Assembly: GCA_004431415.1 (NCBI GenBank) | Contig: QPMI01000396.1 | Span: 49,105 to 113,104 of the forward strand | Direction: 5' to 3' | DNA from: Cyanophora paradoxa CCMP329 | Lineage: Eukaryota > Plantae > Glaucophyta | DNA length: 64,000 nucleotides | Shown here: one piece after another, positions 1 through 64,000 of the stretch | Numbering within the stretch: the stretch's first letter is position 1 | How the letters are laid out: each line of letters begins with the position of its first letter | Notes under the pieces: generated by a model | Told to the model about the DNA's origin: nothing | The model's input: only the letters and a program-made list of their open reading frames with translations | The model's database searches: none | Position numbers and translations under genes: made by a program

Positions 1-1410
1 AAATGGACGGACTCTGGAGATCCATCAGGGAGCGTGACAAATTGGCGAATATACGCGAGGACGGTGGGAGGCGTCCAGGTCATCACCGTCGCGGAGTCCG
101 GGCCCACGGTACCCGGAGGTTGGGCTCCCATGTTCCCCGTGTTATCGTCGTCAACGCTGTCGCTCGCGGCATGTACCGGTGCGTTGGCATCTGACGTTGG
201 ATTACTAGGTGGTCAGAGACGACGTTCCAATAGAATATAACTTCGCTAGATCTAAAGTTGCTAGCTCAGGCACTGATAGCGCCTGCACGACCGCACGTCC
301 GTAATAGCGCACCTGCCTCCGGTCGTACTCTCTCGGTTCTCGCCCCTGCTCTCCGAATTAATCGGGTAGCCCGAATATTTAAACTCGATAGGTAATAATT
401 CGCACACCCTCTGATGAGACTTTAGCCTTCTTCGAATTCCGCGTGTTCGCACTTGGGCCCCCGTCCTTCTTTGCAGCAGAAGAGCTCTCCTCGATCACAC
501 TACCCGCCGATTCGTACGCCTCCTCGTCCTCGTACGCGTCCTCCCCATCCGTCTCGCCCTCTACTCAAGGCGCCATGCGTCAGCGATTACTCACATCGCA
601 TCGCTCGACATACCACTACTGGTTTCAGCGTTGTACTTGGGGCAGGTCTTCATGTGATTGGACAGGGTCTTCTTGCTGGCATACGTGCGATTGCAATTAG
701 CAGCGGGGCAAGGGAGACGGTCGTCGTCGGCCTTCTTGCTCGTAGCTTCGGAAGCTGCTGGATAAATTCAATGAGTACCGTTCGCACACCAGCCGGCGCA
801 CATGAGAGGCATGTTTGGCACCTGACTTCCGTTTGCATGCATCAATGTGCGTCCCCTTTCCTTTGAACGTTATGCCACAGTTATCACAAATAAACGGCGC
901 CTGCTTCTTTCGCGCTTTCCCAGACGATCCTGCATCTCAGTCAGATCGGCTGCAGTTATGCATGATGTATGGGGAATGCAGTCAGCGATCGTGACCGTAC
1001 CCCGTGACGCCTCGGTGCCCTTTCCTGCATCAGTCGACTCCGCCCCCTTCGAACCCTCGCGCTGGTTGCCTGCAATTGAGTCTAAGGGGTCGCTCCCTCG
1101 AGGGTGTTCGGGGACCTCTTAAATTCAACGCATCCTGCCGCTCACCAGGCCCTCCAGGTTGACTGTCTATACCTCGAGACTTGCCTGCGAGCATGTGAAC
1201 TGTGACCATCTCGAGTGGATATTACGGTGCACCGGTTGCGTACCTTTCGATGTGGCGACGGGTGGTACGCCCGCCACCTCGCCTGCTTCCTTGCCCTTGC
1301 CAGTACCGCGCGATGACGCCATGCCTGCGGGCTCGAAGGACAATTAACTGCCGTATCCTTGCGACAGACGCTGCTCCCTTCGTTCGTGCACCTGATGAAC
1401 GAACCGTAGT

Positions 1411-1592
1411 CTGGGGGGGGCTTGATGCCCGCTCTTGTTTCACTTCGTCCGGGCGCCGCCACAGATTGGGCGGCGCAGGGACATTCGATCTCGTGGTTCT
1501 CGCCTGGGGGGGGCTTGATGCCCGTTCTTGTTTCACTTCGTCCGGGCGCCGCCGCATATTGGGCGGCGCAGGGACATTAGATCTTGTGGTTC
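1411..1592. repeat. Two tandem copies of a 93-bp unit
   Basis: CTGGGGGGGGCTTGATGCCCG...GGGACATT(C/A)GATCT(C/T)GTGGTTC twice; reads as a 31-aa repeat on either strand. Confidence 0.85.
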
Positions 1593-4500
1593 GCATTGCA
1601 TCGGCGGGCTCGACTTTCGGCTGTACAGCGCGACCATCTTTGTACGCATCAGAACTACATATATCGCGCCAATTTCAAAGTTCCAATGACCGCACCTGTG
1701 CTGTGACGCCGCGGGCTCTTCTCTGATAGGCGCATCCCATCTGCGGCTCCAGCATTGCTGCCGCCTATTACGCCTGGCACCCCGCCCGAGCCTGCCGCAG
1801 AGCCGAACCGAGGTTGTCAGTCGCATCGTTCTAGCGGGGCTGCGCGCATGCACCTGCTATGTCGCCTTGGTCGCTCGAACCTGGTCCTGGGCCAATCGTG
1901 ACGTCACACCGCGAGCCATCGGAGGTCAGTTCCTTCACTCCGGCTGATCCACTATCGCTGCCGCCGGGTGTACATGCGCCCCCGTCCAAGCCTGCCGCCA
2001 ACCCGAAGTTGTCAGTCGCTTCGTTCGAGAGGGGGTCCGGGCAGGCACCTGCGATGTCGCCTTCAGCCGGCGCGCTCGCAGTCTGACTGTCGCCTTCCGC
2101 GGGGTTATTTGCCGTCGCCGCCGCGCGCGCCGTCCCGCCCGTGTCCTTTGCACCTTCTGCCGAGTCCAGATCGATCACTGCTCGATTACAGTCAGCGTCA
2201 GGGCGCGGCGCTCGCTTAGTCTACGGTATCACCTGGAGCTCCGTCGCCTTCGGCATCGCCTGAAAGCGCCGGCGCCTCGCTCGTCGTCTTTCTCGACTCC
2301 ATTGTCTCGTCGGCCGAGTCCAGATCAATCACTGCTCCAGTCCGGTCAACGCCAGCACGCTGCGCTTCCGTGGCACTCTCACCTGATTGAGCCGCTAGCG
2401 CTCCTGCCGTACTGTTCCCTTCCATGTCCCTTTCGGCCGCGCCACCGCCCTCGTCGTCTTGTGCGAGCCTCTCGGTACGATCGTCGCCGGCGTGCGGCGA
2501 ACCACACTCTCGCTCCATGTGCACCTAGTGCTGCGGCTGTCAGCTGGTTCCCTGTGGTGATGCTGTGCACGTGCACCCGACGCTCTGGTCTTCAGCTTCC
2601 TTACCTGCTCGCACCTGGCGTCTTACGCGCTTATTCCAACGTGTACCCCTTCGACCAGCCGTCCTGGACGGCTGCTCCCTTAGCTTCATTATAAGCTCAT
2701 ACTCGGAAGCCCGACGTCGACGGGCGGCGGCTGGGCTCCTGGTGCGACACGGGGATTGATCAGGCGGCTGAGGTCCGGATCGCTGGGCGCAGTTACCGTA
2801 GTACGTATACGGGCGGAGACCCGCCAGACGCGTACGTATACGTACACCGGATCCTGAGTACTAGTGGATCGCCGCGCCGGCGCTGCGGCCGGCGCCGGGC
2901 CGCACCTCCGACCCGGGCCGGGCCGGCGGCGGGCCGCGCCCGGCCTGCGGCAATAAGCAAGGCATGAGGAGGACCTGCAAACCCTCCGAATTACCTGCAG
3001 CTGATCGATGTAACATAGCTAGCTACCAATATTAATAGTGCTCTAGATCTCGCCGGGCCTATAGCTAGGCATCCGGATCCGGATCCGGGCCGCGGCCGGT
3101 ACTTTTTTTTGCAAAAGTGGACGTCGCATTGATACACCACGGCACATGTATCAATGTTCTACGTGACGTGCCCTTCCGACCGGTCAACTATCTAGCCGAA
3201 GGTGCTAGCTAGGTGCCGGCCATGGGTCGCGGGCCGCGGCCGGTACGAGGTCCCCCGGCAGCGGGCGCGCGAGGGTAGGAGGTGGAGCTCGAGCGGGCGC
3301 TAAATCTAGTACTAGTACTGATACTTGTTGCGCGTTCATGCAAACAATCCGAATTACCTGCAGCTGATCGATGCAGCACAGCTATATAGCTAGCTACCAA
3401 TATTAATAGCGCTCTTCACGATATTAATTCTGATGATATATACGAAATATTTCAAAATTACGGGCGCCGGCTACTATAGGTATTAAATATTTGAATTCTG
3501 CGTGAAAATTATATATGTTGTCCGGATATCGATCTATCCTTCTGGCATTTTAAACATTTCCGTGCCGGCGGAGACCTGATACAGACCAGAGGCTGCACTG
3601 CCCCGGGGCAGGAATGTTTATTGAGCAAGAAAGTTCACCCCTGCTCGAGTCTCGATCGGCTGAAAAAACTCGCAGGAGCCTGTTTTCCCGGCGTCCGGTA
3701 CAACAGGTACTTGAGGCGGCCTAGCGGACCACCCTGTGCCCCTCCGGTCTCGGCATGTTTGACATGAATTGTCGGGCGTATCGGGCGCATTTAGGCGCAC
3801 TCGGTCCGGCAGATATACCGCCACTTGGTGAGGCGCTAGATTGCATTTTTCGAAAATGTGTTCTTGTCTATTCAATGATTCCTGGTCCACCGGATAGGAC
3901 TCGGATCTTCCTGTACACGTTTCCGGACTCCTAGGGACATGCATATGCCTTGCTAGGATCCGGCGAGAAAACCCGGGTTTTGAGAGGTCGGGACATTTCA
4001 TTTTGGCCTAGGGTGGGCACCCGAACACCCCCAAGTGGGGGAAGGGGAAGGGGTCCTTCCCCAAATAAGTGCCGCCGGAGATTTGTGATTGCTTTAATTT
4101 GTTGTCCTTAATATCACTACCTACGCCGTGCACGTGACGGGGGGTTCGCCACACCGTACTAGTAGTCTCTCAAAAAAGACAAAAAAAGAGATTTCATGTT
4201 TTACAGTAGCCGAAGTACTAGTCTGACGGTACCAAATCCTTTTTTCTAACCAAGCTCATTGATATTCATTTGCATTAACTTATATAATTAGATGCAAATT
4301 TAATCATGAGAATCAATTATCGATCGAGCTAGTTAAATCGATCGGTTTAATCGATCGGTTTAATTGACGTACGATTAATTTAATTCGGTACGTGCGAATT
4401 CGAAGTTCTACGAACGTATATATATATATATATATATAAACGTGCGAAAAAGAGTTTATTTTATAATTATAATGGCCGCCGTATTAGGCTACTAGTAGCC

Positions 4501-4851
4501 GGCCCTGCAGCCGGCGCCTGCAAGCTGCGCTGCAGGCTGCAGCTGGTACCGCACGCCGCGGCCTGTATCACTTGCTCGAGGACCCGGGCGTTGAATCGGG
4601 CGCCATGGTCCTTGCACGTTGCAACCCTCCCTGCAAGGAGCCGTTACGTTTTTGTCCCCCACCCCCTAGTACTGGGCTCAGTGGGCTACTAGCCTAGTAG
4701 GGCCGCTAGGGTGATTGAAAATTTTCAATCACCCTAGCTGCAGCTTTAAAGCTGCAGCGCTCACGCCAGCGCGCATCATTCCGAAGTTCGCACCAGCAGC
4801 GCCCTTGGCCTTCTCTCCGTCGTCACTCGTTCTCCTCAGTAACCAAGCAAC

Positions 4852-6526
4852 ATGGGCAACGCTGTGGTAAGCCTGTGCCCTCTGAGCGCGCGCGCGCATG
4901 CGCGTTTCCATCGTCTCGGAGGCCACCGTCGTTGACGCTGCCGCCCTCGCGATCTGCGCAGGACAAGTGCCAGGACGTCAAGAAGCACGCCGACTACCAG
5001 GCTGCCGATGGCAAGGATGCGTGCGTGCAGATGGATAGGTGTAACGGCCGGACTCTTCAAAGTCTCTGAAGACGCGCGTGCTCCTGCGCAGGGCCCAGGC
5101 GAAGGGTGTCATCGAGGCGGCGCTGAAGGAGAACTTCGACTTCCAGGTGCGCCAGCGCTCCAGACGCGAGCTCGGGGACCAGTCGAGAAACGCTCCGGGA
5201 TCCGACGTCGACCGATCATGATGCGGACGTTGCGCGCAGGGCCACCCGAGCGACTTCCGCGCCATCGACGCGGACGGCAACAACACCCTCACCGCGGCGG
5301 AGCTGCAGAGCTTCTTCGACGCCCAGGGCATCACCGGCTCTGTCAAGGACCTGGTCCGCGTGCCCGACGCCTTGATCTAGATCCCCTGTCATCCATGCGC
5401 GTTCGCGTGTTAATGCTTGCGATTGCCCTGCATGCGCAGATCGCCGTGTACGATGGTCCGCCGGCCCCCGCCGCATGCCTACGCGCTAACGTAGCACCTC
5501 CCTCATGATCATTATCGTGATCTCACGCGCGTGCGGCGCCGGCCCCCAGCGACCAAGGCTCGCTCCGACAACAAGTTCGCGAACGGTGACGGCGACGGCA
5601 AGCTCAGCATCAACGAGTGCGCGTTGCCCCCCGGGACTCAGTACTCCTAAATCAAATCGGCCCCCATCCTCCTCCTAATTATATAACGGCGGGGCGCAGG
5701 TGGGTCAACTGCGGCGGCCACAAGAACGCGGACGAGGCGCAGGATGCGGCGGCGGCGTCCGAGGTCGCCTGCCCCTGCGAGATCCCCAAGTGCCCCAGCG
5801 TGCGCCTCGCGCTCACTGCCCCGACCCCGCGACGTCGACCCGCGCACGCCCCGCTGACGGCGCTGCAACGAAACCCGAACCCGACCGCGCAGGTCGACCT
5901 CAGCCCGCTGCAGCAGCAGATCACGGAGGCGACGGCCAGCATCCTCGCGGCCATCGAGTCGACCAACGCTGCGATTAGCACCGCCCAGACCACCATCCAG
6001 GTCCTAAATTATAATTACTTCTGATTCTCTTTTGATTTCGAATTCGAATTCCCGTCGTGACCCGCGATCGGCTGCAGGGCGACATCGCCAACATCGCCGG
6101 TGACATCGTCGACCTTGAGACGAACATCGACGGCAAGATCGCCGAATCCGAGGCGGACGTGATTGCCGCCGTCAAGGACGTGCGCATGCACCCGCCTCGG
6201 CGAACGATTGATAAGCACATACGCTTGTGCTCACCGCGCTCTCCTCGCGGGCGGGCAGATCGAGTCGCTCGACATCGTCTCCTCGTTCACCCGCAACCCG
6301 AACGTCACCTGCTCGGCCCGCGCCGAGGAGCCGGGGCAGGAGGCCGTGGTGCGCGCGCGCGTCGCCGGCTGCAGCTGCGCGGCAGCGGCGCCGGCCTCGC
6401 TGACGCGGGCGCCGCGGGCAGGTCGCCAACGATTTCGAGGACGACTTCGACACCTACGAGGCGGACGAGCTCGAGCTCGTCGCCGAGGCCGCCGCCGCCG
6501 AGTGCGCCGAGGCCATCGACGCCTAA
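4852..6526 (+). CDS. Host multi-exon EF-hand calcium-binding protein with coiled-coil C-terminal part
   Basis: Exons FRAIDADGNNTLTAAELQSFF and GDGDGKLSINE (EF loops), C/G-ending codons, GT/GC...CAG introns, stop TAA 6524-6526; start (MGNAV|GTAAG) inferred. Confidence 0.7.
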
Positions 6527-6976
6527 GCGCGAGCTAGCCGCTGGCAGCTGCAGCCGGCAGTTTTCAAGGGGATCGCCCCCCTCATCTGCATGCAATGTAA
6601 TCAATGTCAAGTGCATACCACGATGACTGAGCAATTAATTTACATTTACCATGTTCAATTGCGAATTGAGGAGGATAGCTTTAGGGTCGGGGCATGGAGC
6701 TGCAGCTGCAGGGGGGGGCGGGGGGGTATGGGCTGCGACCTCAGGCCGGGAGCCTCTCGTCTCATGATTACGAGCGCCTCTCCGATTGTCGCAGCGCCTC
6801 TCCGATTGCAAGCACCCTACCTTGGAGCTTGCAATTGGATGCTCAGCTATAGTAGACGTCGGACGGTTGCTCGACCTTGCGATTGCATGCGCATCTCCCT
6901 AAACATTCCAGTAGTAATAAGTCAAACTCGCAGCTCGAGCTCAAATTGCGATTACAAGTTGCAATTGTACATGTGA

Positions 6977-7240
6977 CGTCCTGCTTCGCCTCCGCCTCCA
7001 CGTCGTCTTGTTGTTCCTCTTACTTGTCTGCTTCCTGTTATTTATCTTTCTCAATTTTGTCCTCCGCTTCTTAGTGATGTAATTCCTTCCGATATTGATG
7101 GTATTTCTAGCTCTGGCTCTTCTTCGTGTCAGTCATCCTCTGTCCCTAGATCTGCTCGATTTATCGTCTATTCTCGAAGTCGATCTGTCTCGAGCTCTCA
7201 GTCTGTGTCTTTTCTTTTTTATTGTCGATTTTGGCTCTTT
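6977..7240 (+). repeat. Direct repeat copy 1 (~260 bp) of the host sequence into which the PLV inserted
   Basis: CGTCCTGCTTCGCCTCCGCCTCC...TTGTCGATTTTGGCTCTTT recurs at 29407-29658 with a few substitutions and indels. Confidence 0.9.
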
Positions 7241-7509
7241 TTGGATCTCTCGATCGACCCTGGACTCTCCGCCTGCCACTGTCTGCGGGGTACCTCCGCC
7301 ACCGTGTTCGGCGCCGGCTGTCAGTACTTTGCTCGGTAGCTCCCCCGTCGTGGCTCCTCGGGGGCCTCTTCGTCGTCGTCGTTCGCTGGGTTCCGGCTCC
7401 GGGTCAGATTTCTCGCCGGGCTTACCTTCTAGATCTCCTGGCTCTGCTCCTGGGCCCTCAGCTCCGGGACCGGCTTCCCCGATCTCCTCCCGGACTCGTG
7501 GTCGTACCC

Positions 7510-7515
7510 GTCGCC
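7510..7515 (+). repeat. Target-site duplication GTCGCC, left copy
   Basis: Identical hexamer directly abuts both element ends; 6 bp is typical of Polinton rve integrases. Confidence 0.92.
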
Positions 7516-8075
7516 TGTTGTATACGCATGGACCTCACACCCGGGCAATTCCGCTTCGCTCCATAGCCCCCGATTCCATGCGTTTCAAGTGTATACCTCC
7601 AGCGTTTCATTAGTTATTTCACCATATACGTCTACCCCACCGATCCAGCTACGTCTACTATCCGATTCCCTAGGTCGAAGCCTAGCAATATCTGACGACT
7701 ATACAAGGCAGAGGAGACAACAAGAATAGGCGAAGAGGAGCGCTGCCCCCATGAGCGCGGTCTGCAGAGCAACGTGGCAGAATAGTCTAGACGATATTAA
7801 TGTGTACAATGAAGCTATCAGAGGAAACACGTTTAGGTTAATTTTAGGCGATAATGAAGTGTACATCGAAGCTAACAGAGGAAGCACGTTTAGGTTAATT
7901 TTAGGCGATATAGATGAGTACGATGAAGCTAACAGAGGAAGCACGTTTAGGTTAATTTTAGGCGAAATGATGAGAACATTGAAGCAACCAGAGGAAAAGC
8001 GTTTAGCTCTATCTAGGCGATAATGATGAGTACATTGAAGCACTTCGTGTCCCAAGAGCGCTCTGGTGCGGCCTC
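7516..8075 (+). repeat. Left terminal inverted repeat (560 bp)
   Basis: Starts TGTTGTATACGCATGG and ends ...GGTGCGGCCTC; reverse complement of 28452-29011 with no mismatch seen by eye. Confidence 0.96.
7811..8040 (+). repeat. About four ~57-bp tandem repeats inside the TIR (mirrored at ~28487-28716)
   Basis: Unit GAAGCTAACAGAGGAAGCACGTTTAGGTTAATTTTAGGCGA...; three close copies and one diverged copy. Confidence 0.9.
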
Positions 8076-8081
8076 ATCCAC

Positions 8082-8414
8082 TTAATCTGGCTGCTTTTCC
8101 GAAACTGGAGTCTTCTCCTTTCTGAAACTTGATAGCAAGGACTTTCTTCTTTTCATTGGCTTCGGGATATCTGGGGGTGGCCACGACAATCTTCGGCCTT
8201 CATCAAGCCAAGGTACAGGTGAATCAGTTCGAGTAAATGGAGAATTGGACCTAGAAGTCCTGGGTGTGTTAATAGGCGATACCTGAGTTTCTGGGGTGCG
8301 AGAGCCCTCAGTGTCCGATATTTCGAGATTAATGGTCGTCTCACAGCAACTACAATTCAATTTGCTGGTGACGTTGAGATGGAACATATCCATACATTTT
8401 CGAAGCAAATCCAT
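8082..8414 (-). CDS. PLV hypothetical protein (110 aa)
   Basis: ATG-initiated ORF, last gene of the minus-strand cassette, ends just inside of the TIR boundary; CSCC motif and basic C-terminus. Confidence 0.6.
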   Translation of the reverse strand: MDLLRKCMDMFHLNVTSKLNCSCCETTINLEISDTEGSRTPETQVSPINTPRTSRSNSPFTRTDSPVPWLDEGRRLSWPPPDIPKPMKRRKSLLSSFRKEKTPVSEKQPD

Positions 8415-8452
8415 CTATTAATGGAAAAATATAAAAAAACAAAGGAATGCGG

Positions 8453-9283
8453 CTATGGAGCCGTATCGCTGCCGAATATAGGAAAATACCTGTTTGTACC
8501 AACATATTCTGCATATGTGTTCTGTTTAGCAATAGCATCGGTTCTTTCAGCATAAAGGATGCATTTGTAGATACCAAACCTGGTTGCTCTCACCAAGAAC
8601 TGGTAGTCTTCAAGGCCGAAATTTACACCATGATAAGCGATCCCGAAATTATCATAAGGAGTTATTACCACCGTAATATTGGGTGTCCCACCTTCAACCT
8701 GGCAGAGAGCGTAGATATCAGGCGGGATGTCAACGACGACCTTATAATGATCACCAATTTCAACCAGAGAATCAACTACTGATGTTTGCTCATTAACAAC
8801 AATGGGGAAAATCTTGATAATATATGGTGCATTCATGCTGGGAACGTAGGTGCGAATACGCGTTAAATTATCAATCGGGTTTGGTTGATCGTTCACAAAG
8901 AGAGGTGCTCCGATAGCTCCACCAACACGAAGACCATCACCAATATATGCGCCGCCATTTCGACAGTTAATAGCTCCAGAACGAGATTCAAAAGAATAAG
9001 TCGAAATAGGATCGCCGTAGCTGTCTGGATCTCCATAATGTGAGCTGAAATTTGCATTCGTAACTAGCAGCTTTGTAGTTTTGACCACGCCATTATTTTT
9101 ATCGCATCTGAGTTCCTGCAATCTCAGTTTATGGGTGGACCCAAAGGTGTTCATCGTAGGCTGAACTTCTGTTGATTCAAGACCTTCTACATCATCAAAA
9201 GTAGCATGCTGCAGAACGTGATTTGCTGGTGCAGATAGTGAGAGCTGTGCCGTAACAATACGCTCTATTGGAATTTCAGCCAT
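8453..9283 (-). CDS. PLV fibre-like protein, paralogue 4 (non-C1q C-terminus)
   Basis: Shared N-terminal block ELRCDKNNGVVKTTKLLVTNAN...GGAYIGDG; C-terminus ends with ...ILYAERTD. Confidence 0.75.
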   Translation of the reverse strand: MAEIPIERIVTAQLSLSAPANHVLQHATFDDVEGLESTEVQPTMNTFGSTHKLRLQELRCDKNNGVVKTTKLLVTNANFSSHYGDPDSYGDPISTYSFESRSGAINCRNGGAYIGDGLRVGGAIGAPLFVNDQPNPIDNLTRIRTYVPSMNAPYIIKIFPIVVNEQTSVVDSLVEIGDHYKVVVDIPPDIYALCQVEGGTPNITVVITPYDNFGIAYHGVNFGLEDYQFLVRATRFGIYKCILYAERTDAIAKQNTYAEYVGTNRYFPIFGSDTAP

Positions 9284-9306
9284 TTTACATTTAAGTAATA
9301 TATAAT

Positions 9307-10161
9307 TTAAGGTGTTGGATCGTCAATAACATCTGGCTCCTGGTAAAATCCGGTTGTAAAGATATCAGCAATATTCACACCACGAAGTGCCGAAACAGCT
9401 GCTATATCTGTTCTCAGTCCCATAATCATAGTATTGTAAACTCCTACCTCAGTGACAAACAAATCATAAGTAAATGTCAAATTGTTATATACACAATATC
9501 CCCGACCGAAATGATTTGATGCTTGAACAAAGAATAGGTAATTGTGACCTGGTTGATTGTTGTTTGCTCTGCACATCGAAAGCATTGCTGTGGGAAGAGG
9601 AATATTCCTTCTCACACGATCAGTTCCTGTAATGGAAACCAACTCTGAATTTTCAAGAGAGACAGATGATGCAACATAGAAGTGAAGAAAAGGTTGCTGT
9701 GCAACAGGTGTATAGAACCGAATTCGTTGTGGATTTTCAACATTTTGTTCAAGGGTATCCGGGACATCATTGTATGCAATCGAAGAAGAGAGTTGACCGG
9801 ACACACGACAACCACCACCAATAAATGCTCCACCTGAACGAATTGTAGCAGCAGCAGAATTCTTGTCGAAATCGAGGGCTTTCAGATCAACACTGTATGC
9901 ATCAGGACCTCCATTTATTGGTTGGAAGAAGTTAGCATTGCTTACGAGTAGTCGAGTTGTTTTAACCACACCTGAGTTCTTGTCAGCTCGAAGTTCTTTA
10001 ACTCGAATCATCGAATTTTTGTCAAAAGAGTTACCATTCGAATTAGGTCTTTCTGTGGATTCTAGACCGCGAACCTCATCATTAACTTCATGCTGGCGAA
10101 AATGCATTGCAGGTGATCCAAGGGAATAGATAGGTAGCTGAACCCGATTATATTCGCCCAT
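9307..10161 (-). CDS. PLV fibre-like protein, paralogue 3 (non-C1q C-terminus)
   Basis: ELRADKNSGVVKTTRLLVSNAN...GGAFIGGG; C-terminus resembles that of 8453..9283 (FG-x-Y...GVY...RTD); start set at ATG 10161. Confidence 0.75.
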   Translation of the reverse strand: MGEYNRVQLPIYSLGSPAMHFRQHEVNDEVRGLESTERPNSNGNSFDKNSMIRVKELRADKNSGVVKTTRLLVSNANFFQPINGGPDAYSVDLKALDFDKNSAAATIRSGGAFIGGGCRVSGQLSSSIAYNDVPDTLEQNVENPQRIRFYTPVAQQPFLHFYVASSVSLENSELVSITGTDRVRRNIPLPTAMLSMCRANNNQPGHNYLFFVQASNHFGRGYCVYNNLTFTYDLFVTEVGVYNTMIMGLRTDIAAVSALRGVNIADIFTTGFYQEPDVIDDPTP

Positions 10162-10199
10162 TGCTTGTTTTACTAAGAAGGAAAGAAAAATAATGTTCA

Positions 10200-10463
10200 C
10201 TACTCTTCTGTGACATTGTTATACTCAATGCCTTTCTTTACAGTTCCCCTTTGGAATGCCTGTGACACAATTGCTTCCTTTGAGGTTGGTATTTGAACTC
10301 CTGCCGAAATGCAAGATTGAATTTCTTTCTGAACAATCTCATCAATTGCAATTCTTGCCCTGTTGTGAACCACATTATCAATCCAATCCTGAACAGAAGC
10401 AGCACAGTATTCCATTCCCAACTTCTCAATATCAGATAGAACGACTTGGTATATATTTGACAT
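10200..10463 (-). CDS. Small helical protein resembling phage tail-fibre-associated hypothetical proteins
   Basis: 87 aa with QDWIDNVVHNRARIAIDEIV, recalled from aquatic phage proteins next to fibre genes; no search run. Confidence 0.7.
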   Translation of the reverse strand: MSNIYQVVLSDIEKLGMEYCAASVQDWIDNVVHNRARIAIDEIVQKEIQSCISAGVQIPTSKEAIVSQAFQRGTVKKGIEYNNVTEE

Positions 10464-10484
10464 CTCTACTTAATAGAGAGAAAA

Positions 10485-11504
10485 TTATGTGATACTTAGA
10501 AGTTCACCTGTGAAAAGTGTTCTACTTGAATAACTACCTGTGGAACCTGTGACAAGTGTTACATACTCACCAGCAGGAACATTGATAATTGCACTGAGAG
10601 TAAGAGGTTTGGTTGTGATAGTGGAATTAGCTTCTACTGAAATGTTAACTCCATTGGGTAAAAGATTATTTTTCAGAAAACTAAGACTTATTGCAGCACT
10701 TGTTGTTGAATTGGTATATGCTGTAAATCTATAATCACCTGCAACAGGAGCTGTAAACCTTCCATTAGTAACATCGAATGACCCTGTATTATTTATCAAA
10801 ACGGTTGTCCAATTGATCAGAGCGGCTGCACTTGTAGCAACATGAGTATATCCAAGTTGAACAGAAAATCGTGGCTGAGAAACATATTTTAAATAGCTTG
10901 AATTCAGAGTCAAACGATTGGCTTCCAGTGTTGCAAAAAGATCACTGTTACGTTTTAACAGCAGATTAACATCTGCTCCTGTATCTATTTCAGGAGTGAC
11001 CACCTTGGTTGATGCTGTTATTATTGATTCTGTGGAATTGGGAATACTAATTCCAGCATTTGCTGTTACCAATCCTGTAAATGTGCTTGTTCCTGTTATG
11101 CTTACTTGATTGGCTGTAAGGGTTCCATCAATCCTTGCCCCATCTCCAATATAAGCGCCTCCACTTCTTACTACAAGAGCTGAGTTATTGATGGTGTTGT
11201 CAAAGGTAACAATCTTTGGTGTGGTGAACCCTCCCACATCATCATAAATTGCTGAATCTGATACAATCTGACCTGATTGAACTTGGTTCTTGTTTGAGAC
11301 TATTAGACCTGTGGTTCTCACCTTGCCTGCATTTCGATCACATCGAATTTCTTTGCATCTGATCACAGAATGTTGAGAGAATGAATCGGCTCCTGTGGTC
11401 TCTGTGCAAATGAAACCTGGGGTAGCATCTGTTACTGTATGGTTGAGTTGATGCAATTTCGGCGCTGCATAACAGAAAACAGGAACAGCTATTTGTGTAG
11501 ACAT
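10485..11504 (-). CDS. PLV fibre-like protein, paralogue 2, C-terminal C1q-like domain
   Basis: EIRCDRNAGKVRTTGLIVSNKN...GGAYIGDG; C1q signature NNTGSFDVTNGRFTAPVAGDYRF...FTGELL. Confidence 0.85.
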   Translation of the reverse strand: MSTQIAVPVFCYAAPKLHQLNHTVTDATPGFICTETTGADSFSQHSVIRCKEIRCDRNAGKVRTTGLIVSNKNQVQSGQIVSDSAIYDDVGGFTTPKIVTFDNTINNSALVVRSGGAYIGDGARIDGTLTANQVSITGTSTFTGLVTANAGISIPNSTESIITASTKVVTPEIDTGADVNLLLKRNSDLFATLEANRLTLNSSYLKYVSQPRFSVQLGYTHVATSAAALINWTTVLINNTGSFDVTNGRFTAPVAGDYRFTAYTNSTTSAAISLSFLKNNLLPNGVNISVEANSTITTKPLTLSAIINVPAGEYVTLVTGSTGSYSSRTLFTGELLSIT

Positions 11505-11526
11505 TCTTTATATTATACAAACAAAA

Positions 11527-12591
11527 TTATATAGCACTTACCAGGTAAACCAACAAGATGTGATTGCTTGGAAAGTCAATACTACCTAACATACAGTAAA
11601 TTTGAAGACTGTCTCCCATGGTGAGGGTAATAAGAGCTTCGTAGCACATCTGATTCCTGCTTGATTGACTTGCATATGAAAGAATCTGATTTGTATTGTT
11701 TCCGTTTATTCTTAGTCCAATCTGGGTCAAGGAGGCAGTTGCAGTATTGTCTTCCGTAATTGTAAAATAGACCCTATAAACTCCTGAAACAGGGGCTGTA
11801 AATGTTGCTGGATACAGTTTGTCAAAATGACCCTCATTATTCACAAGATATGTTCCAACTGGAAAAGGAAGTGTTGGGGTGCCGGAACTAACACTTGTTC
11901 CAAAAATCTGAGCGTTTGCTTGTTGTCCTGAAATACACATTCTTGGGCAATAGCTGCGTTTAAGACCACTGTTTGTTGGAAATGTGATTGCTTTCAGATC
12001 TGTTATTGTCTTTTCGAGAGTGAAAATGATATCTCCGTTTCGTTTATAATTCACATTTGCATCTGTCCCATTATCCATCTCAGGTGCATTAACTCTTGTA
12101 GTAGCTATTCGAGTAACATAGTTAACATCTCCTGAGAGACCACCATTAAAGGTCATCAAACCTGTGAATGAACTTGTCCCATTCACATTCAATTGATTTG
12201 CTGTAACAGTTCCTGCTACATTTGTCCCATCTCCAATGTAGGCACCACCACTCTTCACCACAAGAGCAGAAGTATTGCTTGTGTTACCAAAAGTAATTAT
12301 CTGTGCTGTGGTGAATCCACCCACATTATTATACACTGCTGAATCGGGAACTACTTGTCCTGCTTGAACTTGATTTTTATTCGAGATAATAATTCCTGTG
12401 GTTCTTATCTTGCCTCCATTTCGATCACATCGAATCTCTTTGACTCTGAGTATATTATTCTCTGTGAAAGACGTATTGCTTGAAGCTTCAGTGCATATAT
12501 TCCCGGGTGTAGAGTCGACTACTTCATGAGAGGTGCTGTGTAGTGATTTCGCGGCAAGTTCATAGTTTGGGATTTCTAAAAGGGAGGTCAT
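11527..12591 (-). CDS. PLV fibre-like protein, paralogue 1, C-terminal C1q-like domain
   Basis: EIRCDRNGGKIRTTGIIISNKN...GGAYIGDG; NNEGHFD...FTAPVSGVYRVYF...LTMGDSLQIY; start set at ATG 12591. Confidence 0.85.
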   Translation of the reverse strand: MTSLLEIPNYELAAKSLHSTSHEVVDSTPGNICTEASSNTSFTENNILRVKEIRCDRNGGKIRTTGIIISNKNQVQAGQVVPDSAVYNNVGGFTTAQIITFGNTSNTSALVVKSGGAYIGDGTNVAGTVTANQLNVNGTSSFTGLMTFNGGLSGDVNYVTRIATTRVNAPEMDNGTDANVNYKRNGDIIFTLEKTITDLKAITFPTNSGLKRSYCPRMCISGQQANAQIFGTSVSSGTPTLPFPVGTYLVNNEGHFDKLYPATFTAPVSGVYRVYFTITEDNTATASLTQIGLRINGNNTNQILSYASQSSRNQMCYEALITLTMGDSLQIYCMLGSIDFPSNHILLVYLVSAI

Positions 12592-12610
12592 CTTTATAAT
12601 TACGAAATAG

Positions 12611-15600
12611 TTAAATTGCGACAGCAATGTAATGGATTGTTACAGTAATGCCTGGTCTGTCAAAAGAACTTAATGGAACTATTTCGAGCTCACACGTGAA
12701 ATAGCTACTGTAAACTTGTTTAAGCCTAACATACATGCGGTAGTAGTAGGCTGTCTCATTGTGTTGTATACCGGTTGTTACAATAGGAGGGTTAGCAAAG
12801 CTGGTGTTGAAATAAATAGTGAGATTAAACCTATGGTCAGGGTTTGCCCATAGATAAGGAGTAGTGTAAGCATACGTCCCTGCTTGAAGCTTTCCATTAA
12901 AATATGCATTGAATTGACTGGAAAGATCTGCCTCTGTAATACATCGACTGATGGTCGCATTATTTGAGGGGTTCATAGCATAGAAATTTCTTGCATAGGC
13001 ATTTCCACGAACAAGTAAGGTTTTATCAAAGTAATTCTGCGAATTGTGGAAGAACCATGTTTCTTCAAACATAGGTCCTGCTGGTTCTACAATCTGACCT
13101 GATCCTACATACATTGTGTTGTTGGCTCTGATGGTGTTGGCTGTAAAGGGATCAAGAGTTGGTCTATTGGTCAGGTCATTGTAGTTGCCCGAAAATAAAG
13201 CGGGTTTGTTATAGATATCTGTATTCCAATCATGAGTATGTGCAAAATCTGTAATATCTGCTTTGACATGAGTATGTGCAAAATCTGTAATCTCACTCTT
13301 TACATGGGTGTGTGCAAAATCTGTTATCTCTGATTTAACATGAGTGTGGGCGAAATCTGTTATCTGTGACTTTGTGTGAGTGTGTGCAAAATCTGTGATC
13401 TCAGATTTAAAATGAGTATGGGCGAAATTTGTAATATCTGCTCTGGTGTGGGTGTGAGCAAAATCTGTTATCTGTGCTTTTGTGTGAGTGTGTGCGAAAT
13501 CTGTGATCTCTGCTTTTGTGTGGGTATGTGCCCTGTTATTCAGATCAAGGAAGCTTCCCGAGAATGCTACTGGGTGCAGATTTGCAGCAGTAGGTTTGTT
13601 TAGAAGATCATTATAGTCTCCTGTGAAAGAGATGGTTTTCAGTTCACCCCTTCCTACATAATCAGAAGGTAGGTCAATCTTAATGGGCATAATAGCTGGA
13701 TCAATAGGAATCTCGTACTCAGCTCCTGGGTGAACCACAGGAAAGGTTTGATCACTTTCAGTGTGAACAAAAAAGTTGTCAGCAGTCACTGTTCCATCAA
13801 TAGTCCCTCCTGTCAAGGGCAGGTAATTCCCAGTCACAGCTAGACCTGCAATAACTAAAGCGAGCTCTGTTTGATCTACATAGTTTTGTGCTTGAAGGTA
13901 ATCCTCTGTGACCACTCTGGATATAGTGTCATTGTGAATGTTTTTTGCTGCTGCCCTTTGATTGATTTCTAAAAGTCCCTCCCCAACTCCACCATTATAG
14001 TTTGTTTTGATCCAAGATATTTCACATCTCTTGTAATCATCTCTAATTCCTATGAGAGCATTAGGTAACAATCTTTCTCGAGTGAATATTAATTTCGGTC
14101 TTGATGAATCTAAATCACTCACATCAGTAACATTAATTTGAATTGCTGCATCTTTATCATCATAGTTTGCTGGATCAGATGGAAGCGATAATATTAAACT
14201 ATCTGTCATTGGGATGTCATCAGCATAGTAACTGGTTAAATAGATACCTGGTTTGGTGTCCATCAACCCGAAGTTTCCGCCTGCTGCGATTATCTGCATC
14301 CGTGTAGGAGGTCTGATGAATAGCTCACCCTCCATTGTGGTTCCTGCATCAATTCCTTTACGATTCAGGTAAAATTCACTTAATCGTAATCTTTCTTCGA
14401 TGTTAATATTTGGTAGAGACTCACACCATTTATCCCATCATTCATAACATTACCTGCTGATGCAAAAGTAGGCTGTAAATCGATTTCGTCCCAATTATGC
14501 CTATGGTCTTCCGGCGGAAACTCAGGTGGAATTCCATCAATATCGCCCCAATCATGCCTGTGATCTTCAGGTGGATATTTCTCAGGTTTACCTAAGATCT
14601 CATCCCAGTCATGGTTGTGATCCTCTGGTGGATATCTCGCTGGTTTGTTGTTGATTTGTTCCCAGTCAAGGTACATCTCGAAAATCTCAGGTTGTAAACC
14701 ATCTGGCAATAATTCCTCATGGTGTTCATAAGGCTGCGCGTACTCAACAGCAGGAGGCTCGAGACCATCTGCTAAATATTCCTCATGGGTTCATAATTCT
14801 GTTCATACTCATACTCTTGTGGATCTAAACCGTCGGGTAAATACTCTTCCTCATTTGGGTCGTATTGATCATACTCATACTCTTGCGGGTCGAAACCGTC
14901 AGGTAAAAACTCTTCCTCATCTGGGACAAATTGGTAATCATCAAGCTCTAATATATCGATTTCAGGAGGTAAATACTGTTCATCTATTTGTTTTTTCGGT
15001 TCGAAGATAGGTTTATTGCGAACTTGCTCCCAACTGACAATATGTTGACCGAAAGGAACTGTCTCATCAGCAACTCGCTCTCGACCAGGTCCATCCGGGA
15101 TTGGCGGCTTTGGTAACCCTGGAAGAGGTGGTATAGGGACAATAGGTCCGAAGTAGTAGTTGAAAATGTTGATAACCTGCTCTTCGGTGCTAACCTTCTT
15201 ACCATCCTGATAAATATTAGTTCCATGAATATTTCTCCACTGCCTGGTGCGAAGCCCTAGGTCATATCTATCATGCAATGCTGGGAGCAGGTGCCTGTCA
15301 GCCTCAATCAAGATAGAGCCGAAGGTGCATCCAGGAATATCGAACCTGGTGGCTGGCTCGGTATCGATTTGATTTACATCAAACCCGAAAAGAAGATTTG
15401 CTTCTCGTGCATCGGTATATAGTAAATCCCAGGGGAACGGCTGAATTTGTGATGCAAGCACTGATATTGCAGCATCTTCGCCAAGGAGAATTCGCCCAGT
15501 GATGTGAGCTGCAGTTTTGTTTGCGACATCATTTGATTCATCAATTAGACGTAGAGCTGATGTGTGGACCCCTCTATCATTTTGTAGCCTAAATATCAAT

Positions 15601-15914
15601 CTACCGGAATCATACTTGGAGACTGTGCCTGAGGAGGCAATGCGAAGGTGTCGTGGCAACGCCCTGGACCCAATAATTTCAGCAACAAAGTTCTCAGTGG
15701 GACCAAGACAGAATCTCTGTGCAATATCCGGGGCACCAACGTGGGAGTTCCGCAGAATTAATGCAGCTGGTCGACTAAACTCGGTCCTGTGGATGTCACG
15801 ATCAGCATTGAAGTCTGCCAAGATGCTTCCGAAAACGCGAATATTTATGAGTCGATCATCAACGAAATCTGGAGATCTACGAAGTGGCACTGGCTTCTTC
15901 AAGATGTAGGACAT
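12611..15914 (-). CDS. Long fibre/tail-like protein (~1100 aa), split into three ORFs by two apparent frameshifts (~14788, ~14435)
   Basis: Acidic PDG(L/F)DPQEYEY repeats continue across the first frameshift; H(N/R)HDW repeats; YLPLTGGT; eight AHTHxK(S/A)xITDF-type phage-tail repeats; (T/S)G(D/N)YNDL-x-N(K/R)P motifs; C-terminus resembles H-type lectin/gp53-like domain (FNTSFANPPIV...IHYIAVA). Confidence 0.8.
13229..13530 (-). repeat. 36-bp coding tandem repeat (AHTHxKxxITDF, 8 full copies plus a partial)
   Basis: Directly visible in the DNA and in the translation of ORF 12611..14335. Confidence 0.9.
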
Positions 15915-15936
15915 TTTATATAAGCCCCTTTTAAAA

Positions 15937-17421
15937 ATGAAGGTCATTCTCTCACTATCAGGTGGAGGTGCTCGTGGCATAGTCATTGCCCGAATTCTAC
16001 AGCGGATTGAGGCGATTACTGGGAAAGCAATACCACAGCTGTTTGATTTCTTTGCAGGCACCTCAACAGGGGCGATAATAGCGGCCGGTTTGGCTATTCC
16101 ATCAACTCCAGGCTCTGTTCTCGCTTACCGATATTCTGCAGGTGATATCTTGAGTCTATATCAAACGAACCTGCCAACAATATTTGCAAATCCAAGATCA
16201 CTGACAAGCTTGCTCTCAGGCAGCCGCTATGATGCAAACCCTCTGGAGTCGGTGCTCACAGACGTTGCCCAGGACTACACAATTGCAGAATCGACAAAAG
16301 ATGTATTAATAACAGCGTTTGATACAGTTCGGATGCAGCCCGTAGTTTTTACGAAGGATGGGCCATATTCAAGCACGCTGATTCGTGATGCAGTGAGAGC
16401 ATCTTCTGCAGCGCCTACATTCTTTCCACCGAAGGTTCTAGGGGACAAAAACCTTGTTGACGGGGCAATTGCCTGTTTGAATAATCCCTCAGTTGCTGCA
16501 CTCAGCCACGCCAGTAAAATTTACGATGCAGAAGATCCAATTGTTCTTGTGAGCATTAGCTGTGGTGAAGTCCAAGCCAGTGAGCAATTGACTGCAGGCT
16601 TTTCGAATTCGGAGACGTCAGGCTGGGGCGCCCTGGGCTGGATCCTATCCCTCTCAGGCAGCCCAATCATTTCTATGCTAATGGCTGGTAGCGAGCTGGA
16701 ATCGCACTTCCAAATGCAGGAACTGCTTCCAGTTGATGCGGATAGGAATCTAACAAGATACTGGCGTTTAAGTGTTCCGCTGCCAGCTGCAGTCATGAGC
16801 AAGCTTGATGATGCCTCCCCATCGAATATTTCTTATTTGATTTCCACAACAGATTTATGGCTGAAACAAATCGAAATAAATGCTAAAATAAATGCACTCT
16901 GCAGCTTTCTACTGGCAAACTATGACCTACTGAACGATGAGAGACTAATCATATCGTCTACTTTAACAGTTGAGCCGCCATTTGATGTCAACTGGTTTAT
17001 AATTCCAGATGCAAACATCATAAGCAACGACTTTGAGGAATTGCACCCACCTTCTCATGTGCGACCCAACTCAACAGGGTTCCAAGGTGGCACTCTACCT
17101 AATCCCTGGATCAGAGTCGAATTTCCAAAGCCTTTTGAGCTACATCAAATCATTATGTATGGGCCAGCCTTTGCTGCCGGAGTCCTATTTAATTTCAGCA
17201 TTCTGACCAACTTAGGATATGTCCAAGATGGGAGGCTTTTTGAAAATACGGTCCTAGCAAATGTGCTTGCTGCAAACCCATCTATGACAGGCTTCGATCT
17301 AATGCATAGTGACTCGCATTTGTTCACCCCACAGGTATATAACTATGTGCAAATTATAACAAACGAATTTATAAATGTGAATGCATTCCGGCTTGATTTC
17401 CGGGGACGTTACATTAATTAG
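15937..17421 (+). CDS. Patatin-like phospholipase with C-terminal beta-rich extension
   Basis: GGGARG oxyanion motif, GTSTG nucleophile elbow, ASSAAPTFFPP, DGA catalytic Asp; extra ~160-aa tail with PWIRVEFPKPFELHQIIMYG (discoidin/galactose-binding-like). Confidence 0.93.
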   Translation: MKVILSLSGGGARGIVIARILQRIEAITGKAIPQLFDFFAGTSTGAIIAAGLAIPSTPGSVLAYRYSAGDILSLYQTNLPTIFANPRSLTSLLSGSRYDANPLESVLTDVAQDYTIAESTKDVLITAFDTVRMQPVVFTKDGPYSSTLIRDAVRASSAAPTFFPPKVLGDKNLVDGAIACLNNPSVAALSHASKIYDAEDPIVLVSISCGEVQASEQLTAGFSNSETSGWGALGWILSLSGSPIISMLMAGSELESHFQMQELLPVDADRNLTRYWRLSVPLPAAVMSKLDDASPSNISYLISTTDLWLKQIEINAKINALCSFLLANYDLLNDERLIISSTLTVEPPFDVNWFIIPDANIISNDFEELHPPSHVRPNSTGFQGGTLPNPWIRVEFPKPFELHQIIMYGPAFAAGVLFNFSILTNLGYVQDGRLFENTVLANVLAANPSMTGFDLMHSDSHLFTPQVYNYVQIITNEFINVNAFRLDFRGRYIN

Positions 17422-17682
17422 GCGGCGGCATGAATGCCCAGGAAATCAGAGAGAGTCCAAGACGTGTTGGAATAGTTCTGCCAGATTTATCTTTCTCCCA
17501 AAATGGTGCTCCATTACGCCCTCCCAGTCGCCTCTTAATGTAATTCTCTCTTCGCTGATACCAAGTTTGGGCGCCGCCGAGGCTGTGCGGAGCCAAGAAG
17601 GCGAAAGCCAAGATGGGCATTCTTGCCCTTCGGGCTCCTTGCCTTCGGCTTGTCTGCGACCCTTCGGCTTGTCTGCGACTTT

Positions 17683-18602
17683 TCAAATCAGTTTGAACTG
17701 GAGCTCCCCAGACCATGGCAATCCATTCAGTAATACATCATCACCATCTCTGTCTACAATGCGCAGTCGCAAGGAAGTCAGCACAAGACGCTCTTCGATG
17801 GGGATCCATTCGCTTTGATGATCCTGATTTATATAAACGAATTTGCCAACGTCCTGACTCATTTGAATTCGAGCAAGCCCGTAGTTGCACATTGTTTTGG
17901 CCCCACGGCGAAGCTTTGAAGCAAATGGTCGAAGCTCTTCACAGACTAGGAATAGATACTGGTCGCTGTTCATGTCAATTATCTTTGGAAATTCGACAGC
18001 ATAACCAAGTGGCTCACTCCGCATTCTTTCGGTGAAATCCACGCCATATTCAGGGTGTGAAGGTGTTACTGGAATGCCAGCAACCTCGAGATATCGCTCA
18101 GCTGCAGTTACTGATCTTTGTCCTCCTTCAAACACGATAGGAGACAGCTGGAGGGGCTCATTTCGGTTCAGCCCTAGCAGATTCGATAGAGCTTTGAACT
18201 GGCAGGTTACTGTGCAGGAACGGTTGCAATAGGCAGACATCTTCAGTGTCTCTGGGTCCCGAAACAATTTGAAATATGCTATTACGATTCCCCCAGTTCA
18301 AACTTAAACGATAGGCCAAAGTTGTAAAGATCTGTTTCGCCCATATTTGCAGTAGTAATTATACCAGGCTCAAAAACTGCCAGATTTTCCGTCCAAATGT
18401 TGGGGAAGGTGATCGAAAGATACTCATCTCTAATGCTCGTGTAAAGGCTGTTTGCGAACTCACACTGGGTAAGTCGAACAGCAACTGGATTGATTATAGG
18501 TTCATTTATTTCTAGCACAAAGTTTGCCTCTGAATCGATTGGCCTTCTGTCTCTACTGTCAAAGCTGAGCCTGGCGCAGCGTCGATGCTTGTCTTCGACC
18601 AT
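17683..18602 (-). CDS. Minor capsid (penton-like) protein A, one apparent frameshift at ~18292
   Basis: N-terminal FDSRDR...F-x-L...VAVRL...EFANSLY and C-terminal LRLRIVDRDGDDVLLNGLPWSGELQF, typical of PLV/Polinton single-jelly-roll mCP; frames join if G5 is read as G6. Confidence 0.8.
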
Positions 18603-18629
18603 TTTTATTCTCTAACTGATATAAAAAAG

Positions 18630-19585
18630 ATGCCGACGGACTACGTCTGCATTGCAAGCCACCAAGCGGATGAGCTGACATCCACCTCAAAATTTAAAGT
18701 AAGACTGCCTAAAGTTTATCAGGATGTAAAAGCCGTGCGCCTGGTATCTGCTGAGATCCCCAACACAATGAGCACAGTTGATGCACTCGATCCAGCAGAG
18801 GATTTAGTGTTTGACACGTATATATATTGGTGCAAATATGATCCTGCAAATGAGGGACCAGACCCACATCAGCCAGGTTTTGGAGCCTGGAATAACATTA
18901 CAATTCCACCTGGAAATTACGACGTCACCTCGCTTGTGACAAAGATAAACGAAAGGTTGACGGGGACTGGTATCACGTGCACGTATAATTCAGCAGTTAA
19001 ATCAATAGGGTTCACAGCTAGCTTCGAGTTCTTTATTGCTCTGATGTTGGCACCGAACCTGGGTGGCGGGAAATCAGAAACTACCAGGCTGTTGCTAGGG
19101 CTCAGCGAACTGCAAAGCTGCTAGGCTTGCGATCAATTCTACCGATTCGGTCTAAGGCTTTAACTGTCGATATTCAATATATAGAAGGCGCTTATGAACC
19201 CGATGTCACTCCCGATGATCATGTGCTACTTCGCATTCCTGAAATTGGTGACCTTGTCAGTATGCCCAATACTTCAATTCCTGGCTTTTTCTCAAAGCTC
19301 AGCATTCCCAGCGCCCTCCGTCCAGGCGAAACAGCCTACTATGATTCAACTGAAGCAACTCCTTTGTATAAGTATGTTTATTCAAAGCTGGACCTGTACT
19401 CTGTGACTATTGAGATATACGATTTTATGCAGCGAATCGCTGATTTAAATGGAGCTCCTGTGTCATTTATTCTCGAAATTCGTTATGGTCCTGACGAACC
19501 CAATGGTGATGTTGTTTACGAACTTGCAAAACTTCAGCTCCAGAAAAGGTCAAAGACATATCCTTGGATCAATTCGTCAAACTGA
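18630..19585 (+). CDS. Minor capsid (penton-like) protein B, one apparent frameshift at ~19033
   Basis: FKVRLP...VKAVRLVSAEIPNT, ITIPPGNY, AKLLG, VLLRIPEI, VTIEIYD...DLNGAPVSFILEI; frames join with one extra T. Confidence 0.85.
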
Positions 19586-19687
19586 GCTAAGCTCGCGGCA
19601 CGCAAGCGAAGTCGCAGACAAGCAGCTCGGCTGCGCCCCTTGGCGAAGCGGCAGAATTATTTTCTTTCACTGCAATTATATAATTCG

Positions 19688-21076
19688 ATGGATGTCACTC
19701 AAAATTTGCAGCGGCTCGGCCTCAAAGAGCTCCTGACAACTCCGCAGGAAGCGAAGGACTTCTTTATGAACAATGAGCTTATGTTGGGTCTAACGAGCCA
19801 AACCAAGCCTGTTCGTGTTGTTGTCAACCCAAGCAATGACTATGGAGACTGCTTCGGTAAACGAGTCACCTACTTCCTTCCCAGATACAACTTCCTTCAG
19901 GGGCTCGAACTCCAGTTTACCCTTCCCGAGCTGACAGCTTTTACTGGTGACACTGACCTGGTTCGCACTGGTTATTTGCGATCGGTTGGTGCTCTCGTAA
20001 AGCGAATCGAAATCAAATATGCTTCCTACAGCTACATTGTCCCCGAGGACTGGCTTGTTCACAGCGCTCTGATTTTCAATGATGATGCTCAGCTCAAAAA
20101 GAAATACCGGTCAGGTGGCTGGCTACATGGAACACCACCGCAGGGGACAAATCGCACTGGAGGTATTTTCAGTGTAAAAATCCCCTGTCCCTGGGAGGGT
20201 TCTGTGCTTCCGATTGGTGCTCTATCTGGCGAGGTTTCCGTCGAGGTTTGGTTCCGTGATCGTGCCCAGGGCTTCGTCGAAACCAGCTATGGTGGTAGGT
20301 TTGTAACAGAATATGCCATAGGCGGTGATGCTTCTAAAGAAGATGGCCTTGGTAGTGTTGGAGCCGCTGCTGCTTCCCCTGCAAACATCGGCCAGAATAT
20401 AACTCCCAATGTTCTCAGTGTCACCCCTGCCAATCCGGAGCTTTCGAATCCAAAGATTATTGCTCATTGCATCAACGTTGATGAGGCCACTTTTGCCCAG
20501 GTGATTGAGAAAGTCAAAACGTCTGGAATCGCAATTCCCGCTACCGATGTCGGCTGGGTTGATGCTGATTCAATTACTTATGCTGGTGCTGGTGCGCCCA
20601 CCCGAATTAATCTGTCTCAAATCAGTGGACTTTGTTACGGCCTATTCGTTAGCATTCGCAAGCAGCCAAACATGAACCAAACTGATGGAAAACACAGTGT
20701 CCTCAAAACCGAGGCTAATGCTCGCGATATTACTATTTCCTGCGAATTGAATGGACAGCGGCTTTATTCAAATGAGCCTGTTCCTCTATTGCAAGGTGCT
20801 GAACTCATCGCTGATGTCTTCAAGTGCTCCAATCTCGACGCACCCCTTAATCGGTATGTTCTGACTGGATTGCCATTTTGCATTAGTGGGGATAAATCGA
20901 TTCGAAATGCTGCTCAAACTGGTTTCGTAGATCTGACGAACTCCAGCAGCTGCTTCCTGAATATCATGAACCCTGCTGCGTATGATGCTAACAACAAGAT
21001 TTACGTCCAAATTCGCGCTCTCCTTCACACTGTCCTAATTGTTGATGCTGCGGGACTGCGGAAAGTTAATCTCTAG
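19688..21076 (+). CDS. Major capsid protein (double jelly-roll)
   Basis: ~460 aa; N-terminal FGKRVTYFLPRYNFLQGLELQFTLPEL matches the DJR-MCP pattern; LPIGAL..EVSVEVWF; lies between mCP and ATPase. Confidence 0.85.
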   Translation: MDVTQNLQRLGLKELLTTPQEAKDFFMNNELMLGLTSQTKPVRVVVNPSNDYGDCFGKRVTYFLPRYNFLQGLELQFTLPELTAFTGDTDLVRTGYLRSVGALVKRIEIKYASYSYIVPEDWLVHSALIFNDDAQLKKKYRSGGWLHGTPPQGTNRTGGIFSVKIPCPWEGSVLPIGALSGEVSVEVWFRDRAQGFVETSYGGRFVTEYAIGGDASKEDGLGSVGAAAASPANIGQNITPNVLSVTPANPELSNPKIIAHCINVDEATFAQVIEKVKTSGIAIPATDVGWVDADSITYAGAGAPTRINLSQISGLCYGLFVSIRKQPNMNQTDGKHSVLKTEANARDITISCELNGQRLYSNEPVPLLQGAELIADVFKCSNLDAPLNRYVLTGLPFCISGDKSIRNAAQTGFVDLTNSSSCFLNIMNPAAYDANNKIYVQIRALLHTVLIVDAAGLRKVNL

Positions 21077-21214
21077 TCACAGTGTCGCCAGACAAGCTGA
21101 CTCGCCTGCGGTCGCGGTTGTGTTTGCCTGCGAATATCAATAGTTGGGCGCAGCCGAGGCAGTGCGGAGCCAAGAAGGCTCCTTGCCTTCGGCTTGTCTG
21201 ACGACTATTTTTTG

Positions 21215-21961
21215 ATGGATGAGTCTCAAGAGCTCGCAAAGTTCCAGCCTAGCGATATGAGGGTCCCTTTTAAAGCCCTGTTTATATCGAAATCTAATAG
21301 TGGCAAATCGTTCTATTGCACAAAGCATCTGCTTCGACTGCTATATCCAAAGATTAATCGAGTGGTTGTGTTTACGGCCACCAAATTCAATGGTGAATAC
21401 GAAGCAATAACAAAAGAGCTTTACGATGATTTTCAACCTGCCATTGTTGCAGAAATCATTGATTCACAGCGCGCTCTAATCGAAAACAAAAAGAAAGCGC
21501 CGCAGATATTACTTGTATTGGACGATCTTGTTGCTGCATCTGAAACTGTTGATCTTCGAAACAGCAAGGTTGTTAATCGACTTTTTATGCAGTGCCGCCA
21601 TTTTTGCATTTCTACGATTTTAATGTCGCAAAAACTAACAGCTCTTAGTCAATCGATTCGTTCTAATGCTGATTATTGTTTTTTCTTTAGCTATTCTAAT
21701 CACACAGAGCTTGAGGCTATCTATCGAGAGTTTAGTCATCTCCCGAAAGACGAATTTATTGCTTTGTTCCAAACTTGGGCTCACGATTATCAGTGCCTAG
21801 TCCTTGATGGGACCAAATACGATACGGCCTGGTTCGTTGACAAGGCAGTTGAAGATAAGAGTTTTCGTTTTACGAAGTGGGTTAAGAATGAACCTGAAGA
21901 ACGTAAGAAAGAAGAATCACCTGTTATCTCTAAAAAGAAGCATTTTAAAATCTTAGCTTAA
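21215..21961 (+). CDS. A32/FtsK-HerA-family genome packaging ATPase
   Basis: Walker A variant SKSNSGKS, Walker B LLVLDD, RH motif, SQ, IRSNADY. Confidence 0.92.
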   Translation: MDESQELAKFQPSDMRVPFKALFISKSNSGKSFYCTKHLLRLLYPKINRVVVFTATKFNGEYEAITKELYDDFQPAIVAEIIDSQRALIENKKKAPQILLVLDDLVAASETVDLRNSKVVNRLFMQCRHFCISTILMSQKLTALSQSIRSNADYCFFFSYSNHTELEAIYREFSHLPKDEFIALFQTWAHDYQCLVLDGTKYDTAWFVDKAVEDKSFRFTKWVKNEPEERKKEESPVISKKKHFKILA

Positions 21962-21970
21962 TAAAATAAG

Positions 21971-22609
21971 ATGGGTCGCGGCATTCCAAAGAAGGGATAT
22001 CGTGAACGACGCAAGGTTAATATATCTGAGCCCAATGCTCCACTGATTGAAAGTGGGTCAACTGAAGGCGCAGCTGTTGCTGATCCTAGCGGGGAGCTTG
22101 CAAGCAACCCCAAACTAAACGCACCCGTAGCGAAAACAATTGCGTCGGCAGCAGCTAACGCAAGTGCGATTGACGATCGACAAAGCCAGGCTAAAACTGT
22201 TACTGAAATGCAGTCCGATATTGATGATGATGCTGCTAGAATTATCCAAGCAATGGCATCTGAACCACGTTATTCAGGGCCAAAAATCAAGACAGCAACA
22301 GTATCAAAGAGTCAGATCGAGGAACTAACAGCTAAATTGCGAGATCTTGAGGCTCGATCAGCTAATATCGAATCGTATGTAAAAGACAAGCAAGAAAGAG
22401 CTAAGATCCGTGAGATGCTCCGTAGCGAGATGTTTAAACATAGACCCATGGATGTACCAGATTTACGCTTTCTGAAAAACGAAAAAGAGAAGGCTTCACA
22501 AGCTCTTGATGATGCAGCTGTAAAGCCAGCTACACCCAATGTTTCTGAAGCCAATTCAACGAGCTCACAGATTAAGGGAGCGATGGGTGGGAGAAGGATT
22601 CGTCTGTGA
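21971..22609 (+). CDS. PLV hypothetical protein (212 aa), basic N-terminus and coiled coil
   Basis: ATG ORF 9 bp after the ATPase stop; MGRGIPKKGYRERRK; heptad-like segment. Confidence 0.7.
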   Translation: MGRGIPKKGYRERRKVNISEPNAPLIESGSTEGAAVADPSGELASNPKLNAPVAKTIASAAANASAIDDRQSQAKTVTEMQSDIDDDAARIIQAMASEPRYSGPKIKTATVSKSQIEELTAKLRDLEARSANIESYVKDKQERAKIREMLRSEMFKHRPMDVPDLRFLKNEKEKASQALDDAAVKPATPNVSEANSTSSQIKGAMGGRRIRL

Positions 22610-23183
22610 CACATCGATCAACAGTATTTGCATCCACACACTTGGAACATCCACATTTGTGTTTCATTTCATCCATTTTCGCTAATACCCAGACATGCCT
22701 TCCATTTTTCATGATTTTCTTTAGATTTGGCACCCAATACCACACGATAAATCTGAACTTCAGCCACGGCGTAGATGGATTGCACTGGTTACAGTTCCAA
22801 ACTACTTTTTCACTGTATTGCATCAGCTCTTGCTGAGGTATCCAACTCGTAAATTCATTGCACTTCGCACACTTCAAACGTGCTTCTCGGACAATTGAAA
22901 TCTTATCAAAGCATCCGTATTCCTGCTTCTCTCTCGTTTCCCCTGCATATGAGGTTATAATCTTGTCAAACTGCTTTTCAAAACATTCGTGACACTTGTT
23001 GTTATTTCGATTCCACATTGCTTCATTTTCACAGACATCATTGCAATCTCTGCAAAGAATAGAGCGAACACGTCTGCGCACCTCACAAACTTCCTCATCA
23101 CTAGACTCTGTGGCCTCCCTATAATCTGAAGTGCTAAAGAGACCTCTTGGAGCAAGTGTGCCGAAATAGTTGTGTCCTCCCAT
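22572..23183 (-). CDS. PLV Cys-rich hypothetical protein (putative Zn-binding)
   Basis: Five CxxC pairs (CRDC, CHEC, CAKC, CNQC, CSKC) in 203 aa. Confidence 0.65.
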   Translation of the reverse strand: MGGHNYFGTLAPRGLFSTSDYREATESSDEEVCEVRRRVRSILCRDCNDVCENEAMWNRNNNKCHECFEKQFDKIITSYAGETREKQEYGCFDKISIVREARLKCAKCNEFTSWIPQQELMQYSEKVVWNCNQCNPSTPWLKFRFIVWYWVPNLKKIMKNGRHVWVLAKMDEMKHKCGCSKCVDANTVDRCVTDESFSHPSLP

Positions 23184-23242
23184 TGTCTTTCACTTTTTAC
23201 AATATCGGATTGATATTTCTTTAAGACTTGCAAACGCATTGC

Positions 23243-23521
23243 CTAATCGAAATCAGGCAAATCTGTTAGATCCTCCACAGTAGGTCTTCTTTGCTGTTTT
23301 GCTCGATCAATCCTTTCCTGAACTACCGCTGGTTCTTCTAATTGACATATCTCAAAAGCGCGCTGCAATTCACGTTTGTCATACTCTCGCAGATGCGGCA
23401 AAGACAATAACCATTCAGCATATTTTGGGTCGCTAAAAACTACTTTAAGATGAGTTTCACCTTTATATTTTCCAAATCGAATTGTTCCTGCGGCGCAGCG
23501 ACGCTGCTTGTCTGCGGGCAT
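23243..23521 (-). CDS. Small protein with FGKYKG...Y-x-x-WL domain (DUF3820/ExoX C-terminal-like)
   Basis: IRFGKYKGETHLKVVFSDPKYAEWLL; start uncertain, ATG 23521 chosen. Confidence 0.7.
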   Translation of the reverse strand: MPADKQRRCAAGTIRFGKYKGETHLKVVFSDPKYAEWLLSLPHLREYDKRELQRAFEICQLEEPAVVQERIDRAKQQRRPTVEDLTDLPDFD

Positions 23522-23630
23522 TATTTGAATCATATCTCGGATTTTATGTTCGGAATTTAACGCAACACAAACCTGCGATTTATGCCATAAAAAGATTTCG
23601 TACCTTGTTTGTGACGAGAAAACCAAAGAA

Positions 23631-23906
23631 ATGGATGTTGAATCATCAACTAAACAGCGTGGTCGCAAACCAATTGTTGTTACCCCTGAAATTGCTGCTG
23701 CACGAAAGGCAAAGCGTGCAGAGAGCCATCGCCGTCGTTACAATGAAGATCCGGAATTTCGCCGACGACACATAGAAACCAGCTCAAGATACCAGCAGAA
23801 CAACAGCGAGAATCATTTAGAGGCCAATCGCCGCTATCGCAATCGAATCTACGAAAAGTTAGCACTGCTAGAGTCCCTCCAACAATGTGTTGTTATAGCT
23901 CTTTGA
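23631..23906 (+). CDS. Small basic helical protein, putative DNA-binding
   Basis: KQRGRKP followed by an Arg-rich helix (RRRYNEDPEFRRRH). Confidence 0.65.
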   Translation: MDVESSTKQRGRKPIVVTPEIAAARKAKRAESHRRRYNEDPEFRRRHIETSSRYQQNNSENHLEANRRYRNRIYEKLALLESLQQCVVIAL

Positions 23907-25028
23907 CTAGCCTTCTGGTCTTTGTTCTCTCTAATATTCCACCAGGGTTTAACTTGACAGTTCCAGCTGTCGCAAGTTGCTTTTGAAGGCGAAGCAGCTT
24001 CTTATTTTTTTCTATGTCCACTCGATCTAAATTCTCTCGCATCAGATTTAGCTCCTTCTTTCTGCGCTGCTGTGACCGCTGTGCTGCATTTCCCGCACGA
24101 CGTTCCTCTGAATCTACTGGGACCTTTAAAAGTTGCTGGTAGGTCACTGGTGTATCCGATCCAGCGAGTTTAAATCTTAGAAGGGGTCCAAAACCCCAAT
24201 CGACTCAATTCGAAATACTTCTTTCGAGAAGGTTGGCTTTGTCGATTTATCGAAGGTTCTCCTGGTTAGCTTAACTCGAACTAGGTCTCCTACTTTAAAT
24301 TCGACCTCCTTCAGGTAGTGTTGCTGCTCGTAGATCTCTCGCTGATAATCGTTGCGCGCGATTGTCTCCTTCGGATTCTCTGCTGCAGCGTTTGGCGATG
24401 TACCAATCGACCTATGCTCTGACGAATTATAATTGCGCAAGAAAGCGGGCAGCTTGTCGATGTACCTATCCGTGTCATATGCCTCCATATACCGTGCAAT
24501 AACTCGCTTCAAAGTTCCATTAAATCTTTCTATTTTGCCGTTTGCTTGTGGTCGATGCGCTTCCACAGCATTGTGCTTAATTCCCTCAGCTTCTAACAAA
24601 CTACCAGCTGAAGCTTTAAACTCCTGATCTGTCTGAATAATATCCGGCTTGGCTGGAAAACTATCTATGAGTTTCCGTAGTGTTGAAAGGAGTGTACTTT
24701 CGCTCTTGTTCTTCATTGGAATGCTGTAGGCTTTCCGAGTCACTACGTCCACTGCGTTCATTATAAAGTGAATACCGCGGTTTGTTCTAGCGTACGGAGT
24801 CACGTCGATTAGGTCCACCTCGTAGTATTTCTCTGCTTTGTCGTATGTTATACTTGTGAATGGTTTCTCTTTTTGCGGCCTCGCAAATCTTTGCGCTGTC
24901 GATAATTTCTCCAGCACTTCTCTAACCCTGGAAACTGGTATTTTCAACTTCTTGGCAATACGTGTGGCAGACTGAAGCCCTATTTCTGGATCATAGTATG
25001 CCTCCTGAATTTTGGCTGATGTACTCAT
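23893..25028 (-). CDS. Retroviral-type (rve, DDE) integrase, one apparent frameshift at ~24195
   Basis: YYDP, VDLID, QTDQEF, GKIERFNGTLK, YNSSEHRSIGTSP, FKVGDLVRV; C-terminus continues RFKL...YQQLLKV after adding one G. Confidence 0.93.
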
Positions 25029-28000
25029 GAGGAACTGTGCTGTAATAGTCATCCGAAATTATCTTTCGCTTTGTGTATTCCGTCTTATTTAATACTCTGC
25101 TGAATGGAATCTGAATGATTGAACTAAAACCTATCCCCTCCTCGCGTTGCTTTCCATTCGGTTTGAAGACACGAGATAGTTTAGACTCTATTTTGCACTC
25201 CGGCTGATACCGGCTCTCAAGCATCTGCTTGAACGCTTCCAAAGCAACCCGAGAATGGAGGTGCCCCTTCCTCATCTCCGGATCATTCGAAAGCCAGTTC
25301 TCTTCGATCCAGCTTTTTGGTATTCCTTTGGCACGCACATGCACGTCCGATTCACCGTTCGCTTTCACGTACCGACAACAGTACACCTTGGGCCCAACGA
25401 AATACGCCTCCACAATGTGTCCCTGGATATCGTAATCTAGTTTTCCAAGTTCGCTCTCGCAGATCACCCTGTTCGCCTCCTCTTCGCCCATTCCTCCACA
25501 GAGTAGGGCCGCTTCATGCAATCAGTCACCAGCTCTGCAAATTTCCTGTGCACAACAAGAGAGTCCGTGTCCGTGTAAAACGGCATGGCTTCGATGTCTT
25601 TATAAGAGTTCATCTTTACTAGGAACCTGTCCATTATCTCGCGACTGTAGGACAGAATAAATGCTCCAATAAAACAGGGCTTCGACACACAAGCATCACG
25701 TTTGCTCTCAGGTACTTCATATGTCACATACATCCGTGTTTCACTCTCAATTTCGATGTCTGTAATCGTAGACGTCCGCTGTAGCTCCTTAAATCGGCGG
25801 TAATTAGAAACTAGCTCTGTTGTTTCGATCACAGGCCTCTGGGCAAATTTTCCGTAAAGACCATTTAATTGAATCTTTGCTGTTGCGTACTGAGCTGTGC
25901 CCTTCCTTGAACGAGCTTTCATACAGTATAACTTCTCGATGTAATCTTTAAACATTCTCTCCTTGCCTTCAAATAAATACACCTCGTGAACTTCTGTTAT
26001 TTCCACCCAAGCGCTATCGCCCTGTAGATATCAACCGATGTATACATCTCGCGCTCGATCGGTTTCAGGTTCGACCAGCCCAAATTCGACTCGTGACGAG
26101 GTAGCGGAGAAAGCACAAGGTCCTGAGGAATTTTCGCACTGATGCTCGCAATGAACAGTTGCTCCATTTTTCGACTTAACATGAACTTTCTAAAACGTTC
26201 TAATGCCTCCGGTTCATTGATTAGCTTAAATTTACCTGTAGGAAACTGGTTAAAGTACATAGCGGTTGGATATAGAGAGACCACATCCAGATCTACCAAG
26301 TAATCATCTGGACCCTTCGAGACAAACTTGCGTTTGAATGGTAAACAGCGACCTCCGTAAATCGCCCTGCGAAACACCTGATCTTCACTATACTTCGGAA
26401 GTTGCAGCTCTGTCTTCAACAGCTGCCGGTAAATCTGAAAAGCCATTGATGAAGCTGTAAGTGTTTGTTTGGAATTCACATTTATTCCAAATAGATCAAA
26501 GCTCGTACTCGAATATTTCATGTATAGCTCCGTCATCGATCGCACGTCGGCTCTAAGATATTCTCCCCATTCCTCCTTGTGTGTCTCAACGTCTGCCCAC
26601 GTCTTGATCTTGCGATGGTCAAAGTCTCCTTTGATTGTCGTGCAGCCGTAGTCCTTTCCAGCCTGTTTTAGTGAACCTTGAATATGTAGGCACGGGTCAA
26701 AACTCGTCAACTCTCCTCCTGCTGACGTCTTCCATTTCATACTCTTAATCTTGCCCGAGGAGCGCATGACGTTCACCTGGCTTTCTGGCCGATTCTCAAT
26801 CAGCCATCGGTATATGAATATCAGATCAAAACCAGCACCGTTGTAAAATACTACTGTGGTCTTCTCTGCCCAAGCATCCAGCCATTGCATGAATTGATTT
26901 AATGTTTCAGGACCGTAAAACATCTTGGTTCCTACAATTTCGCCCTTGCATATTATGTCTGTGTCAACAGCATAAGGAACGTGGGTCTTGCCATCACAAG
27001 GAAATGTTTCAAAGTCAGCCCCTATCACGCTATCCATCGCTGTAAATTCACTCTCCTTTTCGCAAGGAGTAATCTTTCTTCCAATAACACCTTTGTTTCT
27101 GATGGCGGCAACGCATTTGTTTGTGTGATCTTCAATTGGATTGTAGGCGCAACGACATCTAGCACAAAACTGACAGGTTAGCTTGTGTCTTTCCAGTTCG
27201 AACTGCATTTTCCCGCAGGCACTACACTTCTCCATCTCAGTCGTTCTTTTATCCTTAATCAGGTAGCAGTGCACATCGACTATACAAAGGTGAGCACGTT
27301 TTTCAAATCCTAGATCGGTCGCAAAAGCAGCTTAAACTTTCCTTGCGAAAACTCAAAAACGCTGGTGTCTATTCTGTAAAAAGCGCTCAGCTTATTAATC
27401 GTTGGCACATCAACTGATATCATTCCTCGCCGCAGTCCTAGCTGTGTTCTAATCCCTCCGTAGTCCAGTCTCTGAAGTTGCTTGTAAATTCGATCAAGGC
27501 TTATTCTTCCAGGGTTTAGCTTCACATATTCAAAACACTCAAGCACACAGTTGTCTTCTGGTGAAATCGGACAGTAGATCTTATTCATGGTCAGGGCTTT
27601 GCCATTGAATGGGAGTTTCGGTACGTTTCCAAGTGCGCCTGCAGCGTTCTCTGCAATGAGCACCTCTATTTTCACTACTGGCCAAAGGTCGTTGTCTTCA
27701 TATGGCTGCTGCGCTAGCATCCATTGTTCCATCTTTTCAGCCAGATTTGACAAGAGCGACTGCATTGTGCCCTCTTCGATTGTTGCTAGTTGAGTGCGAT
27801 ACATGCGAAAGTTATCGAAATGAAACCGAATTAGGACGCTTGATCCTATTTTCTCTGGAATTCGCAGCTCTCTCAGAAACTCAATCGTGATCTCTTTAAC
27901 CCGCTCAGGTATTGGAGTCGGATCAATATCCAAAATATCCTTGGTAAATAACAACCCGGATATGCATAGTGAGTATAATTTAACACGGTATCACCTCGAC

Positions 28001-28313
28001 CTGTCTCGCGAAATAAATTCGAGATCCCATACTCTACAATTTCATCAAACTCTCGCGTGGCTTCAATTCGAGCATTGCGTTCGTTCTCAAAATGACTTGT
28101 TATCCATGACTGGTACAAAGGGCGCTGCGGCCGGTTCGTCTGTCTAAGTCTAAGCAATGTTGAAAGATTAGCTCGAAGATTTTGTGTGTGGGTTCCCCTC
28201 TGTGGGTCTGCTAGTCGCATCAGTGTGTTCAAATATGTTCCGTTAATGTACCTAAGATTGTGTAGCTCCTGCGCTAGACTCCGAATTTCAGCTCTCAGAT
28301 TGTTCCTGTCCAT
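24991..28313 (-). CDS. polB: Protein-primed family B DNA polymerase with N-terminal terminal-protein/vOTU-like region; five ORFs separated by four apparent frameshifts
   Basis: ExoI ADFET, ExoII YNGAGFD, ExoIII YLRADV, YGGRC, motif A DVVSLYPTAM, motif B KIQLNGLYGKFAQ, motif C YTDTDS, PKVY, KGI. Confidence 0.94.
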
Positions 28314-28451
28314 TATGAATAGGTCTCTACAATATTGGATGGCCGAAAACTTTTTGGGATTTAATCGCAGACAATCTCTGATTGCTAGTATGTATGCGAG
28401 AAACCTTTAAGCCACATAACTGGCGTCCGCAAAGTCATCGACTCCTCTCCA

Positions 28452-29011
28452 GAGGCCGCACCAGAGCGCTCTTGGGACACGAAGTGCTTCAATGTACTCA
28501 TCATTATCGCCTAGATAGAGCTAAACGCTTTTCCTCTGGTTGCTTCAATGTTCTCATCATTTCGCCTAAAATTAACCTAAACGTGCTTCCTCTGTTAGCT
28601 TCATCGTACTCATCTATATCGCCTAAAATTAACCTAAACGTGCTTCCTCTGTTAGCTTCGATGTACACTTCATTATCGCCTAAAATTAACCTAAACGTGT
28701 TTCCTCTGATAGCTTCATTGTACACATTAATATCGTCTAGACTATTCTGCCACGTTGCTCTGCAGACCGCGCTCATGGGGGCAGCGCTCCTCTTCGCCTA
28801 TTCTTGTTGTCTCCTCTGCCTTGTATAGTCGTCAGATATTGCTAGGCTTCGACCTAGGGAATCGGATAGTAGACGTAGCTGGATCGGTGGGGTAGACGTA
28901 TATGGTGAAATAACTAATGAAACGCTGGAGGTATACACTTGAAACGCATGGAATCGGGGGCTATGGAGCGAAGCGGAATTGCCCGGGTGTGAGGTCCATG
29001 CGTATACAACA
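28452..29011 (-). repeat. Right terminal inverted repeat (560 bp)
   Basis: GAGGCCGCACC...CCATGCGTATACAACA; the same 90-aa ORF translation appears at 7751..8023(+) and 28504..28776(-). Confidence 0.96.
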
Positions 29012-29017
29012 GTCGCC
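29012..29017 (+). repeat. Target-site duplication GTCGCC, right copy
   Basis: Follows ...ACAACA immediately. Confidence 0.92.
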
Positions 29018-29406
29018 GGCTTGCCGTGCCTGCGTCTCCTTCTACTTCCCTCCGGCGGTTTGCCGGGCCGGACCCTCCGGCCTTTGTTCTTGATACCGGA
29101 CCGCCGCCTTTGCCTTCGTCTTCTGCTTCGCTGGTCGTATCCCGCCGGCGCCGGCGTACTTCGTCTTATAGTTTAGTTCGGTCTAGTTCGGATTCTGATC
29201 GTAGTGTTGATGCTAGAGTTAGTTTCAATACTAGCTATAGTCCTCGTGCTCGACCTGTTGTTCGCCGTCGTTTGCAGTTCGACTGCCCGCCTCGACCCCG
29301 GCCGGCTTTAGTGATTCCTTTGACTGTCCTTTTGCCTTCTCTTGATCCGCCTGCTCCGCCTCCTGTGTCCTCCTCGACCTCGTGCCGTAGCTCTGTCCTT
29401 TCGCGT

Positions 29407-29658
29407 CGTCCTGCTTCGCCTCCGCCTCCGCGTCGTCTTGTTGTTCCTCTTACTTGTCTGCTTCCTGTTATTTATCTTTCTCAAATTTGTCCTCCGCTTC
29501 TTAGTGATGTCATTCCTTCCGATATTGATGGTATCTCTAGCTCTGGCTCTTCTTCGTGTCAGTCATCCTCTGTCCCTAGATCTGCTCGATTTATCGTCTC
29601 TTCTCGATCTGTCTCGCGCTCCGTGTCTTTTCTTTTTTATTGTCGATTTTGGCTCTTT
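29407..29658 (+). repeat. Direct repeat copy 2
   Basis: Matches 6977-7240. Confidence 0.9.
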
Positions 29659-29664
29659 GTCTTA

Positions 29665-29890
29665 TCTTTCTTCGTGCTCTTGTCTTAGTTATTTTGCTTT
29701 TTTGTCTTTATGCCCCCTGGGCAGCCCCCGCAGTGCTGGTGTCTAGAGACTGTGGCCGGTAATTTACCAAAAAAATATCTTTCTTCGTGCTCTTTTCTTG
29801 GTTATTTTGGCTTTTTTGTCTTTATGCCCCCTGGGCAGCCCCCGCAGTGCTGGTGTCTAGAGACTGTGGCCGGTAATTCACCAAAAACAA
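29665..29890 (+). repeat. Two tandem copies of a ~113-bp unit
   Basis: TCTTTCTTCGTGCTCTT...ATGCCCCCTGGGCAGCCCCCGCAGTGCTGGTGTCTAGAGACTGTGGCCGGTAATT occurs twice. Confidence 0.88.
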
Positions 29891-30859
29891 TTACTGTACA
29901 TATATTACTAAGTTAATATTATTATTGGCCTTGTTGGCCCGCTCCGCTGTGCTGTGGCTGCCCAGCTATGCTCCCAGCCGCTGAGCCCGTGCGCTACACG
30001 CGAGATTGCCCCGAGGGGTGGTGGGGCTGTATTGGGAGCCGTGGTGCGGTCCCGGAGGGTACAGCGAACTACTGACTGGGGTACATGATACGAGTGGCTC
30101 GACGCAGTGGAAACCAGGCTGGCAACAATATCATAGTTTCCGGATCCTTAAAGGCTAGCATATGCATGCATTAATTCATGGCTTATTATCGTGCCGGCGC
30201 CGCAGACTGGCCCGCAGTGCCACGTGGCCCCAGGCCGGCGCCATTGATGCATACTCAAAGTATGCTCATCGCGATCGAACGTTCACGACTCGTTCGTTTA
30301 CTCATATGCATGAACATGACCGTGATCCGACCCCTCCCCCGCCCCCCTGCCGCCGCCGCACGCACGCGTGCGCTTCAAATTCTAGTTCGAGCTGCTTCAG
30401 CGACGCCGCTGGCAGCTGAATCAGGTTTCGGTTGACGTCCCTGGAAAGGGAGAGGGGCGGGCCAGGGCGCAGAGCCGGGGGGGGGGGGGGGGGGGGGGGG
30501 GAGCTCCCCTCGAGGTGCCACTCGGCGGCTCGCGGAGCGCCACGCCGGCGCCGAGAGGCCGCGAGCGCCTCTGCGGCCCCGGCCGGCCCTGCTGGCGGCG
30601 GGGGGCAGGGGGAGAGGAAGGGGCGAGGGGCGCCGAGGCGAGGGCCGGCCTGGCTGCTGGGCGAGGGGCCGGGGCGCGCGCTGGCGCGGAGGCAGGGCCC
30701 GCCGCTCGCATGCATCTATCTATCGGGGGCCACGGCGGGCTTCGTGTGGGGGAGGACCGGAGCGCCTCGGGGACTCAGCTGGCGAGCCGGCAGAGGGAGG
30801 CCGCGGGGTCGCCCCGGCGGCGCCCCCCTTGGTGGGCTCAGTGGGCGAGGGGCCGGAGG

Positions 30860-33687
30860 ACGCGCTGGGCGGCGGCGGGGGAGGCCATGTACGAGAGCAT
30901 CACCCCAAAGTTCGTCACCTGAGCCGTCCCCGCTCATGATCAGCAGCGGCCCCCGAGGAGGGGCTGCGGGAGGGGGAGCGGGTGGGGGAGTGGGCGGGTG
31001 GACTGGGGCTCCCATCGGACGTCAAAGAGTGCTGGGGGTCGGGGCGCGCTCGAGTACTATTCACCCCAACTAGAGCTCCTTTGTCCGTCCCGGCGGGGCA
31101 GGGCGGGGGTGCGGGCGCACGGGGATGCCGAGCTCCTTGCAGTCGTCGATGCGCGCCACGATCTTCTGCTTGTCCACCATGCAGCCCCCGCAGTGGATCA
31201 CTGCCCGCCCCCTCGAGTCAGACGGGCAAGGGGGGGGGGGGGGGGGGGGGGGGGGGCAAGGGGAGAGGGGCACGCGCCCATGGAGTAGTCCTTGAGCTCG
31301 CTCGCGGGGAACTCCCGCCCGAAGGCGTGGTCCACCTTCACCACGTCCTGCGCGCGCCCGACTCGAGGGCCTGGGGGGACGAGGGGGGGGGGGCGGGGGG
31401 GGGGTACACGCGCACCTTCCCGTACATGCTCTCGATCTTGCGGGGCAGCTGGCAGGTGCCTGCGGGCGGGGCGGAGGGGGCAGGGGACGGGCACGTCGGC
31501 ACGGTTCGCTCGACCTCCCGCTCCTGCAGGGGGGTACGCCGCACTTATGTCGGCGCAGACTTCGACGGAGAGGCGGTTGTGGTTGCACGCCTCCGCGATC
31601 AGGACCTGCCGGGTCAAATTAGAGAGAACGAGAGAGACAAGAAGCGCAGTTGGCGGCTAAGGCGGCTCTACGCTCACCTTGTCGCCCTGCCGCAGCCGCG
31701 CGAGTTGCTGCAGCCGAACTCAGCCGGGAAGGGGGGGGGGGAAAGGGGGGGGAGGTGGGGAGTGGGAGCGGGCCTGGAGCCCGTCGGCGAACTCGCGTAT
31801 CCTCCCCCCGCTCAGGTCGTTGATCATCACGATCGAGAAGGTCGTCAGGTCCGCGTTCGGGAACTAACACAGAGGTAAGGGCAGAAGCGTCGCCGGGGGG
31901 TAGGAGGAGGAAGCGGGCTAGGTGACCTTCGCGGGGTCGAGCCAGGGGTGGACCAGGTCCATGGCCTGCCGGTGCGCCGGGTGAGCGGGGGGAGGAAGCG
32001 GCCGCGGGGTACAGCGGGCGGGGGCGCCTGGCTGTCGGTGATGACGAGGGCGGGGTCGGCGGCCCTCACGGCGGCCTCGAAGCGGGCCCGCTCCTTCGCC
32101 ACCGCCGCCGCATCCTGCCACAGCGCCTCAGAGAGCCGTAGAGTGAGGGAGGAGGGGGGTACGCCGCGCTCGCCTTGGAGCGCCCGGCGGCCAGGTCCAG
32201 CCGGAACGCCACCGTGGTCGTGTAGTGCGAGAGGCAGAACTCCTGGACCCGCGCCTGTACCCCCCTCCCGGGGTCGCCCGGGGCGCGGCGGGGGGCGGCG
32301 GGCGGCGGGTGGGCGGGGGGCACCTGCGGCCTGAGGAGGCGGCCGGATGGCGTCTCCGCGTCCATGGGTACCACCATGAAGACCGTCTGCCGTGACGTCA
32401 CGGGTGAGGGGACGGGCGGGGGGTACGGAGGCGGCCCGGGGCACCTTATCGGGTCCCATGTAACGGGGGGGGATGAGCGGCGGGCTCTTGACGGCGCCCC
32501 GCTGCGTCACGATGATTCAGGGGAATGTGGGGAGAGGGAAAGGGAGGGGGGGGGAAGAGGGGGAGGGGGGTAAGGAGAAGCGGCAGGGGTACGGCAGGGC
32601 GCGCCTGGTACTCAGATTCGATGAAGTCGACGACGGCCTGCATATTTCCCGGCTGGTTGAGCTTCACTCGGAGGGCCGGCAGGCCCAGGTACTCCGCCCG
32701 CTCCGTGTACCCCGGCCCCGACCACTTCGGGTCCCCCCCGAACTCGTTCAAAAGCACGAGGATCTTCTTCTCCCTCCGCTTCGCAACCTGCGCACCCCGG
32801 CCCCGCGGCTCGGCTCGGCGTGCCCCAAAACGCGGTCCACGGACGGGTGCGCACGTCGAGGATCTCCATGTCGTACTCGGAGTGGCCGACCCGCGGGTTC
32901 ACCACGAGCACCTGCGCCGGGCCGCGCCGCGCAAAGCCGCGCTCAGATTCGCGCTCATCCGAGGCGGGGTGCGCGGCGCACGACGACGTCGCTCTCCTTG
33001 GCGGCGTTGACGGACTTCTCGCGCTTCTTCTCGCCGAGGAGGCCGCGCTCGTCGAGGCCGGCCGTGTCGAAGATCTTCGCGGGGCCCAGCGCGTGCATCT
33101 CCATCAGGGCCGCCTTCACGTCCGCCGTCGTCCCCGGCGTCGAGTCCACGATCGACGTGTTCGACTGCGTTCTGGCGGCCCCCTCGAGCTTCAGCGCCCC
33201 TCGTCACGGCGCCTCCCTCGGCGCGGCGCGTCCCTTCGGGGCGGGAGCAGAGGCCGGGGCACTCACATCAGGTTCATGAGCGACGACTTGCCCACGTTCA
33301 TGGAGCCGAATATTCCAATGTTGACCCGCGGCGTCTGCGTCGAGGCGAGCGGCCTGCGAGGGCCGCGCTCAGCGGCGAGCGTAGGGGCGCCAGGAGCATT
33401 TGCGCTGCCGAAGACATGCGGCTCCTATCGCGTACGCGCGGCAGAAGGGGCGGCGGCTCGCGAGCTCACCCGCCAGGCGGCTTCGGCGCGGCCTGGGCAT
33501 GGGCGCTTGGCGCCTGGTGAGCGGCGAATGCTGTCGCCGAGGACACCAGGAACCTTCTGCTGAGCAGCGCGCTCCCCACGAGGCGCGCGACCTGCAGCAT
33601 GCCCGGCCGCGGAACGACCGAGGCCGCCCCGAAGACCAGCGGCGCCGTCGCTCTGCTCAGCGCTCGTGCGAGCACGGGGGACGCCAT
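30860..33687 (-). CDS. hydF: [FeFe]-hydrogenase H-cluster maturation GTPase HydF (multi-exon; 3' end uncertain, may extend to ~30375)
   Basis: Exons RVNIGIFGSMNVGKSSLMN, DSTPGTTAD, DTAGLDE, VVPMDAETPSGRLLRPQ, LVITDSQ, LTTFSI, IAEACNH, VIHCGGCM, VTNFGV; the CxH...HCxxC cluster motif is present. Confidence 0.92.
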
Positions 33688-34104
33688 CCTCGTTCAGGAC
33701 GCCCGACTTCGTCACACGATGCCTGTACCCCTATTGGCTGCCAGCGGCCAGCGAGTGCCCGGCCGCAGCGCGCGCAGCCCCGCCGCAGCCGGGGCGTGTG
33801 CCGCCCGGCAGCGCTAGCTGCCCACCCGGCCGGAAGCCGCCGCAATCGAATCTAATGCCGCGCAGGCATGCGCAGGCCGTGACCCGCGCATTCCGGGATC
33901 CATATCTATGCATCTGATGCGCGCATTCCATATGCATCCATATCTGATCCGCGCAGACCTCGCGCAGAGCGCTGCCAGGTTGGGCAAAGCCTCCGGGATC
34001 GGGCTACCGCAGCTATAGCTATAGATCTAGATAGCTAGCGCTTGCGCTGGACCTTAAGCTTCACCTCGCGATCCAAGCCCGGTGGCCCTGGACCTGCAAG
34101 AAGC

Positions 34105-35998
34105 CTAGGCGGGGGCGGGCGCGTCGGGGCGGCGGAGCTTGTAGGCGACGACCGCGCGGAAAGGGTCCCCCGTCCCCCCCGCCACGCCCCGCAGGATCCC
34201 CATCTGCAACGCCGCGGATCATGAGCCCGCAGACGGCAGAGGCGTCGGCGGCCGGCAGCGCGACGGCCCGCCTGCTCGAGGATCTGCTTGTAGAGGGGCG
34301 GCGCCGCCGCCGTCCCGTCGCTGTGGATCACCTCTGCAGCGGAGGGCGGGCATCATTCAACACGGGAAGCATCAACAGGCGAGAGAAGGGTTCGTGCGCA
34401 CCGGGGTCTGTGAAGCCGGGTACGGCGCGGAAATAGCTCCGCACGAGGTTCGCCCGGCCCCGCATCCCGCTCTCCCGCCAAGCCTGTGCCCGGGGTATGG
34501 ATCGCCGGGGGGTAACAAAAAGCAGGGCTCGGGAGAGGGGTACGCGCCTCGATGGCCTTCGTCCAGAACATCCGATCGCTGAAGGAGACGATGAAGACGC
34601 CTCCGGGCCTGGAGGGGGGTACAGTGAGGAGGCGCAGAGATCCAGCAGGGGTACAACGCCCGCACTTGAGGACGCGGTACACCTCCGCGAACACCTGCTC
34701 GGGGTACTGCAGATACTGCGGGGAGGGGGTTCGGCGTCAGGAGGGACGTGGGTACGAGACCGGGCGGGGAGGGGGGTACCTGAATGGAGACGCAGCAGAG
34801 AACGGCGTCGAACGATTCGTCCTCCAGCGGCAGCTTCTGGTTCTTGTTCAGGTTCTGGCGGGGGTACGGGTGAGCGGGAGCATGCTGAAGGGGGGTACGC
34901 CATCGATATCGCTCGGGAGTGGTACCTGGTTGAAGTTCTCGTCGAGGCGGGGGTTGCGCGCGAGCTCCGCTGTGCCCAGCCGACGTCAGACGGAAAGACG
35001 AACAGGAAAAAAATGGACGAGAAGGCGTACCCAGGTTGAGGCCGTGCCCGACGACCTTGCCGTACTGCACGTCCTCCGGCAGGTGCGAGACCCACGAGCT
35101 GCGCGGGGTACGCGTTCAGGAGAGGCGGGGCGGGGGCGCGAGGGGCGGCGCGCCTGCAGAGGTCGAGGACGGCAGCGCCGGGGGGCAGCCGCTCGCGGTA
35201 AAGGTCGGTGAGGCGCGCGATGAACCCGTCGTCCACGTGCGTCACGAAGCGCTGCCGAGGGCCCAGGCTTCAGCTTCGTCGAAGTCTGGAGCCGAGGCTT
35301 CAAGGTGTCGCTGGGCTATAGCGCCGGGCTTAGCTGGCCATGGGCCCGCAAAGCCCAAAGCTGGAGCGGGGAGCTCTCGCCCTCGGAGCGCTAGCTGGGC
35401 GCGCTAGCGCTCGAAGCGAAGCCCAAAGCTGCCGATGGGCGCGCTAGCGCCGGGAATGGGCTGGGGCGGGGCGGGGCGGCGCGGGGCGCACCGGCGTCAG
35501 GTAGAATAGGCCGTCGTCCCTCGGGTCCAGCTTGTCGCGCAGGCGCTCTGACAGAACCTGCGCACGCAGCGCGCCGGCGCGCGCCTCAGGGGCCATGCGC
35601 ATGATGGGACGGTGGCTCGATGGGCGCGCGCTCGCCTGACGGGCTGGGGTTTCTGCCGAGCACACCGCTCCGTACGTCTGAGAGGGGGCCCGCCGCGGCG
35701 TCGGAGGCTCGAAAGCCGCCGCCGCGCCGAAGGAGCGCGACGCGTGCCAGCCGAGTCCGTCGGCCGGGCCAGCACGGGAGATCTGCCTCCGCGCACGGAT
35801 GCGGTCAGTGTCCCGAGGCGCCGCCGCGCACGTCGACGCCGTCGGCGCGTGCGCGCCCCGCGGAGCTGCGCGAGGGGGCCGAGCTGTCAGGCACGTGCGG
35901 GGCCGGGCGAAGCGCCCACGCAAGCTCCAGCACTCAGAAGCTCCGTCACGCTCACCCGCGGGGCGCAGGGCGACCGCGGAGCTGGCGAAGGAGGTCAT
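34105..35998 (-). CDS. Class I SAM-dependent methyltransferase (type 11, cyanobacterial/plant-like), probably plastid-targeted, multi-exon
   Basis: KLDPRDDGLFY, THVDDGFI, VLDLC-SSWVSHLP, NPRLD, LPLEDESFDAVLCCVSIQYLQYP, RVLKPGG, SFSDRMFWTKAI, DPFRAV; N-terminus MTSFASSAV. Confidence 0.88.
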
Positions 35999-36075
35999 TC
36001 TTCCGCCGGGTACAGACTTAATCCTCCAAGAAGCCGGTCGCCCAGAACCGCCGTACGCGTCAGGCGCCCGCAGCG

Positions 36076-37869
36076 ATGGACCAGCTGCAGCTCGCCAAGG
36101 CGGCGAAGGCGGTCGCGACGAGTGACGTTCTGCTGATTGCGGCGGGCGCCGGCTTCAGCGCCGACTCGGGGCTGCCGACTTACGCTGGCATCGACGACAT
36201 GGAGCCCTACAAGAGCATGGGCATCACGTGTGCACGCGCCACCGCTCAGCTGCAGAGATCGCGCTTCGAATTGGCGGTCTCTCGCTCACGCTGAGCGCAG
36301 CTACGACAGGGACCTGTGTAACCCTGGGAAGCTCTTCGAGCGGGATCCGTCCCTATGGCTTGGCTTCTGGGCGAATTGCTGGAACGACTTCAGCGCCGCG
36401 ACCCCGCACGAAGGCTACGAGATCTGCAGAAGGCGCTTGCGCGACGCGCGCGCGCCGCCCGCGGCCGGCCGAACGTCGAAGAAGCATCTGACGCCCTCGC
36501 GCGCAGGTGGAGCGATGATTACTTGCGGAGGAGTCCGCTGCATGCGGACATTGTGGCGGGCCAGCGACCCGGCGGGGCGGGCCGCGGGCGGGCCACCGCG
36601 GGGCGGCAGGCGCGCGCATCTAAGCGCGCCGCGCGGAGCTGCGGCGAGGAGCCCAGCGCCCCCCCTCCCGACGCCGCGCCCCCTGCCCCCGTTGAGGACG
36701 GCGCCCCCGGGGCGGCCATGGTGCCCCGTACCCTCCGACGCCCACCTCGCCCAGTCGAACCCGTACCCCCCAGGTGTACACGACGAATGTCGACGGGTTC
36801 TTCGTGAGGTTCGGGATACGGCTCCCCGCTTTGCCCCGCAACCCCGCCCGACCCGCCTGACCCGCGGGCTCCGCAGGACGTTCCCGGAACACATGGTACC
36901 CCCCTCCCCCGACACGCTCTCCCATTTCACCCTAAAATGGCGTCCCCCGAAGGTCTACGAGCGGCACGGTACCCTGGCGACCTGGCAGTGCGCGGCGCGT
37001 CCGGCGGGGGGGAAGGATCTGAGCGCGGCCGAGCGCAAGCGCAAGCGGGCGTCCCTCCTGCGGCTGCCGTGGAGCCACCGCTTCGGGGTGGACGCGGCGA
37101 CCCGGCGCCTCGCCGACCCGCCGCTCTGCTCCTGCTGTGCCCGGCCCATGCGCCCCTGCGTCATGATGTTCGGGTACAGCCCCGCTTCCTCTCACCCCCC
37201 CCCCCCCCCAATCCTCCCCTTCCTCCTCATTTATTTACCCCCTCCCGCCCTCCCTCTTCCCGGCAGGGACAAGGCCTGGGTAGGGGCGCGGGAGGGCGCC
37301 GAGCAGGCGTACGAAGCGTGGCGGTACCCCCATCCCTTCCCTCGCCTTTCTTCCAGCCCATTTACGCATACCCCCAAGGGAGCTCGCGATCGAGGCGGTG
37401 CTGGGGCGCCGCGGCTCGCGCCTCTGCGTCCTGGAGCTCGGCGCCGGTACCCCCTCCTGCTCTCCGCCCCACGTACCCCCTTTGAACCTCCCCCCCCCCA
37501 GGGACACGGGTACCGACGCTGAGGAAGGACGTGGAGTACCTCGTGGACGTCCTCGAGGAGACGGGGCAGGCGCGGGCGGCCTGCGGATCCCCGTACCCCT
37601 CCGAACGCGTCTGATCTGATTTGCAGGCGGTGGTGGTGCGGGTGAACGCGGAGGGGGACGGGGACTGGGGGCCCCGGTACGCGGACTGCACAGTGACGGT
37701 CTGCGCCCGCCTCCGCCGCCCCGCCGCCCCGCCCGCCGGTCGCCTCGTTTGATCCCCGCCGGCGCACCAGGTCAAGGCGGGAGCGCTGGAGGCTCTGAGG
37801 CAAATGGACCGTCTGATCGCGGCCGGCGACGGGTATACGTACGGCACGCGGCCGCAGCGAGCCGCGTAG
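36076..37869 (+). CDS. Sir2-family NAD-dependent deacylase (bacterial-like sirtuin), multi-exon
   Basis: AGAGFSADSGLPTY, WLGFW, PHEGY, YTTNVDG, ERHG...WQC, CSCC..PMRPCVMMFG, VLELGAG, VRVN. Confidence 0.88.
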
Positions 37870-38819
37870 GCTTCTCGGTTTGATCATGACGATTTCGAAT
37901 GAAGAAACTTGAAATAATTTCGCGATCGAGCGGCCCCGCACATGCATGCGCACCGCGGACGGCGACGCCGCCGGCCCCGCGCGCCGGGCGCCCGGCCGGC
38001 CTGTATGCGCACCGCCCCCGGCCCGGCCCCGGCCGGGCCGCACCGCATGCTAATCAGAAGCGCTAGACGTAAATGTTTAAATGGAAATAAATGTAGATGT
38101 ACATACGCGCCACGCGGCCATGGCCAGCTGCAGGCGTAGGGACCGGCCCCGGCCGGGCTCTCCGGATCCGGATATCAGTCATGCGCTATTGAAGCGCTAA
38201 TCAGAAGCGCTAGACGTAACTGTACAAGCTGCAGGCGTAGGGCCGGGGCGCGGCGCGGCGCGCGCGAGGGGCGAGCTGCTGAGGGGACAGGCGCATGCGC
38301 AGCTGCAGTGCCAATCCGAGCTTCCAACTGAGGCTGCAGGCTGCAGCTGGCTCGAAGCGACGAGCCCGCGGCCGGCCCGAATGCACACTGTCGCGGACCC
38401 GAAAAGACGCGGCCCGCCGCAAGTACCCCTCCCGAGGTCTGCCCCCCCTCCCGGGACCCAGCAGCTGTTGCCGTCCCCGATCGCCGCGGAGTGACCAGCT
38501 GCATGCGCCCAGGCTCGTGGATTGCGGAATCAGCTCGCCCCGCGCGCGCTGAGCGCAAGCCGTAGCGGCGTCGAAGATCCGGAGATTTGCACTCCGAGAA
38601 GCGAGCTTCGGCTGCTTCGGCTGTAGTTCGATTTCACAATCGCATCTGGCAGCGTTGGTCACCTCGATCCGCCAGCGCCACCAGCCGTGCTCAAACCCGC
38701 GCGCAGCGAAGCACTTTACGAGCCTCCGAGAAAGGGCCAAGCAAAGCGTGGCCCGATCATCGGATCCAGCGGATCATTCCAGCACCATCAAGCAACACAG
38801 ACTAGCGCACTCAAAGGCC

Positions 38820-41800
38820 ATGGCTAGCGCAAGGGTCCTTGTCGCGGTTGTTCTGGTCCTTGTCCTCGCGACGGGCGAGGCGGCGCGGGCCCACCGGCAC
38901 GATCACCGGGAAAGTCGCCGCGCACATGCCCGTGCCCTCCGCGCGGAAGCCGCCGCCGCCGCCCCCGCCCCATCGTCCGAATCCGCGGCCACCGCGCCGG
39001 CTGCATCCGTCGCCCCGATCCGTGCGCCCCGCTCTGCTTCCCCTGCCGCGGCCGGGTGACCGCGGCGCGCAGGCCCGGCGACTCGCTGCACGGCGAAGCT
39101 GCCGCCGGGGATGCAGCGGACCGTCCCGGGAAACCACACCGCGCGGCCCCAGAACATGAGCCCCGAGCAGGCCCGCAGCCTTGCCCCGCACGCTCCGGCG
39201 GGCCCGCCCCCTGTCTCATCCTCGCTTACGTTTGGCTCCGCAGGTGCTGGCGTTCGTGGCTGCGGCGAATCCGACGTTCGTGGACCCGCGCTTCTCCACC
39301 CACCACTGCATCGGCACGTACCCCTCCCTCCTGCGCCCCTGCCCCTCTGATCCCTCTAACCCCCTTCGCCACAGACGGCCGGCACGAGGCCGGGGGGGTG
39401 CACACCCCCGGGGGCGACATCTCCGAGTTCCTCCTCGCCCTGGCGGGGTATCAGGAGTCCGCCCTCGGCGGCGCTGCCCTCTCCGAGGAACACGTACGTG
39501 CCACGTACCCCGCACCCTCCCCCCCCCGGATCTCATCCGGATACAGGTTTATGAAATGATGGTCGCGTTCATCGACGCGTACGCCGTTCCCGGCGAGGCG
39601 CGCCCCGTGTCCCGTACCCCCCCTCTCTCTCTTTCTTCCCCTGAGCCCCATCGCAGCGCCCCTTCTACATGCACACGGATCACCACGCCGACGCGGTACC
39701 CCCCTCTCTTCCCGCCCCCTCGCTTCTTCCTCGCCCCCCCCCCCCCCCCCCCCCTCACTTCAGGGGGGCAGTACATGCGGACGGCGGCGGGGGTGGACGC
39801 GGCGTACAGTTTCGCGAAGGCCCCCGCGGGAGACCGGGATCGCCTCCTGTCCTTCGCATCCGACCCCGCGACCGTCGGTGTGCCGCGGGCCGCCTGCTCG
39901 GCCAGTCGCGCCCGTCCGCTGACGTCGGCTCGGCTTGTCGCCGCGCAGGCTGCGGGCACCTCAAGCGGACGCTGCAGCACCCCGACGTGTACCACACGCC
40001 GGCGGCGCTGACGGCGAACGTGCTGCGCGCCTTCTGGCGCGCCCTGTGGCGCGACTCGGACGCCGGCACCGGAGCCGTGACGCTGCACACCTTCCACGAG
40101 GACGCGAACGAAGGGTCCGGGCGCCCGAGCCGGCCAGAGCTCGCCCGAGCTGAGCCCGGCTGACGCGCGCCGGCAGGGCGATGGTGGTGGTGACGGGCGC
40201 GGCGTGCGGCGACTCGGTGATGACGTTCAACCCCAAGGTGGCCGGCATGGGCCAGGCGCGTCCCTCTCCTTCAAACTTGGACTGTGCACGAACGCGCCGC
40301 TGAGTTCGCGGGGCCGGGGCGGGGGCGCAGGTGCTGGTGTACCAGCCGGAGGCCCCGCGGCACCTGCGGCAGACCCTCGCGCGCTTCCTCTGCGACCGCC
40401 GCCCCGCCCTCGCCGCCGACGCCGCCTGCTCGTGCGCTTCGCGTTAGCTTGCGGCGCCCCCCCTCGCCCTCCCTGACGGGCGGCCTCCAGGGTGGCCGCC
40501 GTGCGCTCCGCCATGGACAAGATCTTCGCCGCCGGGCTCACCAGCACCGTCCGGTGCGCTCTGCTCCATCCTCCTGGAGCTTCTTCGCCGCTCGCTCTGA
40601 GCGTACCCGGCTCTCCCGCCTGCGCAGGGCGGTGGCGGCGGACATGCCGCAGGACGCGCTGGCGGCCTCGGCCGAGGCGCAGTTCGCCGGGGTGCAGACG
40701 GGGGAGCCGGCGCCGCCGGAGAGCGCCGCGGCGGCCGCCGACGCGGCGTACCTCAGCGCGGGCGGCAACCTCGGATGCTCCGTCACCGACGCCACCGCCC
40801 AGGCGAGCGCCCCGCTGCGCCATCGAGCTCGAGCTCGTGCTTAAGCCTTGAATAAAGCCGCTTGAGCTTCCAAGCCCAAGCTAGTACCCGAGCTCACGCG
40901 TCGCTCGCGCTGCTCCTCGAGCCGCCTTATGCGATCAAGCCCGCGCCTGACGGCGGGCGCCCTCGGCAGACGCTGGTCGCGGCCGGCTCGCCGTCGAACG
41001 GGTGGCGGGTGCTGAGCCAGCAGCACGCGGCGGCGCTGGTTGCCGCCGGCCCCGCCTTTGTCCCCGCCGAAGGCTTCACCTTCTCCTGCATCGGTACCCC
41101 CGCCGAAGGCTTCACCTCTCCTGCGCCCCGCTGCTTCGGCGAGCCGCGGCCGCTGAGCGCCCCCCGTGGACCGGCAGACGGGCGGTCGCAGAAGGCGGTG
41201 CTGGGGACGCCCGGCGGCTCCTTCTCCGAGTTCCTCCTCGCCCTCGGCGCCCACGTCGCCGCCGGCGTGAGTTCGGCCCCTCTCTTTTGGCCGGAGCTTG
41301 GGCTCTAGCTAGCTAGCGAGAGCGTTCTTCGAGCTCCCCTTTCCTCCACCTCTGCGCCTGGCCGCGGGCCTGACGGCGCCGCCCCGCCCCGCCCCGCCCC
41401 GGCCCGCGCGCAGCTCGTGGTTGCGGACGAGGACACGGTGCAGGCGCTGCTCGACGCCTACGCCGCCCAGTACGCCATCCCCTTCTACCGCCAGGTGCGC
41501 TCCCGCACCCTTCCCACCTCTTCTTCTGCTCCCCGCCCTCCCTCAGAGCTTCGGCCCCGGGCGCGCAGGTGTACATGCACTCGGACGCGGCGGCGGTGAA
41601 GGCGCTGGCGGCCAAGCTCGGGGCGGCCTCGCTCGACCTGGCGGCCCCGCCGGCGGCACTGCGGGCCCGCGTGCTCGCCCACGTGACGGACCCCGCCTAC
41701 GTCGGCTGCGAGCACCTCCGCCTCACCCTCCAGGCCCGCGCCCCCGCCCGCTCAGCCGCCGGGCTGCCCCTCCCTGACGGGGCGGCAGGAGCCCGGGGTG

Positions 41801-44037
41801 TACGGCGTGAACGGGACGGTGGCGCGCTGGGCGGTCCGGGCCTTCTTCCGCGCCCTCTGGGCCGACGTCGCCCGCGGCGCCGGCCGCTTCGCCTTCGAGG
41901 CCCGCCCCGCCCCGCCCCGCCCCGCCCCGCCCCGCCCGCCCGACTCCCGCGCCAACGTTAACCTCCTCCTCGGGGGCACAGGTGCTGGAGGGGGACCGGG
42001 TCGAGGGCGCCGTTGTCATGCTCTCCTCCGGCGGCTGCTCCGGCCGCGTGCGCCGCCTCGCACGGGCCCTTGGGCTTGGGCGCCCCTCGGGCCGCTCTGA
42101 GGGTGCCCTGTGTTCCGCAGGCGGCGGCCATCGCCCCGATGCGGCCCCCGATCACCGCGGGGAGCGCCCCCGCCCTCGGCGCCGGCTCGGTGCGCGCCGC
42201 CCGCCGCCCGCTCGTCCCTGTCATTCAATGCGATGCGACGGGCGCGCGGCGGCGGGCGCAGGCGCTGGTGTACCACTACCAGGACGTCCAGCCGCTCCGC
42301 GACTGGAACGCCGGCGTGCGTCCCCGCGCCCCGCGCCCCGCCCGCCGCCCCCCCTCCCCCCCTCCCCCCCCCTCCCCTCCCCCCCCGCGCCCCTCTCAAG
42401 CCCCGAGCCCCCGGCAGTTCTTCACGGAGTGGTTCAACCCGCGGCTGGCGAGCCCGACGGCGGGGGCCACCCGCGCCGGCCTCGCCGAGGTCATGGCCAA
42501 GCTCTTCACCCCGCAGGCCCGCCCCGCCCCGCCCCGCCCCGCCCCGCCCCGCCCCGCCGCGGCGCTCGCTCTGAGCCGGGTGCCCGCAGCTGGCGGCGAC
42601 GGCGCGGGCCATCTCCGGCGGCCTGCCGCAGTAGTGCGCCGGGGTCGCCGTCGGGCCCCACCCGACGCCGCTCGATGCGGTGGTCTCACGCACGCGGGCC
42701 CCCGCGCGCGCGCAGCTGGGCCTTCGTCTCCTCCTCGAACGACGCCCCGCTCCTGACGGCCCTCACCGCCGACGCCGCCGCCTCCGCAGGCGCCCCCGCC
42801 GCCGCCCGGCCCGCTCCGCGCGGCGGCTGATCGATACTGCATCGCGGGGCGCAGCGGCGGGGGCGGGGACGAAGGCCGGGGTGGAGCTCGCGATGCCGGC
42901 GTACGACTGCGGCGGCCTCTCCCTCGCCGCCTTCGAGGCCGTCAAGGACGGCCTCTCCAGGCGCGCGCGCGCGCTGCGGCCGGGTGCGCACGCGCATTCC
43001 GCATCCGATGGACTGACCTCGACGCCGCCGGCAGCATGCTCTCGATCAGCCGCTCGCGCGTGCTGCTGAGCAAGCTCCGCTGCACCATCTACACGAAGGC
43101 CTTCACCGGCCGCCGGTCCGCCCCCGCCCCCGACCTCGCCGCCCGCCCCGCGCCTGGCATCGACGCCAGAGCGCGCCGGGCCCGCAGGATCCTGGCGGCG
43201 GCGACGGGGGGCACGACGACGACGACGACGCCGACGATCGCGCCGGCGGGGACGGCGGCGGGGGCGACGGGGCGGGCGGTGCCGACGGTGGGCGTCGAGC
43301 TGCTGCCGCCGGCGGCCGGCTCGGGCGAGAAGAGCGTCGCGGAGGCGCTGGCCGCGATGAAGTCCGCCGCCGCCTCCACCCCCAACGGCCTCCTCTCCAT
43401 CCCGTGCCCGCCCCTCAAAAAGCAGCGCAATCCTTCCTCCCGTCACCATCCGCCTCGCTCGCAGCGGCGGCTACGCGGCCGACTTCGTGTACCCCTCTAC
43501 CACCAGTGCGCGGCGCTGCTCTTTGCCCCCTCCCGCTCTTACCCCCCTGGCAGGCAGCTCGAGCAGCGGGACGGCGACGATCGAGCTGGCGGCGTGGATG
43601 ATCCCCTCCACCTTCGCCGGTATCACACTGAGCACCATTGTCTCCCTCTGGTGGGTCAAGCGCCAGCAGCGCAAGAAGTACGTACCCCCCCGCCCGATCG
43701 AGCGTACCCCTGCTGATCCCGGACGTACAGGGAGAAGGAGAAGGCGCTCGAGGCCGAGCAGCAGAAGGCGGGGGGGGCATACCCCGGCATCCCGATCGTC
43801 ATCCCCGGGGGCGGAGAGTCGCGCCACGGGTCCACCTTCCGCGAGGCGGCTCCGGGCATGGGCCTGCGCCCCGTCACGCCGGGGCCGGGCGGAGCGGGGT
43901 ACAAGTCCGTCGACGTGGACCTCGACAGCGAGCGCGACGCGTACGGGCCGGGCAACGGCCCGGCGCGGGCCTACACGCCCCGCGGCCCCGGCACGCCCCG
44001 CGGCGTCCAGTTCCGAGGGACCCCCGACTACGTCTAA
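38820..44037 (+). CDS. Signal-peptide, single-TM protein with two zeta/beta carbonic-anhydrase-like domains, multi-exon
   Basis: Hydrophobic leader VLVAVVLVLVLA; two repeats of CI-DGR...TPGG..SEFLLAL...YMH(T/S)D...GC(G/E)HL; Thr-rich linker; TM WMIPSTFAGITLSTIVSLWWV followed by KRQQRKK. Confidence 0.7.
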
Positions 44038-44367
44038 GATGGACATCGCCCACTGGGCTACTAGTACTAGAATAACCGAGAACCGCGCGCTTGCCCGCGC
44101 GGCCCGGTGGCAGGCTAGCGCTATTACGCGAGTGTGTTCCCGGCCCGGTCGTACCATGATAAGTATTGTATGTATCTACAATTTAGCCGAACTTAGTTAA
44201 GCTCTGAAGATTGAGCTGGGTAAGTCCGCTGCGTAGCCGGCGCCTTCGAAGGCACTCCGGGCTCGAGGATCCAGGCTTCGCGCCCGAACTGCAATGCGCA
44301 TGTGTCAGCGCGACGGACCGCGCCGAACTTCGTAGATTTGTCGTAGATAGAACGACACTGCTACAAA

Positions 44368-44731
44368 CTACTTGGCGCTTGAGGCGCGCCCAGTCCCACT
44401 TCGCCTCTCCTCCTCCTCCAGCGACCTGACCAAATGCTTGACCTGGCTTGCGGTCAGCTTGCCAAATGCAAATTGAGACGCTGGCAAATCACTTGGTACT
44501 GTAGTTTCGATACTTCGCTCTGAAGCTTGGCCTGCGTCTGCAGTGCCTGCGTGCGCTCGAGCCGTCAGAAGCGCGCGTTCCCGAGGCGGTGCGGTAGCTG
44601 CGCATGCGCACCTTGTCTCGCTCGGCCGACACTCGCGCGAGCTCGGCAAGCAAATCGTTGGAAGCTCCGCTCATTTCAAGCTTTGAGACGCGTGCCTGGA
44701 GCGAGGATAACTCGGCTTGCGCGACGTCCAT
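44368..44731 (-). CDS. Small three-exon coiled-coil protein
   Basis: MDVAQAELSSLQARVSKLE...ERDK | AKLQSEVSKLQYQ | VKHLVRSLEEEE with GT...CAG introns; head-to-head with rpl10. Confidence 0.6.
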
Positions 44732-44822
44732 GCAGATGCCCAAGACGAAGCCAGTCCGTCTGTTCCAGTATCCCCCCGAACCCGGTGTTGAGGGGTACAG
44801 TTCGTTCGCTCAGATCAGCACC

Positions 44823-45963
44823 ATGTTCGCCGCCTGCGCCCCGGTCTGCGCGAAGAAGAGCTTCCTCGCTGGCTCCACCAGCGAGAAGCGCACCATCTGC
44901 GCCGCGGCGCCCCAGTCTGGGGTGCGTCCAGCGATCTGGCCAAAAAATCTTGCGGGCCGGCTAGCGTCTCCGGCGACGCGGCGGGCGCGCAGCCGCTGTA
45001 GCCGGCCGAATGATGTCGTCATTAGCCGTTCTAGGCGCCAGACGCGAGCTCTCGCGACATCCGGCGTTCTGACTCGCGACGGTGCAGGTCCGCATGGCTC
45101 GCACCAAGAGCCAGAAGAACGCGTCGCTGGCGGCGCTGAAGGAGGAGCTCAATGGCGCTCAGGCGGTGTTCGCTCTTGAGTACAAGGGCCTGCTCCACAA
45201 GCAGTTCGAGGACCTGCGCAAGAAGATGCCCGAGGGCACCAAGATTCAGGTTCGCGGTTCCATGCAAGGCGCTCCATTGTTCTGGATGCGAATCTAGACG
45301 TGGATAGAGGAGACGCGATGCGCACGGCGGCGCGGCGCGCTGCGTTTCTGTGCGGGGAGATAATCTTGCTGGTTGCGCGACCTGGGCGACGGAGGGATCT
45401 GATTCGCTAGAACGTGTGTCTTATCATTCCCTTTTCTCTTTCGTAGGTGGCGAAGAACACCATCATGAACCTGGCGATCAAGGAGCAGCCCCAGATGGTG
45501 CAGCTCGGCGACTTCCTCGCTGGCCCCAACGCCTTCTTCATTGTGAAGGAGGACGTTCCCTCGACCCTGAAGGCGTTCTCGGCGTACGTGAAGGAGAACA
45601 AGATCGAGGGCGTCACCTTCCGCGGTGGTGTCTTCGACGGCTCGGTGCGTGCTGGGCCTCGCTGCGCTGTGCCCGCCCCGCTTCGCCACAGAGCTGACGC
45701 CCTTCCGCGCAGCTCATCAACAGCGGCGACATCAAGAAGCTGGAGAACATGCCGTCCCGCACCGAGCTCATGGCGCAGCTCGCGCGCGCGCTCAACGCCG
45801 TGCCCACCAAGCTCGCGGTCGGCGTCAACGCCGTCCCGACGAAGCTCGCCCGCGCGGTCAACCTCGCGCTCGTCGGTGCGCAGCGCGTCGCCTCTCAGCC
45901 CGCCGTCAGCGACCTGCCGCTGACGCGCGCGCGCGCGCCGCGGCAGAGGGCAAGTCGGAATAA
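44823..45963 (+). CDS. rpl10: Plastid 50S ribosomal protein L10, nucleus-encoded with transit peptide
   Basis: MFAACAPVCAKKSFLAG leader; YKGL...LRK, VAKNTIM..A, LAGPNAF, RGGVFDG, MPSRTELMAQLARALNAVPTKLAVGVNAVP. Confidence 0.93.
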
Positions 45964-46383
45964 GCTTCCGCGCGCTTGTGGGGGCTGGCGAGAGCTCTTT
46001 TTGGAGCTGGATCGCAGGCCCGTCCTCAGCAGCAGTAGTCGCGGCCCTCAGGTGAACAACCGGCGACCTCGGGGGCGTCTTGGAACCCGCCGGCAGCAGC
46101 TTCGAGCGATGGACTCTGGCCAGGGCATCTTTAAGCAGAACTCAGCAGCGGCGCCCGCCGTTTTTGCAATAGTAGATAGGCGCATGGGCGGTAGCTCGCC
46201 TGTGCATTTCACTTCACTATTCCCCTCTTCCTCTGTGTTCTTCTCTTTGCGCTTCTTTGCGTCTTTTATGATCCGAATCAATCGGATGTTCGATTCAGCA
46301 ACCTGCGACGCCCCCGGCCCGCGTAACACGGCAGTTGACGTGGTTCCTTTCGCATTGCCTCAAAGCACAAACGCAGGGCGGGC

Positions 46384-49300
46384 CTAGTCCTCGCCTTCGC
46401 TGGCCGATCCCGGGCCGGGGCCCGACCCCTCGTTCGGTACCGGCTGTGGGGGGTCCCGCGCCCCTGCCGGCGCCGGGAGTGCGCGTGCGTGCACGTGGCG
46501 GGCGGAAGAGGTCGCGAGGGGGAGGGCTGAGGGGGCCCCAGGGTGCACGCGGTTCGGGGGCGGATTGCGAGGGGGGATCTCTGCGGGGTCGGGGAACACC
46601 CGGCGGGGGGTACCGCGCTGCGCGGAGAGTGGCCGGGGCTGCTGCTCATGCTGCTGATGAGGGGACTCGGAGGGGTCGGGGAAGACCCGCCGCGGGGTAC
46701 CGCGCTGCCCGAGGGCCGGGGGGCCGCGGGCGGAGCTCGAGGGGGGCCCCTCGGACCCCTCGGGCGCCACGCGGCGGCTCGCAGAGGCCGGGCGACCGGG
46801 GACGGCAGAGGTGGCGGCCTGGCGCGGAGAGGCCGCCGCCGGCGGCTGCGCCGGTCCGACCCGCCGCGAGGCCGAGGCGGGGCGGGCGCCGCCGCCGCCG
46901 GCGAACCGCTGCGGGTGAAAATGGGCGCGGCGGCGGGGAGACGCATGGATGGGGGCACAAAAGGCACCTGCTGCACGGCGAGGGTCGAGCGGCGGCCGGG
47001 GCCCGAGGGGGCCGGGGCCTGCGCGGCCGAGCCGCGTCGGGGCCCGGCGCGGGGCGCCCGCCTCCTCTCGCCCCTCTCGTCCTCGTCCTCCTCGTCCTCG
47101 TCCTCGTCCTCGGACCCGCTCAGGTTCGGGAACACTGCGCTGCTGTGTTAGGGGGCGGCGCGGAGGCGGGAGCCGCGGCCGGGCGGGCGAGGCGCCAGCG
47201 CGCGCGCGCGCGCGCCTGTGCCGCGGTGCGTGCCAAGGGGCCCGCGCCGGTGGCGCGCCGACCTCCTCGCTCCATCCTCCTCCTCCTCGTCGTCGTCATC
47301 ATCCTCCTCCTCGTCCTCGTCGTCCACCGCTGCAGCGCCGCGAAGTCGGGGGTCCAAAAAGCCACCCAGTTGCTCTCGAGAACGGCCCGCTCACCGTAGG
47401 AGAGGCGACCCATGCGGCGGCCGCGGCGGGCGGGGGCGACCCGCCGCCCCTCACCCCGGGCCTTCCGCCCCGCCCCGCCGCCGCCGGCGCTGCCGGCCAG
47501 CACGCGGCCAGGCGGGCCAGGGCGCCGCCGGCAGCCCCGCGCCGCTCCTCTTCTGCAGCCGCTCGCATCTCGCTCCCGTCTGCAAGCGGGTCAGGGGTGG
47601 GGGTGGGGTGGGTCAGGGTGGGGGTGGGGTGGGGGGGGTGGGGGGGGGTCGGGGGGTACGCGCCGTACTCGACGACTGCGTGGGAGGCGCCGGCGCCGCG
47701 CGTGAGGGGCTCGAGGGCCGCCTCCTCCCCCCGCCCGGGCCCGCCGCCCGCGCCGCCCGCGCCGCCGCCCCCGCACGCGGTGGTACGCCACGAAGCCCGC
47801 GCTGCGGCGAGCCGCAGTCAGCGAGTCAGCGAGTACGGAGCTGAAGAGCGAGAGCAGTCGACAGACCAGGCCGCGAGGACCAGAGTGAAGCCGCCAACGG
47901 TCAGTCCGACCACCAGCCAGGGGCCCGCCGCGCCCCTCAGGGCGGGGTCTGCCGGCCCGTCGGCGGCGCAGGGCGCGCGGCGCGCGGCGCGGCACTGTAC
48001 CCTGCGTGACAGCAACGGAGAGAAGGGGCAGATCGCCGCCGAGGGCTTCCTGCCGGGGTACGTCATTCCGTATGAGGAGATTAAGAGAAAGGCGCGCGCC
48101 TGGAGCTGCCAGGCGGCGGGGACGGGACCCTCCGTGATCCCGGCGAGCCGGGCGCGCGCTTCAGCCGCCGAGAGCGAGGGCCTCTCGGCGTCCAGGACCT
48201 GGAGAAGGAGGGGATTTAGGGGGTACGGGATCTCAATCTCGGGATTTCGGGGTACGCGCCTCGAGGAGGAGGACGGCGCTCCCGCGGAGCAGCTCCAGGG
48301 GTAGCACGCTGTTGCGGGGCGTCGGCGGGGCGTGCGGCGGGCGCAGGGACGGGAAGCTCAAAGGGCACCGGGCGGGATCGATCCCGAGGGCGGCCGCGAG
48401 GCGCTGCTGCAGGGCGTCCGCGAAGTCGGACTCGAAGGACTCGAACCTGCGATGACGGCAATGAACGGAAGGAACGCGCACCCATGAAAAGAGAGAGGCT
48501 CGAGCTCGGGCACGATATGTTGAGCGTGACGCGGATGACGAGGGACGTGACGAGCGGGACGGCTTCGGAGAAAGCGCATCAGAAGAGGTTCGGGGGGCGC
48601 GGGGGCGGGGGGAGGGGGCGCACCGGGGGCGAAGGAGAGGGCGGCGGGGAGGGCGGCGGGGCCGTGGGAGGCGGAGAGGACGGAGAGGGGCCACGCGCCC
48701 GTCCCCACCGAGAGCGGCCGCGGGCCTACCAGCACGATCTGAGGCCGCCGCGGCGCCCCGCGGCCGGCGAGTCAGACCACAGCCTCGCGGCGGGCGGGGC
48801 GCGCCCGGCGCACCGTGTCCGGGGACACGCGGATCGTGCGGGTGAGGTCCACGGCGCGGTGCCCCACGCGAACCTGCCGCGGGGTAAAGGAAAGCGCGGG
48901 ACGAAGGGGGGTACAGGGGCCCGCCTCGAGGAGGTCGGCGCGGTTCGGGGGCAGGTCGGCGCCGCGGAGGGTGAGCGTGAGGGCGGCGAGCCTGCGCAGG
49001 GAGGAGCTGGCGTAAGAGGGATGCCACGAGGCGAACGGCGGGCGGGCAGACACCGGATCTCCCGGACGGAGATCGAGGCCGGCTCGACGGACAGGAGGCG
49101 GGGCCCTGCGAGGGAAGCCCGGCTCAGGCGCGCGGGGCGGGCCGGGGGGAGGGAGCCGCCCCACAAGAGAGCGGCGCGGCTCAGCTGGGCCGCTCGGGAA
49201 AGCGGGGGCGGACCGACGAGGGCGATGGGCCCGGCGACGGCCTCTACCGAGGGGTCCGTCGCCGAGACGAGGCGCACCCGGTACGAGCTGCCGGCGAGGC

Positions 49301-52292
49301 GCCGGGCGAGGCAGGTCGGCGAGCGGATCGAGGAGGGAGGGCAGCGGGCGCGCACTCGATCGGGGCGTCCAGGGGCACGGTCCACTCGAGGCCCCACGGG
49401 TTCGTCACGTTCTCCGCGATCGTCAGCACGTTCTGGGAGTGCGTCATTCCGGAGGCGGGGGTACGGGTGGACACGGGCGCGCGGGTCGCTGGAGTCCCTC
49501 CCCCTCGGGGGCACTAACGACCTGCTCCAGAAAGGCGCTGGGGGGTACGAGGTCGGCGCGGAAAAAGGGTTGCCGCATCTGAAGGATGGCGGGGGGCACC
49601 TGATGCGGGGGTAGGGGGAGCCGGCCCAGAGGATACGGGTACGGTTGCCCCGGAGCCAGGAGGAGGGGGGCTCCAGGGACGTCAGACGGAGCTCGCCTGC
49701 CACAGCGTTCGGCGAACGGAGCAATCAGAAGGAAGGGGGTAGAGGAGCGGGGCGGGGCGCGGGGCGCGCCCTTGACGATGGAGAAGGAGGGCGTGTAGCG
49801 CGCGTCGTAGGGCTGCACGGGGGGGGGGGGGGTGTTAGAGGCCCGGCGGAGTTCGATCGAGGCCGCGCCCGCGCACGTTGTCGGTGGGAGTGAGGCGGAC
49901 GTAGTACCCGTCCCGGGGGATTATGGTGGGGGGTACGAGGATCTCGACCTGGTTGGTGCCGCGGAGGTTCGGGGCCCCGAGAGCTATGGGGAGGGCCTCG
50001 GCCCCCCGGTCCTCTGGAGATGTACCCCTCTCCAGCAGGACGACGTCCACCCGGGGGTAGTTCCCCAGCGCTGCGGACCTTAGGGGGGTACGAGAGAAGA
50101 AGGCGGAGGAAGGGGGTACCGGTCCAGCGGACGAGGAGGCGGGTGCCGCGAACGATCGCTGCGCCCGGAAGGGGGAGGAGGCTGCCGGGGCGCGGTCGGC
50201 GCAGGGGGAGGAGAGGGAAGGGGTATGGGATCGCTCACAAGTCGAAGGGCTCGGTGACGAGGGATACGAGACTCTTGGAGACGTCGGAAACAAGCGGGTC
50301 CCGCACGCTCGAGATCCTGAGGCTGTAGTCCCCCGGCGGCAGCGTCGGCTGCCGTACCCAGTCAGGGGGGGGAAGGAGGAAGAGAAGGAAGGGGGTACCG
50401 GGACAGTCCAGGAGAAGGAGCCCGTGTTCGGGGCGCCGCTCGCGACAACGACGGGCGGGCGGGTGCGAAGCCGGCGGTTCGTCAGCTGAGGTCGGCGGTC
50501 AGGGGCAGCGGGCGGAGAGGGAGGGATACGCGTTTCTCGCCTGGATGGAGACGCGCTGTACGTCCCCGCGGGCGATCCACGTGATGGGGTACGTCTCGCG
50601 GGGCTTGACGTAGCGGGGTACCCCCTTCAGCTTCAGCGAGCCCAATTTGATCGCGATCGCAACGGCGCCCTCCACCAGCCCGTCCGCCGTGCACCTGGCG
50701 GGGAGGGTACGTGAAAACGGGCGGTGCGAGGGGATCGCGAAGGCGGCTGCACCAGATGGTGAGGCGGTAGACGCCGGGGCCGACGGCCTCGCCGCTGGCG
50801 GACTCGGGCGGGCTCCACACCAGCGAGGCTGCGGGCGGGGCCCCCCGGGCGGCTTGGAGGGGGCCCCGGCCGGCGCCGGCGCGCTCGAGCTGGAGGGGAG
50901 GGGGAGAGCGCACGGCCCCGCGCGGCCTCCGCCAGCGTGGCGGAGAAGGGCGGGTCGTCCCTGGAGACGAAGACGTCGTACCCGGGGAGCATGCGCCCCT
51001 GGGCGTCCTCCACGGCCGGGCACTCGGCGTCGGGCCCCAGGCGCCAGGCGACCGTCACGGCGTCCCCCAGCACGATGTCCGTCGAGTACAGCGGCGCCGT
51101 GATCGCCACGCCCCCTGCCGCCCCGAGTCACGCGGGGCGGAGGGGGGTACGCGGCGCGGTTCGCCCTCGCCCGCGCGCCCGCGATGGTGAAGACCTCCGA
51201 CTCGGCGTACACGTCGGGGTCCAGGGGGTACGAGACCGCGATCTGCGGAGGGGGGAAGTAAGGGAAGGGTACAGAGGTGTGATCTTGGGGCGGTGCGCGC
51301 CTTGTAGGAGCCCGGGCGGTCCTCGAAGGTCGAGACCTGCCAGAGGAAGGAGGGGGGATTGATCTCCGCCGGGTTCGCCAGATTCTTGACCAGCTGGCCT
51401 GGAGGAGGCGGATCCGGAGGCGGGGGATATTTGGGTAGTAAAAGAAGGGGGAAAGAGACGGTCCGGGGGGTACGGTCCGCGCGCACCGTCCGGGGTCAGG
51501 AGGTTGATGTCGAGGTAGCCCATGTCGCCCTCGCTGCGAGCGGGCACCGGCGGGCGCGCGACTCAGAGAGACGGACCGGCGCTTTAGCTGAAAGATGGAG
51601 ATCATTTCGAATCTGTTCGAGCGGGAGCGCGCACTACATCCATACAACGCGGCAGGGCTCGCCGCGGTGGCAGAGGGCGCCCTCCAGCGGCTCCGCGACG
51701 GTCACGAGGCCCGCGTTGATCGAGAAGGCGTCGGACCGCGCCGTCGCCCCGCCGGCCAGCCGCAGGCGAACGAAGTACTCCCCGGTCGCCAGCGTCGCCG
51801 GCACCGTCCTGCGCGGCGGCGGGCGCTCAGAGGAAGGCGGCAGCGGGGCGGGCGGCCAGCAGAGTTCGAAGCCATCAGGAGAAGAGAGGCCGCGGCGTAC
51901 CATGCGAAGAGCGGTCCAGGGGCTTCGGCGGCGAGCTGCAGGGCTGCGGCCCCTGTCGCGGCGTCGCAGAGCTCGAGCCTCGCCGGCACCGCGGTCCCGT
52001 CGCTCGCGCGTTCCCATACCTGCGCTCGTCGTGCACTCGCTTAGGATGACGCGTCCCGTGCCCGCGGGACCGCCGGCGCTGAGCGCGGGACGAGCGCAAG
52101 CGCTCCCACGCTTTGCCATAGGCATGCGCGTGTACGCACCACAAAGTAGGTCCAGGCTCGCGTCCACGTCGAGTTGCCCAACGGGCTTCGGACGCGGATT
52201 GTAGGCGGCCCCGGCCCCTGTGCTTCGGTGGCGGAGACGGGAATTGCAAATGCTAGCAGCACCAGGGCCGCCAGCAACGCCCCGCGCTCCAT
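46384..52292 (-). CDS. Large secreted/type-I membrane protein with repeated Ig-like (Kre9/Knh1-like) beta domains, multi-exon
   Basis: Signal peptide MERGALLAALVLLAFAIP; repeated motifs NTGSFSWTVP, GEYFVRL...SDAFSI, ESEVFTI, YTPSFSI; TM WLVVGLTVGGFTLVLAAW; low-complexity tail; exon structure not fully resolved. Confidence 0.65.
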
Positions 52293-52524
52293 CCGGAGCC
52301 CGCGGGCCTGTTGCGGGCCGAGGTCAAGGCCGGTCGGGGGGTACGCGAGCTCAGAAGTTCACGTCGTCGGAAGTCGGCGGCACCACACACAGCGAGGTAC
52401 GCAGCGGCACGGCACTCTTGAATTTAGCACGGCTGTGGCGGAAAGATACCCGCCGGCCGATCCCGAAGTCGCGTGCTCGCCCTCTCGTCGCGTCCTCGCT
52501 CACCGCCGTGCGTCCTCGTTCAGA

Positions 52525-55341
52525 ATGGAGACTCGAAACTCTGCCTTCATCCCGGGGGCGGCCGTCCCGGCCCGGGCGGCTAGCCGTACCGAGGACATGA
52601 TCACCTCCCGCACCTGCAGCCTCCCGGCGGCGGCACACAGCCAGAACATCACACAGAGCCCCGCCGACAAGCGGACGGCGTTTGGCAGCTCCCTGCGCAT
52701 GCAGCATGGCGCTGTGCGCTCCGGCCGCAGCTTCTTCTTCGCCGGCCAGCATGCTCTCCGCCAGCAGGCCCCTCGGCCCAAGGCGATCCGCACCGCCATC
52801 ACGGCCTCGATGGACGTCGAGGGCGAGCCCGAGTTCAACCTCAGCCCCGCCGGTGAGCGAAAAATCTGTCATCGGCGGCCGGCGGCTGTTCCCTGCCTGA
52901 ACGCCGCCGGTTGCGTCATGGCGGTCTTCGGTGCCTGCTCACGCTCTGCAACGCAGGCGTTGGTGCGGCTAAGAGTCCCGGCCCGTCGTCGTACTCGAAG
53001 AAGAAGCCTTTCGTCTCGCGCTACAAGCCGGGCGAGCTGCGCAAGGGCTCCGACATCGTCGTCGAGGCGCTTGAGCGCGAGGGCGTCGATCTCGTCTTCG
53101 CTTACCCTGGCGGTGCCACCATGGAGATCCACCAGGCCCTGACCCGCGCCCCGAGCATCCGGTCCGCCCAGCCGCCGCCACCCCCCGCGCCGTCGCCACT
53201 GACGCCGCCACCGCTGCCGCCGCTGCCGCGCAGCAACATCCTCTGCCGTCACGAGCAGGGCGAGGTGTTCGCGGCCGAGGGCTACGCGAAGTGCTCGGGC
53301 AAGGTCGGCGTCTGCATTGCGACCTCGGGCCCCGGCGCGACGAACCTCGTCACTGGCATCGCCGACGCGCTCATGGACTCCGTGCCGATGGTCGCCATCA
53401 CCGGCCAGGTGCCCGCGCCCCCGCATGCCCTCTCGGCTTCTTCCCGTCGGGCCGACGCGCGGCGGCGGCGGCGGGGGTGCAGGTGCCGCGGCACTTGATC
53501 GGCAAGGACGCGTTCCAGGAGACGCCGATCATCGAGATCACGCGCTCGATCACCAAGCACAACCACCTCGTCACCACCGTCGAGGAGATCCCCCGCGGTG
53601 CGCACGCCGCCAGGAGCAGCGCAGCCGCCGCCGCCGCCGCCCGCCTGAGACGCGGTGCAGTGATCAAGGAGGCGTTCCACATCGCGCGGACGGGCCGCCC
53701 TGGCCCTGTGCTCGTCGACATCCCCAAGGACATCCAGCAGACGATGCACTGCCCCGTCTGGCCCGACGAGATCGACATCCCCGGGTGCCCTCGGCTCCCT
53801 TTCCCTCTTCCATTTCTTCTCTCTCTCTTTCTCTCTCTTCTGACGGCGACGGCTGGGAAGGTACGCGGAGCCGCCTCAGGCGACGATCGCGGACATGGAG
53901 GAGGTGGCGCAGGCGATCTGCGCGGCGAAGAAGCCCGTGCTCTACGTCGGCGGCGGCGCCCTCCACGCGGCGGAGGAGGTGAAGGCGCTCGTCAAGCGCA
54001 CCGGCATCCCCGTCGCCCAGGCCCGCCCGCCCCCTCTCCGCCCCGCCTCGGCCCACTCGGCTTCCTCGCCGGCTGACGCCACGCCGCGCGGCACGCAGAC
54101 CCTCATGGGCCTCGGCTCCTTCCCCATGACCGACCCGCTCGCCCTCGAGATGCTCGGTCCGCCCCTCGCCCCGCCCCGCCTCGCCTCGCGACGCGCGGCG
54201 CGCGGCGCGGCTCACCCTCGCGGGCGCGCAGGCATGCACGGCACCGTCTACGCGAACTACGCCGTCCACAACTGCGACCTGCTGCTCGCCTTTGGCGTGC
54301 GCTTCGACGACCGTGTGACGGGCAAGCTCGAGAAGTTCGCGCAGGGCGCCAAGGTAACCCACCGTGCTCGGCGGCACCTCCCCCCGGGCCTGACGAGAGC
54401 GCTCCGCCTTTCAGATCGTGCACATCGACATCGACGCGGCGGAGATCGACAAGAACAAGGTGGCGGCGATCGCGGTGCAGTCGGACATCAAGCCGGCGCT
54501 GCAGCTGCTGAACAAGCTCCTGGACGAGCGGACGTCGCGGGCCGAGCCCAAGGCGGACATCAAGGAGTGGGTGGACGCGGTGGAGACCGTGCGCAGGGCG
54601 AACCCGCTGATGTACTCGAACATGATCGACCTGCCGGCGAACGGCAGCATCCTGCCGCAGCACGCCATCCAGCTCCTGTGGGAGATGACCAAGGGCAAGG
54701 CCGTCGTCAGCACGGGGGTCGGGCAGCACCAGATGTGGGCCGCCCAGTACTACAAGTTCGACGAGCCGCGCAACTGGGTCACGTCGGGCGGCCTCGGCTC
54801 GATGGGCTTCGGCCTCCCCTCGGCCCTCGGCTGCGCCGCCGCGCGCCCCGAGGACGTGATCGTGAACATCGACGGCGACGGCTCCTTCTGCATGAACGTC
54901 CAGGAGCTCGCCACCTGCTACGTCGAGAAGCTCGGCGTCAAGGCGATCCCTCCTCTTCTTCCTTCTTGTCTTTTCCTGCCTCTCCCTGACGAGAGCCGCC
55001 GCCCGCAGACGGTGATCCTGAACAACCAGCACCTGGGGATGGTGGTGCAGTGGGAGGACCGCTTCTACGAGAGCAACCGCGGCGACACGTTCATCGGCGA
55101 CCCGACGGGCGAGGGCATCTACCCCGACTTCGTCGAGGTCGCCCGCGGCTTCCGCGTGCCCGCCGAGCGCGTCACCAAGTGGGCCGACCTGCGCGGCGCC
55201 TACGAGCGGATGCTGGCGACGCCCGGCCCCTACCTCCTCGACGTCATCGTGCCCCACCAGGAGCACGTGCTGCCCATGATCCCCGGCGGCCAGTCCTTCG
55301 ACGAGGTCATCACCACGCCCTGGAAGCCCGAGGAGCCCTGA
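52525..55341 (+). CDS. ilvB: Acetolactate synthase catalytic subunit, plastid-targeted, multi-exon
   Basis: [72 protein letters not shown]...[16 protein letters not shown]; leader [11 protein letters not shown]...RSFFFAG. Confidence 0.96.
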
Positions 55342-55699
55342 GGCGCCCTCCGCCCGCTTCTTTCGCCCTCCCCTAGCCCCCGTAGTTCCCGTCCCTGTGT
55401 GTGAAGTGCTTATCGTATTCGCTTCGACGCCCGCTTCCTGCGCGCGGGGGCTCTGGCTGTGGGCAAGGGAGGAAATAGAAGAAAAGACGGATGTGAGCAC
55501 GGCGAGCAGCTATAGCTAGGCTGTACAAGCTTATAATTAAAAGAGGCATATGCATGCAGTCCGCCGGCGCTGGCGGTTGAACGGGCAGCCTTTGCCGGGT
55601 ACGTATACGGGCCTACAGCTACCTCGCGGCCTGCGACCGTCCGACAGTCGGACCAGCGCTAGCCGCTGAGATCGGCGCTTGAGAGCCGCAGAGCTGCGC

Positions 55700-58600
55700 A
55701 TGCCTGGGCCGGACCCGGCGGCTGAGGACGCCGCGATCCTCGTGTTCGATGAGGCCGAGCTGAGCCCAGAGGACGCGCGCGAGCGGCTGGCGCGCAACGG
55801 AGACCGTGTCTGGGTCTTTAATCTCGCGAACCAGATCGTGAGCGCGCTGTCGTCGACTCGCGCCGGCTGCAGCGCTGAAGCGCGTTCGCAGGCGAGGGGC
55901 GACCTCGATGTGGCGTGCGCGGCGGCGCTGGCCGCCGGCGCTTCAGCACTGCCTCACATCGAGCTCCCAGAGCACGTAGCCCTGCCCGCCGCGGCGGTGC
56001 AGAAGGCCGGATCGCGCGACATGGCAGGCGAGCAGCCGAGGGCCGGGCTCTGATCATGATCGGGCGAGCGGGGCTGACGCGGGGCGGCGTAGCGCTGGCG
56101 CAGGCGGGCGCGCAGCTCCCGCAGGAAGCGCTGCCCGTTCTGCGCGCCCTCCTCTTCGCCCTGGAGGACGCGGCGCTCGCGGAGCGCATCGGTCGCCTTC
56201 ACATACTCGTGCGCTCGCCCGCGCCGCAGCAGCAGCCGCCGCCGCTGCTCAGAGGCTATTTTGAGCTTGGCCTCGATCTCCCAGGTCAGCGACCTCGACC
56301 TGATCTTCGGTGCGCCGCCGAGCTCCAGGCTCGGCAGAGCCCCGGGGCGCAGCGCGGGCCCGCTGAGCGCGCCGCGGCGCAGAGAACCGGCCCGAGTTCG
56401 ACAACAAGGCGCCCCACACGGTGGGCCAGGCCGCGCAGCCGCGTAGCCCGGCGCAGGCCCGGGGCCTAGCTGACGCGCGGGACTCGTGGGGGCAGCTGGG
56501 CCCGCCCTTCTCGCTCTTCACGGCGCCGCGGGCGCTGCAGCCGCGCACGGGCAAGCTCCTCTTCGTCCTCAACTACGCCGCCCTCCGCTTCCCCAAGGCG
56601 AGGGGCCCGGGCGCCCCGGGGCCCTCCCGGAGCCTCCCCCGAGCTCAGCTGAGTGCGGCGGCCGCTCGCCCGCGCCGCAGGTCGTCGCCCGCTTCGCGCC
56701 GTACCGCTGGAAGCCCTCCCCGGCCGCCGCCGCCGGGGATGGGGCCTCCCGTGCAAGCGGGCCCTCGGGCTCCGGGGGGCCTTCGCCGCCCCCCGCGCCG
56801 CCGGCTGCGGCCGAGGCGGTGCGGCCGCTGCTGCCGGGCGAGGGCGAGGTCTACCTCGGGGGACTCCCGGGGGGTACGACCGAGGCCGACGTGCGCGCCG
56901 CCACGGCCCCCTTCGGCCCCCTCCGCTCCGTGTCCCTGTACCCCGAACGCGTGCGCTCGCTTCTTCCCCGGCCCGGCCGAACTTCCCCGCGCGGGTTCGA
57001 TCGCGAAGTCGCAGGGCTTCGCGTTTGTTGGGTACGAGGCGCTCGAGGGGCAGCACCGCGCGCTGCAGCGCGGCGAGGCGCGTATTCCCCTAATACCCTC
57101 CGAGCCGCATATGACTCGGGGAGGCCGGGTACAGGTGACGATACTTGGCCAGCGGGTGGCGGTGGTGCAGCGAAGGAACCGGCCCGGGGGCGCCGGCGGG
57201 CCGCCGCCGCCCCGCGGCGCGCCATCTCCCCCGCCGCTCCCCACCGCGGCCCCACACCCTGTACCCCCCGCCCTGCCCGAGGGGTCGGTTGCGCTTCGTC
57301 CCATCGGCGCGCGCGGGTCTCTCGCTTCGCCTCCCGCAGGCAGATGGGGCCCTGACCGGCGGTGGCCGCCGCAGGCACGTTCGAGAGCTGCTTCGATGGG
57401 AAGCGCGGGACGCCGCGGCAGGGGCTCCTCTGCCCGGGCAGCCGCGGCCGCCTCACCCTCCGGTGCGGCGAGCCCCACCACCTCAAATGTCAGCAGCGCG
57501 GGCCGTCTTGGCGGGCTCCTCCTCCTCCTCTCCGGGGGGGCCCGGCCCACGGCCCTCCCGCCATCCGGCGGCCTCTCCACTAGAAGCCTCCGAAAGGGCC
57601 GTCGACGTCTCTCCCCCCTGAAAGGGGCGCAGCGGGGACCTGAACCCGCGGGACGCGCTCGAGGGCCTGGACCGCTTCTCCCACGTCTGGCTCATCTTCC
57701 TCTTCCACCAGGTACCCCCCCGTCCCCCCCCCCCCGTCTTCTTAACGTTTCGTGATGTCTCCGATGTGTCCTATCTTCCTTTTAAATAAACCCGTCTAAG
57801 CCCGTCTCGTCCTTCAACAATCGGTCTCCAGCCCGCCTCGTCCCTTCCTTCTGCGCTAGCTATCTCAGCGTAGACTCTGCAAGCGTGAAGCCCCGCGAGC
57901 TCCCTCGCCGCTGCCAGGCTGAGGCGGGGCGGGGCGGGGCGGGGCAGAACAACAACCTGGTCTACTCGGCGAAGGTCGAGCCGCCCCGCCTCGGCGGCGC
58001 CAGGGTCCGACGCCTGCTCCCGCCCCGCCCCGCCAACCCCCTCCTCCTCCTCTCCTCTGAGGCGGGGGCGCCAGGTGGGGGTCTTCGCGACGCGGAGCCC
58101 GCACCGGCCGAACAGCGTCGGCCTCTCCGTCGCCCGCCTCGACCGCCTCGAGGGTCCGCCCCGCCCCTCTGAAGCTCACATTAGCCGAGCGGAGTCGCGG
58201 CGGGCCCATGAGACGTCTCGTTCGGCGTCTCCAGAGCGCCCTTGACGTGCGCATGGGGGCGCCCCTATAGCTAGCCTGATGCCCCCGCCGCGCCCCCGCG
58301 CAGGGCCCACGCTGCTGCTCTCCGGGGTGGACCTCGTGGACGGCACCCCCGTCCTCGACGTCAAGCGCGCCGCGCCCCCCGCCCCGCCCCGGCCCCCCTT
58401 CCCCCCCGCGCCCCCGCTGACGCCGCCCTGCGGGCTCCCCGTCCAGGCCCTACGTGGTCCGCGTCACCCCGGCTCCGCCCCGACCCGCCCCGCGCGAACC
58501 TAGAACTAGAACGTCGGTCCAGAGCGCCCTTTGAGGGGGCTATAGCTAGAACTCCCCTCCCCTCCCCCAGCCTCACCGCGCCGCCTAGTCTCCGCGCGCC

Positions 58601-59373
58601 TCCCTCCCGTCTCCGCCTCACCGTCCCGCCAGGCGGCGTACGACAGCCTGCCGGAGGCGGCCTGCGCCGACTGGATCTGCGGGGGACCCGCGGAGGGTCC
58701 GCCCCCGCCAGCGCAGCCGCCTCTAGATCAAAGGGAAAGCCAAGGGGATGTCGTGTTGGAGCCGAGTTCGGCGGCCTCTCGCGGGGCCCTCTGGAGCTGA
58801 CCGCGCCGGGGGCGGCAGGGACGCGGCGGGCGCTGCGGGTGGCCGGCTTCGCGCCCGAGGCGGAGGCGCAGCTGCGGGCGCTGGCCGGCGAGGAGGGCGA
58901 CAGGCGCCTCCGCTTCTACGCCGGCTGGCGCGACCTCCGCCCCGTCATCGAGCAGGCCCGCCCCGCCCGCTGCCTCCGCCCCGCCTCCGCTCTAGCACGC
59001 GCTTAATTGCTGGTCTCGGAGAAGATCGACGTTAACGCCAAAGAGACGTTTTTACTTGTAGGAACGCCGTTCAATTCCTCGTGCTCCAGCAAATTCTTTT
59101 AATTCGGCCCTAGGCCTCATGTTCAGCGAATTTAGTCCTAAATGGATTCTTCCGATGATGATGAGCTCATTAACTTCAATTTAGAAGAAGACCGGTGCCA
59201 ATTATAATTACAAGCTTAAGGCTTACGCACACGCTGCTAACTGCAAGGGACGGGGCGCCTTGACTTTGACGCTGGGGCGCAGTGCGTGGCGCTGGACCCG
59301 CGCTCGTACCACGTGAAGGACCTCCACGAGGGGCGCGCCCCGGGGCCCTCCGACGGTGCGCGGGGGCCGGCCC

Positions 59374-59407
<34 letters not shown>

Positions 59408-59831
59408 CTCGCCCTGCTCTGCATCCCCGCCGCCCTTCTAGTAGTTTTTTATTTACATTTCCGCCGGTCTTATATATTTTAGTTTTTTATTAAGATCTCC
59501 GCCGCCCTTATAATAGTTTTTCATTTAGATCTGTATACGTATATATACGTATATTTTAGGCTTGGGGCGACCTCGCCGCTCCGAACCGCCGCCCGCCCGC
59601 TAATTATATAATATTAGAAGCTGGAGTTTCATTCGAGGGATCTTGTTCGAGCATTAAATATTGGGGGCGCGGGCAGGGACCTCGTCGTTCGCGATCGACG
59701 GGCTGCTGGTGACGTTCCGCGTGGCCGGCGAGGAGGCGACCGTCGTCCGCGTCGAGCGCAGCAGCGCCGCCCCGGGAGGCCAGCAGCCTCCCGGTCAGCA
59801 GATTCTCCCGGGTCCCCCTTCCCAAAAATAG
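55700..59831 (+). CDS. trmO: TrmO/TsaA (YaeB) tRNA m6t6A37 methyltransferase-like protein with upstream RRM domain, multi-exon
   Basis: RPIG-TFESCF...GTPRQG, LEGLDRFSHVWLIFLFH, GVFATRSPHRPN.VGLS, GVDLVDGTPVLDVK-PY, LDPR; RRM RNP2 VYLGGLP and RNP1 GFAFVGY. Confidence 0.85.
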
Positions 59832-61360
59832 CTACCGGTGCTATAGCTAGACTATGGTCCAACAATCCCGACTGCATGCGCACCGGGACCGGTTTGTGAT
59901 TGTGAAACTCTAAGGACCGTAGTATGTACCGTATACGTAGCACCGGTGGTACGCGGGGCGTAGTACCGGCCCGATCGCGAGTAGTACGCGCCGCGGGGGG
60001 CGCGCCGCCGCCGCCGCGCGCCGCGCGCGATCGCGACCTCGGACGTTCAACGTAACGTTAACGGTCACGGGCCCCGGGCCGGCGGGGGACCCCGGTCACG
60101 GCGGCCCGCGCCGGCGGGCCGCGCCGCGCGCTCGCGTGCGGCTCATGATCAGCGGCTGCACTAGCACTGCCGGCGTCTGCCGCAGACCGTCGGACAGGCC
60201 TATACTGTAGGCTATATATATATACTACTGATACAATACTGGTATATGATCATATGCATGATAGCTAGGCCCGCAAATTCATTTCGAGCCGCAAATTGGG
60301 TCCGCAATACTTACGACTCAAGTTCCGAGTCAAGCTCCGGGATCCGAGTAACTTCCGTCTCGGCGACCTCCACATCAATATCGATATCCGATAATCCGAT
60401 CATCATGATCACGTGACTCACGTCCGACGTCATCTCTTTAGTCTAAACAACCGGACCGGTACTACGGTACCTTTTCGAGTCCAAGCCAACTTCCGGAAGT
60501 TCAAGGGAAGCAACCGCTGAATTGATCTGAATTGAACGTTCACTGCTCATGATCACGGTCACGGTAGTTTTAATCCACGTCACATTCATTTGGGTTTCTG
60601 TTTTTGAAAAGTTTCACTGGCCAGCTCATCATGAATCATGAATCGATTCATGATCCATAATCAGTCGCGGGACTCGCGGATCGGAGCTTGCTGCTTGCGA
60701 ATCAAGTTGCGATCGCGAGGTGCGATTCCGTGCGAATTCGAAACCATGCATATGGCCAAGGGCAACATGCAAGTGCAATATTACTTGCTTCGAATTATCA
60801 ATTAGCTATATATAGCAACATGCAATTCTTAGGAACTAGCTATCAATTTCTAGCTTCTTCGCTAGCGATCGCCTTCCCAGTCACTGAGTGTTCCCACTGT
60901 TCCGGCGGGCCCGGGGTGTTCCCACCAGTGATGTTATCATGATAATGATGTCCTATCATGATAATGATATGATGCATGATATCATCATGATACGGACCCC
61001 CTGTCATCATGGCTATCATGATGATGATAGAACCCCCCCTAGACCCCCCCAAACCGCGAGTTTCTCATGCTCCAAACACCTTAGCAGAGTTAAATAAGTA
61101 ATCGAGAGAGTGAGTAACATGATCTTTAGCAGAAAGCGCACCGAAATAGTGATGTTCTTGCCATCACAGCGCCTCCACCGGTACCCCCCTCCGGCCCATC
61201 GCCATCACAGCGTTAGCGCCAGATGTAGAGGATGTGTCTGAGTAGGATTATAGTGCAGCTCTAGATCTATGCTTCTTCTGTCGATTTTCGTGTCAAAACG
61301 ACCATCTTTGCTGCAACTTTCACTGTTTCACAGCGCCGGGAACTTTGTATAGTGATAATT

Positions 61361-64000
61361 GCCATACAAGTCCAGCCGAAATTAAAGCGGAGCACAGCGA
61401 GTGACTGGCGCGAGACCGGGCAGGTAGGAAGTGCATTTTAGATCAGCCGAGATGAAAAACATTTTTGGTCTCCCGCCAGAACCTCGCTGTGCGAAAGTTG
61501 GCCTCGGCGGTCGCTGCGCCCCGGCCCCCTCTTCCGCCCTCGACAGCGCAAGGCAGCTCAAGGCCCGCCCAGGCCCCCCCGCTCCCCCCAACTGCCCTTC
61601 CCGGGACTCGAACGCTGGGGCAATAAGTCGCCGGCCGGGCGCACTGCTAGCTCGGCTAGCTCGCCGCGAAACTGGCCTTTTCCTCGTCGCCTTTCTATGA
61701 CCATACATCTAGGAAAATTTTGTACCGCGTCCGCGAGAGACTGAGCACCAGATATGCATTTAGATGCGTACTAGCTCGTGCTAAGCGCTTCGGTCTCTCG
61801 CCAATCGCTCCCCTAGTTTAATCGGGCCGCACCGAACAGATGCCATACAAGTCCAGCCGAAATTAAAGCGGAGCACAGCGAGTGACTGGCGCGAGACCGG
61901 GCAGGTAGGAAGTGCATTTTAGATCAGCCGAGATGAAAACATTTTTGGTCTCCCGCCAGAACCTCGCTGTGCGAAAGTTGGCCTCGGCGGTCGCTGCGCC
62001 CCGGCCCCCTCTTCCGCCCTCGACAGCGCAAGGCAGCTCAAGGCCCGCCCAGGCCCCCCGCTCCCCCAACTGCCCTTCCCGGGACTCGAACGCTGGGCAA
62101 TAAGTCGCCGGCCGGGCGCACTGCTAGCTCGGCTAGCTCGCCGCGAAACTGGCCTTTTCCTCGTCGCCTTTCTATGACCATACATCTAGGAAAATTTTGT
62201 ACCGCGTCCGCGAGAGACTGAGCACCAGATATGCATTTAGATGCGTACTAGCTCGTGCTAAGCGCTTCGGTCTCTCGCCAATCGCTCCCCCTAGTTTAAT
62301 CGGGCCGCACCGAACAGATGCCATACAAGTCCAGCCGAAATTAAAGCGGAGCACAGCGAGTGACTGGCGCGAGACCGGGCAGGTAGGAAGTGCATTTTAG
62401 ATCAGCCGAGATGAAAAACATTTTTGGTCTCCCGCCAGAACCTCGCTGTGCGAAAGTTGGCCTCGGCGGTCGCTGCGCCCCGGCCCCCTCTTCCGCCCTC
62501 GACAGCGCAAGGCAGCTCAAGGCCCGCCCAGGCCCCCCGCTCCCCCAACTGCCCTTCCCGGGACTCGAACGCTGGGGCAATAAGTCGCCGGCCGGGCGCA
62601 CTGCTAGCTCGGCTAGCTCGCCGCGAAACTGGCCTTTTCCTCGTCGCCTTTCTATGACCATACATCTAGGAAAATTTTGTACCGCGTCCGCGAGAGACTG
62701 AGCACCAGATATGCATTTAGATGCGTACTAGCTCGTGCTAAGCGCTTCGGTCTCTCGCCAATCGCTCCCCTAGTTTAATCGGGCCGCACCGAACAGATGC
62801 CATACAAGTCCAGCCGAAATTAAAGCGGAGCACAGCGAGTGACTGGCGCGAGACCGGGCAGGTAGGAAGTGCATTTTAGATCAGCCGAGATGAAAACATT
62901 TTGGTCTCCCGCCAGAACCTCGCTGTGCGAAAGTTGGCCTCGGCGGTCGCTGCGCCCCGGCCCCCTCTTCCGCCCTCGACAGCGCAAGGCAGCTCAAGGC
63001 CCGCCCAGGCCCCCCGCTCCCCCAACTGCCCTTCCCGGGACTCGAACGCTGGGGCAATAAGTCGCCGGCCGGGCGCACTGCTAGCTCGGCTAGCTCGCCG
63101 CGAAACTGGCCTTTTCCTCGTCGCCTTTCTATGACCATACATCTAGGAAAATTTTGTACCGCGTCCGCGAGAGACTGAGCACCAGATATGCATTTAGATG
63201 CGTACTAGCTCGTGCTAAGCGCTTCGGTCTCTCGCCAATCGCTCCCCCTAGTTTAATCGGGCCGCACCGAACAGATGCCATACAAGTCCAGCCGAAATTA
63301 AAGCGGAGCACAGCGAGTGACTGGCGCGAGACCGGGCAGGTAGGAAGTGCATTTTAGATCAGCCGAGATGAAAAACATTTTTGGTCTCCCGCCAGAACCT
63401 CGCTGTGCGAAAGTTGGCCTCGGCGGTCGCTGCGCCCCGGCCCCCTCTTCCGCCCTCGACAGCGCAAGGCAGCTCAAGGCCCGCCCAGGCCCCCCCGCTC
63501 CCCCAACTGCCCTTCCCGGGACTCGAACGCTGGGCAATAAGTCGCCGGCCGGGCGCACTGCTAGCTCGGCTAGCTCGCCGCGAAACTGGCCTTTTCCTCG
63601 TCGCCTTTCTATGACCATACATCTAGGAAAATTTTGTACCGCGTCCGCGAGAGACTGAGCACCAGATATGCATTTAGATGCGTACTAGCTCGTGCTAAGC
63701 GCTTCGGTCTCTCGCCAATCGCTCCCCCTAGTTTAATCGGGCCGCACCGAACAGATGCCATACAAGTCCAGCCGAAATTAAAGCGGAGCACAGCGAGTGA
63801 CTGGCGCGAGACCGGCAGGTAGGAAGTGCATTTTAGATCAGCCGAGATGAAAAACATTTTTGGTCTCCGCCAAACCTCGCTGTGCGAAAGTTGGCCTCGG
63901 CGGTCGCTGCGCCCCGGCCCCCTCTTCCGCCCTCGACAGCGCAAGGCAGCTCAAGGCCCGCCCAGGCCCCCCGCTCCCCCCAACTGCCCTTCCCGGGACT
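61361..64000. repeat. Homogeneous tandem array, ~479-bp unit, about 5.5 copies, continuing past the window end
   Basis: GCCATACAAGTCCAGCCG recurs at 61361, 61842, 62320, 62799, 63277 and 63757; copies differ almost only in homopolymer length. Confidence 0.97.

Follow-up and report, generated by a model that had tools for sequence, protein, structure and literature searches.

A 21.5-kb Polinton-like virus, likely recent and intact, in a high-copy repeat of the probable Cyanophora paradoxa genome

Introduction

A stretch of 64,000 nucleotides from contig QPMI01000396.1 of Cyanophora paradoxa CCMP329 (hereafter the window) contains a low-GC element, of which a preliminary description was made from the sequence. 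The question raised by this locus is whether it holds a complete Polinton-like virus (PLV) that was inserted recently and may still work, or a copy that has decayed or was misassembled.

Results

Boundaries of the element

The element was located at 7516-29011 (21,496 bp) with TG..CA ends, and its GC content is 0.436 versus about 0.70 in most host bins past 30 kb. The two terminal inverted repeats (TIRs) are identical at 560 of 560 bases and the target-site duplication (TSD) GTCGCC is intact on both sides, both as the preliminary description had claimed. PLVs are 14-40 kb in size and have TIRs, those of the rve type also having a TSD of 5-6 bp, and the element falls within this range (21,496 bp, 560 bp and 6 bp, respectively). 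The host DNA on both sides is a high-copy repeat, and the segment 29407-29658 repeats 6977-7240 with 92.8% identity. The features are as follows.

6977..7509, no strand: host high-copy repeat, portion left of the insertion; depth mostly 15,000-43,000 versus 92.5 in the unique flank (run X1)
7510..7515, + strand: left TSD GTCGCC; single-copy empty site seen as loose contig ends
7516..8075, + strand: left TIR, 560 bp, beginning with TGTTG; 4.5 copies of a 57-bp repeat at 7788-8041
28452..29011, - strand: right TIR, 560 bp, CA at the + strand end
29012..29017, + strand: right TSD GTCGCC
29018..29887, no strand: host high-copy repeat, portion right of the insertion, with two 113-bp copies at its end

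Rfam and tRNA scans gave no matches, and no promoter-like sites were detected by a bacterial promoter scan, the model of which is irrelevant to this host.

Capsid and packaging genes

17683..18602, - strand: penton (mCP) candidate 2, about 306 aa read through, split near 18289; end motifs
18627..19585, + strand: penton (mCP) candidate 1, about 319 aa read through, directly upstream of the MCP gene, split near 19064; DUF5901, E 0.015
19688..21076, + strand: major capsid protein (MCP), double-jelly-roll by predicted fold, structure matches and language-model features
21215..21961, + strand: A32-like packaging ATPase, 248 aa, unbroken; PF04665, E 9.9e-9, above cut-off; Walker motifs

Both the MCP and the ATPase of the preliminary description are present, the latter being of the A32 type. 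The MCP model (pLDDT 58.9, pTM 0.62) was built from a 6-row alignment that left out P0013, P0014 and P0016 (long, partial, multi-stretch matches), and resembled the PBCV-1 capsid with E 2e-17 and a TM of about 0.6. The top structural matches were NCLDV capsids (E 1e-19), ahead of virophage capsids (E 8e-12), and language-model features gave 0.98 to the Capsid_N/Capsid_NCLDV clusters. The recognition value in the atlas was 1838, under the guide of 2300, and the atlas score alone is therefore weak for the MCP. A PDB sequence search with the MCP gave nothing significant, and the single-sequence AlphaFold prediction reached a pLDDT of just 31.8. The preliminary description had staked its reading on a double-jelly-roll fold, and the model and structural matches indicate that the MCP has this fold.

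The two mCPs of the preliminary description are weakly supported: two putative genes exist, both split, and they were recognized by position, size and penton-like end motifs, the DUF5901 match of candidate 1 being the lone weak match. Candidate 2 had no database match, the N-terminal part of candidate 1 gave 0 of 211 homologue candidates, the PDB sequence search with the penton pieces gave nothing significant, and comparison of these pieces with the penton candidate of the environmental element L001 and with each other gave no convincing match.

Fibre and spike genes

A total of six fibre- or spike-like genes were identified, instead of the five counted before.

8453..9283, - strand: spike/fibre paralogue 1, 276 aa, predicted homotrimer; N-terminal ~125 aa common to the paralogues
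9307..10161, - strand: spike/fibre paralogue 2, 284 aa; 34% identity with paralogue 1, no family match
10485..11504, - strand: spike/fibre paralogue 3, 339 aa, C1q domain at C-terminus; PF00386, E 1.7e-8
11527..12591, - strand: spike/fibre paralogue 4, 354 aa, C1q domain at C-terminus; PF00386, E 9.4e-6
12611..14335, - strand: fibre, 574 aa, phage-tail repeats (36-bp tandem array) and H-lectin tip; PF12789, E 1.3e-5, and PF09458, E 8e-4, both under curated cut-offs
14380..15914, - strand: sixth fibre-like gene, about 511 aa, split near 14786, C-terminal phage tail-like repeats; PHROG tail/virion matches to E 7e-10

Paralogue 1 is predicted to form a homotrimer. Three copies gave a score of 0.84 versus 0.00 for the best control, at least 70% of the contacts agreed between runs, and pLDDT was 55 or higher. 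Of 30 known self-pairs, 21 attained the mark, and none of 23 single chains did so; the calibration was made with two copies, not three.

Replication, integration and accessory genes

24991..28313, - strand: protein-primed PolB (pPolB), about 1108 aa read through, five ORFs with breaks near 27954, 27322, 26005 and ~25500; PF03175, E 3e-38
23893..25052, - strand: rve integrase, about 386 aa, D-D-E motifs, split near 24193 (C-terminus lost as written); PF00665/PF13683
15937..17421, + strand: patatin-like phospholipase, 494 aa, motifs GGGARG, GTSTG and DGA; PF01734, E 1.6e-26
8082..8414, - strand: 110-aa ORF, no family match
10200..10460, - strand: 86-aa ORF
21971..22609, + strand: 212-aa ORF, weak family matches only
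22572..23183, - strand: 203-aa accessory ORF rich in Cys, absent from some family members; joint 22609-23334 in X1
23243..23533, - strand: 96-aa ExoX-like_C (FGKYKG) ORF, which adjoins pPolB in L001 too
23631..23906, + strand: 91-aa basic ORF

Patatin, rve and pPolB, all claimed by the preliminary description, were confirmed by family matches, and catalytic motifs were found in the integrase, patatin, ATPase and pPolB. When pPolB is read across its four breaks, vOTU-like Cys/His, exonuclease and polymerase motifs follow in order; together with the PF03175 match this corresponds to the TP-vOTU-Exo-Pol layout, the TP part being putative. Relatives with a single ORF of 1059-1086 aa are collinear across the downstream pieces. 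The integrase match (E 2e-7) was above cut-off for PF13683 and slightly under it for PF00665, and the C-terminal domain of the patatin had no Pfam match. An adenain/Ulp1 protease, reported as absent before, was indeed not found: the scan of 26 ORFs gave no such match in Pfam or PHROG, and an adenain-like motif was absent in all six frames.

Broken reading frames

The claim of a full gene set holds as far as the replication, integration, MCP and ATPase genes are all present, but five genes are not intact as written. These contain eight coding breaks, four in pPolB and one each in the integrase, penton candidates 1 and 2, and the fibre-like gene at 15914-14380. Short-read contigs from all three DNA runs carried one extra base relative to the window at seven coding breaks and at two intergenic sites, and the eighth break was spanned by one X12 contig that has a single additional base and is free of substitutions. 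All nine listed extra-base sites are in homopolymer runs (about 1e-7 under random placement). Such artefacts, including false consensus, are among those reported for PLV assemblies by Bellas 2023 (PMC10120064). Because short-read contigs hold the extra base for each break, nearly all in homopolymers, the eight breaks are likely one-base assembly errors. Genuine slippage, like assembly error, also favours homopolymers. Introns were rejected as the origin of the splits, since the reading frames overlap and the contigs depart from the window by a single base, with no skipped stretch.

Natural decay is expected to bring substitutions first. The six X1 contigs listed over 22663-28196 (2,201 bases), which cover the replication module, showed no substitution relative to the window, the TIRs are identical, no in-frame stops replace the shifts, and every listed full-share indel is a one-base loss in a homopolymer, two of them intergenic. 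These observations altogether make it unlikely that the insertion is young but the copy dead, carrying private one-base deletions and mobilized or packaged only through intact sisters, even though the eight breaks do stand in the given sequence. What this alternative gains comes from the capsid/fibre half, where several substitutions (e.g. 18208, 20140 and 20635) are absent from all listed contigs, so that the window may represent either a private variant or several sisters blended together; Logan contigs lose rare variants, and private deletions in a single copy would appear identical.

The direction of the shift is the same throughout, as might be expected of programmed ribosomal frameshifts or edited sites regulating an otherwise functional provirus. 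This reading is very improbable, since the extra base is present in DNA contigs of the sister copies, two sites are intergenic and pPolB is one ORF in relatives. If the broken genes are sequencing slips, as is likely, the element is probably recent and possibly still working. We thus consider it quite probable that the locus holds a recent, intact 21.5-kb PLV in a high-copy repeat of likely C. paradoxa, the eight breaks being assembly errors.

Sister copies and assembly of the locus

In X1/X12, contigs of pPolB and integrase were 7-10x as deep as the unique host flank, those of 22663-23420 2-4x and those of penton candidate 2 18-20x. These ratios are rough, depth not being equal to copy number, and suggest roughly 4-8 near-identical sister copies. 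In run X21, presumed to be RNA, the element interior was represented by only a few pieces, at a depth of 3-4.

A multi-copy family with depth uneven by module and with alternative spacers could also yield a chimera, in which near-identical sisters are blended at one site, so that the gene order is representative and the exact genome nonexistent. Both flanks lie inside a very high-copy repeat, false consensus in such loci has been described (Bellas 2023, PMC10120064), and no contig bridging either junction by 31 bases on each side was among the contigs listed. The empty site with a single GTCGCC was, however, detected as loose ends at 29012 in all four public runs and at 7515 in X12; the exact 6-bp duplication agrees with it, and a random misjoin would yield such a fit in about 2-5 of 10,000 cases. 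In addition, a unique host contig extends into the high-copy repeat at 6499-7012 without a single difference from the window. A blend is therefore rather improbable.

Discussion

Proposed cycle of the element

By analogy with Polinton and PLV biology, the rve integrase would insert the linear genome into host DNA by its TG..CA ends, at cuts staggered by 6 bp, and pPolB (TP-vOTU-exonuclease-polymerase) would copy the linear form from the TIRs. The A32 ATPase would package the genome into a double-jelly-roll capsid closed by the pentons, and the capsid would mature without an adenain-type protease. Trimeric spikes with C1q, lectin or phage-tail tips may bind the cell surface or a helper virus, and the patatin lipase may aid membrane entry. 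The element would belong to a small near-identical subfamily inside the large catalogued Cyanophora PLV population. That it still produces virions is possible, provided that the breaks are assembly errors.

Most protist PLVs are known as table counts only. Here a complete pPolB-plus-rve genome of a young subfamily, with decay that is likely an artefact, is available in an alga that is likely grown in the laboratory; PLV particle formation in a glaucophyte, alone or with a giant virus, is therefore directly testable, and the element is a good candidate for a glaucophyte virion search. More tentatively, the approximately 4-8 copies may be intact and still amplifying in this culturable model glaucophyte, with virions bearing two different pentons and six spikes, four of which would be paralogous trimers whose tips are swapped. 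We hold this to be doubtful, but if true, it would give the first glaucophyte virus particle and a tractable system for the capsid maturation of protease-less PLVs and their helper or trigger needs. A review from 2018, which covers 65 algal viruses in culture, does not mention glaucophytes, and among the titles in the literature searched, which lay outside subscription papers, none concerned a virus isolated from a glaucophyte.

Comparison with known systems

The element is like animal Polintons/Mavericks (Polintoviricetes; adintoviruses) in having pPolB and rve, TIRs, a 6-bp TSD, MCP, candidate mCP and ATPase. Animal Polintons end with AG..CT, whereas the ends of the element, TGTTG..CA, follow the TGTNR pattern of Gypsy/Ginger. 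Animal Polintons carry an adenain/Ulp1 protease and PLA2; the element shows no protease and has patatin in place of PLA2, and its MCP has its best structural matches among NCLDV capsids instead. The vOTU-like Cys/His motif of pPolB is shared (as in Krupovic 2024). Thus pPolB and rve of a canonical Polinton are present and its protease is not found; virophages (Maveriviricetes), which have their own type of MCP and a cysteine protease, do not fit either, their capsids being outranked by those of NCLDV and no protease being found. The double-jelly-roll MCP and A32/FtsK ATPase agree with a PLV in the broad sense. Absence of the protease is usual among protist PLVs, and these, not the animal Polintons used in the preliminary description, are the proper comparison.

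Among more distant relatives, pPolB is 28-38% identical to that of the environmental pPolB-PLVs L001 and L002 (IMG/VR) and of P0002 and P0003, and L001 has the FGKYKG ORF next to pPolB as in the element. The MCP and ATPase candidates of L001 and L002 have no BLAST similarity to those of the element, and no integrase was recognized by eye among their listed ORFs. The MCPs P0011 (35%) and P0012 (22%) fall in one broad group with the element MCP. A scan of viral-contig loci gave two distant loci with a pPolB alignment, none with a pPolB piece and none with an MCP alignment, and 0 of 445 pattern matches to metagenome contigs were obtained for the MCP pair. In a quick pPolB tree (12 rows, long branches, no named references), no starred group contained the element.

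The nearest MCP is P0001, a C. paradoxa protein 64% identical over the full length, in support of the glaucophyte-like host of the preliminary description, whose reading of the element as a recently inserted PLV is supported as well. The host name draws on viral genes and composition, and no host gene was found to match a named species. By name and visible sequence, P0001 is the 456-aa MCP in Table S2 of Bellas 2023 (PMC10120064), a listed representative of a C. paradoxa EVE capsid group, with an HHpred value of 98.5% to an iridovirus MCP. In that study, 366 C. paradoxa MCP genes formed two clusters (272 and 94) at a threshold of 25% identity over 30% of the length. The element MCP exceeds this threshold against P0001 and so falls in the C. 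paradoxa capsid group. No identical copy of the MCP, ATPase, patatin or fibre sequences of the window occurs in the protein collection searched.

The gene set is likewise tabulated. Table S6 of Bulzu 2025 (PMC12220804), its columns being taken by position, gives 156 complete TIR-bounded glaucophyte PLVs, with protease in 0, rve in 85, PF03175 pPolB in 49, lipase in 89, mCP in 97 and A32 in 139. The proposal of a distinct lineage was thus largely pre-empted, the MCP group having been published in 2023 and the gene set in 2025, and a new kind of element is not established. Some differences from these PLVs are apparent: paralogous spikes tipped with C1q and the presence of two pentons in one genome go unmentioned in the parts of Bulzu 2025 examined (0 matches to C1q in supplement 2), and some PLVs carry a PF13884 chaperone or PF02675, neither of which was matched in the ORFs of the element. 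The same source names one C. paradoxa fibre of the PTR-PTR-H-lectin type and gives discoidin domains for 11 glaucophyte PLVs, some of them fused to patatin. Lipase/patatin, a PTR-H-lectin fibre, rve, pPolB and the lack of protease are common to the glaucophyte PLVs and the element, which is a young member of this known, unnamed group.

Boundaries and insertion site

The Polinton-like virus (PLV) element at 7516-29011 is 21,496 bp in length with a GC content of 0.436, against about 70% GC in most host DNA past 30 kb. The two TIRs (560 bp) are identical at 560/560 positions, each contain a 57-bp repeat in 4.5 copies, and start with TGTTG and end with CA; animal Polintons end AG..CT. GTCGCC is present on both flanks as the target-site duplication (TSD), in agreement with the mismatch-free TIRs and intact 6-bp TSD claimed in the preliminary description. 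The empty site with a single GTCGCC was detected in public sequencing runs as loose ends at 29012 read as left flank (4/4 runs) and also at 7515 in run X12; among the short-read contigs listed from these runs, none bridged either element junction.

The element is inserted into a host repeat whose contig depth is in the tens of thousands, the depth of a unique flank contig being 92.5 (run X1), 47.9 (X12), and 24 (run X2). This repeat (6977-7515 and 29012-29887), hundreds of times deeper than the unique flank, starts abruptly at 6977, contains two direct copies of a ~260-bp sequence (92.8% identity) that lie about 930 bp from each other in the empty form, and has a 113-bp duplication in its tail. 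An Rfam scan of both segments gave zero matches; the repeat may be a non-autonomous retroelement or satellite.

Gene content and capsid

A total of 19 genes, counted by reading through coding breaks, cover 95% of the element interior, including the following:

8453-12591, four adjacent paralogous spike-like genes
15914-14380 (-), gene with one split as assembled
17683-18602 (-), penton candidate 2
18627-19585 (+), penton candidate 1
19688-21076 (+), MCP

Pfam search of 26 ORFs identified pPolB on two of its pieces (E 3e-38 and 7e-14), rve integrase (2e-7), Pox_A32 ATPase (1e-8), and patatin (2e-26); two ORFs gave C1q, one gave both PTR and H-lectin, and MCP gave zero matches. Of 7,992 scored candidates, only P0001 (64%), a 456-aa protein of Cyanophora paradoxa, matched MCP; in a profile search across 1.84 billion representatives, eight matches were at E <= 0.001. 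The structure predicted from a 6-row alignment, consisting of MCP and five of these eight (pLDDT 58.9, pTM 0.62), matches the capsids of PBCV-1 and iridoviruses (E about 2e-17, TM about 0.6) and also NCLDV capsids in BFVD; therefore, the modelled MCP fold is a double jelly roll, the absence of which had been named beforehand as evidence against a PLV. Since PLV capsids may be scarce in those libraries, the ranking of NCLDV capsids at the top is no classification of MCP.

Two divergent gene pairs, at 15914-15937 and 18602-18627, have starts only ~22-25 bp apart with AT-rich spacers, which suggests very compact bidirectional promoters. A 19-bp motif, possibly a regulatory element, is located in two tandem copies 3' of penton 2 (17642-17679), with a near copy just upstream of the ATPase gene (~21187-21205).

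Spikes, pentons, and protease

An N-terminal stretch of ~125 aa is common to the four adjacent genes (22-34% identity with the first gene), and two of the four carry C1q at the C-terminal end. Together with the PTR-H-lectin gene and a tail-repeat gene, the spike/fibre-like genes number six, rather than five as first counted. Three copies of the first paralogue gave a predicted complex with a score of 0.84 (best control, 0.00), at least 70% of contacts agreeing between runs, pLDDT of at least 55, and an interface centred on residues 92-158. This mark was reached by 21/30 known self-pairs and 0/23 single chains of microbial proteins, and by 17/29 and 0/30, respectively, of eukaryotic proteins; the calibration used two copies, not three, the run was made without a supplied alignment, and a pass may reflect memory of solved fibres. 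The model lends support to putative trimeric spikes.

The two penton candidates are proposed from position, size, penton-type end motifs, and, for candidate 1, a DUF5901 match at a weak E of 0.015. Adenain was searched for by family in the 26 ORFs and by motif in six frames with zero matches, as the preliminary description had stated. A vOTU-like Cys/His pair is present in pPolB, and vOTU is a protease domain described in pPolB (Krupovic 2024).

Coding breaks

The gene set had been described as full, but in the assembled sequence five genes are broken: four are split once each (the integrase, the 15914-14380 gene, and the two penton candidates), and pPolB is spread over five ORFs. In each gene with a single split, the span falls one base short of a whole number of codons; the length of pPolB fits four missing bases. 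When short-read contigs of four public runs were compared with 13600-29700, one extra base was found in 3/3 DNA runs at 14786, 18289, 19064, 24193, 26005, 27322, and 27954 (coding) and at 15913 and 15924 (intergenic), all nine sites lying in homopolymer runs. In X1, the extra base accounted for 100% of local depth at 7/9 sites and about 63-65% at 27322 and 27954. The remaining pPolB break is spanned by one X12 contig with one extra base and zero substitutions. Besides these, the indels listed comprised a minor compensating pair at 17812/17818, together with three bases inserted in the host repeat. Substitutions were zero in 2,201 bases of the six X1 contigs listed (22663-28196); in the capsid half, some window letters are absent from every contig listed, and contigs drop rare alleles. 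Because the losses are one-way, single-base, and in homopolymers, with zero substitutions and identical TIRs, long-read consensus error probably explains the breaks better than decay, as judged from contigs that drop rare alleles. The same kind of assembly artefact was reported by Bellas 2023 (PMC10120064). The element is a genuine PLV insertion, likely young and likely intact.

Copy number and family variation

Relative to the unique flank, contig depth in X1 and X12 was 7-10x for pPolB and integrase, 2-4x for 22663-23420, and 18-20x for penton 2, with ratios about twice these in X2 where measured; since contig depth is not copy number, as the tool itself warns, the ratios are taken only as a rough guide to a handful of near-identical sister copies. 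As read from contig depth, the capsid module is common to more sisters than the replication module. Joints revealed sister copies with replaced spacers on both sides of MCP (19586-19655 and 21076-21207) and one sister form that skips 22609-23334 and thus the Cys-rich 203-aa ORF, pointing to modular exchange among family members.

Host neighbourhood

A host acetolactate synthase-like (TPP enzyme) gene at 52857-55341, interrupted by short C-rich introns, likely has an N-terminal targeting peptide. At 61360-64000, units of ~478 bp are repeated in tandem, and each seems to consist of two related ~240-bp halves; Rfam and tRNA scans of this array gave zero matches.

Proposed life cycle

The boundaries, TSD, empty site, MCP fold, enzyme motifs, and multi-copy state are directly supported. 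By analogy with known families, the linear genome would be inserted by the integrase with a 6-bp stagger and replicated from its TIRs by protein priming; the ATPase would drive packaging, and the spikes would mediate attachment. Entry might be aided by the lipase, as proposed by Bulzu 2025 (PMC12220804).

Comparison with known elements

PolB plus integrase elements were already noted in C. paradoxa contigs (Starrett 2021), and Bellas 2023 counted 366 MCP genes in this species, with the P0001 sequence listed as an MCP representative. Among 156 complete glaucophyte PLVs, Bulzu 2025 recorded protease in 0, rve in 85, pPolB in 49, and lipase in 89, and described fusions of discoidin with patatin as well as one PTR-H-lectin fibre from C. 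paradoxa. The main text of two 2026 preprints on PLV classification makes no mention of Cyanophora or glaucophytes, and glaucophytes are likewise absent from a review of 65 cultured algal viruses (Coy 2018). The element is Polinton-like in its working but without the adenain protease, and by this criterion falls outside canonical Polintoviricetes. It is a member of an already catalogued glaucophyte PLV group, by which the possible distinct lineage suggested earlier is largely anticipated. Added here are evidence that the breaks are likely artefactual, the recognition of a small subfamily of near-identical copies, and the array of spike paralogues. In two environmental pPolB-PLV contigs (L001 and L002, IMG/VR), pPolB is followed directly by a small FGKYKG ORF and a GHSLGG lipase is also encoded, whereas their MCP and ATPase candidates are unlike those of the window element.

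Follow-up and report, generated by a model that had tools for sequence, protein, structure and literature searches.

Locus and integrated element

The window is the whole 64-kb stretch of DNA analysed here. Integrated in it is an element of 21,496 bp, an endogenous polinton-like virus or virophage, and within this element lie four related fibre-like genes, here called F1 to F4 (Table 1).

GC content is 0.44 inside the element, versus 0.58 and 0.69 in the flanks. At its ends are terminal inverted repeats (TIRs), identical in both copies over 560 nt, and a 6-bp target-site duplication. As detected, the repeat arms span 7508-8075 and 28452-29019; the outer 8 nt were reassigned to the target duplication plus flank. 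Contigs from other runs cross 7515 directly into sequence resembling that after 29017, which represents an unoccupied related site.

Elements of the polinton/Maverick or mavirus type are recognised by TIRs with a 5-6-bp target duplication, and by the presence of pPolB, an rve integrase and a packaging ATPase. The former are present here, and Pfam finds all of the latter. The viral setting assumed in the initial annotation is borne out by this bounded element and its genes.

The pPolB gene is broken by a frameshift into two frames in this copy. The candidate major capsid protein is a lead only: its neighbours in a protein atlas, at scores of 0.97-0.98, have Capsid_N or Capsid_NCLDV in 12-30% of their members, and the product has no match in Pfam, PDB, phages or IMG/VR. 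No penton or maturation protease gene was recognised in the element.

Table 1. Features of the locus, in window coordinates.
Feature	Position	Strand	Basis and remarks
Integrated polinton-like virus or virophage-like element	7516..29011	.	21,496 bp; inverted repeats, GC, Pfam, junctions, unoccupied-site contigs
6-bp target-site duplication GTCGCC	7510..7515	.	second copy 29012-29017; read at both junctions
Left terminal inverted repeat	7516..8075	.	560 nt; partner 28452-29011
F1, 276 aa: anchor (about 8903-9283) and head type A (about 8456-8905)	8453..9283	-	BLASTP, alignment
F2, 284 aa: anchor and diverged head type A	9307..10161	-	35% identity to F1 over 247 residues
s87, 87 aa, phage family	10200..10463	-	accompanies C1q-headed fibre genes
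F3, 339 aa: anchor (about 11100-11504), G/T/S/N-rich shaft, C1q head	10485..11504	-	Pfam, PDB, AlphaFold2, Foldseek
F3 C1q head	residues 213-335, about 10500-10868	-	Pfam C1q 1.7e-8
F4, 354 aa: anchor (about 12187-12591), shaft, C1q head	11527..12591	-	Pfam; 47% identity to F3
F4 C1q head	Pfam residues 246-328, about 11608-11856	-	Pfam C1q 9.4e-6
Fibre-like protein, 574 aa	12611..14335	-	Pfam, PHROG matches; no anchor by hhalign
Fibre-like gene, 511 aa when read through with X	14380..15914	-	split ORFs 14772-16061 and 14380-14709
Candidate double-jelly-roll major capsid protein, lead only	19640..21076	+	protein-atlas neighbours (language model)
A32-type packaging ATPase	21194..21961	+	Pfam Pox_A32 1e-8, 35.4 bits
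rve-family integrase	24177..25052	-	Pfam rve_3 2.2e-8; rve 2.1e-7
pPolB	25464..27274	-	Pfam DNA_pol_B_2 3.5e-38 (25997-27274) and 1.4e-17 (25464-26006)

Four genes on one anchor

F1 to F4 are intact open reading frames, and they share an N-terminal domain of about 125 residues, here called the anchor (pairwise E 4e-17 to 2e-81). Each carries the motifs E(L/I)R(C/A)D(K/R)N.G(V/K)(V/I)(K/R)TT and GGA(Y/F)IG(D/G)G. The initial annotation had described four co-oriented reading frames with both motifs, and this holds: all lie on the minus strand. It also spoke of a tandem row. Four anchor paralogues do lie here, but the run is not uninterrupted, since the 87-residue s87 frame intervenes. For F2, the most likely start is the ATG at 10161 and not GTG 10200.

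Similarity between F1 and F3 is confined to the N-terminus (BLASTP E 4e-17, 43/120 identical). F1 and F2 align over almost their full length (E 9e-40, 86/247), and F3 and F4 share 139 of 297 aligned residues (E 2e-81). Searching the whole window with the four proteins (tblastn) yields exactly four anchor copies at E<=1e-3, those of F1 to F4 themselves, and this therefore is paralogy and not chance.

The alignment of the four has 31 invariant columns, almost all within the first 125 or so residues. The anchor ends sharply at GGA(Y/F)IG(D/G)G, beyond which the proteins split into two head types. Identity between F1 and F2 is 46% in the anchor versus 25% in the remainder; for F3 and F4 these numbers are 59% and 34%. 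The F3-F4 anchor has a dN of 0.31 and a dS of 1.45 (dN/dS about 0.2), with a dN of 0.83 in the remainder.

The anchor matches nothing in Pfam, PHROG or PDB, fibre tails included, and homology to a known fibre tail is thus not seen by sequence in these three collections. In AlphaFold2, residues 1-208 of F3, which include the anchor, come out unfolded (pLDDT below 50), and the F1 model has a mean pLDDT of 34; both models were built on input alignments just 11-12 sequences deep. No hydrophobic stretch, N-terminal or transmembrane, is seen in the four proteins (the 19-residue Kyte-Doolittle mean peaks at 1.3).

Heads and relatives

The heads of F3 and F4 score 35.1 and 26.3 bits against Pfam C1q (PF00386), where the cut-off is 23.7. 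By sequence F3 also finds C1q chains in the PDB, with E from 2e-7 (5hkj) to 5e-4. Its head is modelled by AlphaFold2 with a pLDDT of 50-82 as the jelly-roll fold of the C1q/TNF superfamily. Foldseek compares this model to C1q heads with TM 0.74-0.81 and E 1e-8, and these top the 353 PDB matches at E<=0.001. In a viral structure library the nearest proteins are C1q-headed ones of phages and giant viruses, and the phage neighbours include one named tail fiber receptor binding protein.

F1 and F2 have no Pfam C1q match, and their shared head A has none in Pfam, PHROG or PDB. A distant kinship of head A with C1q was tried and rejected (hhalign probability 0.07%). As far as sequence can tell, head A is unrelated to C1q and of no known family.

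Judged by its profile, the anchor is a rare domain. It matches 7 clusters among 1.84 billion representatives, and no phage protein was among the matches. On these relatives three head types sit on the same anchor. P0001 and P0022 combine it with head A and are full-length relatives of F1 (62% identity, and 69% in the head, respectively). P0003 and P0004 combine it with a C1q domain above the Pfam cut-off, P0005 with one below it, and P0006 with a third head type. P0005 and P0006, both from Cyanophora, are identical in 115 of 129 anchor residues (89%) and unrelated beyond. Many predicted Cyanophora proteins carry the anchor, in clusters of 5 and 10 members. The invariant anchor residues are retained across the paralogues and the distant relatives.

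Three earlier claims hold up here. Sequences do diverge after the GGA(Y/F)IG(D/G)G motif, into two C1q heads and two that share another head. The C1q identity of the former is confirmed for F3 by Pfam, PDB and Foldseek, and for F4 by Pfam. The modular build, a conserved N-terminal domain with exchangeable heads, is seen in the paralogues and again in relatives elsewhere that carry other heads.

The s87 gene and other neighbours

Directly behind the C1q pair, with F3 directly upstream, lies s87. The core of its family, WIDNVVHNRARIAIDEI, has 17 consecutive invariant residues in 3/3 aligned sequences. Relatives of s87 are found in IMG/VR at 71 loci with enough upstream DNA. These are not independent, as many are near-identical contigs and some contigs have two loci. 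The gene directly upstream ends in a Pfam C1q domain in 48 of the 71 (46 above cut-off) and is a phage tail assembly chaperone in 13; in the other 10 nothing was found upstream.

In Limnohabitans phage DC33 the s87 relative also sits directly behind a C1q-headed gene. Synechococcus phage S-SRM01 has two tandem C1q genes and then an s87 relative, the same arrangement as in the window. With both the conserved core and the place behind a C1q-headed gene, the gene here belongs to this family, and it is likely a fibre accessory or assembly factor.

Two further fibre-like genes, both anchor-less, lie upstream of F1 to F4 on the same strand. The 574-residue protein has about ten 12-residue repeats (a 36-nt period, 13196-13531) and a C-terminal end resembling an H-type lectin; its Pfam scores for PTR (25.6 bits) and H_lectin (19.9 bits) stay below cut-off. 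The other gene is split by a 1-nt frameshift near 14786, and phage tail-protein PHROGs match the C-terminal repeats of its 511-residue product. Most short-read contigs carry an extra G behind 14786. The frameshift is absent from those, and may therefore reflect an assembly error or be unique to this copy. With pPolB and this gene both frameshifted, this copy may be unable to make particles.

Proposed function

F1 to F4 are likely the virus's interchangeable attachment fibres. The favoured reading, held with somewhat better than even confidence, is that they are trimeric virion fibres in which the common domain would dock to one particle site and the heads would bind different ligands. Trimerisation of each fibre would involve both the G/T/S/N-rich shaft and the head, whether C1q or head A. 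The anchor would fix each fibre to a capsid site, a penton or a capsomer. Because a common anchor would fix every fibre in this way, particles could carry mixed tips, or differ among themselves in tips. Such variety would widen or switch attachment, be it to a glycan or protein on the host-cell surface, or to the surface of a helper giant virus.

Conservation of the anchor, both among the genes and among copies of the element, would let heads be swapped by recombination where anchor and shaft meet. The s87 product would help the C1q fibres fold or assemble, much like phage tail-fibre assembly proteins, whose genes follow fibre genes. No relative of the anchor is detectable in Pfam or among solved structures, so its putative docking to the capsid is argued by analogy.

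A wider reading can be put forward tentatively, and as a whole it is rather doubtful: the cassette as a tropism-switching library and, separately, s87 as a so far undescribed but widespread factor in the assembly of viral fibres with C1q heads. Here a lineage-specific capsid anchor would be joined to a C1q head and its small dedicated helper gene, both captured from bacteriophages. The anchor has so far been seen only in a few protist-associated elements. The many diverged element copies in the genome would reshuffle heads through recombination at the conserved GGA.IG.G junction, and the integrated population would therefore store alternative attachment specificities.

Alternative explanations

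The proteins could be fibres whose anchor docks not onto the capsid but onto another fibre protein, such as the 574- or 511-residue one, in a branched, receptor-binding complex as in phages with several tailspikes; or the anchor could be a trimerisation or shaft-nucleation module only. The two larger anchor-less genes directly upstream on the same strand fit this, as do the phage-type parts of the cassette (s87, and the PTR-like repeats), and nothing ties the anchor to a capsid protein. The anchor however lacks similarity to known phage adaptor domains, and the zamilon precedent, in the available text, proposes a capsomer site for a shared N-terminal domain. This reading is unlikely. Less probable again is that F1 to F4 are not virion parts, but adhesins or decoys, in the infected cell or exported, that bind molecules of the host surface, or the particles or factories of giant viruses, with the anchor serving another purpose. 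While C1q is a general ligand-binding module according to Pfam, the proteins have no signal-peptide-like or transmembrane stretch, and they are encoded in a row of fibre-like genes that includes phage tail repeats and a small gene associated with phage fibres. The structurally nearest viral C1q-headed proteins moreover include the named tail-fibre receptor-binding protein.

It is highly improbable that these are decaying duplicates in a dead insertion, with no present function. The frameshifted pPolB and the one frameshifted fibre-like gene of this copy point that way. RNA-labelled runs with the same organism label have no cover over the fibres, which is evidence neither way. Against decay, all four reading frames are open and the TIRs identical over their 560 nt; the invariant anchor residues are kept in paralogues and distant relatives; the low dN/dS of the F3-F4 anchor, full-length F1 relatives at 62-69% identity, and the short-read contigs that mostly lack the 14786 frameshift argue likewise.

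Comparison with known systems

Paralogues that share an N-terminal part and differ distally, as in fibres of the adenovirus or zamilon Zav_19 type, are found here and also among the relatives. In the zamilon virophage, three proteins share an N-terminal domain while their shafts and heads differ, and the available text proposes trimeric, capsid-anchored fibres of different lengths as receptor-binding proteins (10.1101/2023.01.23.525297). To the extent of that text, the likeness is that of a small dsDNA virus of protists with several proteins on a conserved N-terminal domain. By the same text, the shared domain is about 125 residues here versus 52 in zamilon, and the heads, C1q or of an unknown type, sit here on shafts that are neither collagen nor helix bundle. 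Also unlike zamilon as described there, the genes here adjoin one another in a pPolB/rve element, with a phage-type partner gene. No likeness in sequence was detected: neither F3 nor the anchor profile matched any fibre protein in the PDB.

Adenoviruses and polintons belong to the same wide virus realm. Some adenoviruses, human types 40 and 41 among them, have two fibre genes or carry two fibres on each penton. A trimeric adenovirus fibre has an N-terminal capsid-binding part, a shaft and a knob, and between paralogous fibres the attachment part is common while the knob varies. The adenovirus tail however is a short peptide motif, versus a 125-residue domain here, and the knob fold is not C1q, unlike the heads of F3 and F4. 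F1 to F4 match no Pfam adenovirus fibre family. An avian adenovirus is a further such case of doubled fibres or fibre genes in the available part of PMC12220804.

Marine phage C1q proteins are treated as receptor-binding in the available text of PMC3909814, where read recruitment is higher for their N-termini than for the C1q domains. On that text they resemble F3 and F4 in having a C-terminal C1q head on a fibre, with the head more variable than the N-terminus. An s87 relative follows phage C1q genes too (the 48 of 71 loci), and S-SRM01 has them in tandem. The phage proteins however lack the anchor, and F3 matches them within the head only. The setting here, a polinton-like element in a eukaryote-type host genome, is different as well.

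Polinton-like viruses carry modular phage-like fibre genes, with PTR repeats, lectin or laminin domains and an S74 chaperone, and a PTR plus H_lectin protein has been reported for a Cyanophora paradoxa one (PMC12220804, in its available part). The 574-residue neighbour has the architecture of that protein as given there. The same available text has 0 occurrences of C1q, and describes no paralogue set on one shared N-terminal domain.

The design, a shared anchor with variable tips, has precedents in adenoviruses, phages and the zamilon virophage; what is new here is the anchor family. For the question of which cell or which giant virus a polinton-like virus or virophage attaches to, a recognisable anchor offers a way to find this lineage's receptor-binding genes, and it also predicts the sites of head exchange. 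The link between C1q fibres and s87 joins the attachment modules of phages and protist viruses, and gives phage genomics an easy marker of C1q receptor-binding genes.

Fibre-like genes

Four tandem genes, here called F1 to F4, encode fibre-like paralogues with a common N-terminal domain of about 125 residues, the anchor. In a four-way alignment this domain is a single block, which contains E(L/I)R(C/A)D(K/R)N.G..(K/R)TT and stops at GGA(Y/F)IG(D/G)G, and beyond it the proteins diverge. BLASTP pairs F1 with F2 (E 9e-40, 247 residues) and F3 with F4 (E 2e-81, 297 residues); the match of F1 to F3 (E 4e-17) is confined to the 120 N-terminal residues. Searching the entire 64-kb window by tblastn with the four proteins finds anchor copies only in F1-F4. 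Given the BLASTP pairs and the restriction to four copies, the row of anchored genes is real and not due to chance. The initial annotation had described four co-oriented ORFs that share N-terminal motifs and then diverge, and alignment, BLASTP and tblastn all agree with it.

Coordinates of the fibre-like genes and related features
Feature	Position	Strand	Description
Element	7516-29011		integrated virus
F1	8453-9283	-	intact ORF, 276 aa
F2	9307-10161, counted from first ATG	-	intact ORF, 284 aa
s87	10200-10463	-	87-aa ORF between F2 and F3; phage family
F3	10485-11504	-	intact ORF, 339 aa
F4	11527-12591	-	intact ORF, 354 aa
574-aa neighbour	12611-14335	-	fibre-like, no anchor
511-aa neighbour	14380-15914	-	fibre-like, no anchor; frameshifted
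Capsid candidate	19640-21076	+	478-aa ORF by the ATPase gene
DNA polymerase	25464-27274	-	protein-primed; two overlapping frames near 26000

Two details depart from that first reading. The small ORF s87 interrupts the row, and the row extends upstream by two fibre-like genes that lack the anchor. The fibre-like genes take up about 7.5 kb of the element (8453-15914). Both neighbours were considered as anchor carriers and rejected (hhalign probability 0.1%).

Within the window, the anchor is the better conserved part of F1-F4. F1 and F2 are 46% identical in the anchor versus 25% in the rest, and for F3 and F4 these figures are 59% and 34%. The dN of F3-F4 is 0.31 in the anchor versus 0.83 elsewhere, with dS near saturation.

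At 13196-13531 in the 574-aa neighbour, a unit of 36 nt (12 residues) of the type FAHTHTKAEITD recurs about ten times. The number of units varies between copies, since in contigs from other copies 104-288 nt are skipped or repeated here. The 511-aa neighbour is one fibre-like gene, seen as ORFs of 429 and 109 aa at 14380-16061 (-), with a 1-nt frameshift in a GGG run near 14786; its length is that of the gene read through with an X. Most short-read contigs from three DNA runs carry an extra G at this place, so the frameshift is either an error of the assembly or peculiar to this copy.

Heads

With Pfam C1q scores of 35.1 and 26.3 bits, the distal domains of F3 and F4 pass the curated threshold of 23.7, which confirms that two of the four proteins end in C1q-like domains, as had been claimed. 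F3 also matches human C1q chains in the PDB (E 2e-7). An AlphaFold2 model of F3, made from a 12-sequence alignment, is of moderate quality in the head (pLDDT 50-82) and poor in residues 1-208 (below 50). Superposed on C1q globular domains, the model head reaches TM 0.74-0.81 with an E of about 1e-8, so the C1q fold that the initial annotation had called for is present there. The models closest to F3 in a predicted-structure library for viruses are C1q-headed phage proteins, of which one bears the name tail fiber receptor binding protein; collagen-C1q proteins of giant viruses are also among the neighbours.

F1 and F2 carry a second head type in common, head A. It has no profile similarity to C1q, which fits the earlier statement that the other two proteins end in a different common domain, and searches of Pfam, PHROG and PDB gave no match. 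A common G(I/V)Y motif prompted the idea that head A is a diverged C1q. This was rejected, as the hhalign probability is 0.07% and the motif lies near the C-terminus. The AlphaFold2 model of F1 has a mean pLDDT of 34 and is unusable.

The anchor family beyond the window

A profile of the four anchors was searched against 1.84 billion cluster representatives at E<=0.001, and 7 proteins matched. Two come from ENA assemblies, two from Logan assemblies and three from the Cyanophora paradoxa set of EukProt; of the three clusters in that set, two have 5 and 10 members. Across 11 sequences, 16 anchor residues are invariant. The anchor has no Pfam family and no relative among solved structures. IMG/VR scans found no relative of the anchor, the capsid candidate or the ATPase; JGI metagenome scans found none of the anchor or of an alignment of F1 with its relative P0001. 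A word-based homologue search of the anchor found none either, and with the 12-sequence alignment it gave only the relative P0006 plus a weak C1q match.

The related proteins show what the anchor is joined to. F1 has full-length relatives in P0001 and P0022 (62% overall, 66-69% in the head); P0022 came from its own search, for which the head A region of F1 was the query. P0003 and P0004 have C1q heads above the Pfam cut-off, and that of P0005 is below it. Overall identity between P0013 and P0005 is 56% (161/285), and the C1q head holds most of the differences. P0006 carries the anchor and a third head type of no known family; an impression from its sequence of a Peptidase_G2-like domain was unsupported by BLASTP and Pfam. 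Between P0005 and P0006, 115 of 129 anchor residues are identical, and from the residue after GGANVVGGLRVNG onward the two are unrelated. The relatives thus repeat the modular pattern. Taken together with the better conserved anchors in the window, at least two lineages show heads exchanged while the anchor stays constant. The proposed exchangeable heads on a common N-terminal domain are in this way found outside the window as well.

The s87 gene and phages

Relatives of s87 occur in IMG/VR and in two named phages, and a run of 17 consecutive residues (WIDNVVHNRARIAIDEI) is invariant among them. Neither Pfam nor PHROG has a family that covers s87. Directly upstream of the relative in Limnohabitans phage DC33 is a gene for an 848-aa protein with a C-terminal C1q. 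In Synechococcus phage S-SRM01, two tandem C1q-headed genes are followed by the s87 relative, which is the same order as F4, F3, s87 in the window.

A wider scan gave 98 relatives. The best 80 were kept, representing 78 IMG/VR loci, of which 7 were too close to a contig end and 71 were judged. The gene directly upstream ends in Pfam C1q at 48 of these 71 loci (46 above cut-off), is a phage tail assembly chaperone at 13 and has no match at 10, where the loci are not independent events because many contigs are near-identical.

The similarity of F3 to phage C1q proteins covers the head only. With the likeness limited in this way, and s87 relatives beside C1q genes, the sequences indicate that C1q head and s87 form a module which bacteriophages also have and which is attached here to an anchor of the lineage's own. 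In phages, tail-fibre assembly genes come after fibre genes. By analogy, s87 is likely an accessory or assembly factor.

Copies and sequencing runs

In 19 DNA runs with one organism label, 58-67% of sampled cassette words are present. For three of these, each run yielded between 1,654 and 3,031 short contigs with a likeness of 80-100%. The contigs fall into all identity classes, so the family of elements is multi-copy and diverged. In the three runs the summed contig depth is at its minimum, about 400-1,400, at the two C1q heads, and their anchors are covered 5-15 times more deeply. In each run one contig joins an F4-like shaft to an F3-like anchor (12159 to 11135). Since the parts of a gene cannot be ranked by contig depth, both observations are taken only as a hint that C1q heads vary between element copies.

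Three RNA-labelled runs with the same organism label give no cover over the fibre genes. Run X20, which has a different organism label and whose RNA label is a guess, matches parts of the element at 90-100% identity in 7 low-depth contigs (depth 2-3), which fall within 8347-9604, 12558-12912 and 25565-27376.

The element and its surroundings

The element is a low-GC island (GC 0.44) between flanks of 0.58 and 0.69. It measures 21,496 bp and has identical 560-nt TIRs, and the junction sequence shows GTCGCC duplicated on both sides. Contigs of other runs represent an unoccupied related site: they go from 7434-7515 straight on to a sequence 26/30 identical to that behind 29017. Pfam finds a protein-primed PolB in two frames, an rve integrase, an A32-type ATPase and a patatin-like lipase. 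This gene set and end structure are those of a polinton/Maverick-type or mavirus-type integrated virus. Penton and protease genes were not found in the element. The capsid candidate has language-model neighbours at 0.97-0.98, with 12-30% of members having NCLDV-type capsid families; searches of Pfam, PDB, phages and IMG/VR gave no match, so it is a lead only.

The two polymerase frames match Pfam profile positions 135-333 and 335-464, and the ORF upstream (27310-27954) may be the N-terminus. Within each TIR a 57-nt unit stands three times in tandem (7788-7965 and 28562-28739). The element is flanked by direct repeats (201 nt at 98% and 46 nt at 91%) at 6977-7240 and 29407-29658, about 270 and 390 bp beyond the TIRs. 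The flanks are rich in pyrimidines on both sides, and the host sequence that received the insertion seems to be a repeated one itself.

Short GC-rich intergenic repeats also occur in this AT-rich element, at 17567-17602/21144-21179 (36 nt direct, 94%) and 19613-19637/23492-23516 (25 nt inverted, 88%). A contig joining 23492-23516 to 8051-8075 is found in three RNA-labelled runs at depth 42-57. For 15 element genes, the 50 nt upstream have an A+T content of 64-78%. TATA-like words (TTATAT, TATATA, TATAAA) occur there in 4-5 of the 15, versus 0.25-0.37 expected; in F1, F3, the lipase gene and others they precede the ATG by 10-35 nt.

Comparison with known systems

The design of a common anchor with variable heads is already known. 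In zamilon virophage, three proteins with a common 52-residue N-terminal beta-prism and differing shafts and heads are proposed as capsid-anchored receptor-binding fibres (10.1101/2023.01.23.525297). Modular fibres like those of phages are described for polinton-like viruses, among them a protein with PTR and H_lectin from a Cyanophora PLV; the passages describing them do not mention C1q (PMC12220804). Marine phage C1q proteins are viewed as receptor-binding proteins with variable heads (PMC3909814). A word search of the Cafeteria virophage paper finds neither fibres nor C1q (PMC8547959), and full-text literature searches for C1q with polinton or virophage returned unrelated work only. What is new is the anchor family, its combination in one tandem set with C1q and with another head of no known family, and the C1q-s87 module shared with phages; supplements of the cited papers may list such genes.

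Proposed mechanism

The initial annotation saw a modular receptor-binding cassette. Of this, the anchor with differing heads, the C1q identity and the viral setting stand, and the rest is a proposal. The F1-F4 proteins are most likely trimeric fibres. By analogy, the anchor would fix each protein to one kind of particle site. The main rival also has the proteins as fibres, with the anchor binding another fibre protein and not the capsid.

After the anchor comes a short G/T/S/N-rich stretch as the putative shaft, where F3 has a weak bactofilin-like beta-helix match in Pfam (E 0.012). The head would bind a putative ligand on the host cell or on a helper giant virus. The conserved anchor may also be a landing place for recombination that swaps heads. 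Four genes on one anchor would give particles with several specificities.

Follow-up and report, generated by a model that had tools for sequence, protein, structure and literature searches.

The 64,000-nt window analysed here, from the genome of Cyanophora paradoxa, carries an integrated Polinton-like virus in which a short GC-rich motif recurs close to gene boundaries. The question raised by this locus is whether the motif is a signal that the viral genes need, as an initial annotation had proposed in reading it as a cis-regulatory system, or a repeat that travels with the virus. On balance, the second answer is the more probable: the motif would be a repeat family, small, GC-rich and two-armed, whose members spread as non-coding insertions and are tolerated either in spacers or, if in frame, behind an ATG.

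The provirus and its motif copies

The relevant features are listed below, with coordinates of the window.

7516..29011: integrated Polinton-like virus, 21,496 bp, recognised by terminal inverted repeats, target duplication, GC profile and gene content
7516..8075 (+): left terminal inverted repeat
17569..17679 (-): copy 1, long form, 5' arm tandemly doubled, inner hairpin expanded
18573..18599 (-): copy 2, 27 nt, immediately following the ATG of a likely minor capsid gene and in its frame
19611..19637 (+): copy 3, 27 nt, in the spacer upstream of the major capsid gene
19688..21076 (+): major capsid protein, 462 aa (64% identity to a Cyanophora paradoxa protein; Foldseek)
21084..21110 (+): copy 4, 27 nt, 7 nt past the capsid stop
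21146..21205 (-): copy 5, long form of about 60 nt with an inner stem-loop, antisense, 9 nt before the ATPase ATG
21215..21961 (+): A32-like packaging ATPase (Pfam Pox_A32, E 9.9e-9)
23492..23518 (-): copy 6, 27 nt, immediately following the ATG of ORF 23243-23521 and in its frame
23631..23906 (+): small basic protein without family or homologue, weak AT-hook lead
24177..25052 (-): rve integrase (Pfam rve_3, E 2.2e-8)
24991..27235 (-): protein-primed DNA polymerase B, in pieces in the assembly (Pfam DNA_pol_B_2 in two pieces)
28364..28384 (+): copy 7, a diverged partial copy, antisense and upstream of ORF 27873-28313, in which a small hairpin of 5 bp comes after the 5' arm
28452..29011 (-): right terminal inverted repeat

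The element is bounded by a perfect 560-bp terminal inverted repeat with the same 6 bases at both outer sides (the target duplication), and has a G+C content of about 0.38-0.48 against mostly 0.6-0.8 in the surrounding host DNA. Its ORFs include pPolB, rve integrase, A32 ATPase and patatin genes (Pfam), and a capsid with a double jelly-roll fold in the structure model, which matches iridovirus and PBCV-1 capsids (Foldseek E ~1e-13, at a model pLDDT of 53.5). The terminal repeats and target duplication, together with the capsid, ATPase, polymerase and integrase, identify it as a Polinton-like virus. Two genes are likely minor capsid genes, a naming based on a weak DUF5901 match (E 0.015); their N-termini have no pairwise similarity. 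A likeness of the ORF remnant 17414-17567 to a small giant-virus family found no Pfam support.

The motif is GC-rich and consists of a variable middle between two fixed arms, whose imperfect terminal inverted repeat matches at 6 of 7 bases. The observation itself is confirmed: the initial annotation had listed at least seven copies and a partial one near 28365, and every one of them was located in the sequence, with the small correction that copy 6, given as 23492-23516, is two bases longer. The tally is seven good copies and one partial copy in the virus; the 42.5 kb of host DNA has no good one. A span of 27 nt is seen in four copies, and the long forms, at about 60 and 110 nt, hold stacked hairpins. 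The copies are not assembly artefacts: in contigs from independent runs, copies 4 and 5 recur without any difference, and copy 2 with a single one in 225 nt.

Copy 1 begins 3 nt past the stop of ORF 17683-18240 and contains a perfect 19-nt tandem pair, 17667-17679(-) and 17648-17660(-), with one common 3' arm that ends near 17570. It is 94% identical to copy 5 over 36 nt and 100% over 24 nt, with the two lying 3.6 kb apart between unrelated flanks. Copy 4 is framed by 5-nt direct repeats (21084-21088 and 21111-21115). Copies 2 and 6 do force similar N-termini on their genes, as had been noticed, each adding 27 nt in frame directly after the ATG (MVEDKHRRCA and MPADKQRRCA). In the latter case the ExoX-like C domain starts at residue 16, and the protein has no homologue at near lengths. 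The core of copy 7 lies at 28364-28376(+). The 5' end of copy 5 has a 12-nt identity to the terminal repeat, which is not significant (E 0.18).

The core, AGACAAGC, occurs exactly 8 times in the 21.5-kb element (7 in motif copies, 1 isolated at 22384) and 0 times in the 42.5 kb of host flanks, which bears out the claim that the motif is element-specific. Markov simulations of the element gave means of 1.08 and 0.94 and maxima of 6 and 3 (100 runs each). The two-arm pattern has 6 matches in the element against simulated means of 0.07-0.10 (maximum 1), and 2 in the host flanks, both with degenerate arms; these odds are generous, since the pattern was derived from the same data on which it was tested. 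A covariance model from the 7 copies detected nothing else of significance in the window, where the top-scoring new locus had 10.9 bits (E 1.3); copy 7, a training member, scored 18.8 bits. A possible decayed reverse copy near 21111-21139 is not significant (9.4 bits, E 3.1). Because the core is invariant, the sequences suggest that it may be recognised by a protein or enzyme.

Gene boundaries, spacers and folding

The tie to gene boundaries holds: 8 of 9 cores (8 exact and the partial one) lie within 75 nt of a boundary, in zones that make up 20% of the element (P ~2e-5). Six of the 7 motif loci fall in the capsid/ATPase block at 17.5-23.5 kb. Relative to the neighbouring gene 5 of the 7 lie in sense; both orientations are represented, and so are starts and stops. 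Copies had been reported just upstream of the capsid and ATPase genes, and this is correct as to position, although copy 5 is antisense to the ATPase gene.

Few genes have a copy, however. A sense copy is nearby at 4 of 19 gene starts (offsets +8, +8, -72 and -125) and at none of the other 15, and any copy at only 3 of 19 gene ends, sense and 8-30 nt past the stop, with none at 16; the left-arm fibre genes have no copy. An AT-rich 25-nt leader (AT at least 0.72) precedes 11 of 19 starts, compared with 6.5% of background windows, and the early-promoter word AAAATTGA is absent from the element. Promoter motifs of virophages and Polinton-like viruses lie upstream of many genes, in sense and at a fixed distance, and the 3' hairpin of mimivirus type is a palindrome at most gene 3' ends; the motif has neither distribution, with 3 of 19 stops in the latter case. 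The small basic protein 23631-23906 had been put forward as a possible reader of the motif. This is not borne out: it has no Pfam, PHROG or sequence homologue, and its best Atlas neighbour (score 0.90, with 155 features in common) is a viral cluster of whose members 14% have an AT-hook. The AT-hook is no more than a lead, and would imply an AT-rich target rather than the GC-rich motif word.

The ten motif-free spacers are 9-109 nt long with a G+C content of 0.09-0.34, while the three motif spacers are 102-261 nt with 0.53-0.57; an exception is the motif-free spacer 23907-24176 (270 nt, 0.46). Ranked by stability as DNA, the top three 60-nt windows of the element are the spacers of copies 1, 5 and 3. 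On at least one strand the long forms give good folds (z down to -4.4), with copy 5 giving z of -3.6 and -4.4 as RNA and -2.9 as DNA. For the short copies, folding does not improve on that of shuffled sequences (z -1.6 to +1.05), and covariation across the motif is weak, being equalled by 26 of 500 shuffles, so that the term hairpin is supported for the long forms only. No tRNA or Rfam family was found in the window at gathering score, and one chance Rfam match in 17400-23700 (E 2.3) lies off the motif. An enrichment of GAA-loop DNA mini-hairpins is unsupported (34 words in the element, 229 in host DNA).

Filled, short and empty sites in sister elements

Public DNA contigs show that the virus is multicopy and that its sisters differ at the motif sites. 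These allele data are short unitigs, in which depth is not equal to copy number and several joints have sides of fewer than 30 letters; most joints recur in two to four DNA runs. Two further runs, presumed to be RNA, gave no match to 21030-21290, which has no bearing on expression. Conservation in sister elements had been named as a check on the motif, and the outcome is mixed: copies are present in some sisters and absent or shortened in others, with joints and loose ends revealing sisters that are without copies 1, 3, 4 and 5. At site 1 the copy is absent or replaced (joint 17412>17708; loose end after 17567). At site 2 it is present in a deep sister contig (X5). Another sister, diverged, has a net deficit of 26 nt across 18538-18778, as would be seen if copy 2 were absent there. 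Site 3 is skipped by joints 19586>19639 (3 of 4 runs), 19592>19655 (4 of 4) and 19510>19655 (3 of 4). At site 6, sisters vary at the first two bases of the copy, and some are without the whole gene (joint 22590>23573).

At site 4, the copy-bearing share of the summed depth at the capsid end is about 42% (1794 of 4279, X3; 678 of 1588, X2). Empty alleles are seen in joint 21076>21128 and in a loose end before 21111, from which the copy is exactly missing. Copy 4 is common to two lineages that are distinguished in the capsid gene by four third codon positions in a row, with the proviso that the end filter of the tool may hide differences between them inside the motif. Such sharing fits selection on function and gene conversion equally.

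Site 5 bears on direction. Three empty alleles (joints 21110, 21139 and 21145 > 21207) differ in flank but have the same rejoining base and last letter, and a short allele departs at 21162. Contigs identical to the window over 116 nt upstream continue either empty (depth 427) or long (depth 260-304), and filled and empty forms show no clear duplication. Since diverged empty alleles have one common junction, the empty site is likely the ancestral state and the filled one recent. In one contig (X2) the long form, with 4 differences in 76 nt, sits between unlike flanks of 44 and 28 letters, the left of which was not found in the window, and the inner hairpin alone was found at two more flanks.

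In some sisters the capsid-ATPase spacer is only about 20 nt, and in some there is almost no spacer from the patatin gene to the next gene; empty alleles shrink toward the compact spacer type. They could stem from dead copies of the element. Presence and absence among sisters, together with the few starts and ends that have a copy, make an obligatory promoter, terminator or packaging system unlikely, and contradict a cis-regulatory system in the sense of one that the genes need. Enrichment of a motif at viral gene borders need not mean a promoter.

Spread, regulation and related repeats

The reading we prefer is a spreading repeat family, given that sisters may have or lack a copy, that long and short forms are nested, that almost identical long forms occur at more than one site and that the motif has no fixed place relative to genes. 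Copying would probably proceed through recombination or template switching among co-replicating viral genomes, where protein-primed strand-displacement replication may expose long single strands on which the long form folds. Insertion would be the usual direction of change; the inner hairpin may grow and shrink by slippage, copies may be lost between short direct repeats, and the motif likely persists only where it is harmless, in spacers or in frame right after a start codon. Several observations count against spread. There is no consistent target-site duplication, with 5-nt direct repeats at copy 4 only, and no HUH/RAYT transposase or homing nuclease among the scanned ORFs of the element (28 against Pfam, 14 against PHROGs). 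The constant 27-nt span of the four short copies, the same ATG offset in two, the concentration in one capsid/ATPase block, the prevailing sense orientation, the sharing of copy 4 by two lineages, the poor folding of the short copies with weak covariation, and the long motif-free spacer 23907-24176 likewise count against it.

The constant span and the common ATG offset, with the invariant core, are what a facultative cis-regulatory site of the capsid/packaging block would offer, that is, a protein-binding DNA or RNA element or a processing signal selected in active lineages while its sites turn over. The sense copies past three stop codons, the clustering around the capsid and ATPase genes, the sharing of copy 4 by synonymously diverged lineages, the retention of copy 2 in a deep contig, and the promoter motifs and 3' hairpin signals described for related viruses (10.1101/2022.07.28.501842; PMC4402537) all agree with it. 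Yet more than half of the capsid-end depth is without copy 4 and alleles with the whole spacer empty exist, two copies are antisense and two within coding sequence, and most starts and stops have no copy, with AT-rich leaders at 11 of the starts instead and AAAATTGA missing. Such a site is less likely than spread. A passive by-product, in which slippage and micro-homology repair scattered an ancestral GC-rich word locally through fast-changing spacers, the word having no function and not promoting its own spread, would account for local clustering, the perfect tandem duplication in copy 1, loss of copy 4 between direct repeats, the ragged allele ends at site 3 and the failure to find a mobilising gene. 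It is nevertheless improbable, as it leaves unexplained both the clean common junction at site 5 and the recurrence of one pair of arms, in constant order but either orientation, at seven unrelated junctions around a freely varying middle.

It is highly improbable that a host miniature transposon (MITE) or other host repeat landed in the provirus. The arms do resemble an imperfect terminal inverted repeat, and MITE-like repeats are known in giant viruses (10.1101/2023.03.08.530996), but the ends are 7 bp and imperfect, there is no target duplication, and the host DNA, a small sample, has 0 cores. Moreover, the summed depth of the long form, the only form tested, is about 950-1020 against 4279 for the capsid gene (X3), and the new flanks are AT-rich or viral rather than GC-rich host DNA (11 of 13 loose ends shown).

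The preferred reading, a spreading repeat, has parallels elsewhere. Yeast mitochondrial GC clusters are short GC-rich palindromic repeats in AT-rich spacers, and GC42 is described in present, subunit, absent, merged and shuffled forms at homologous sites, with constrained sequence and a mechanism left unresolved in that account (PMC4478555). The motif shares both the dispersal in AT-rich spacers and the presence or absence with subunit forms, but differs in its variable middle, its lack of a consistent target duplication, its hardly folding short form and its setting, about 8 copies in a 21-kb nuclear provirus. Hairpin elements of sponge and Allomyces mitochondria are also intergenic and fast-spreading, with full and reduced forms, and those of Allomyces are likewise described without flanking duplications; they are organellar whereas the motif rides on a DNA virus, and no sequence relation is expected (PMC2800124). 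Bacterial REPs and Rickettsia palindromic elements are 20-40 nt palindromes with a conserved unpaired end, mostly intergenic, sometimes in frame inside genes and sometimes in inverted pairs, as are copies 4 and 5 here (PMC3733652). CGTC families, reported there without a dedicated transposase, often have a CCA end, found also in copies 1, 2 and 5; the motif lacks the terminal GTAG/CGTC tag and the 8-9 bp stem beginning with AT (PMC3733652).

Pithovirus M1/M2 and pandoravirus Submariner are MITE-like palindromic repeats of eukaryotic DNA viruses that are present or absent at syntenic sites and for which recombination was proposed as the spreading route (10.1101/2023.03.08.530996). They are about 140 nt long with 47-54 bp inverted ends and putative TA duplications and make up as much as 18% of a giant genome, compared with 27-110 nt, 7-bp imperfect ends and a 21-kb element here (10.1101/2023.03.08.530996). 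Virophage and Polinton-like virus promoter motifs and the mimivirus hairpin are also short border signals of small viruses or their giant helpers, but these are AT-rich upstream words or palindromes at transcript 3' ends, while the motif is GC-rich, in both orientations, at a minority of genes and polymorphic among sisters (10.1101/2022.07.28.501842; PMC4402537). Scans of viral and metagenome contigs with the capsid, a capsid alignment and the ATPase gave no confirmed related locus. Exact long-form words were absent from viral contigs and phage records, and had one armless match each in metagenomes and GTDB genomes. The two-arm pattern occurs once each in 51 viral contigs, none of which encodes a relative of the 13 element proteins tested, and these matches are therefore treated as chance.

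Mitochondria, bacteria and giant viruses are known to have small repeats of this come-and-go kind, whose mode of spreading is still unsettled; in the literature searched, mostly outside subscription journals, no description was found of such a family inside a Polinton-like virus. A bolder version, which we regard as rather unlikely, would make the motif a 27-base selfish element parasitising a population of 21-kb viruses, recognised by its core, homing into empty junctions of co-replicating copies, adding a ten-residue tag after the ATG and perhaps retuning expression of the capsid block. If so, sister proviruses in one alga would differ in regulatory wiring. Because filled, short and empty versions of the same sites coexist among the many sister proviruses of one algal genome, a culturable model organism is available in which to test which way the change runs, whether homing is biased and how expression is affected.

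The enclosing Polinton-like virus

The motif copies are enclosed by a low-GC island, visible in the GC profile of the window, which ends in a perfect inverted repeat and is flanked on both sides by the same six bases. It carries genes for pPolB (in pieces), an rve integrase, an A32 ATPase, a patatin lipase and fibre proteins of the C1q and PTR/H-lectin types, while a 462-aa protein is predicted, by a modest model (pLDDT 53.5), to adopt a double jelly-roll capsid fold. The island is an integrated Polinton-like virus (PLV). The capsid has a single close homologue (64%), labelled Cyanophora paradoxa, and the available text of PMC12220804 describes, in C. paradoxa, an element whose PTR-PTR-H_lectin protein is like the one encoded here at 12611-14335; Cyanophora is therefore the probable host, and this family of elements is already catalogued. 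Polinton-type sequences in C. paradoxa data are also mentioned in the accessible part of PMC8502044.

7516-8075 and 28452-29011: perfect 560-bp inverted repeat, ends of the island
17569-17679 (-): motif copy 1
18573-18599 (-): motif copy 2
19611-19637 (+): motif copy 3
21084-21110 (+): motif copy 4
21146-21205 (-): motif copy 5
23492-23518 (-): motif copy 6
28364-28384 (+): partial motif copy 7

Inside each terminal repeat is a 57-bp tandem array of 4.5 copies (7788-8041; 28486-28739), which forms an open, inward-pointing frame of 90 aa. Four left-arm genes (8453-12591) share a related N-terminal segment and two of them have C1q heads, which points to a modular family of fibre genes. The assembly breaks up pPolB and the likely minor capsid genes (18240-18290, 19064-19262, 24991-28313); these splits are attributed to assembly errors or copy-specific damage, because most sister contigs (other copies of the element) have indels of one base where the two capsid-gene breaks lie. 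Direct repeats (6977-7240 and 29407-29658; 93% over 264 nt) bracket the provirus. The DNA there is T-rich, its GC content is about 50%, and it includes a 114-bp tandem (29663-29887); the site of insertion may itself have been a mobile element. Further into host DNA is a tandem array (61360-64000) of 5.5 copies of a 480-bp unit, 99% alike. In every unit a word like a splice donor precedes, by about 40 nt, a U-rich word like an Sm site, an arrangement that resembles spliced-leader and snRNA genes. The array gave no tRNA or Rfam match, and is possibly an undescribed small-RNA gene array.

Anatomy and placement of the motif

The motif reported in the initial annotation is a real feature. The tally is seven good copies plus a partial one, and a scan of the whole window gave no further significant ones. 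The core, AGACAAGC, occurs eight times in the 21.5 kb element, where simulations give about one, and never in the 42.5 kb of host DNA. The two-arm pattern has six matches, against 0.07-0.10 expected in simulations, and two degenerate matches in host DNA of the window. Copies 2, 4 and 5 were reproduced in independent DNA contigs. In alignment, a 13-nt 5' arm and a weakly complementary 8-nt 3' arm surround a variable middle. The span is 27 nt in copies 2, 3, 4 and 6, about 60 nt in copy 5, and about 110 nt in copy 1, where the 5' arm is doubled and an additional stem lies within a hairpin of the copy 5 type. Both long forms fold better than shuffled sequences. Folded as RNA, copy 5 has z of -3.6 and -4.4, and copy 1 has -1.5 and -3.0; folded as DNA, the values are -2.9 for copy 5 and -1.4 and -1.8 for copy 1. 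Short forms fold no better than shuffles, and covariation across the seven copies is weak. The six letters of the integrase target duplication (7510-7515) also open copy 4 (21084-21089), a single instance that is probably chance.

The proposed tie to gene boundaries also held, as 8 of 9 cores lie within 75 nt of one, compared to a background of 20%. A sense copy is found near 4 of 19 likely gene starts (offsets +8, +8, -72 and -125), an antisense copy near 4 of 19, and a copy at 3 of 19 gene stops. An AT-rich leader is present at 11 of the 19 starts, and is a likelier shared signal than the motif. Three motif-bearing spacers are GC-rich (102-261 nt) and ten motif-free spacers are AT-rich (9-109 nt), with one motif-free exception of 270 nt (GC 0.46). 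Copies 2 and 6 immediately follow an ATG, in frame. In the gene that carries copy 6, the ExoX-like domain starts at residue 16 and no later start codon precedes it, so the peptide tag specified by the copy is probably translated.

Filled, short and empty alleles

Sisters were drawn from 20 listed runs of one organism containing the stretch. Contigs of four runs were compared over 17000-24200, where counts rest on the differences, loose ends and joints (alleles skipping between two positions) listed; beyond these there are 870 more letter differences, 430 more loose ends and 4 more joints. For 21030-21290, two of these runs and two guessed to be RNA were used. Many copies of the element exist, and they are diverse. 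The spacer at site 1 is almost wholly missing from one allele, and a deep sister contig runs on past 17567 with 183 unlike letters. Downstream of copy 1, a minus-strand open frame (17414-17567) has different upstream sequence in many sisters, so a small gene may have been truncated at its 5' end in the window allele, at the place that copy 1 occupies. Copy 2 is present in a deep sister contig; a diverged sister has a net deficit of 26 nt over this site, as would be expected if it lacked the copy. At least three different joints, among those listed, skip copy 3. Copy 4 accounts for 1794 of 4279 of the capsid-end depth in run X3 and 678 of 1588 in X2, depth being a rough weight only since all sister data are contigs; one allele skips both the copy and the spacer around it, and in another exactly the 27 nt between the copy's 5-nt direct repeats are missing.

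Copy 5 is empty in three alleles (X3 depths 904, 537 and 427) whose flanks differ but rejoin at the identical base; window-type long contigs have depths of 260-304, a short allele also exists, and in one allele the whole capsid-ATPase spacer is only about 20 nt. Another contig (X2 record 4) has the long form with unlike letters on either side, the left flank matching nothing in the window, and the inner hairpin occurs without arms at two other flanks, among the 11 of 13 loose ends listed for 21030-21290. The accessory block 22591-23572 (a cysteine-rich ORF and the ExoX-like ORF) has low depth, and is wholly or mostly missing from some sisters (joints 22590>23573 and 22609>23334).

Probable spread and possible regulation

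The allele patterns fit a small spreading repeat, given the present, short and absent alleles, the empty junction shared by diverged lineages, the close identity of long forms that lie at unrelated sites, and the modular shuffling. Copying would occur when genomes that replicate together recombine or when replication switches template from one to another. Polymerases of the pPolB class replicate by strand displacement, which would expose single strands for this, and selection would then leave only insertions in spacers or in frame after ATG. Several observations count against such spread and in favour of a facultative regulatory role: neither a target duplication nor a mobilising enzyme was found, short copies fold poorly and keep a constant span of 27 nt, the +8 offset recurs, copies cluster near the capsid and ATPase genes, and lineages diverged at synonymous sites have copy 4 in common. 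Even so, that role is rather doubtful. The cis-regulatory system envisaged in the initial annotation, which was partly right, survives only in this facultative form: a promoter, terminator or packaging signal of an obligatory kind is unlikely, because about half of the sisters lack the motif, and it points both ways and skips fibre and replication genes. For its candidate reader, the basic protein of ORF 23631-23906, no tie to the motif was found; family and homologue searches returned nothing for this ORF, and an AT-hook lead is weak.

No earlier description of the motif family was found in the literature searched (bioRxiv supplements lay outside it). The family is known from one organism, and the viral, metagenome, prokaryote and phage collections in which it was not found also gave no relative of the element. 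As far as the available portions of the sources go, it lacks the tag, the stem and, across the element's scanned ORFs, the RAYT that define REPs (PMC3733652), the target duplication of MITEs and GC42 (for GC42, PMC4478555), and the defining features of PLV promoters (10.1101/2022.07.28.501842) and of the mimivirus hairpin rule (PMC4402537); palindromes of Halocafeteria virophages and PLVs are described there as terminal, not internal (10.64898/2026.07.28.741278). In behaviour it resembles, within the same portions, the GC clusters of yeast mitochondria (PMC4478555), hairpin elements from sponges and fungi (PMC2800124), REP/RPE repeats (PMC3733652) and the repeats of pithoviruses (10.1101/2023.03.08.530996). 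Spreading and facultative regulation could coexist in the motif, as constraint and mobility do side by side in yeast GC42, according to the part of PMC4478555 available.
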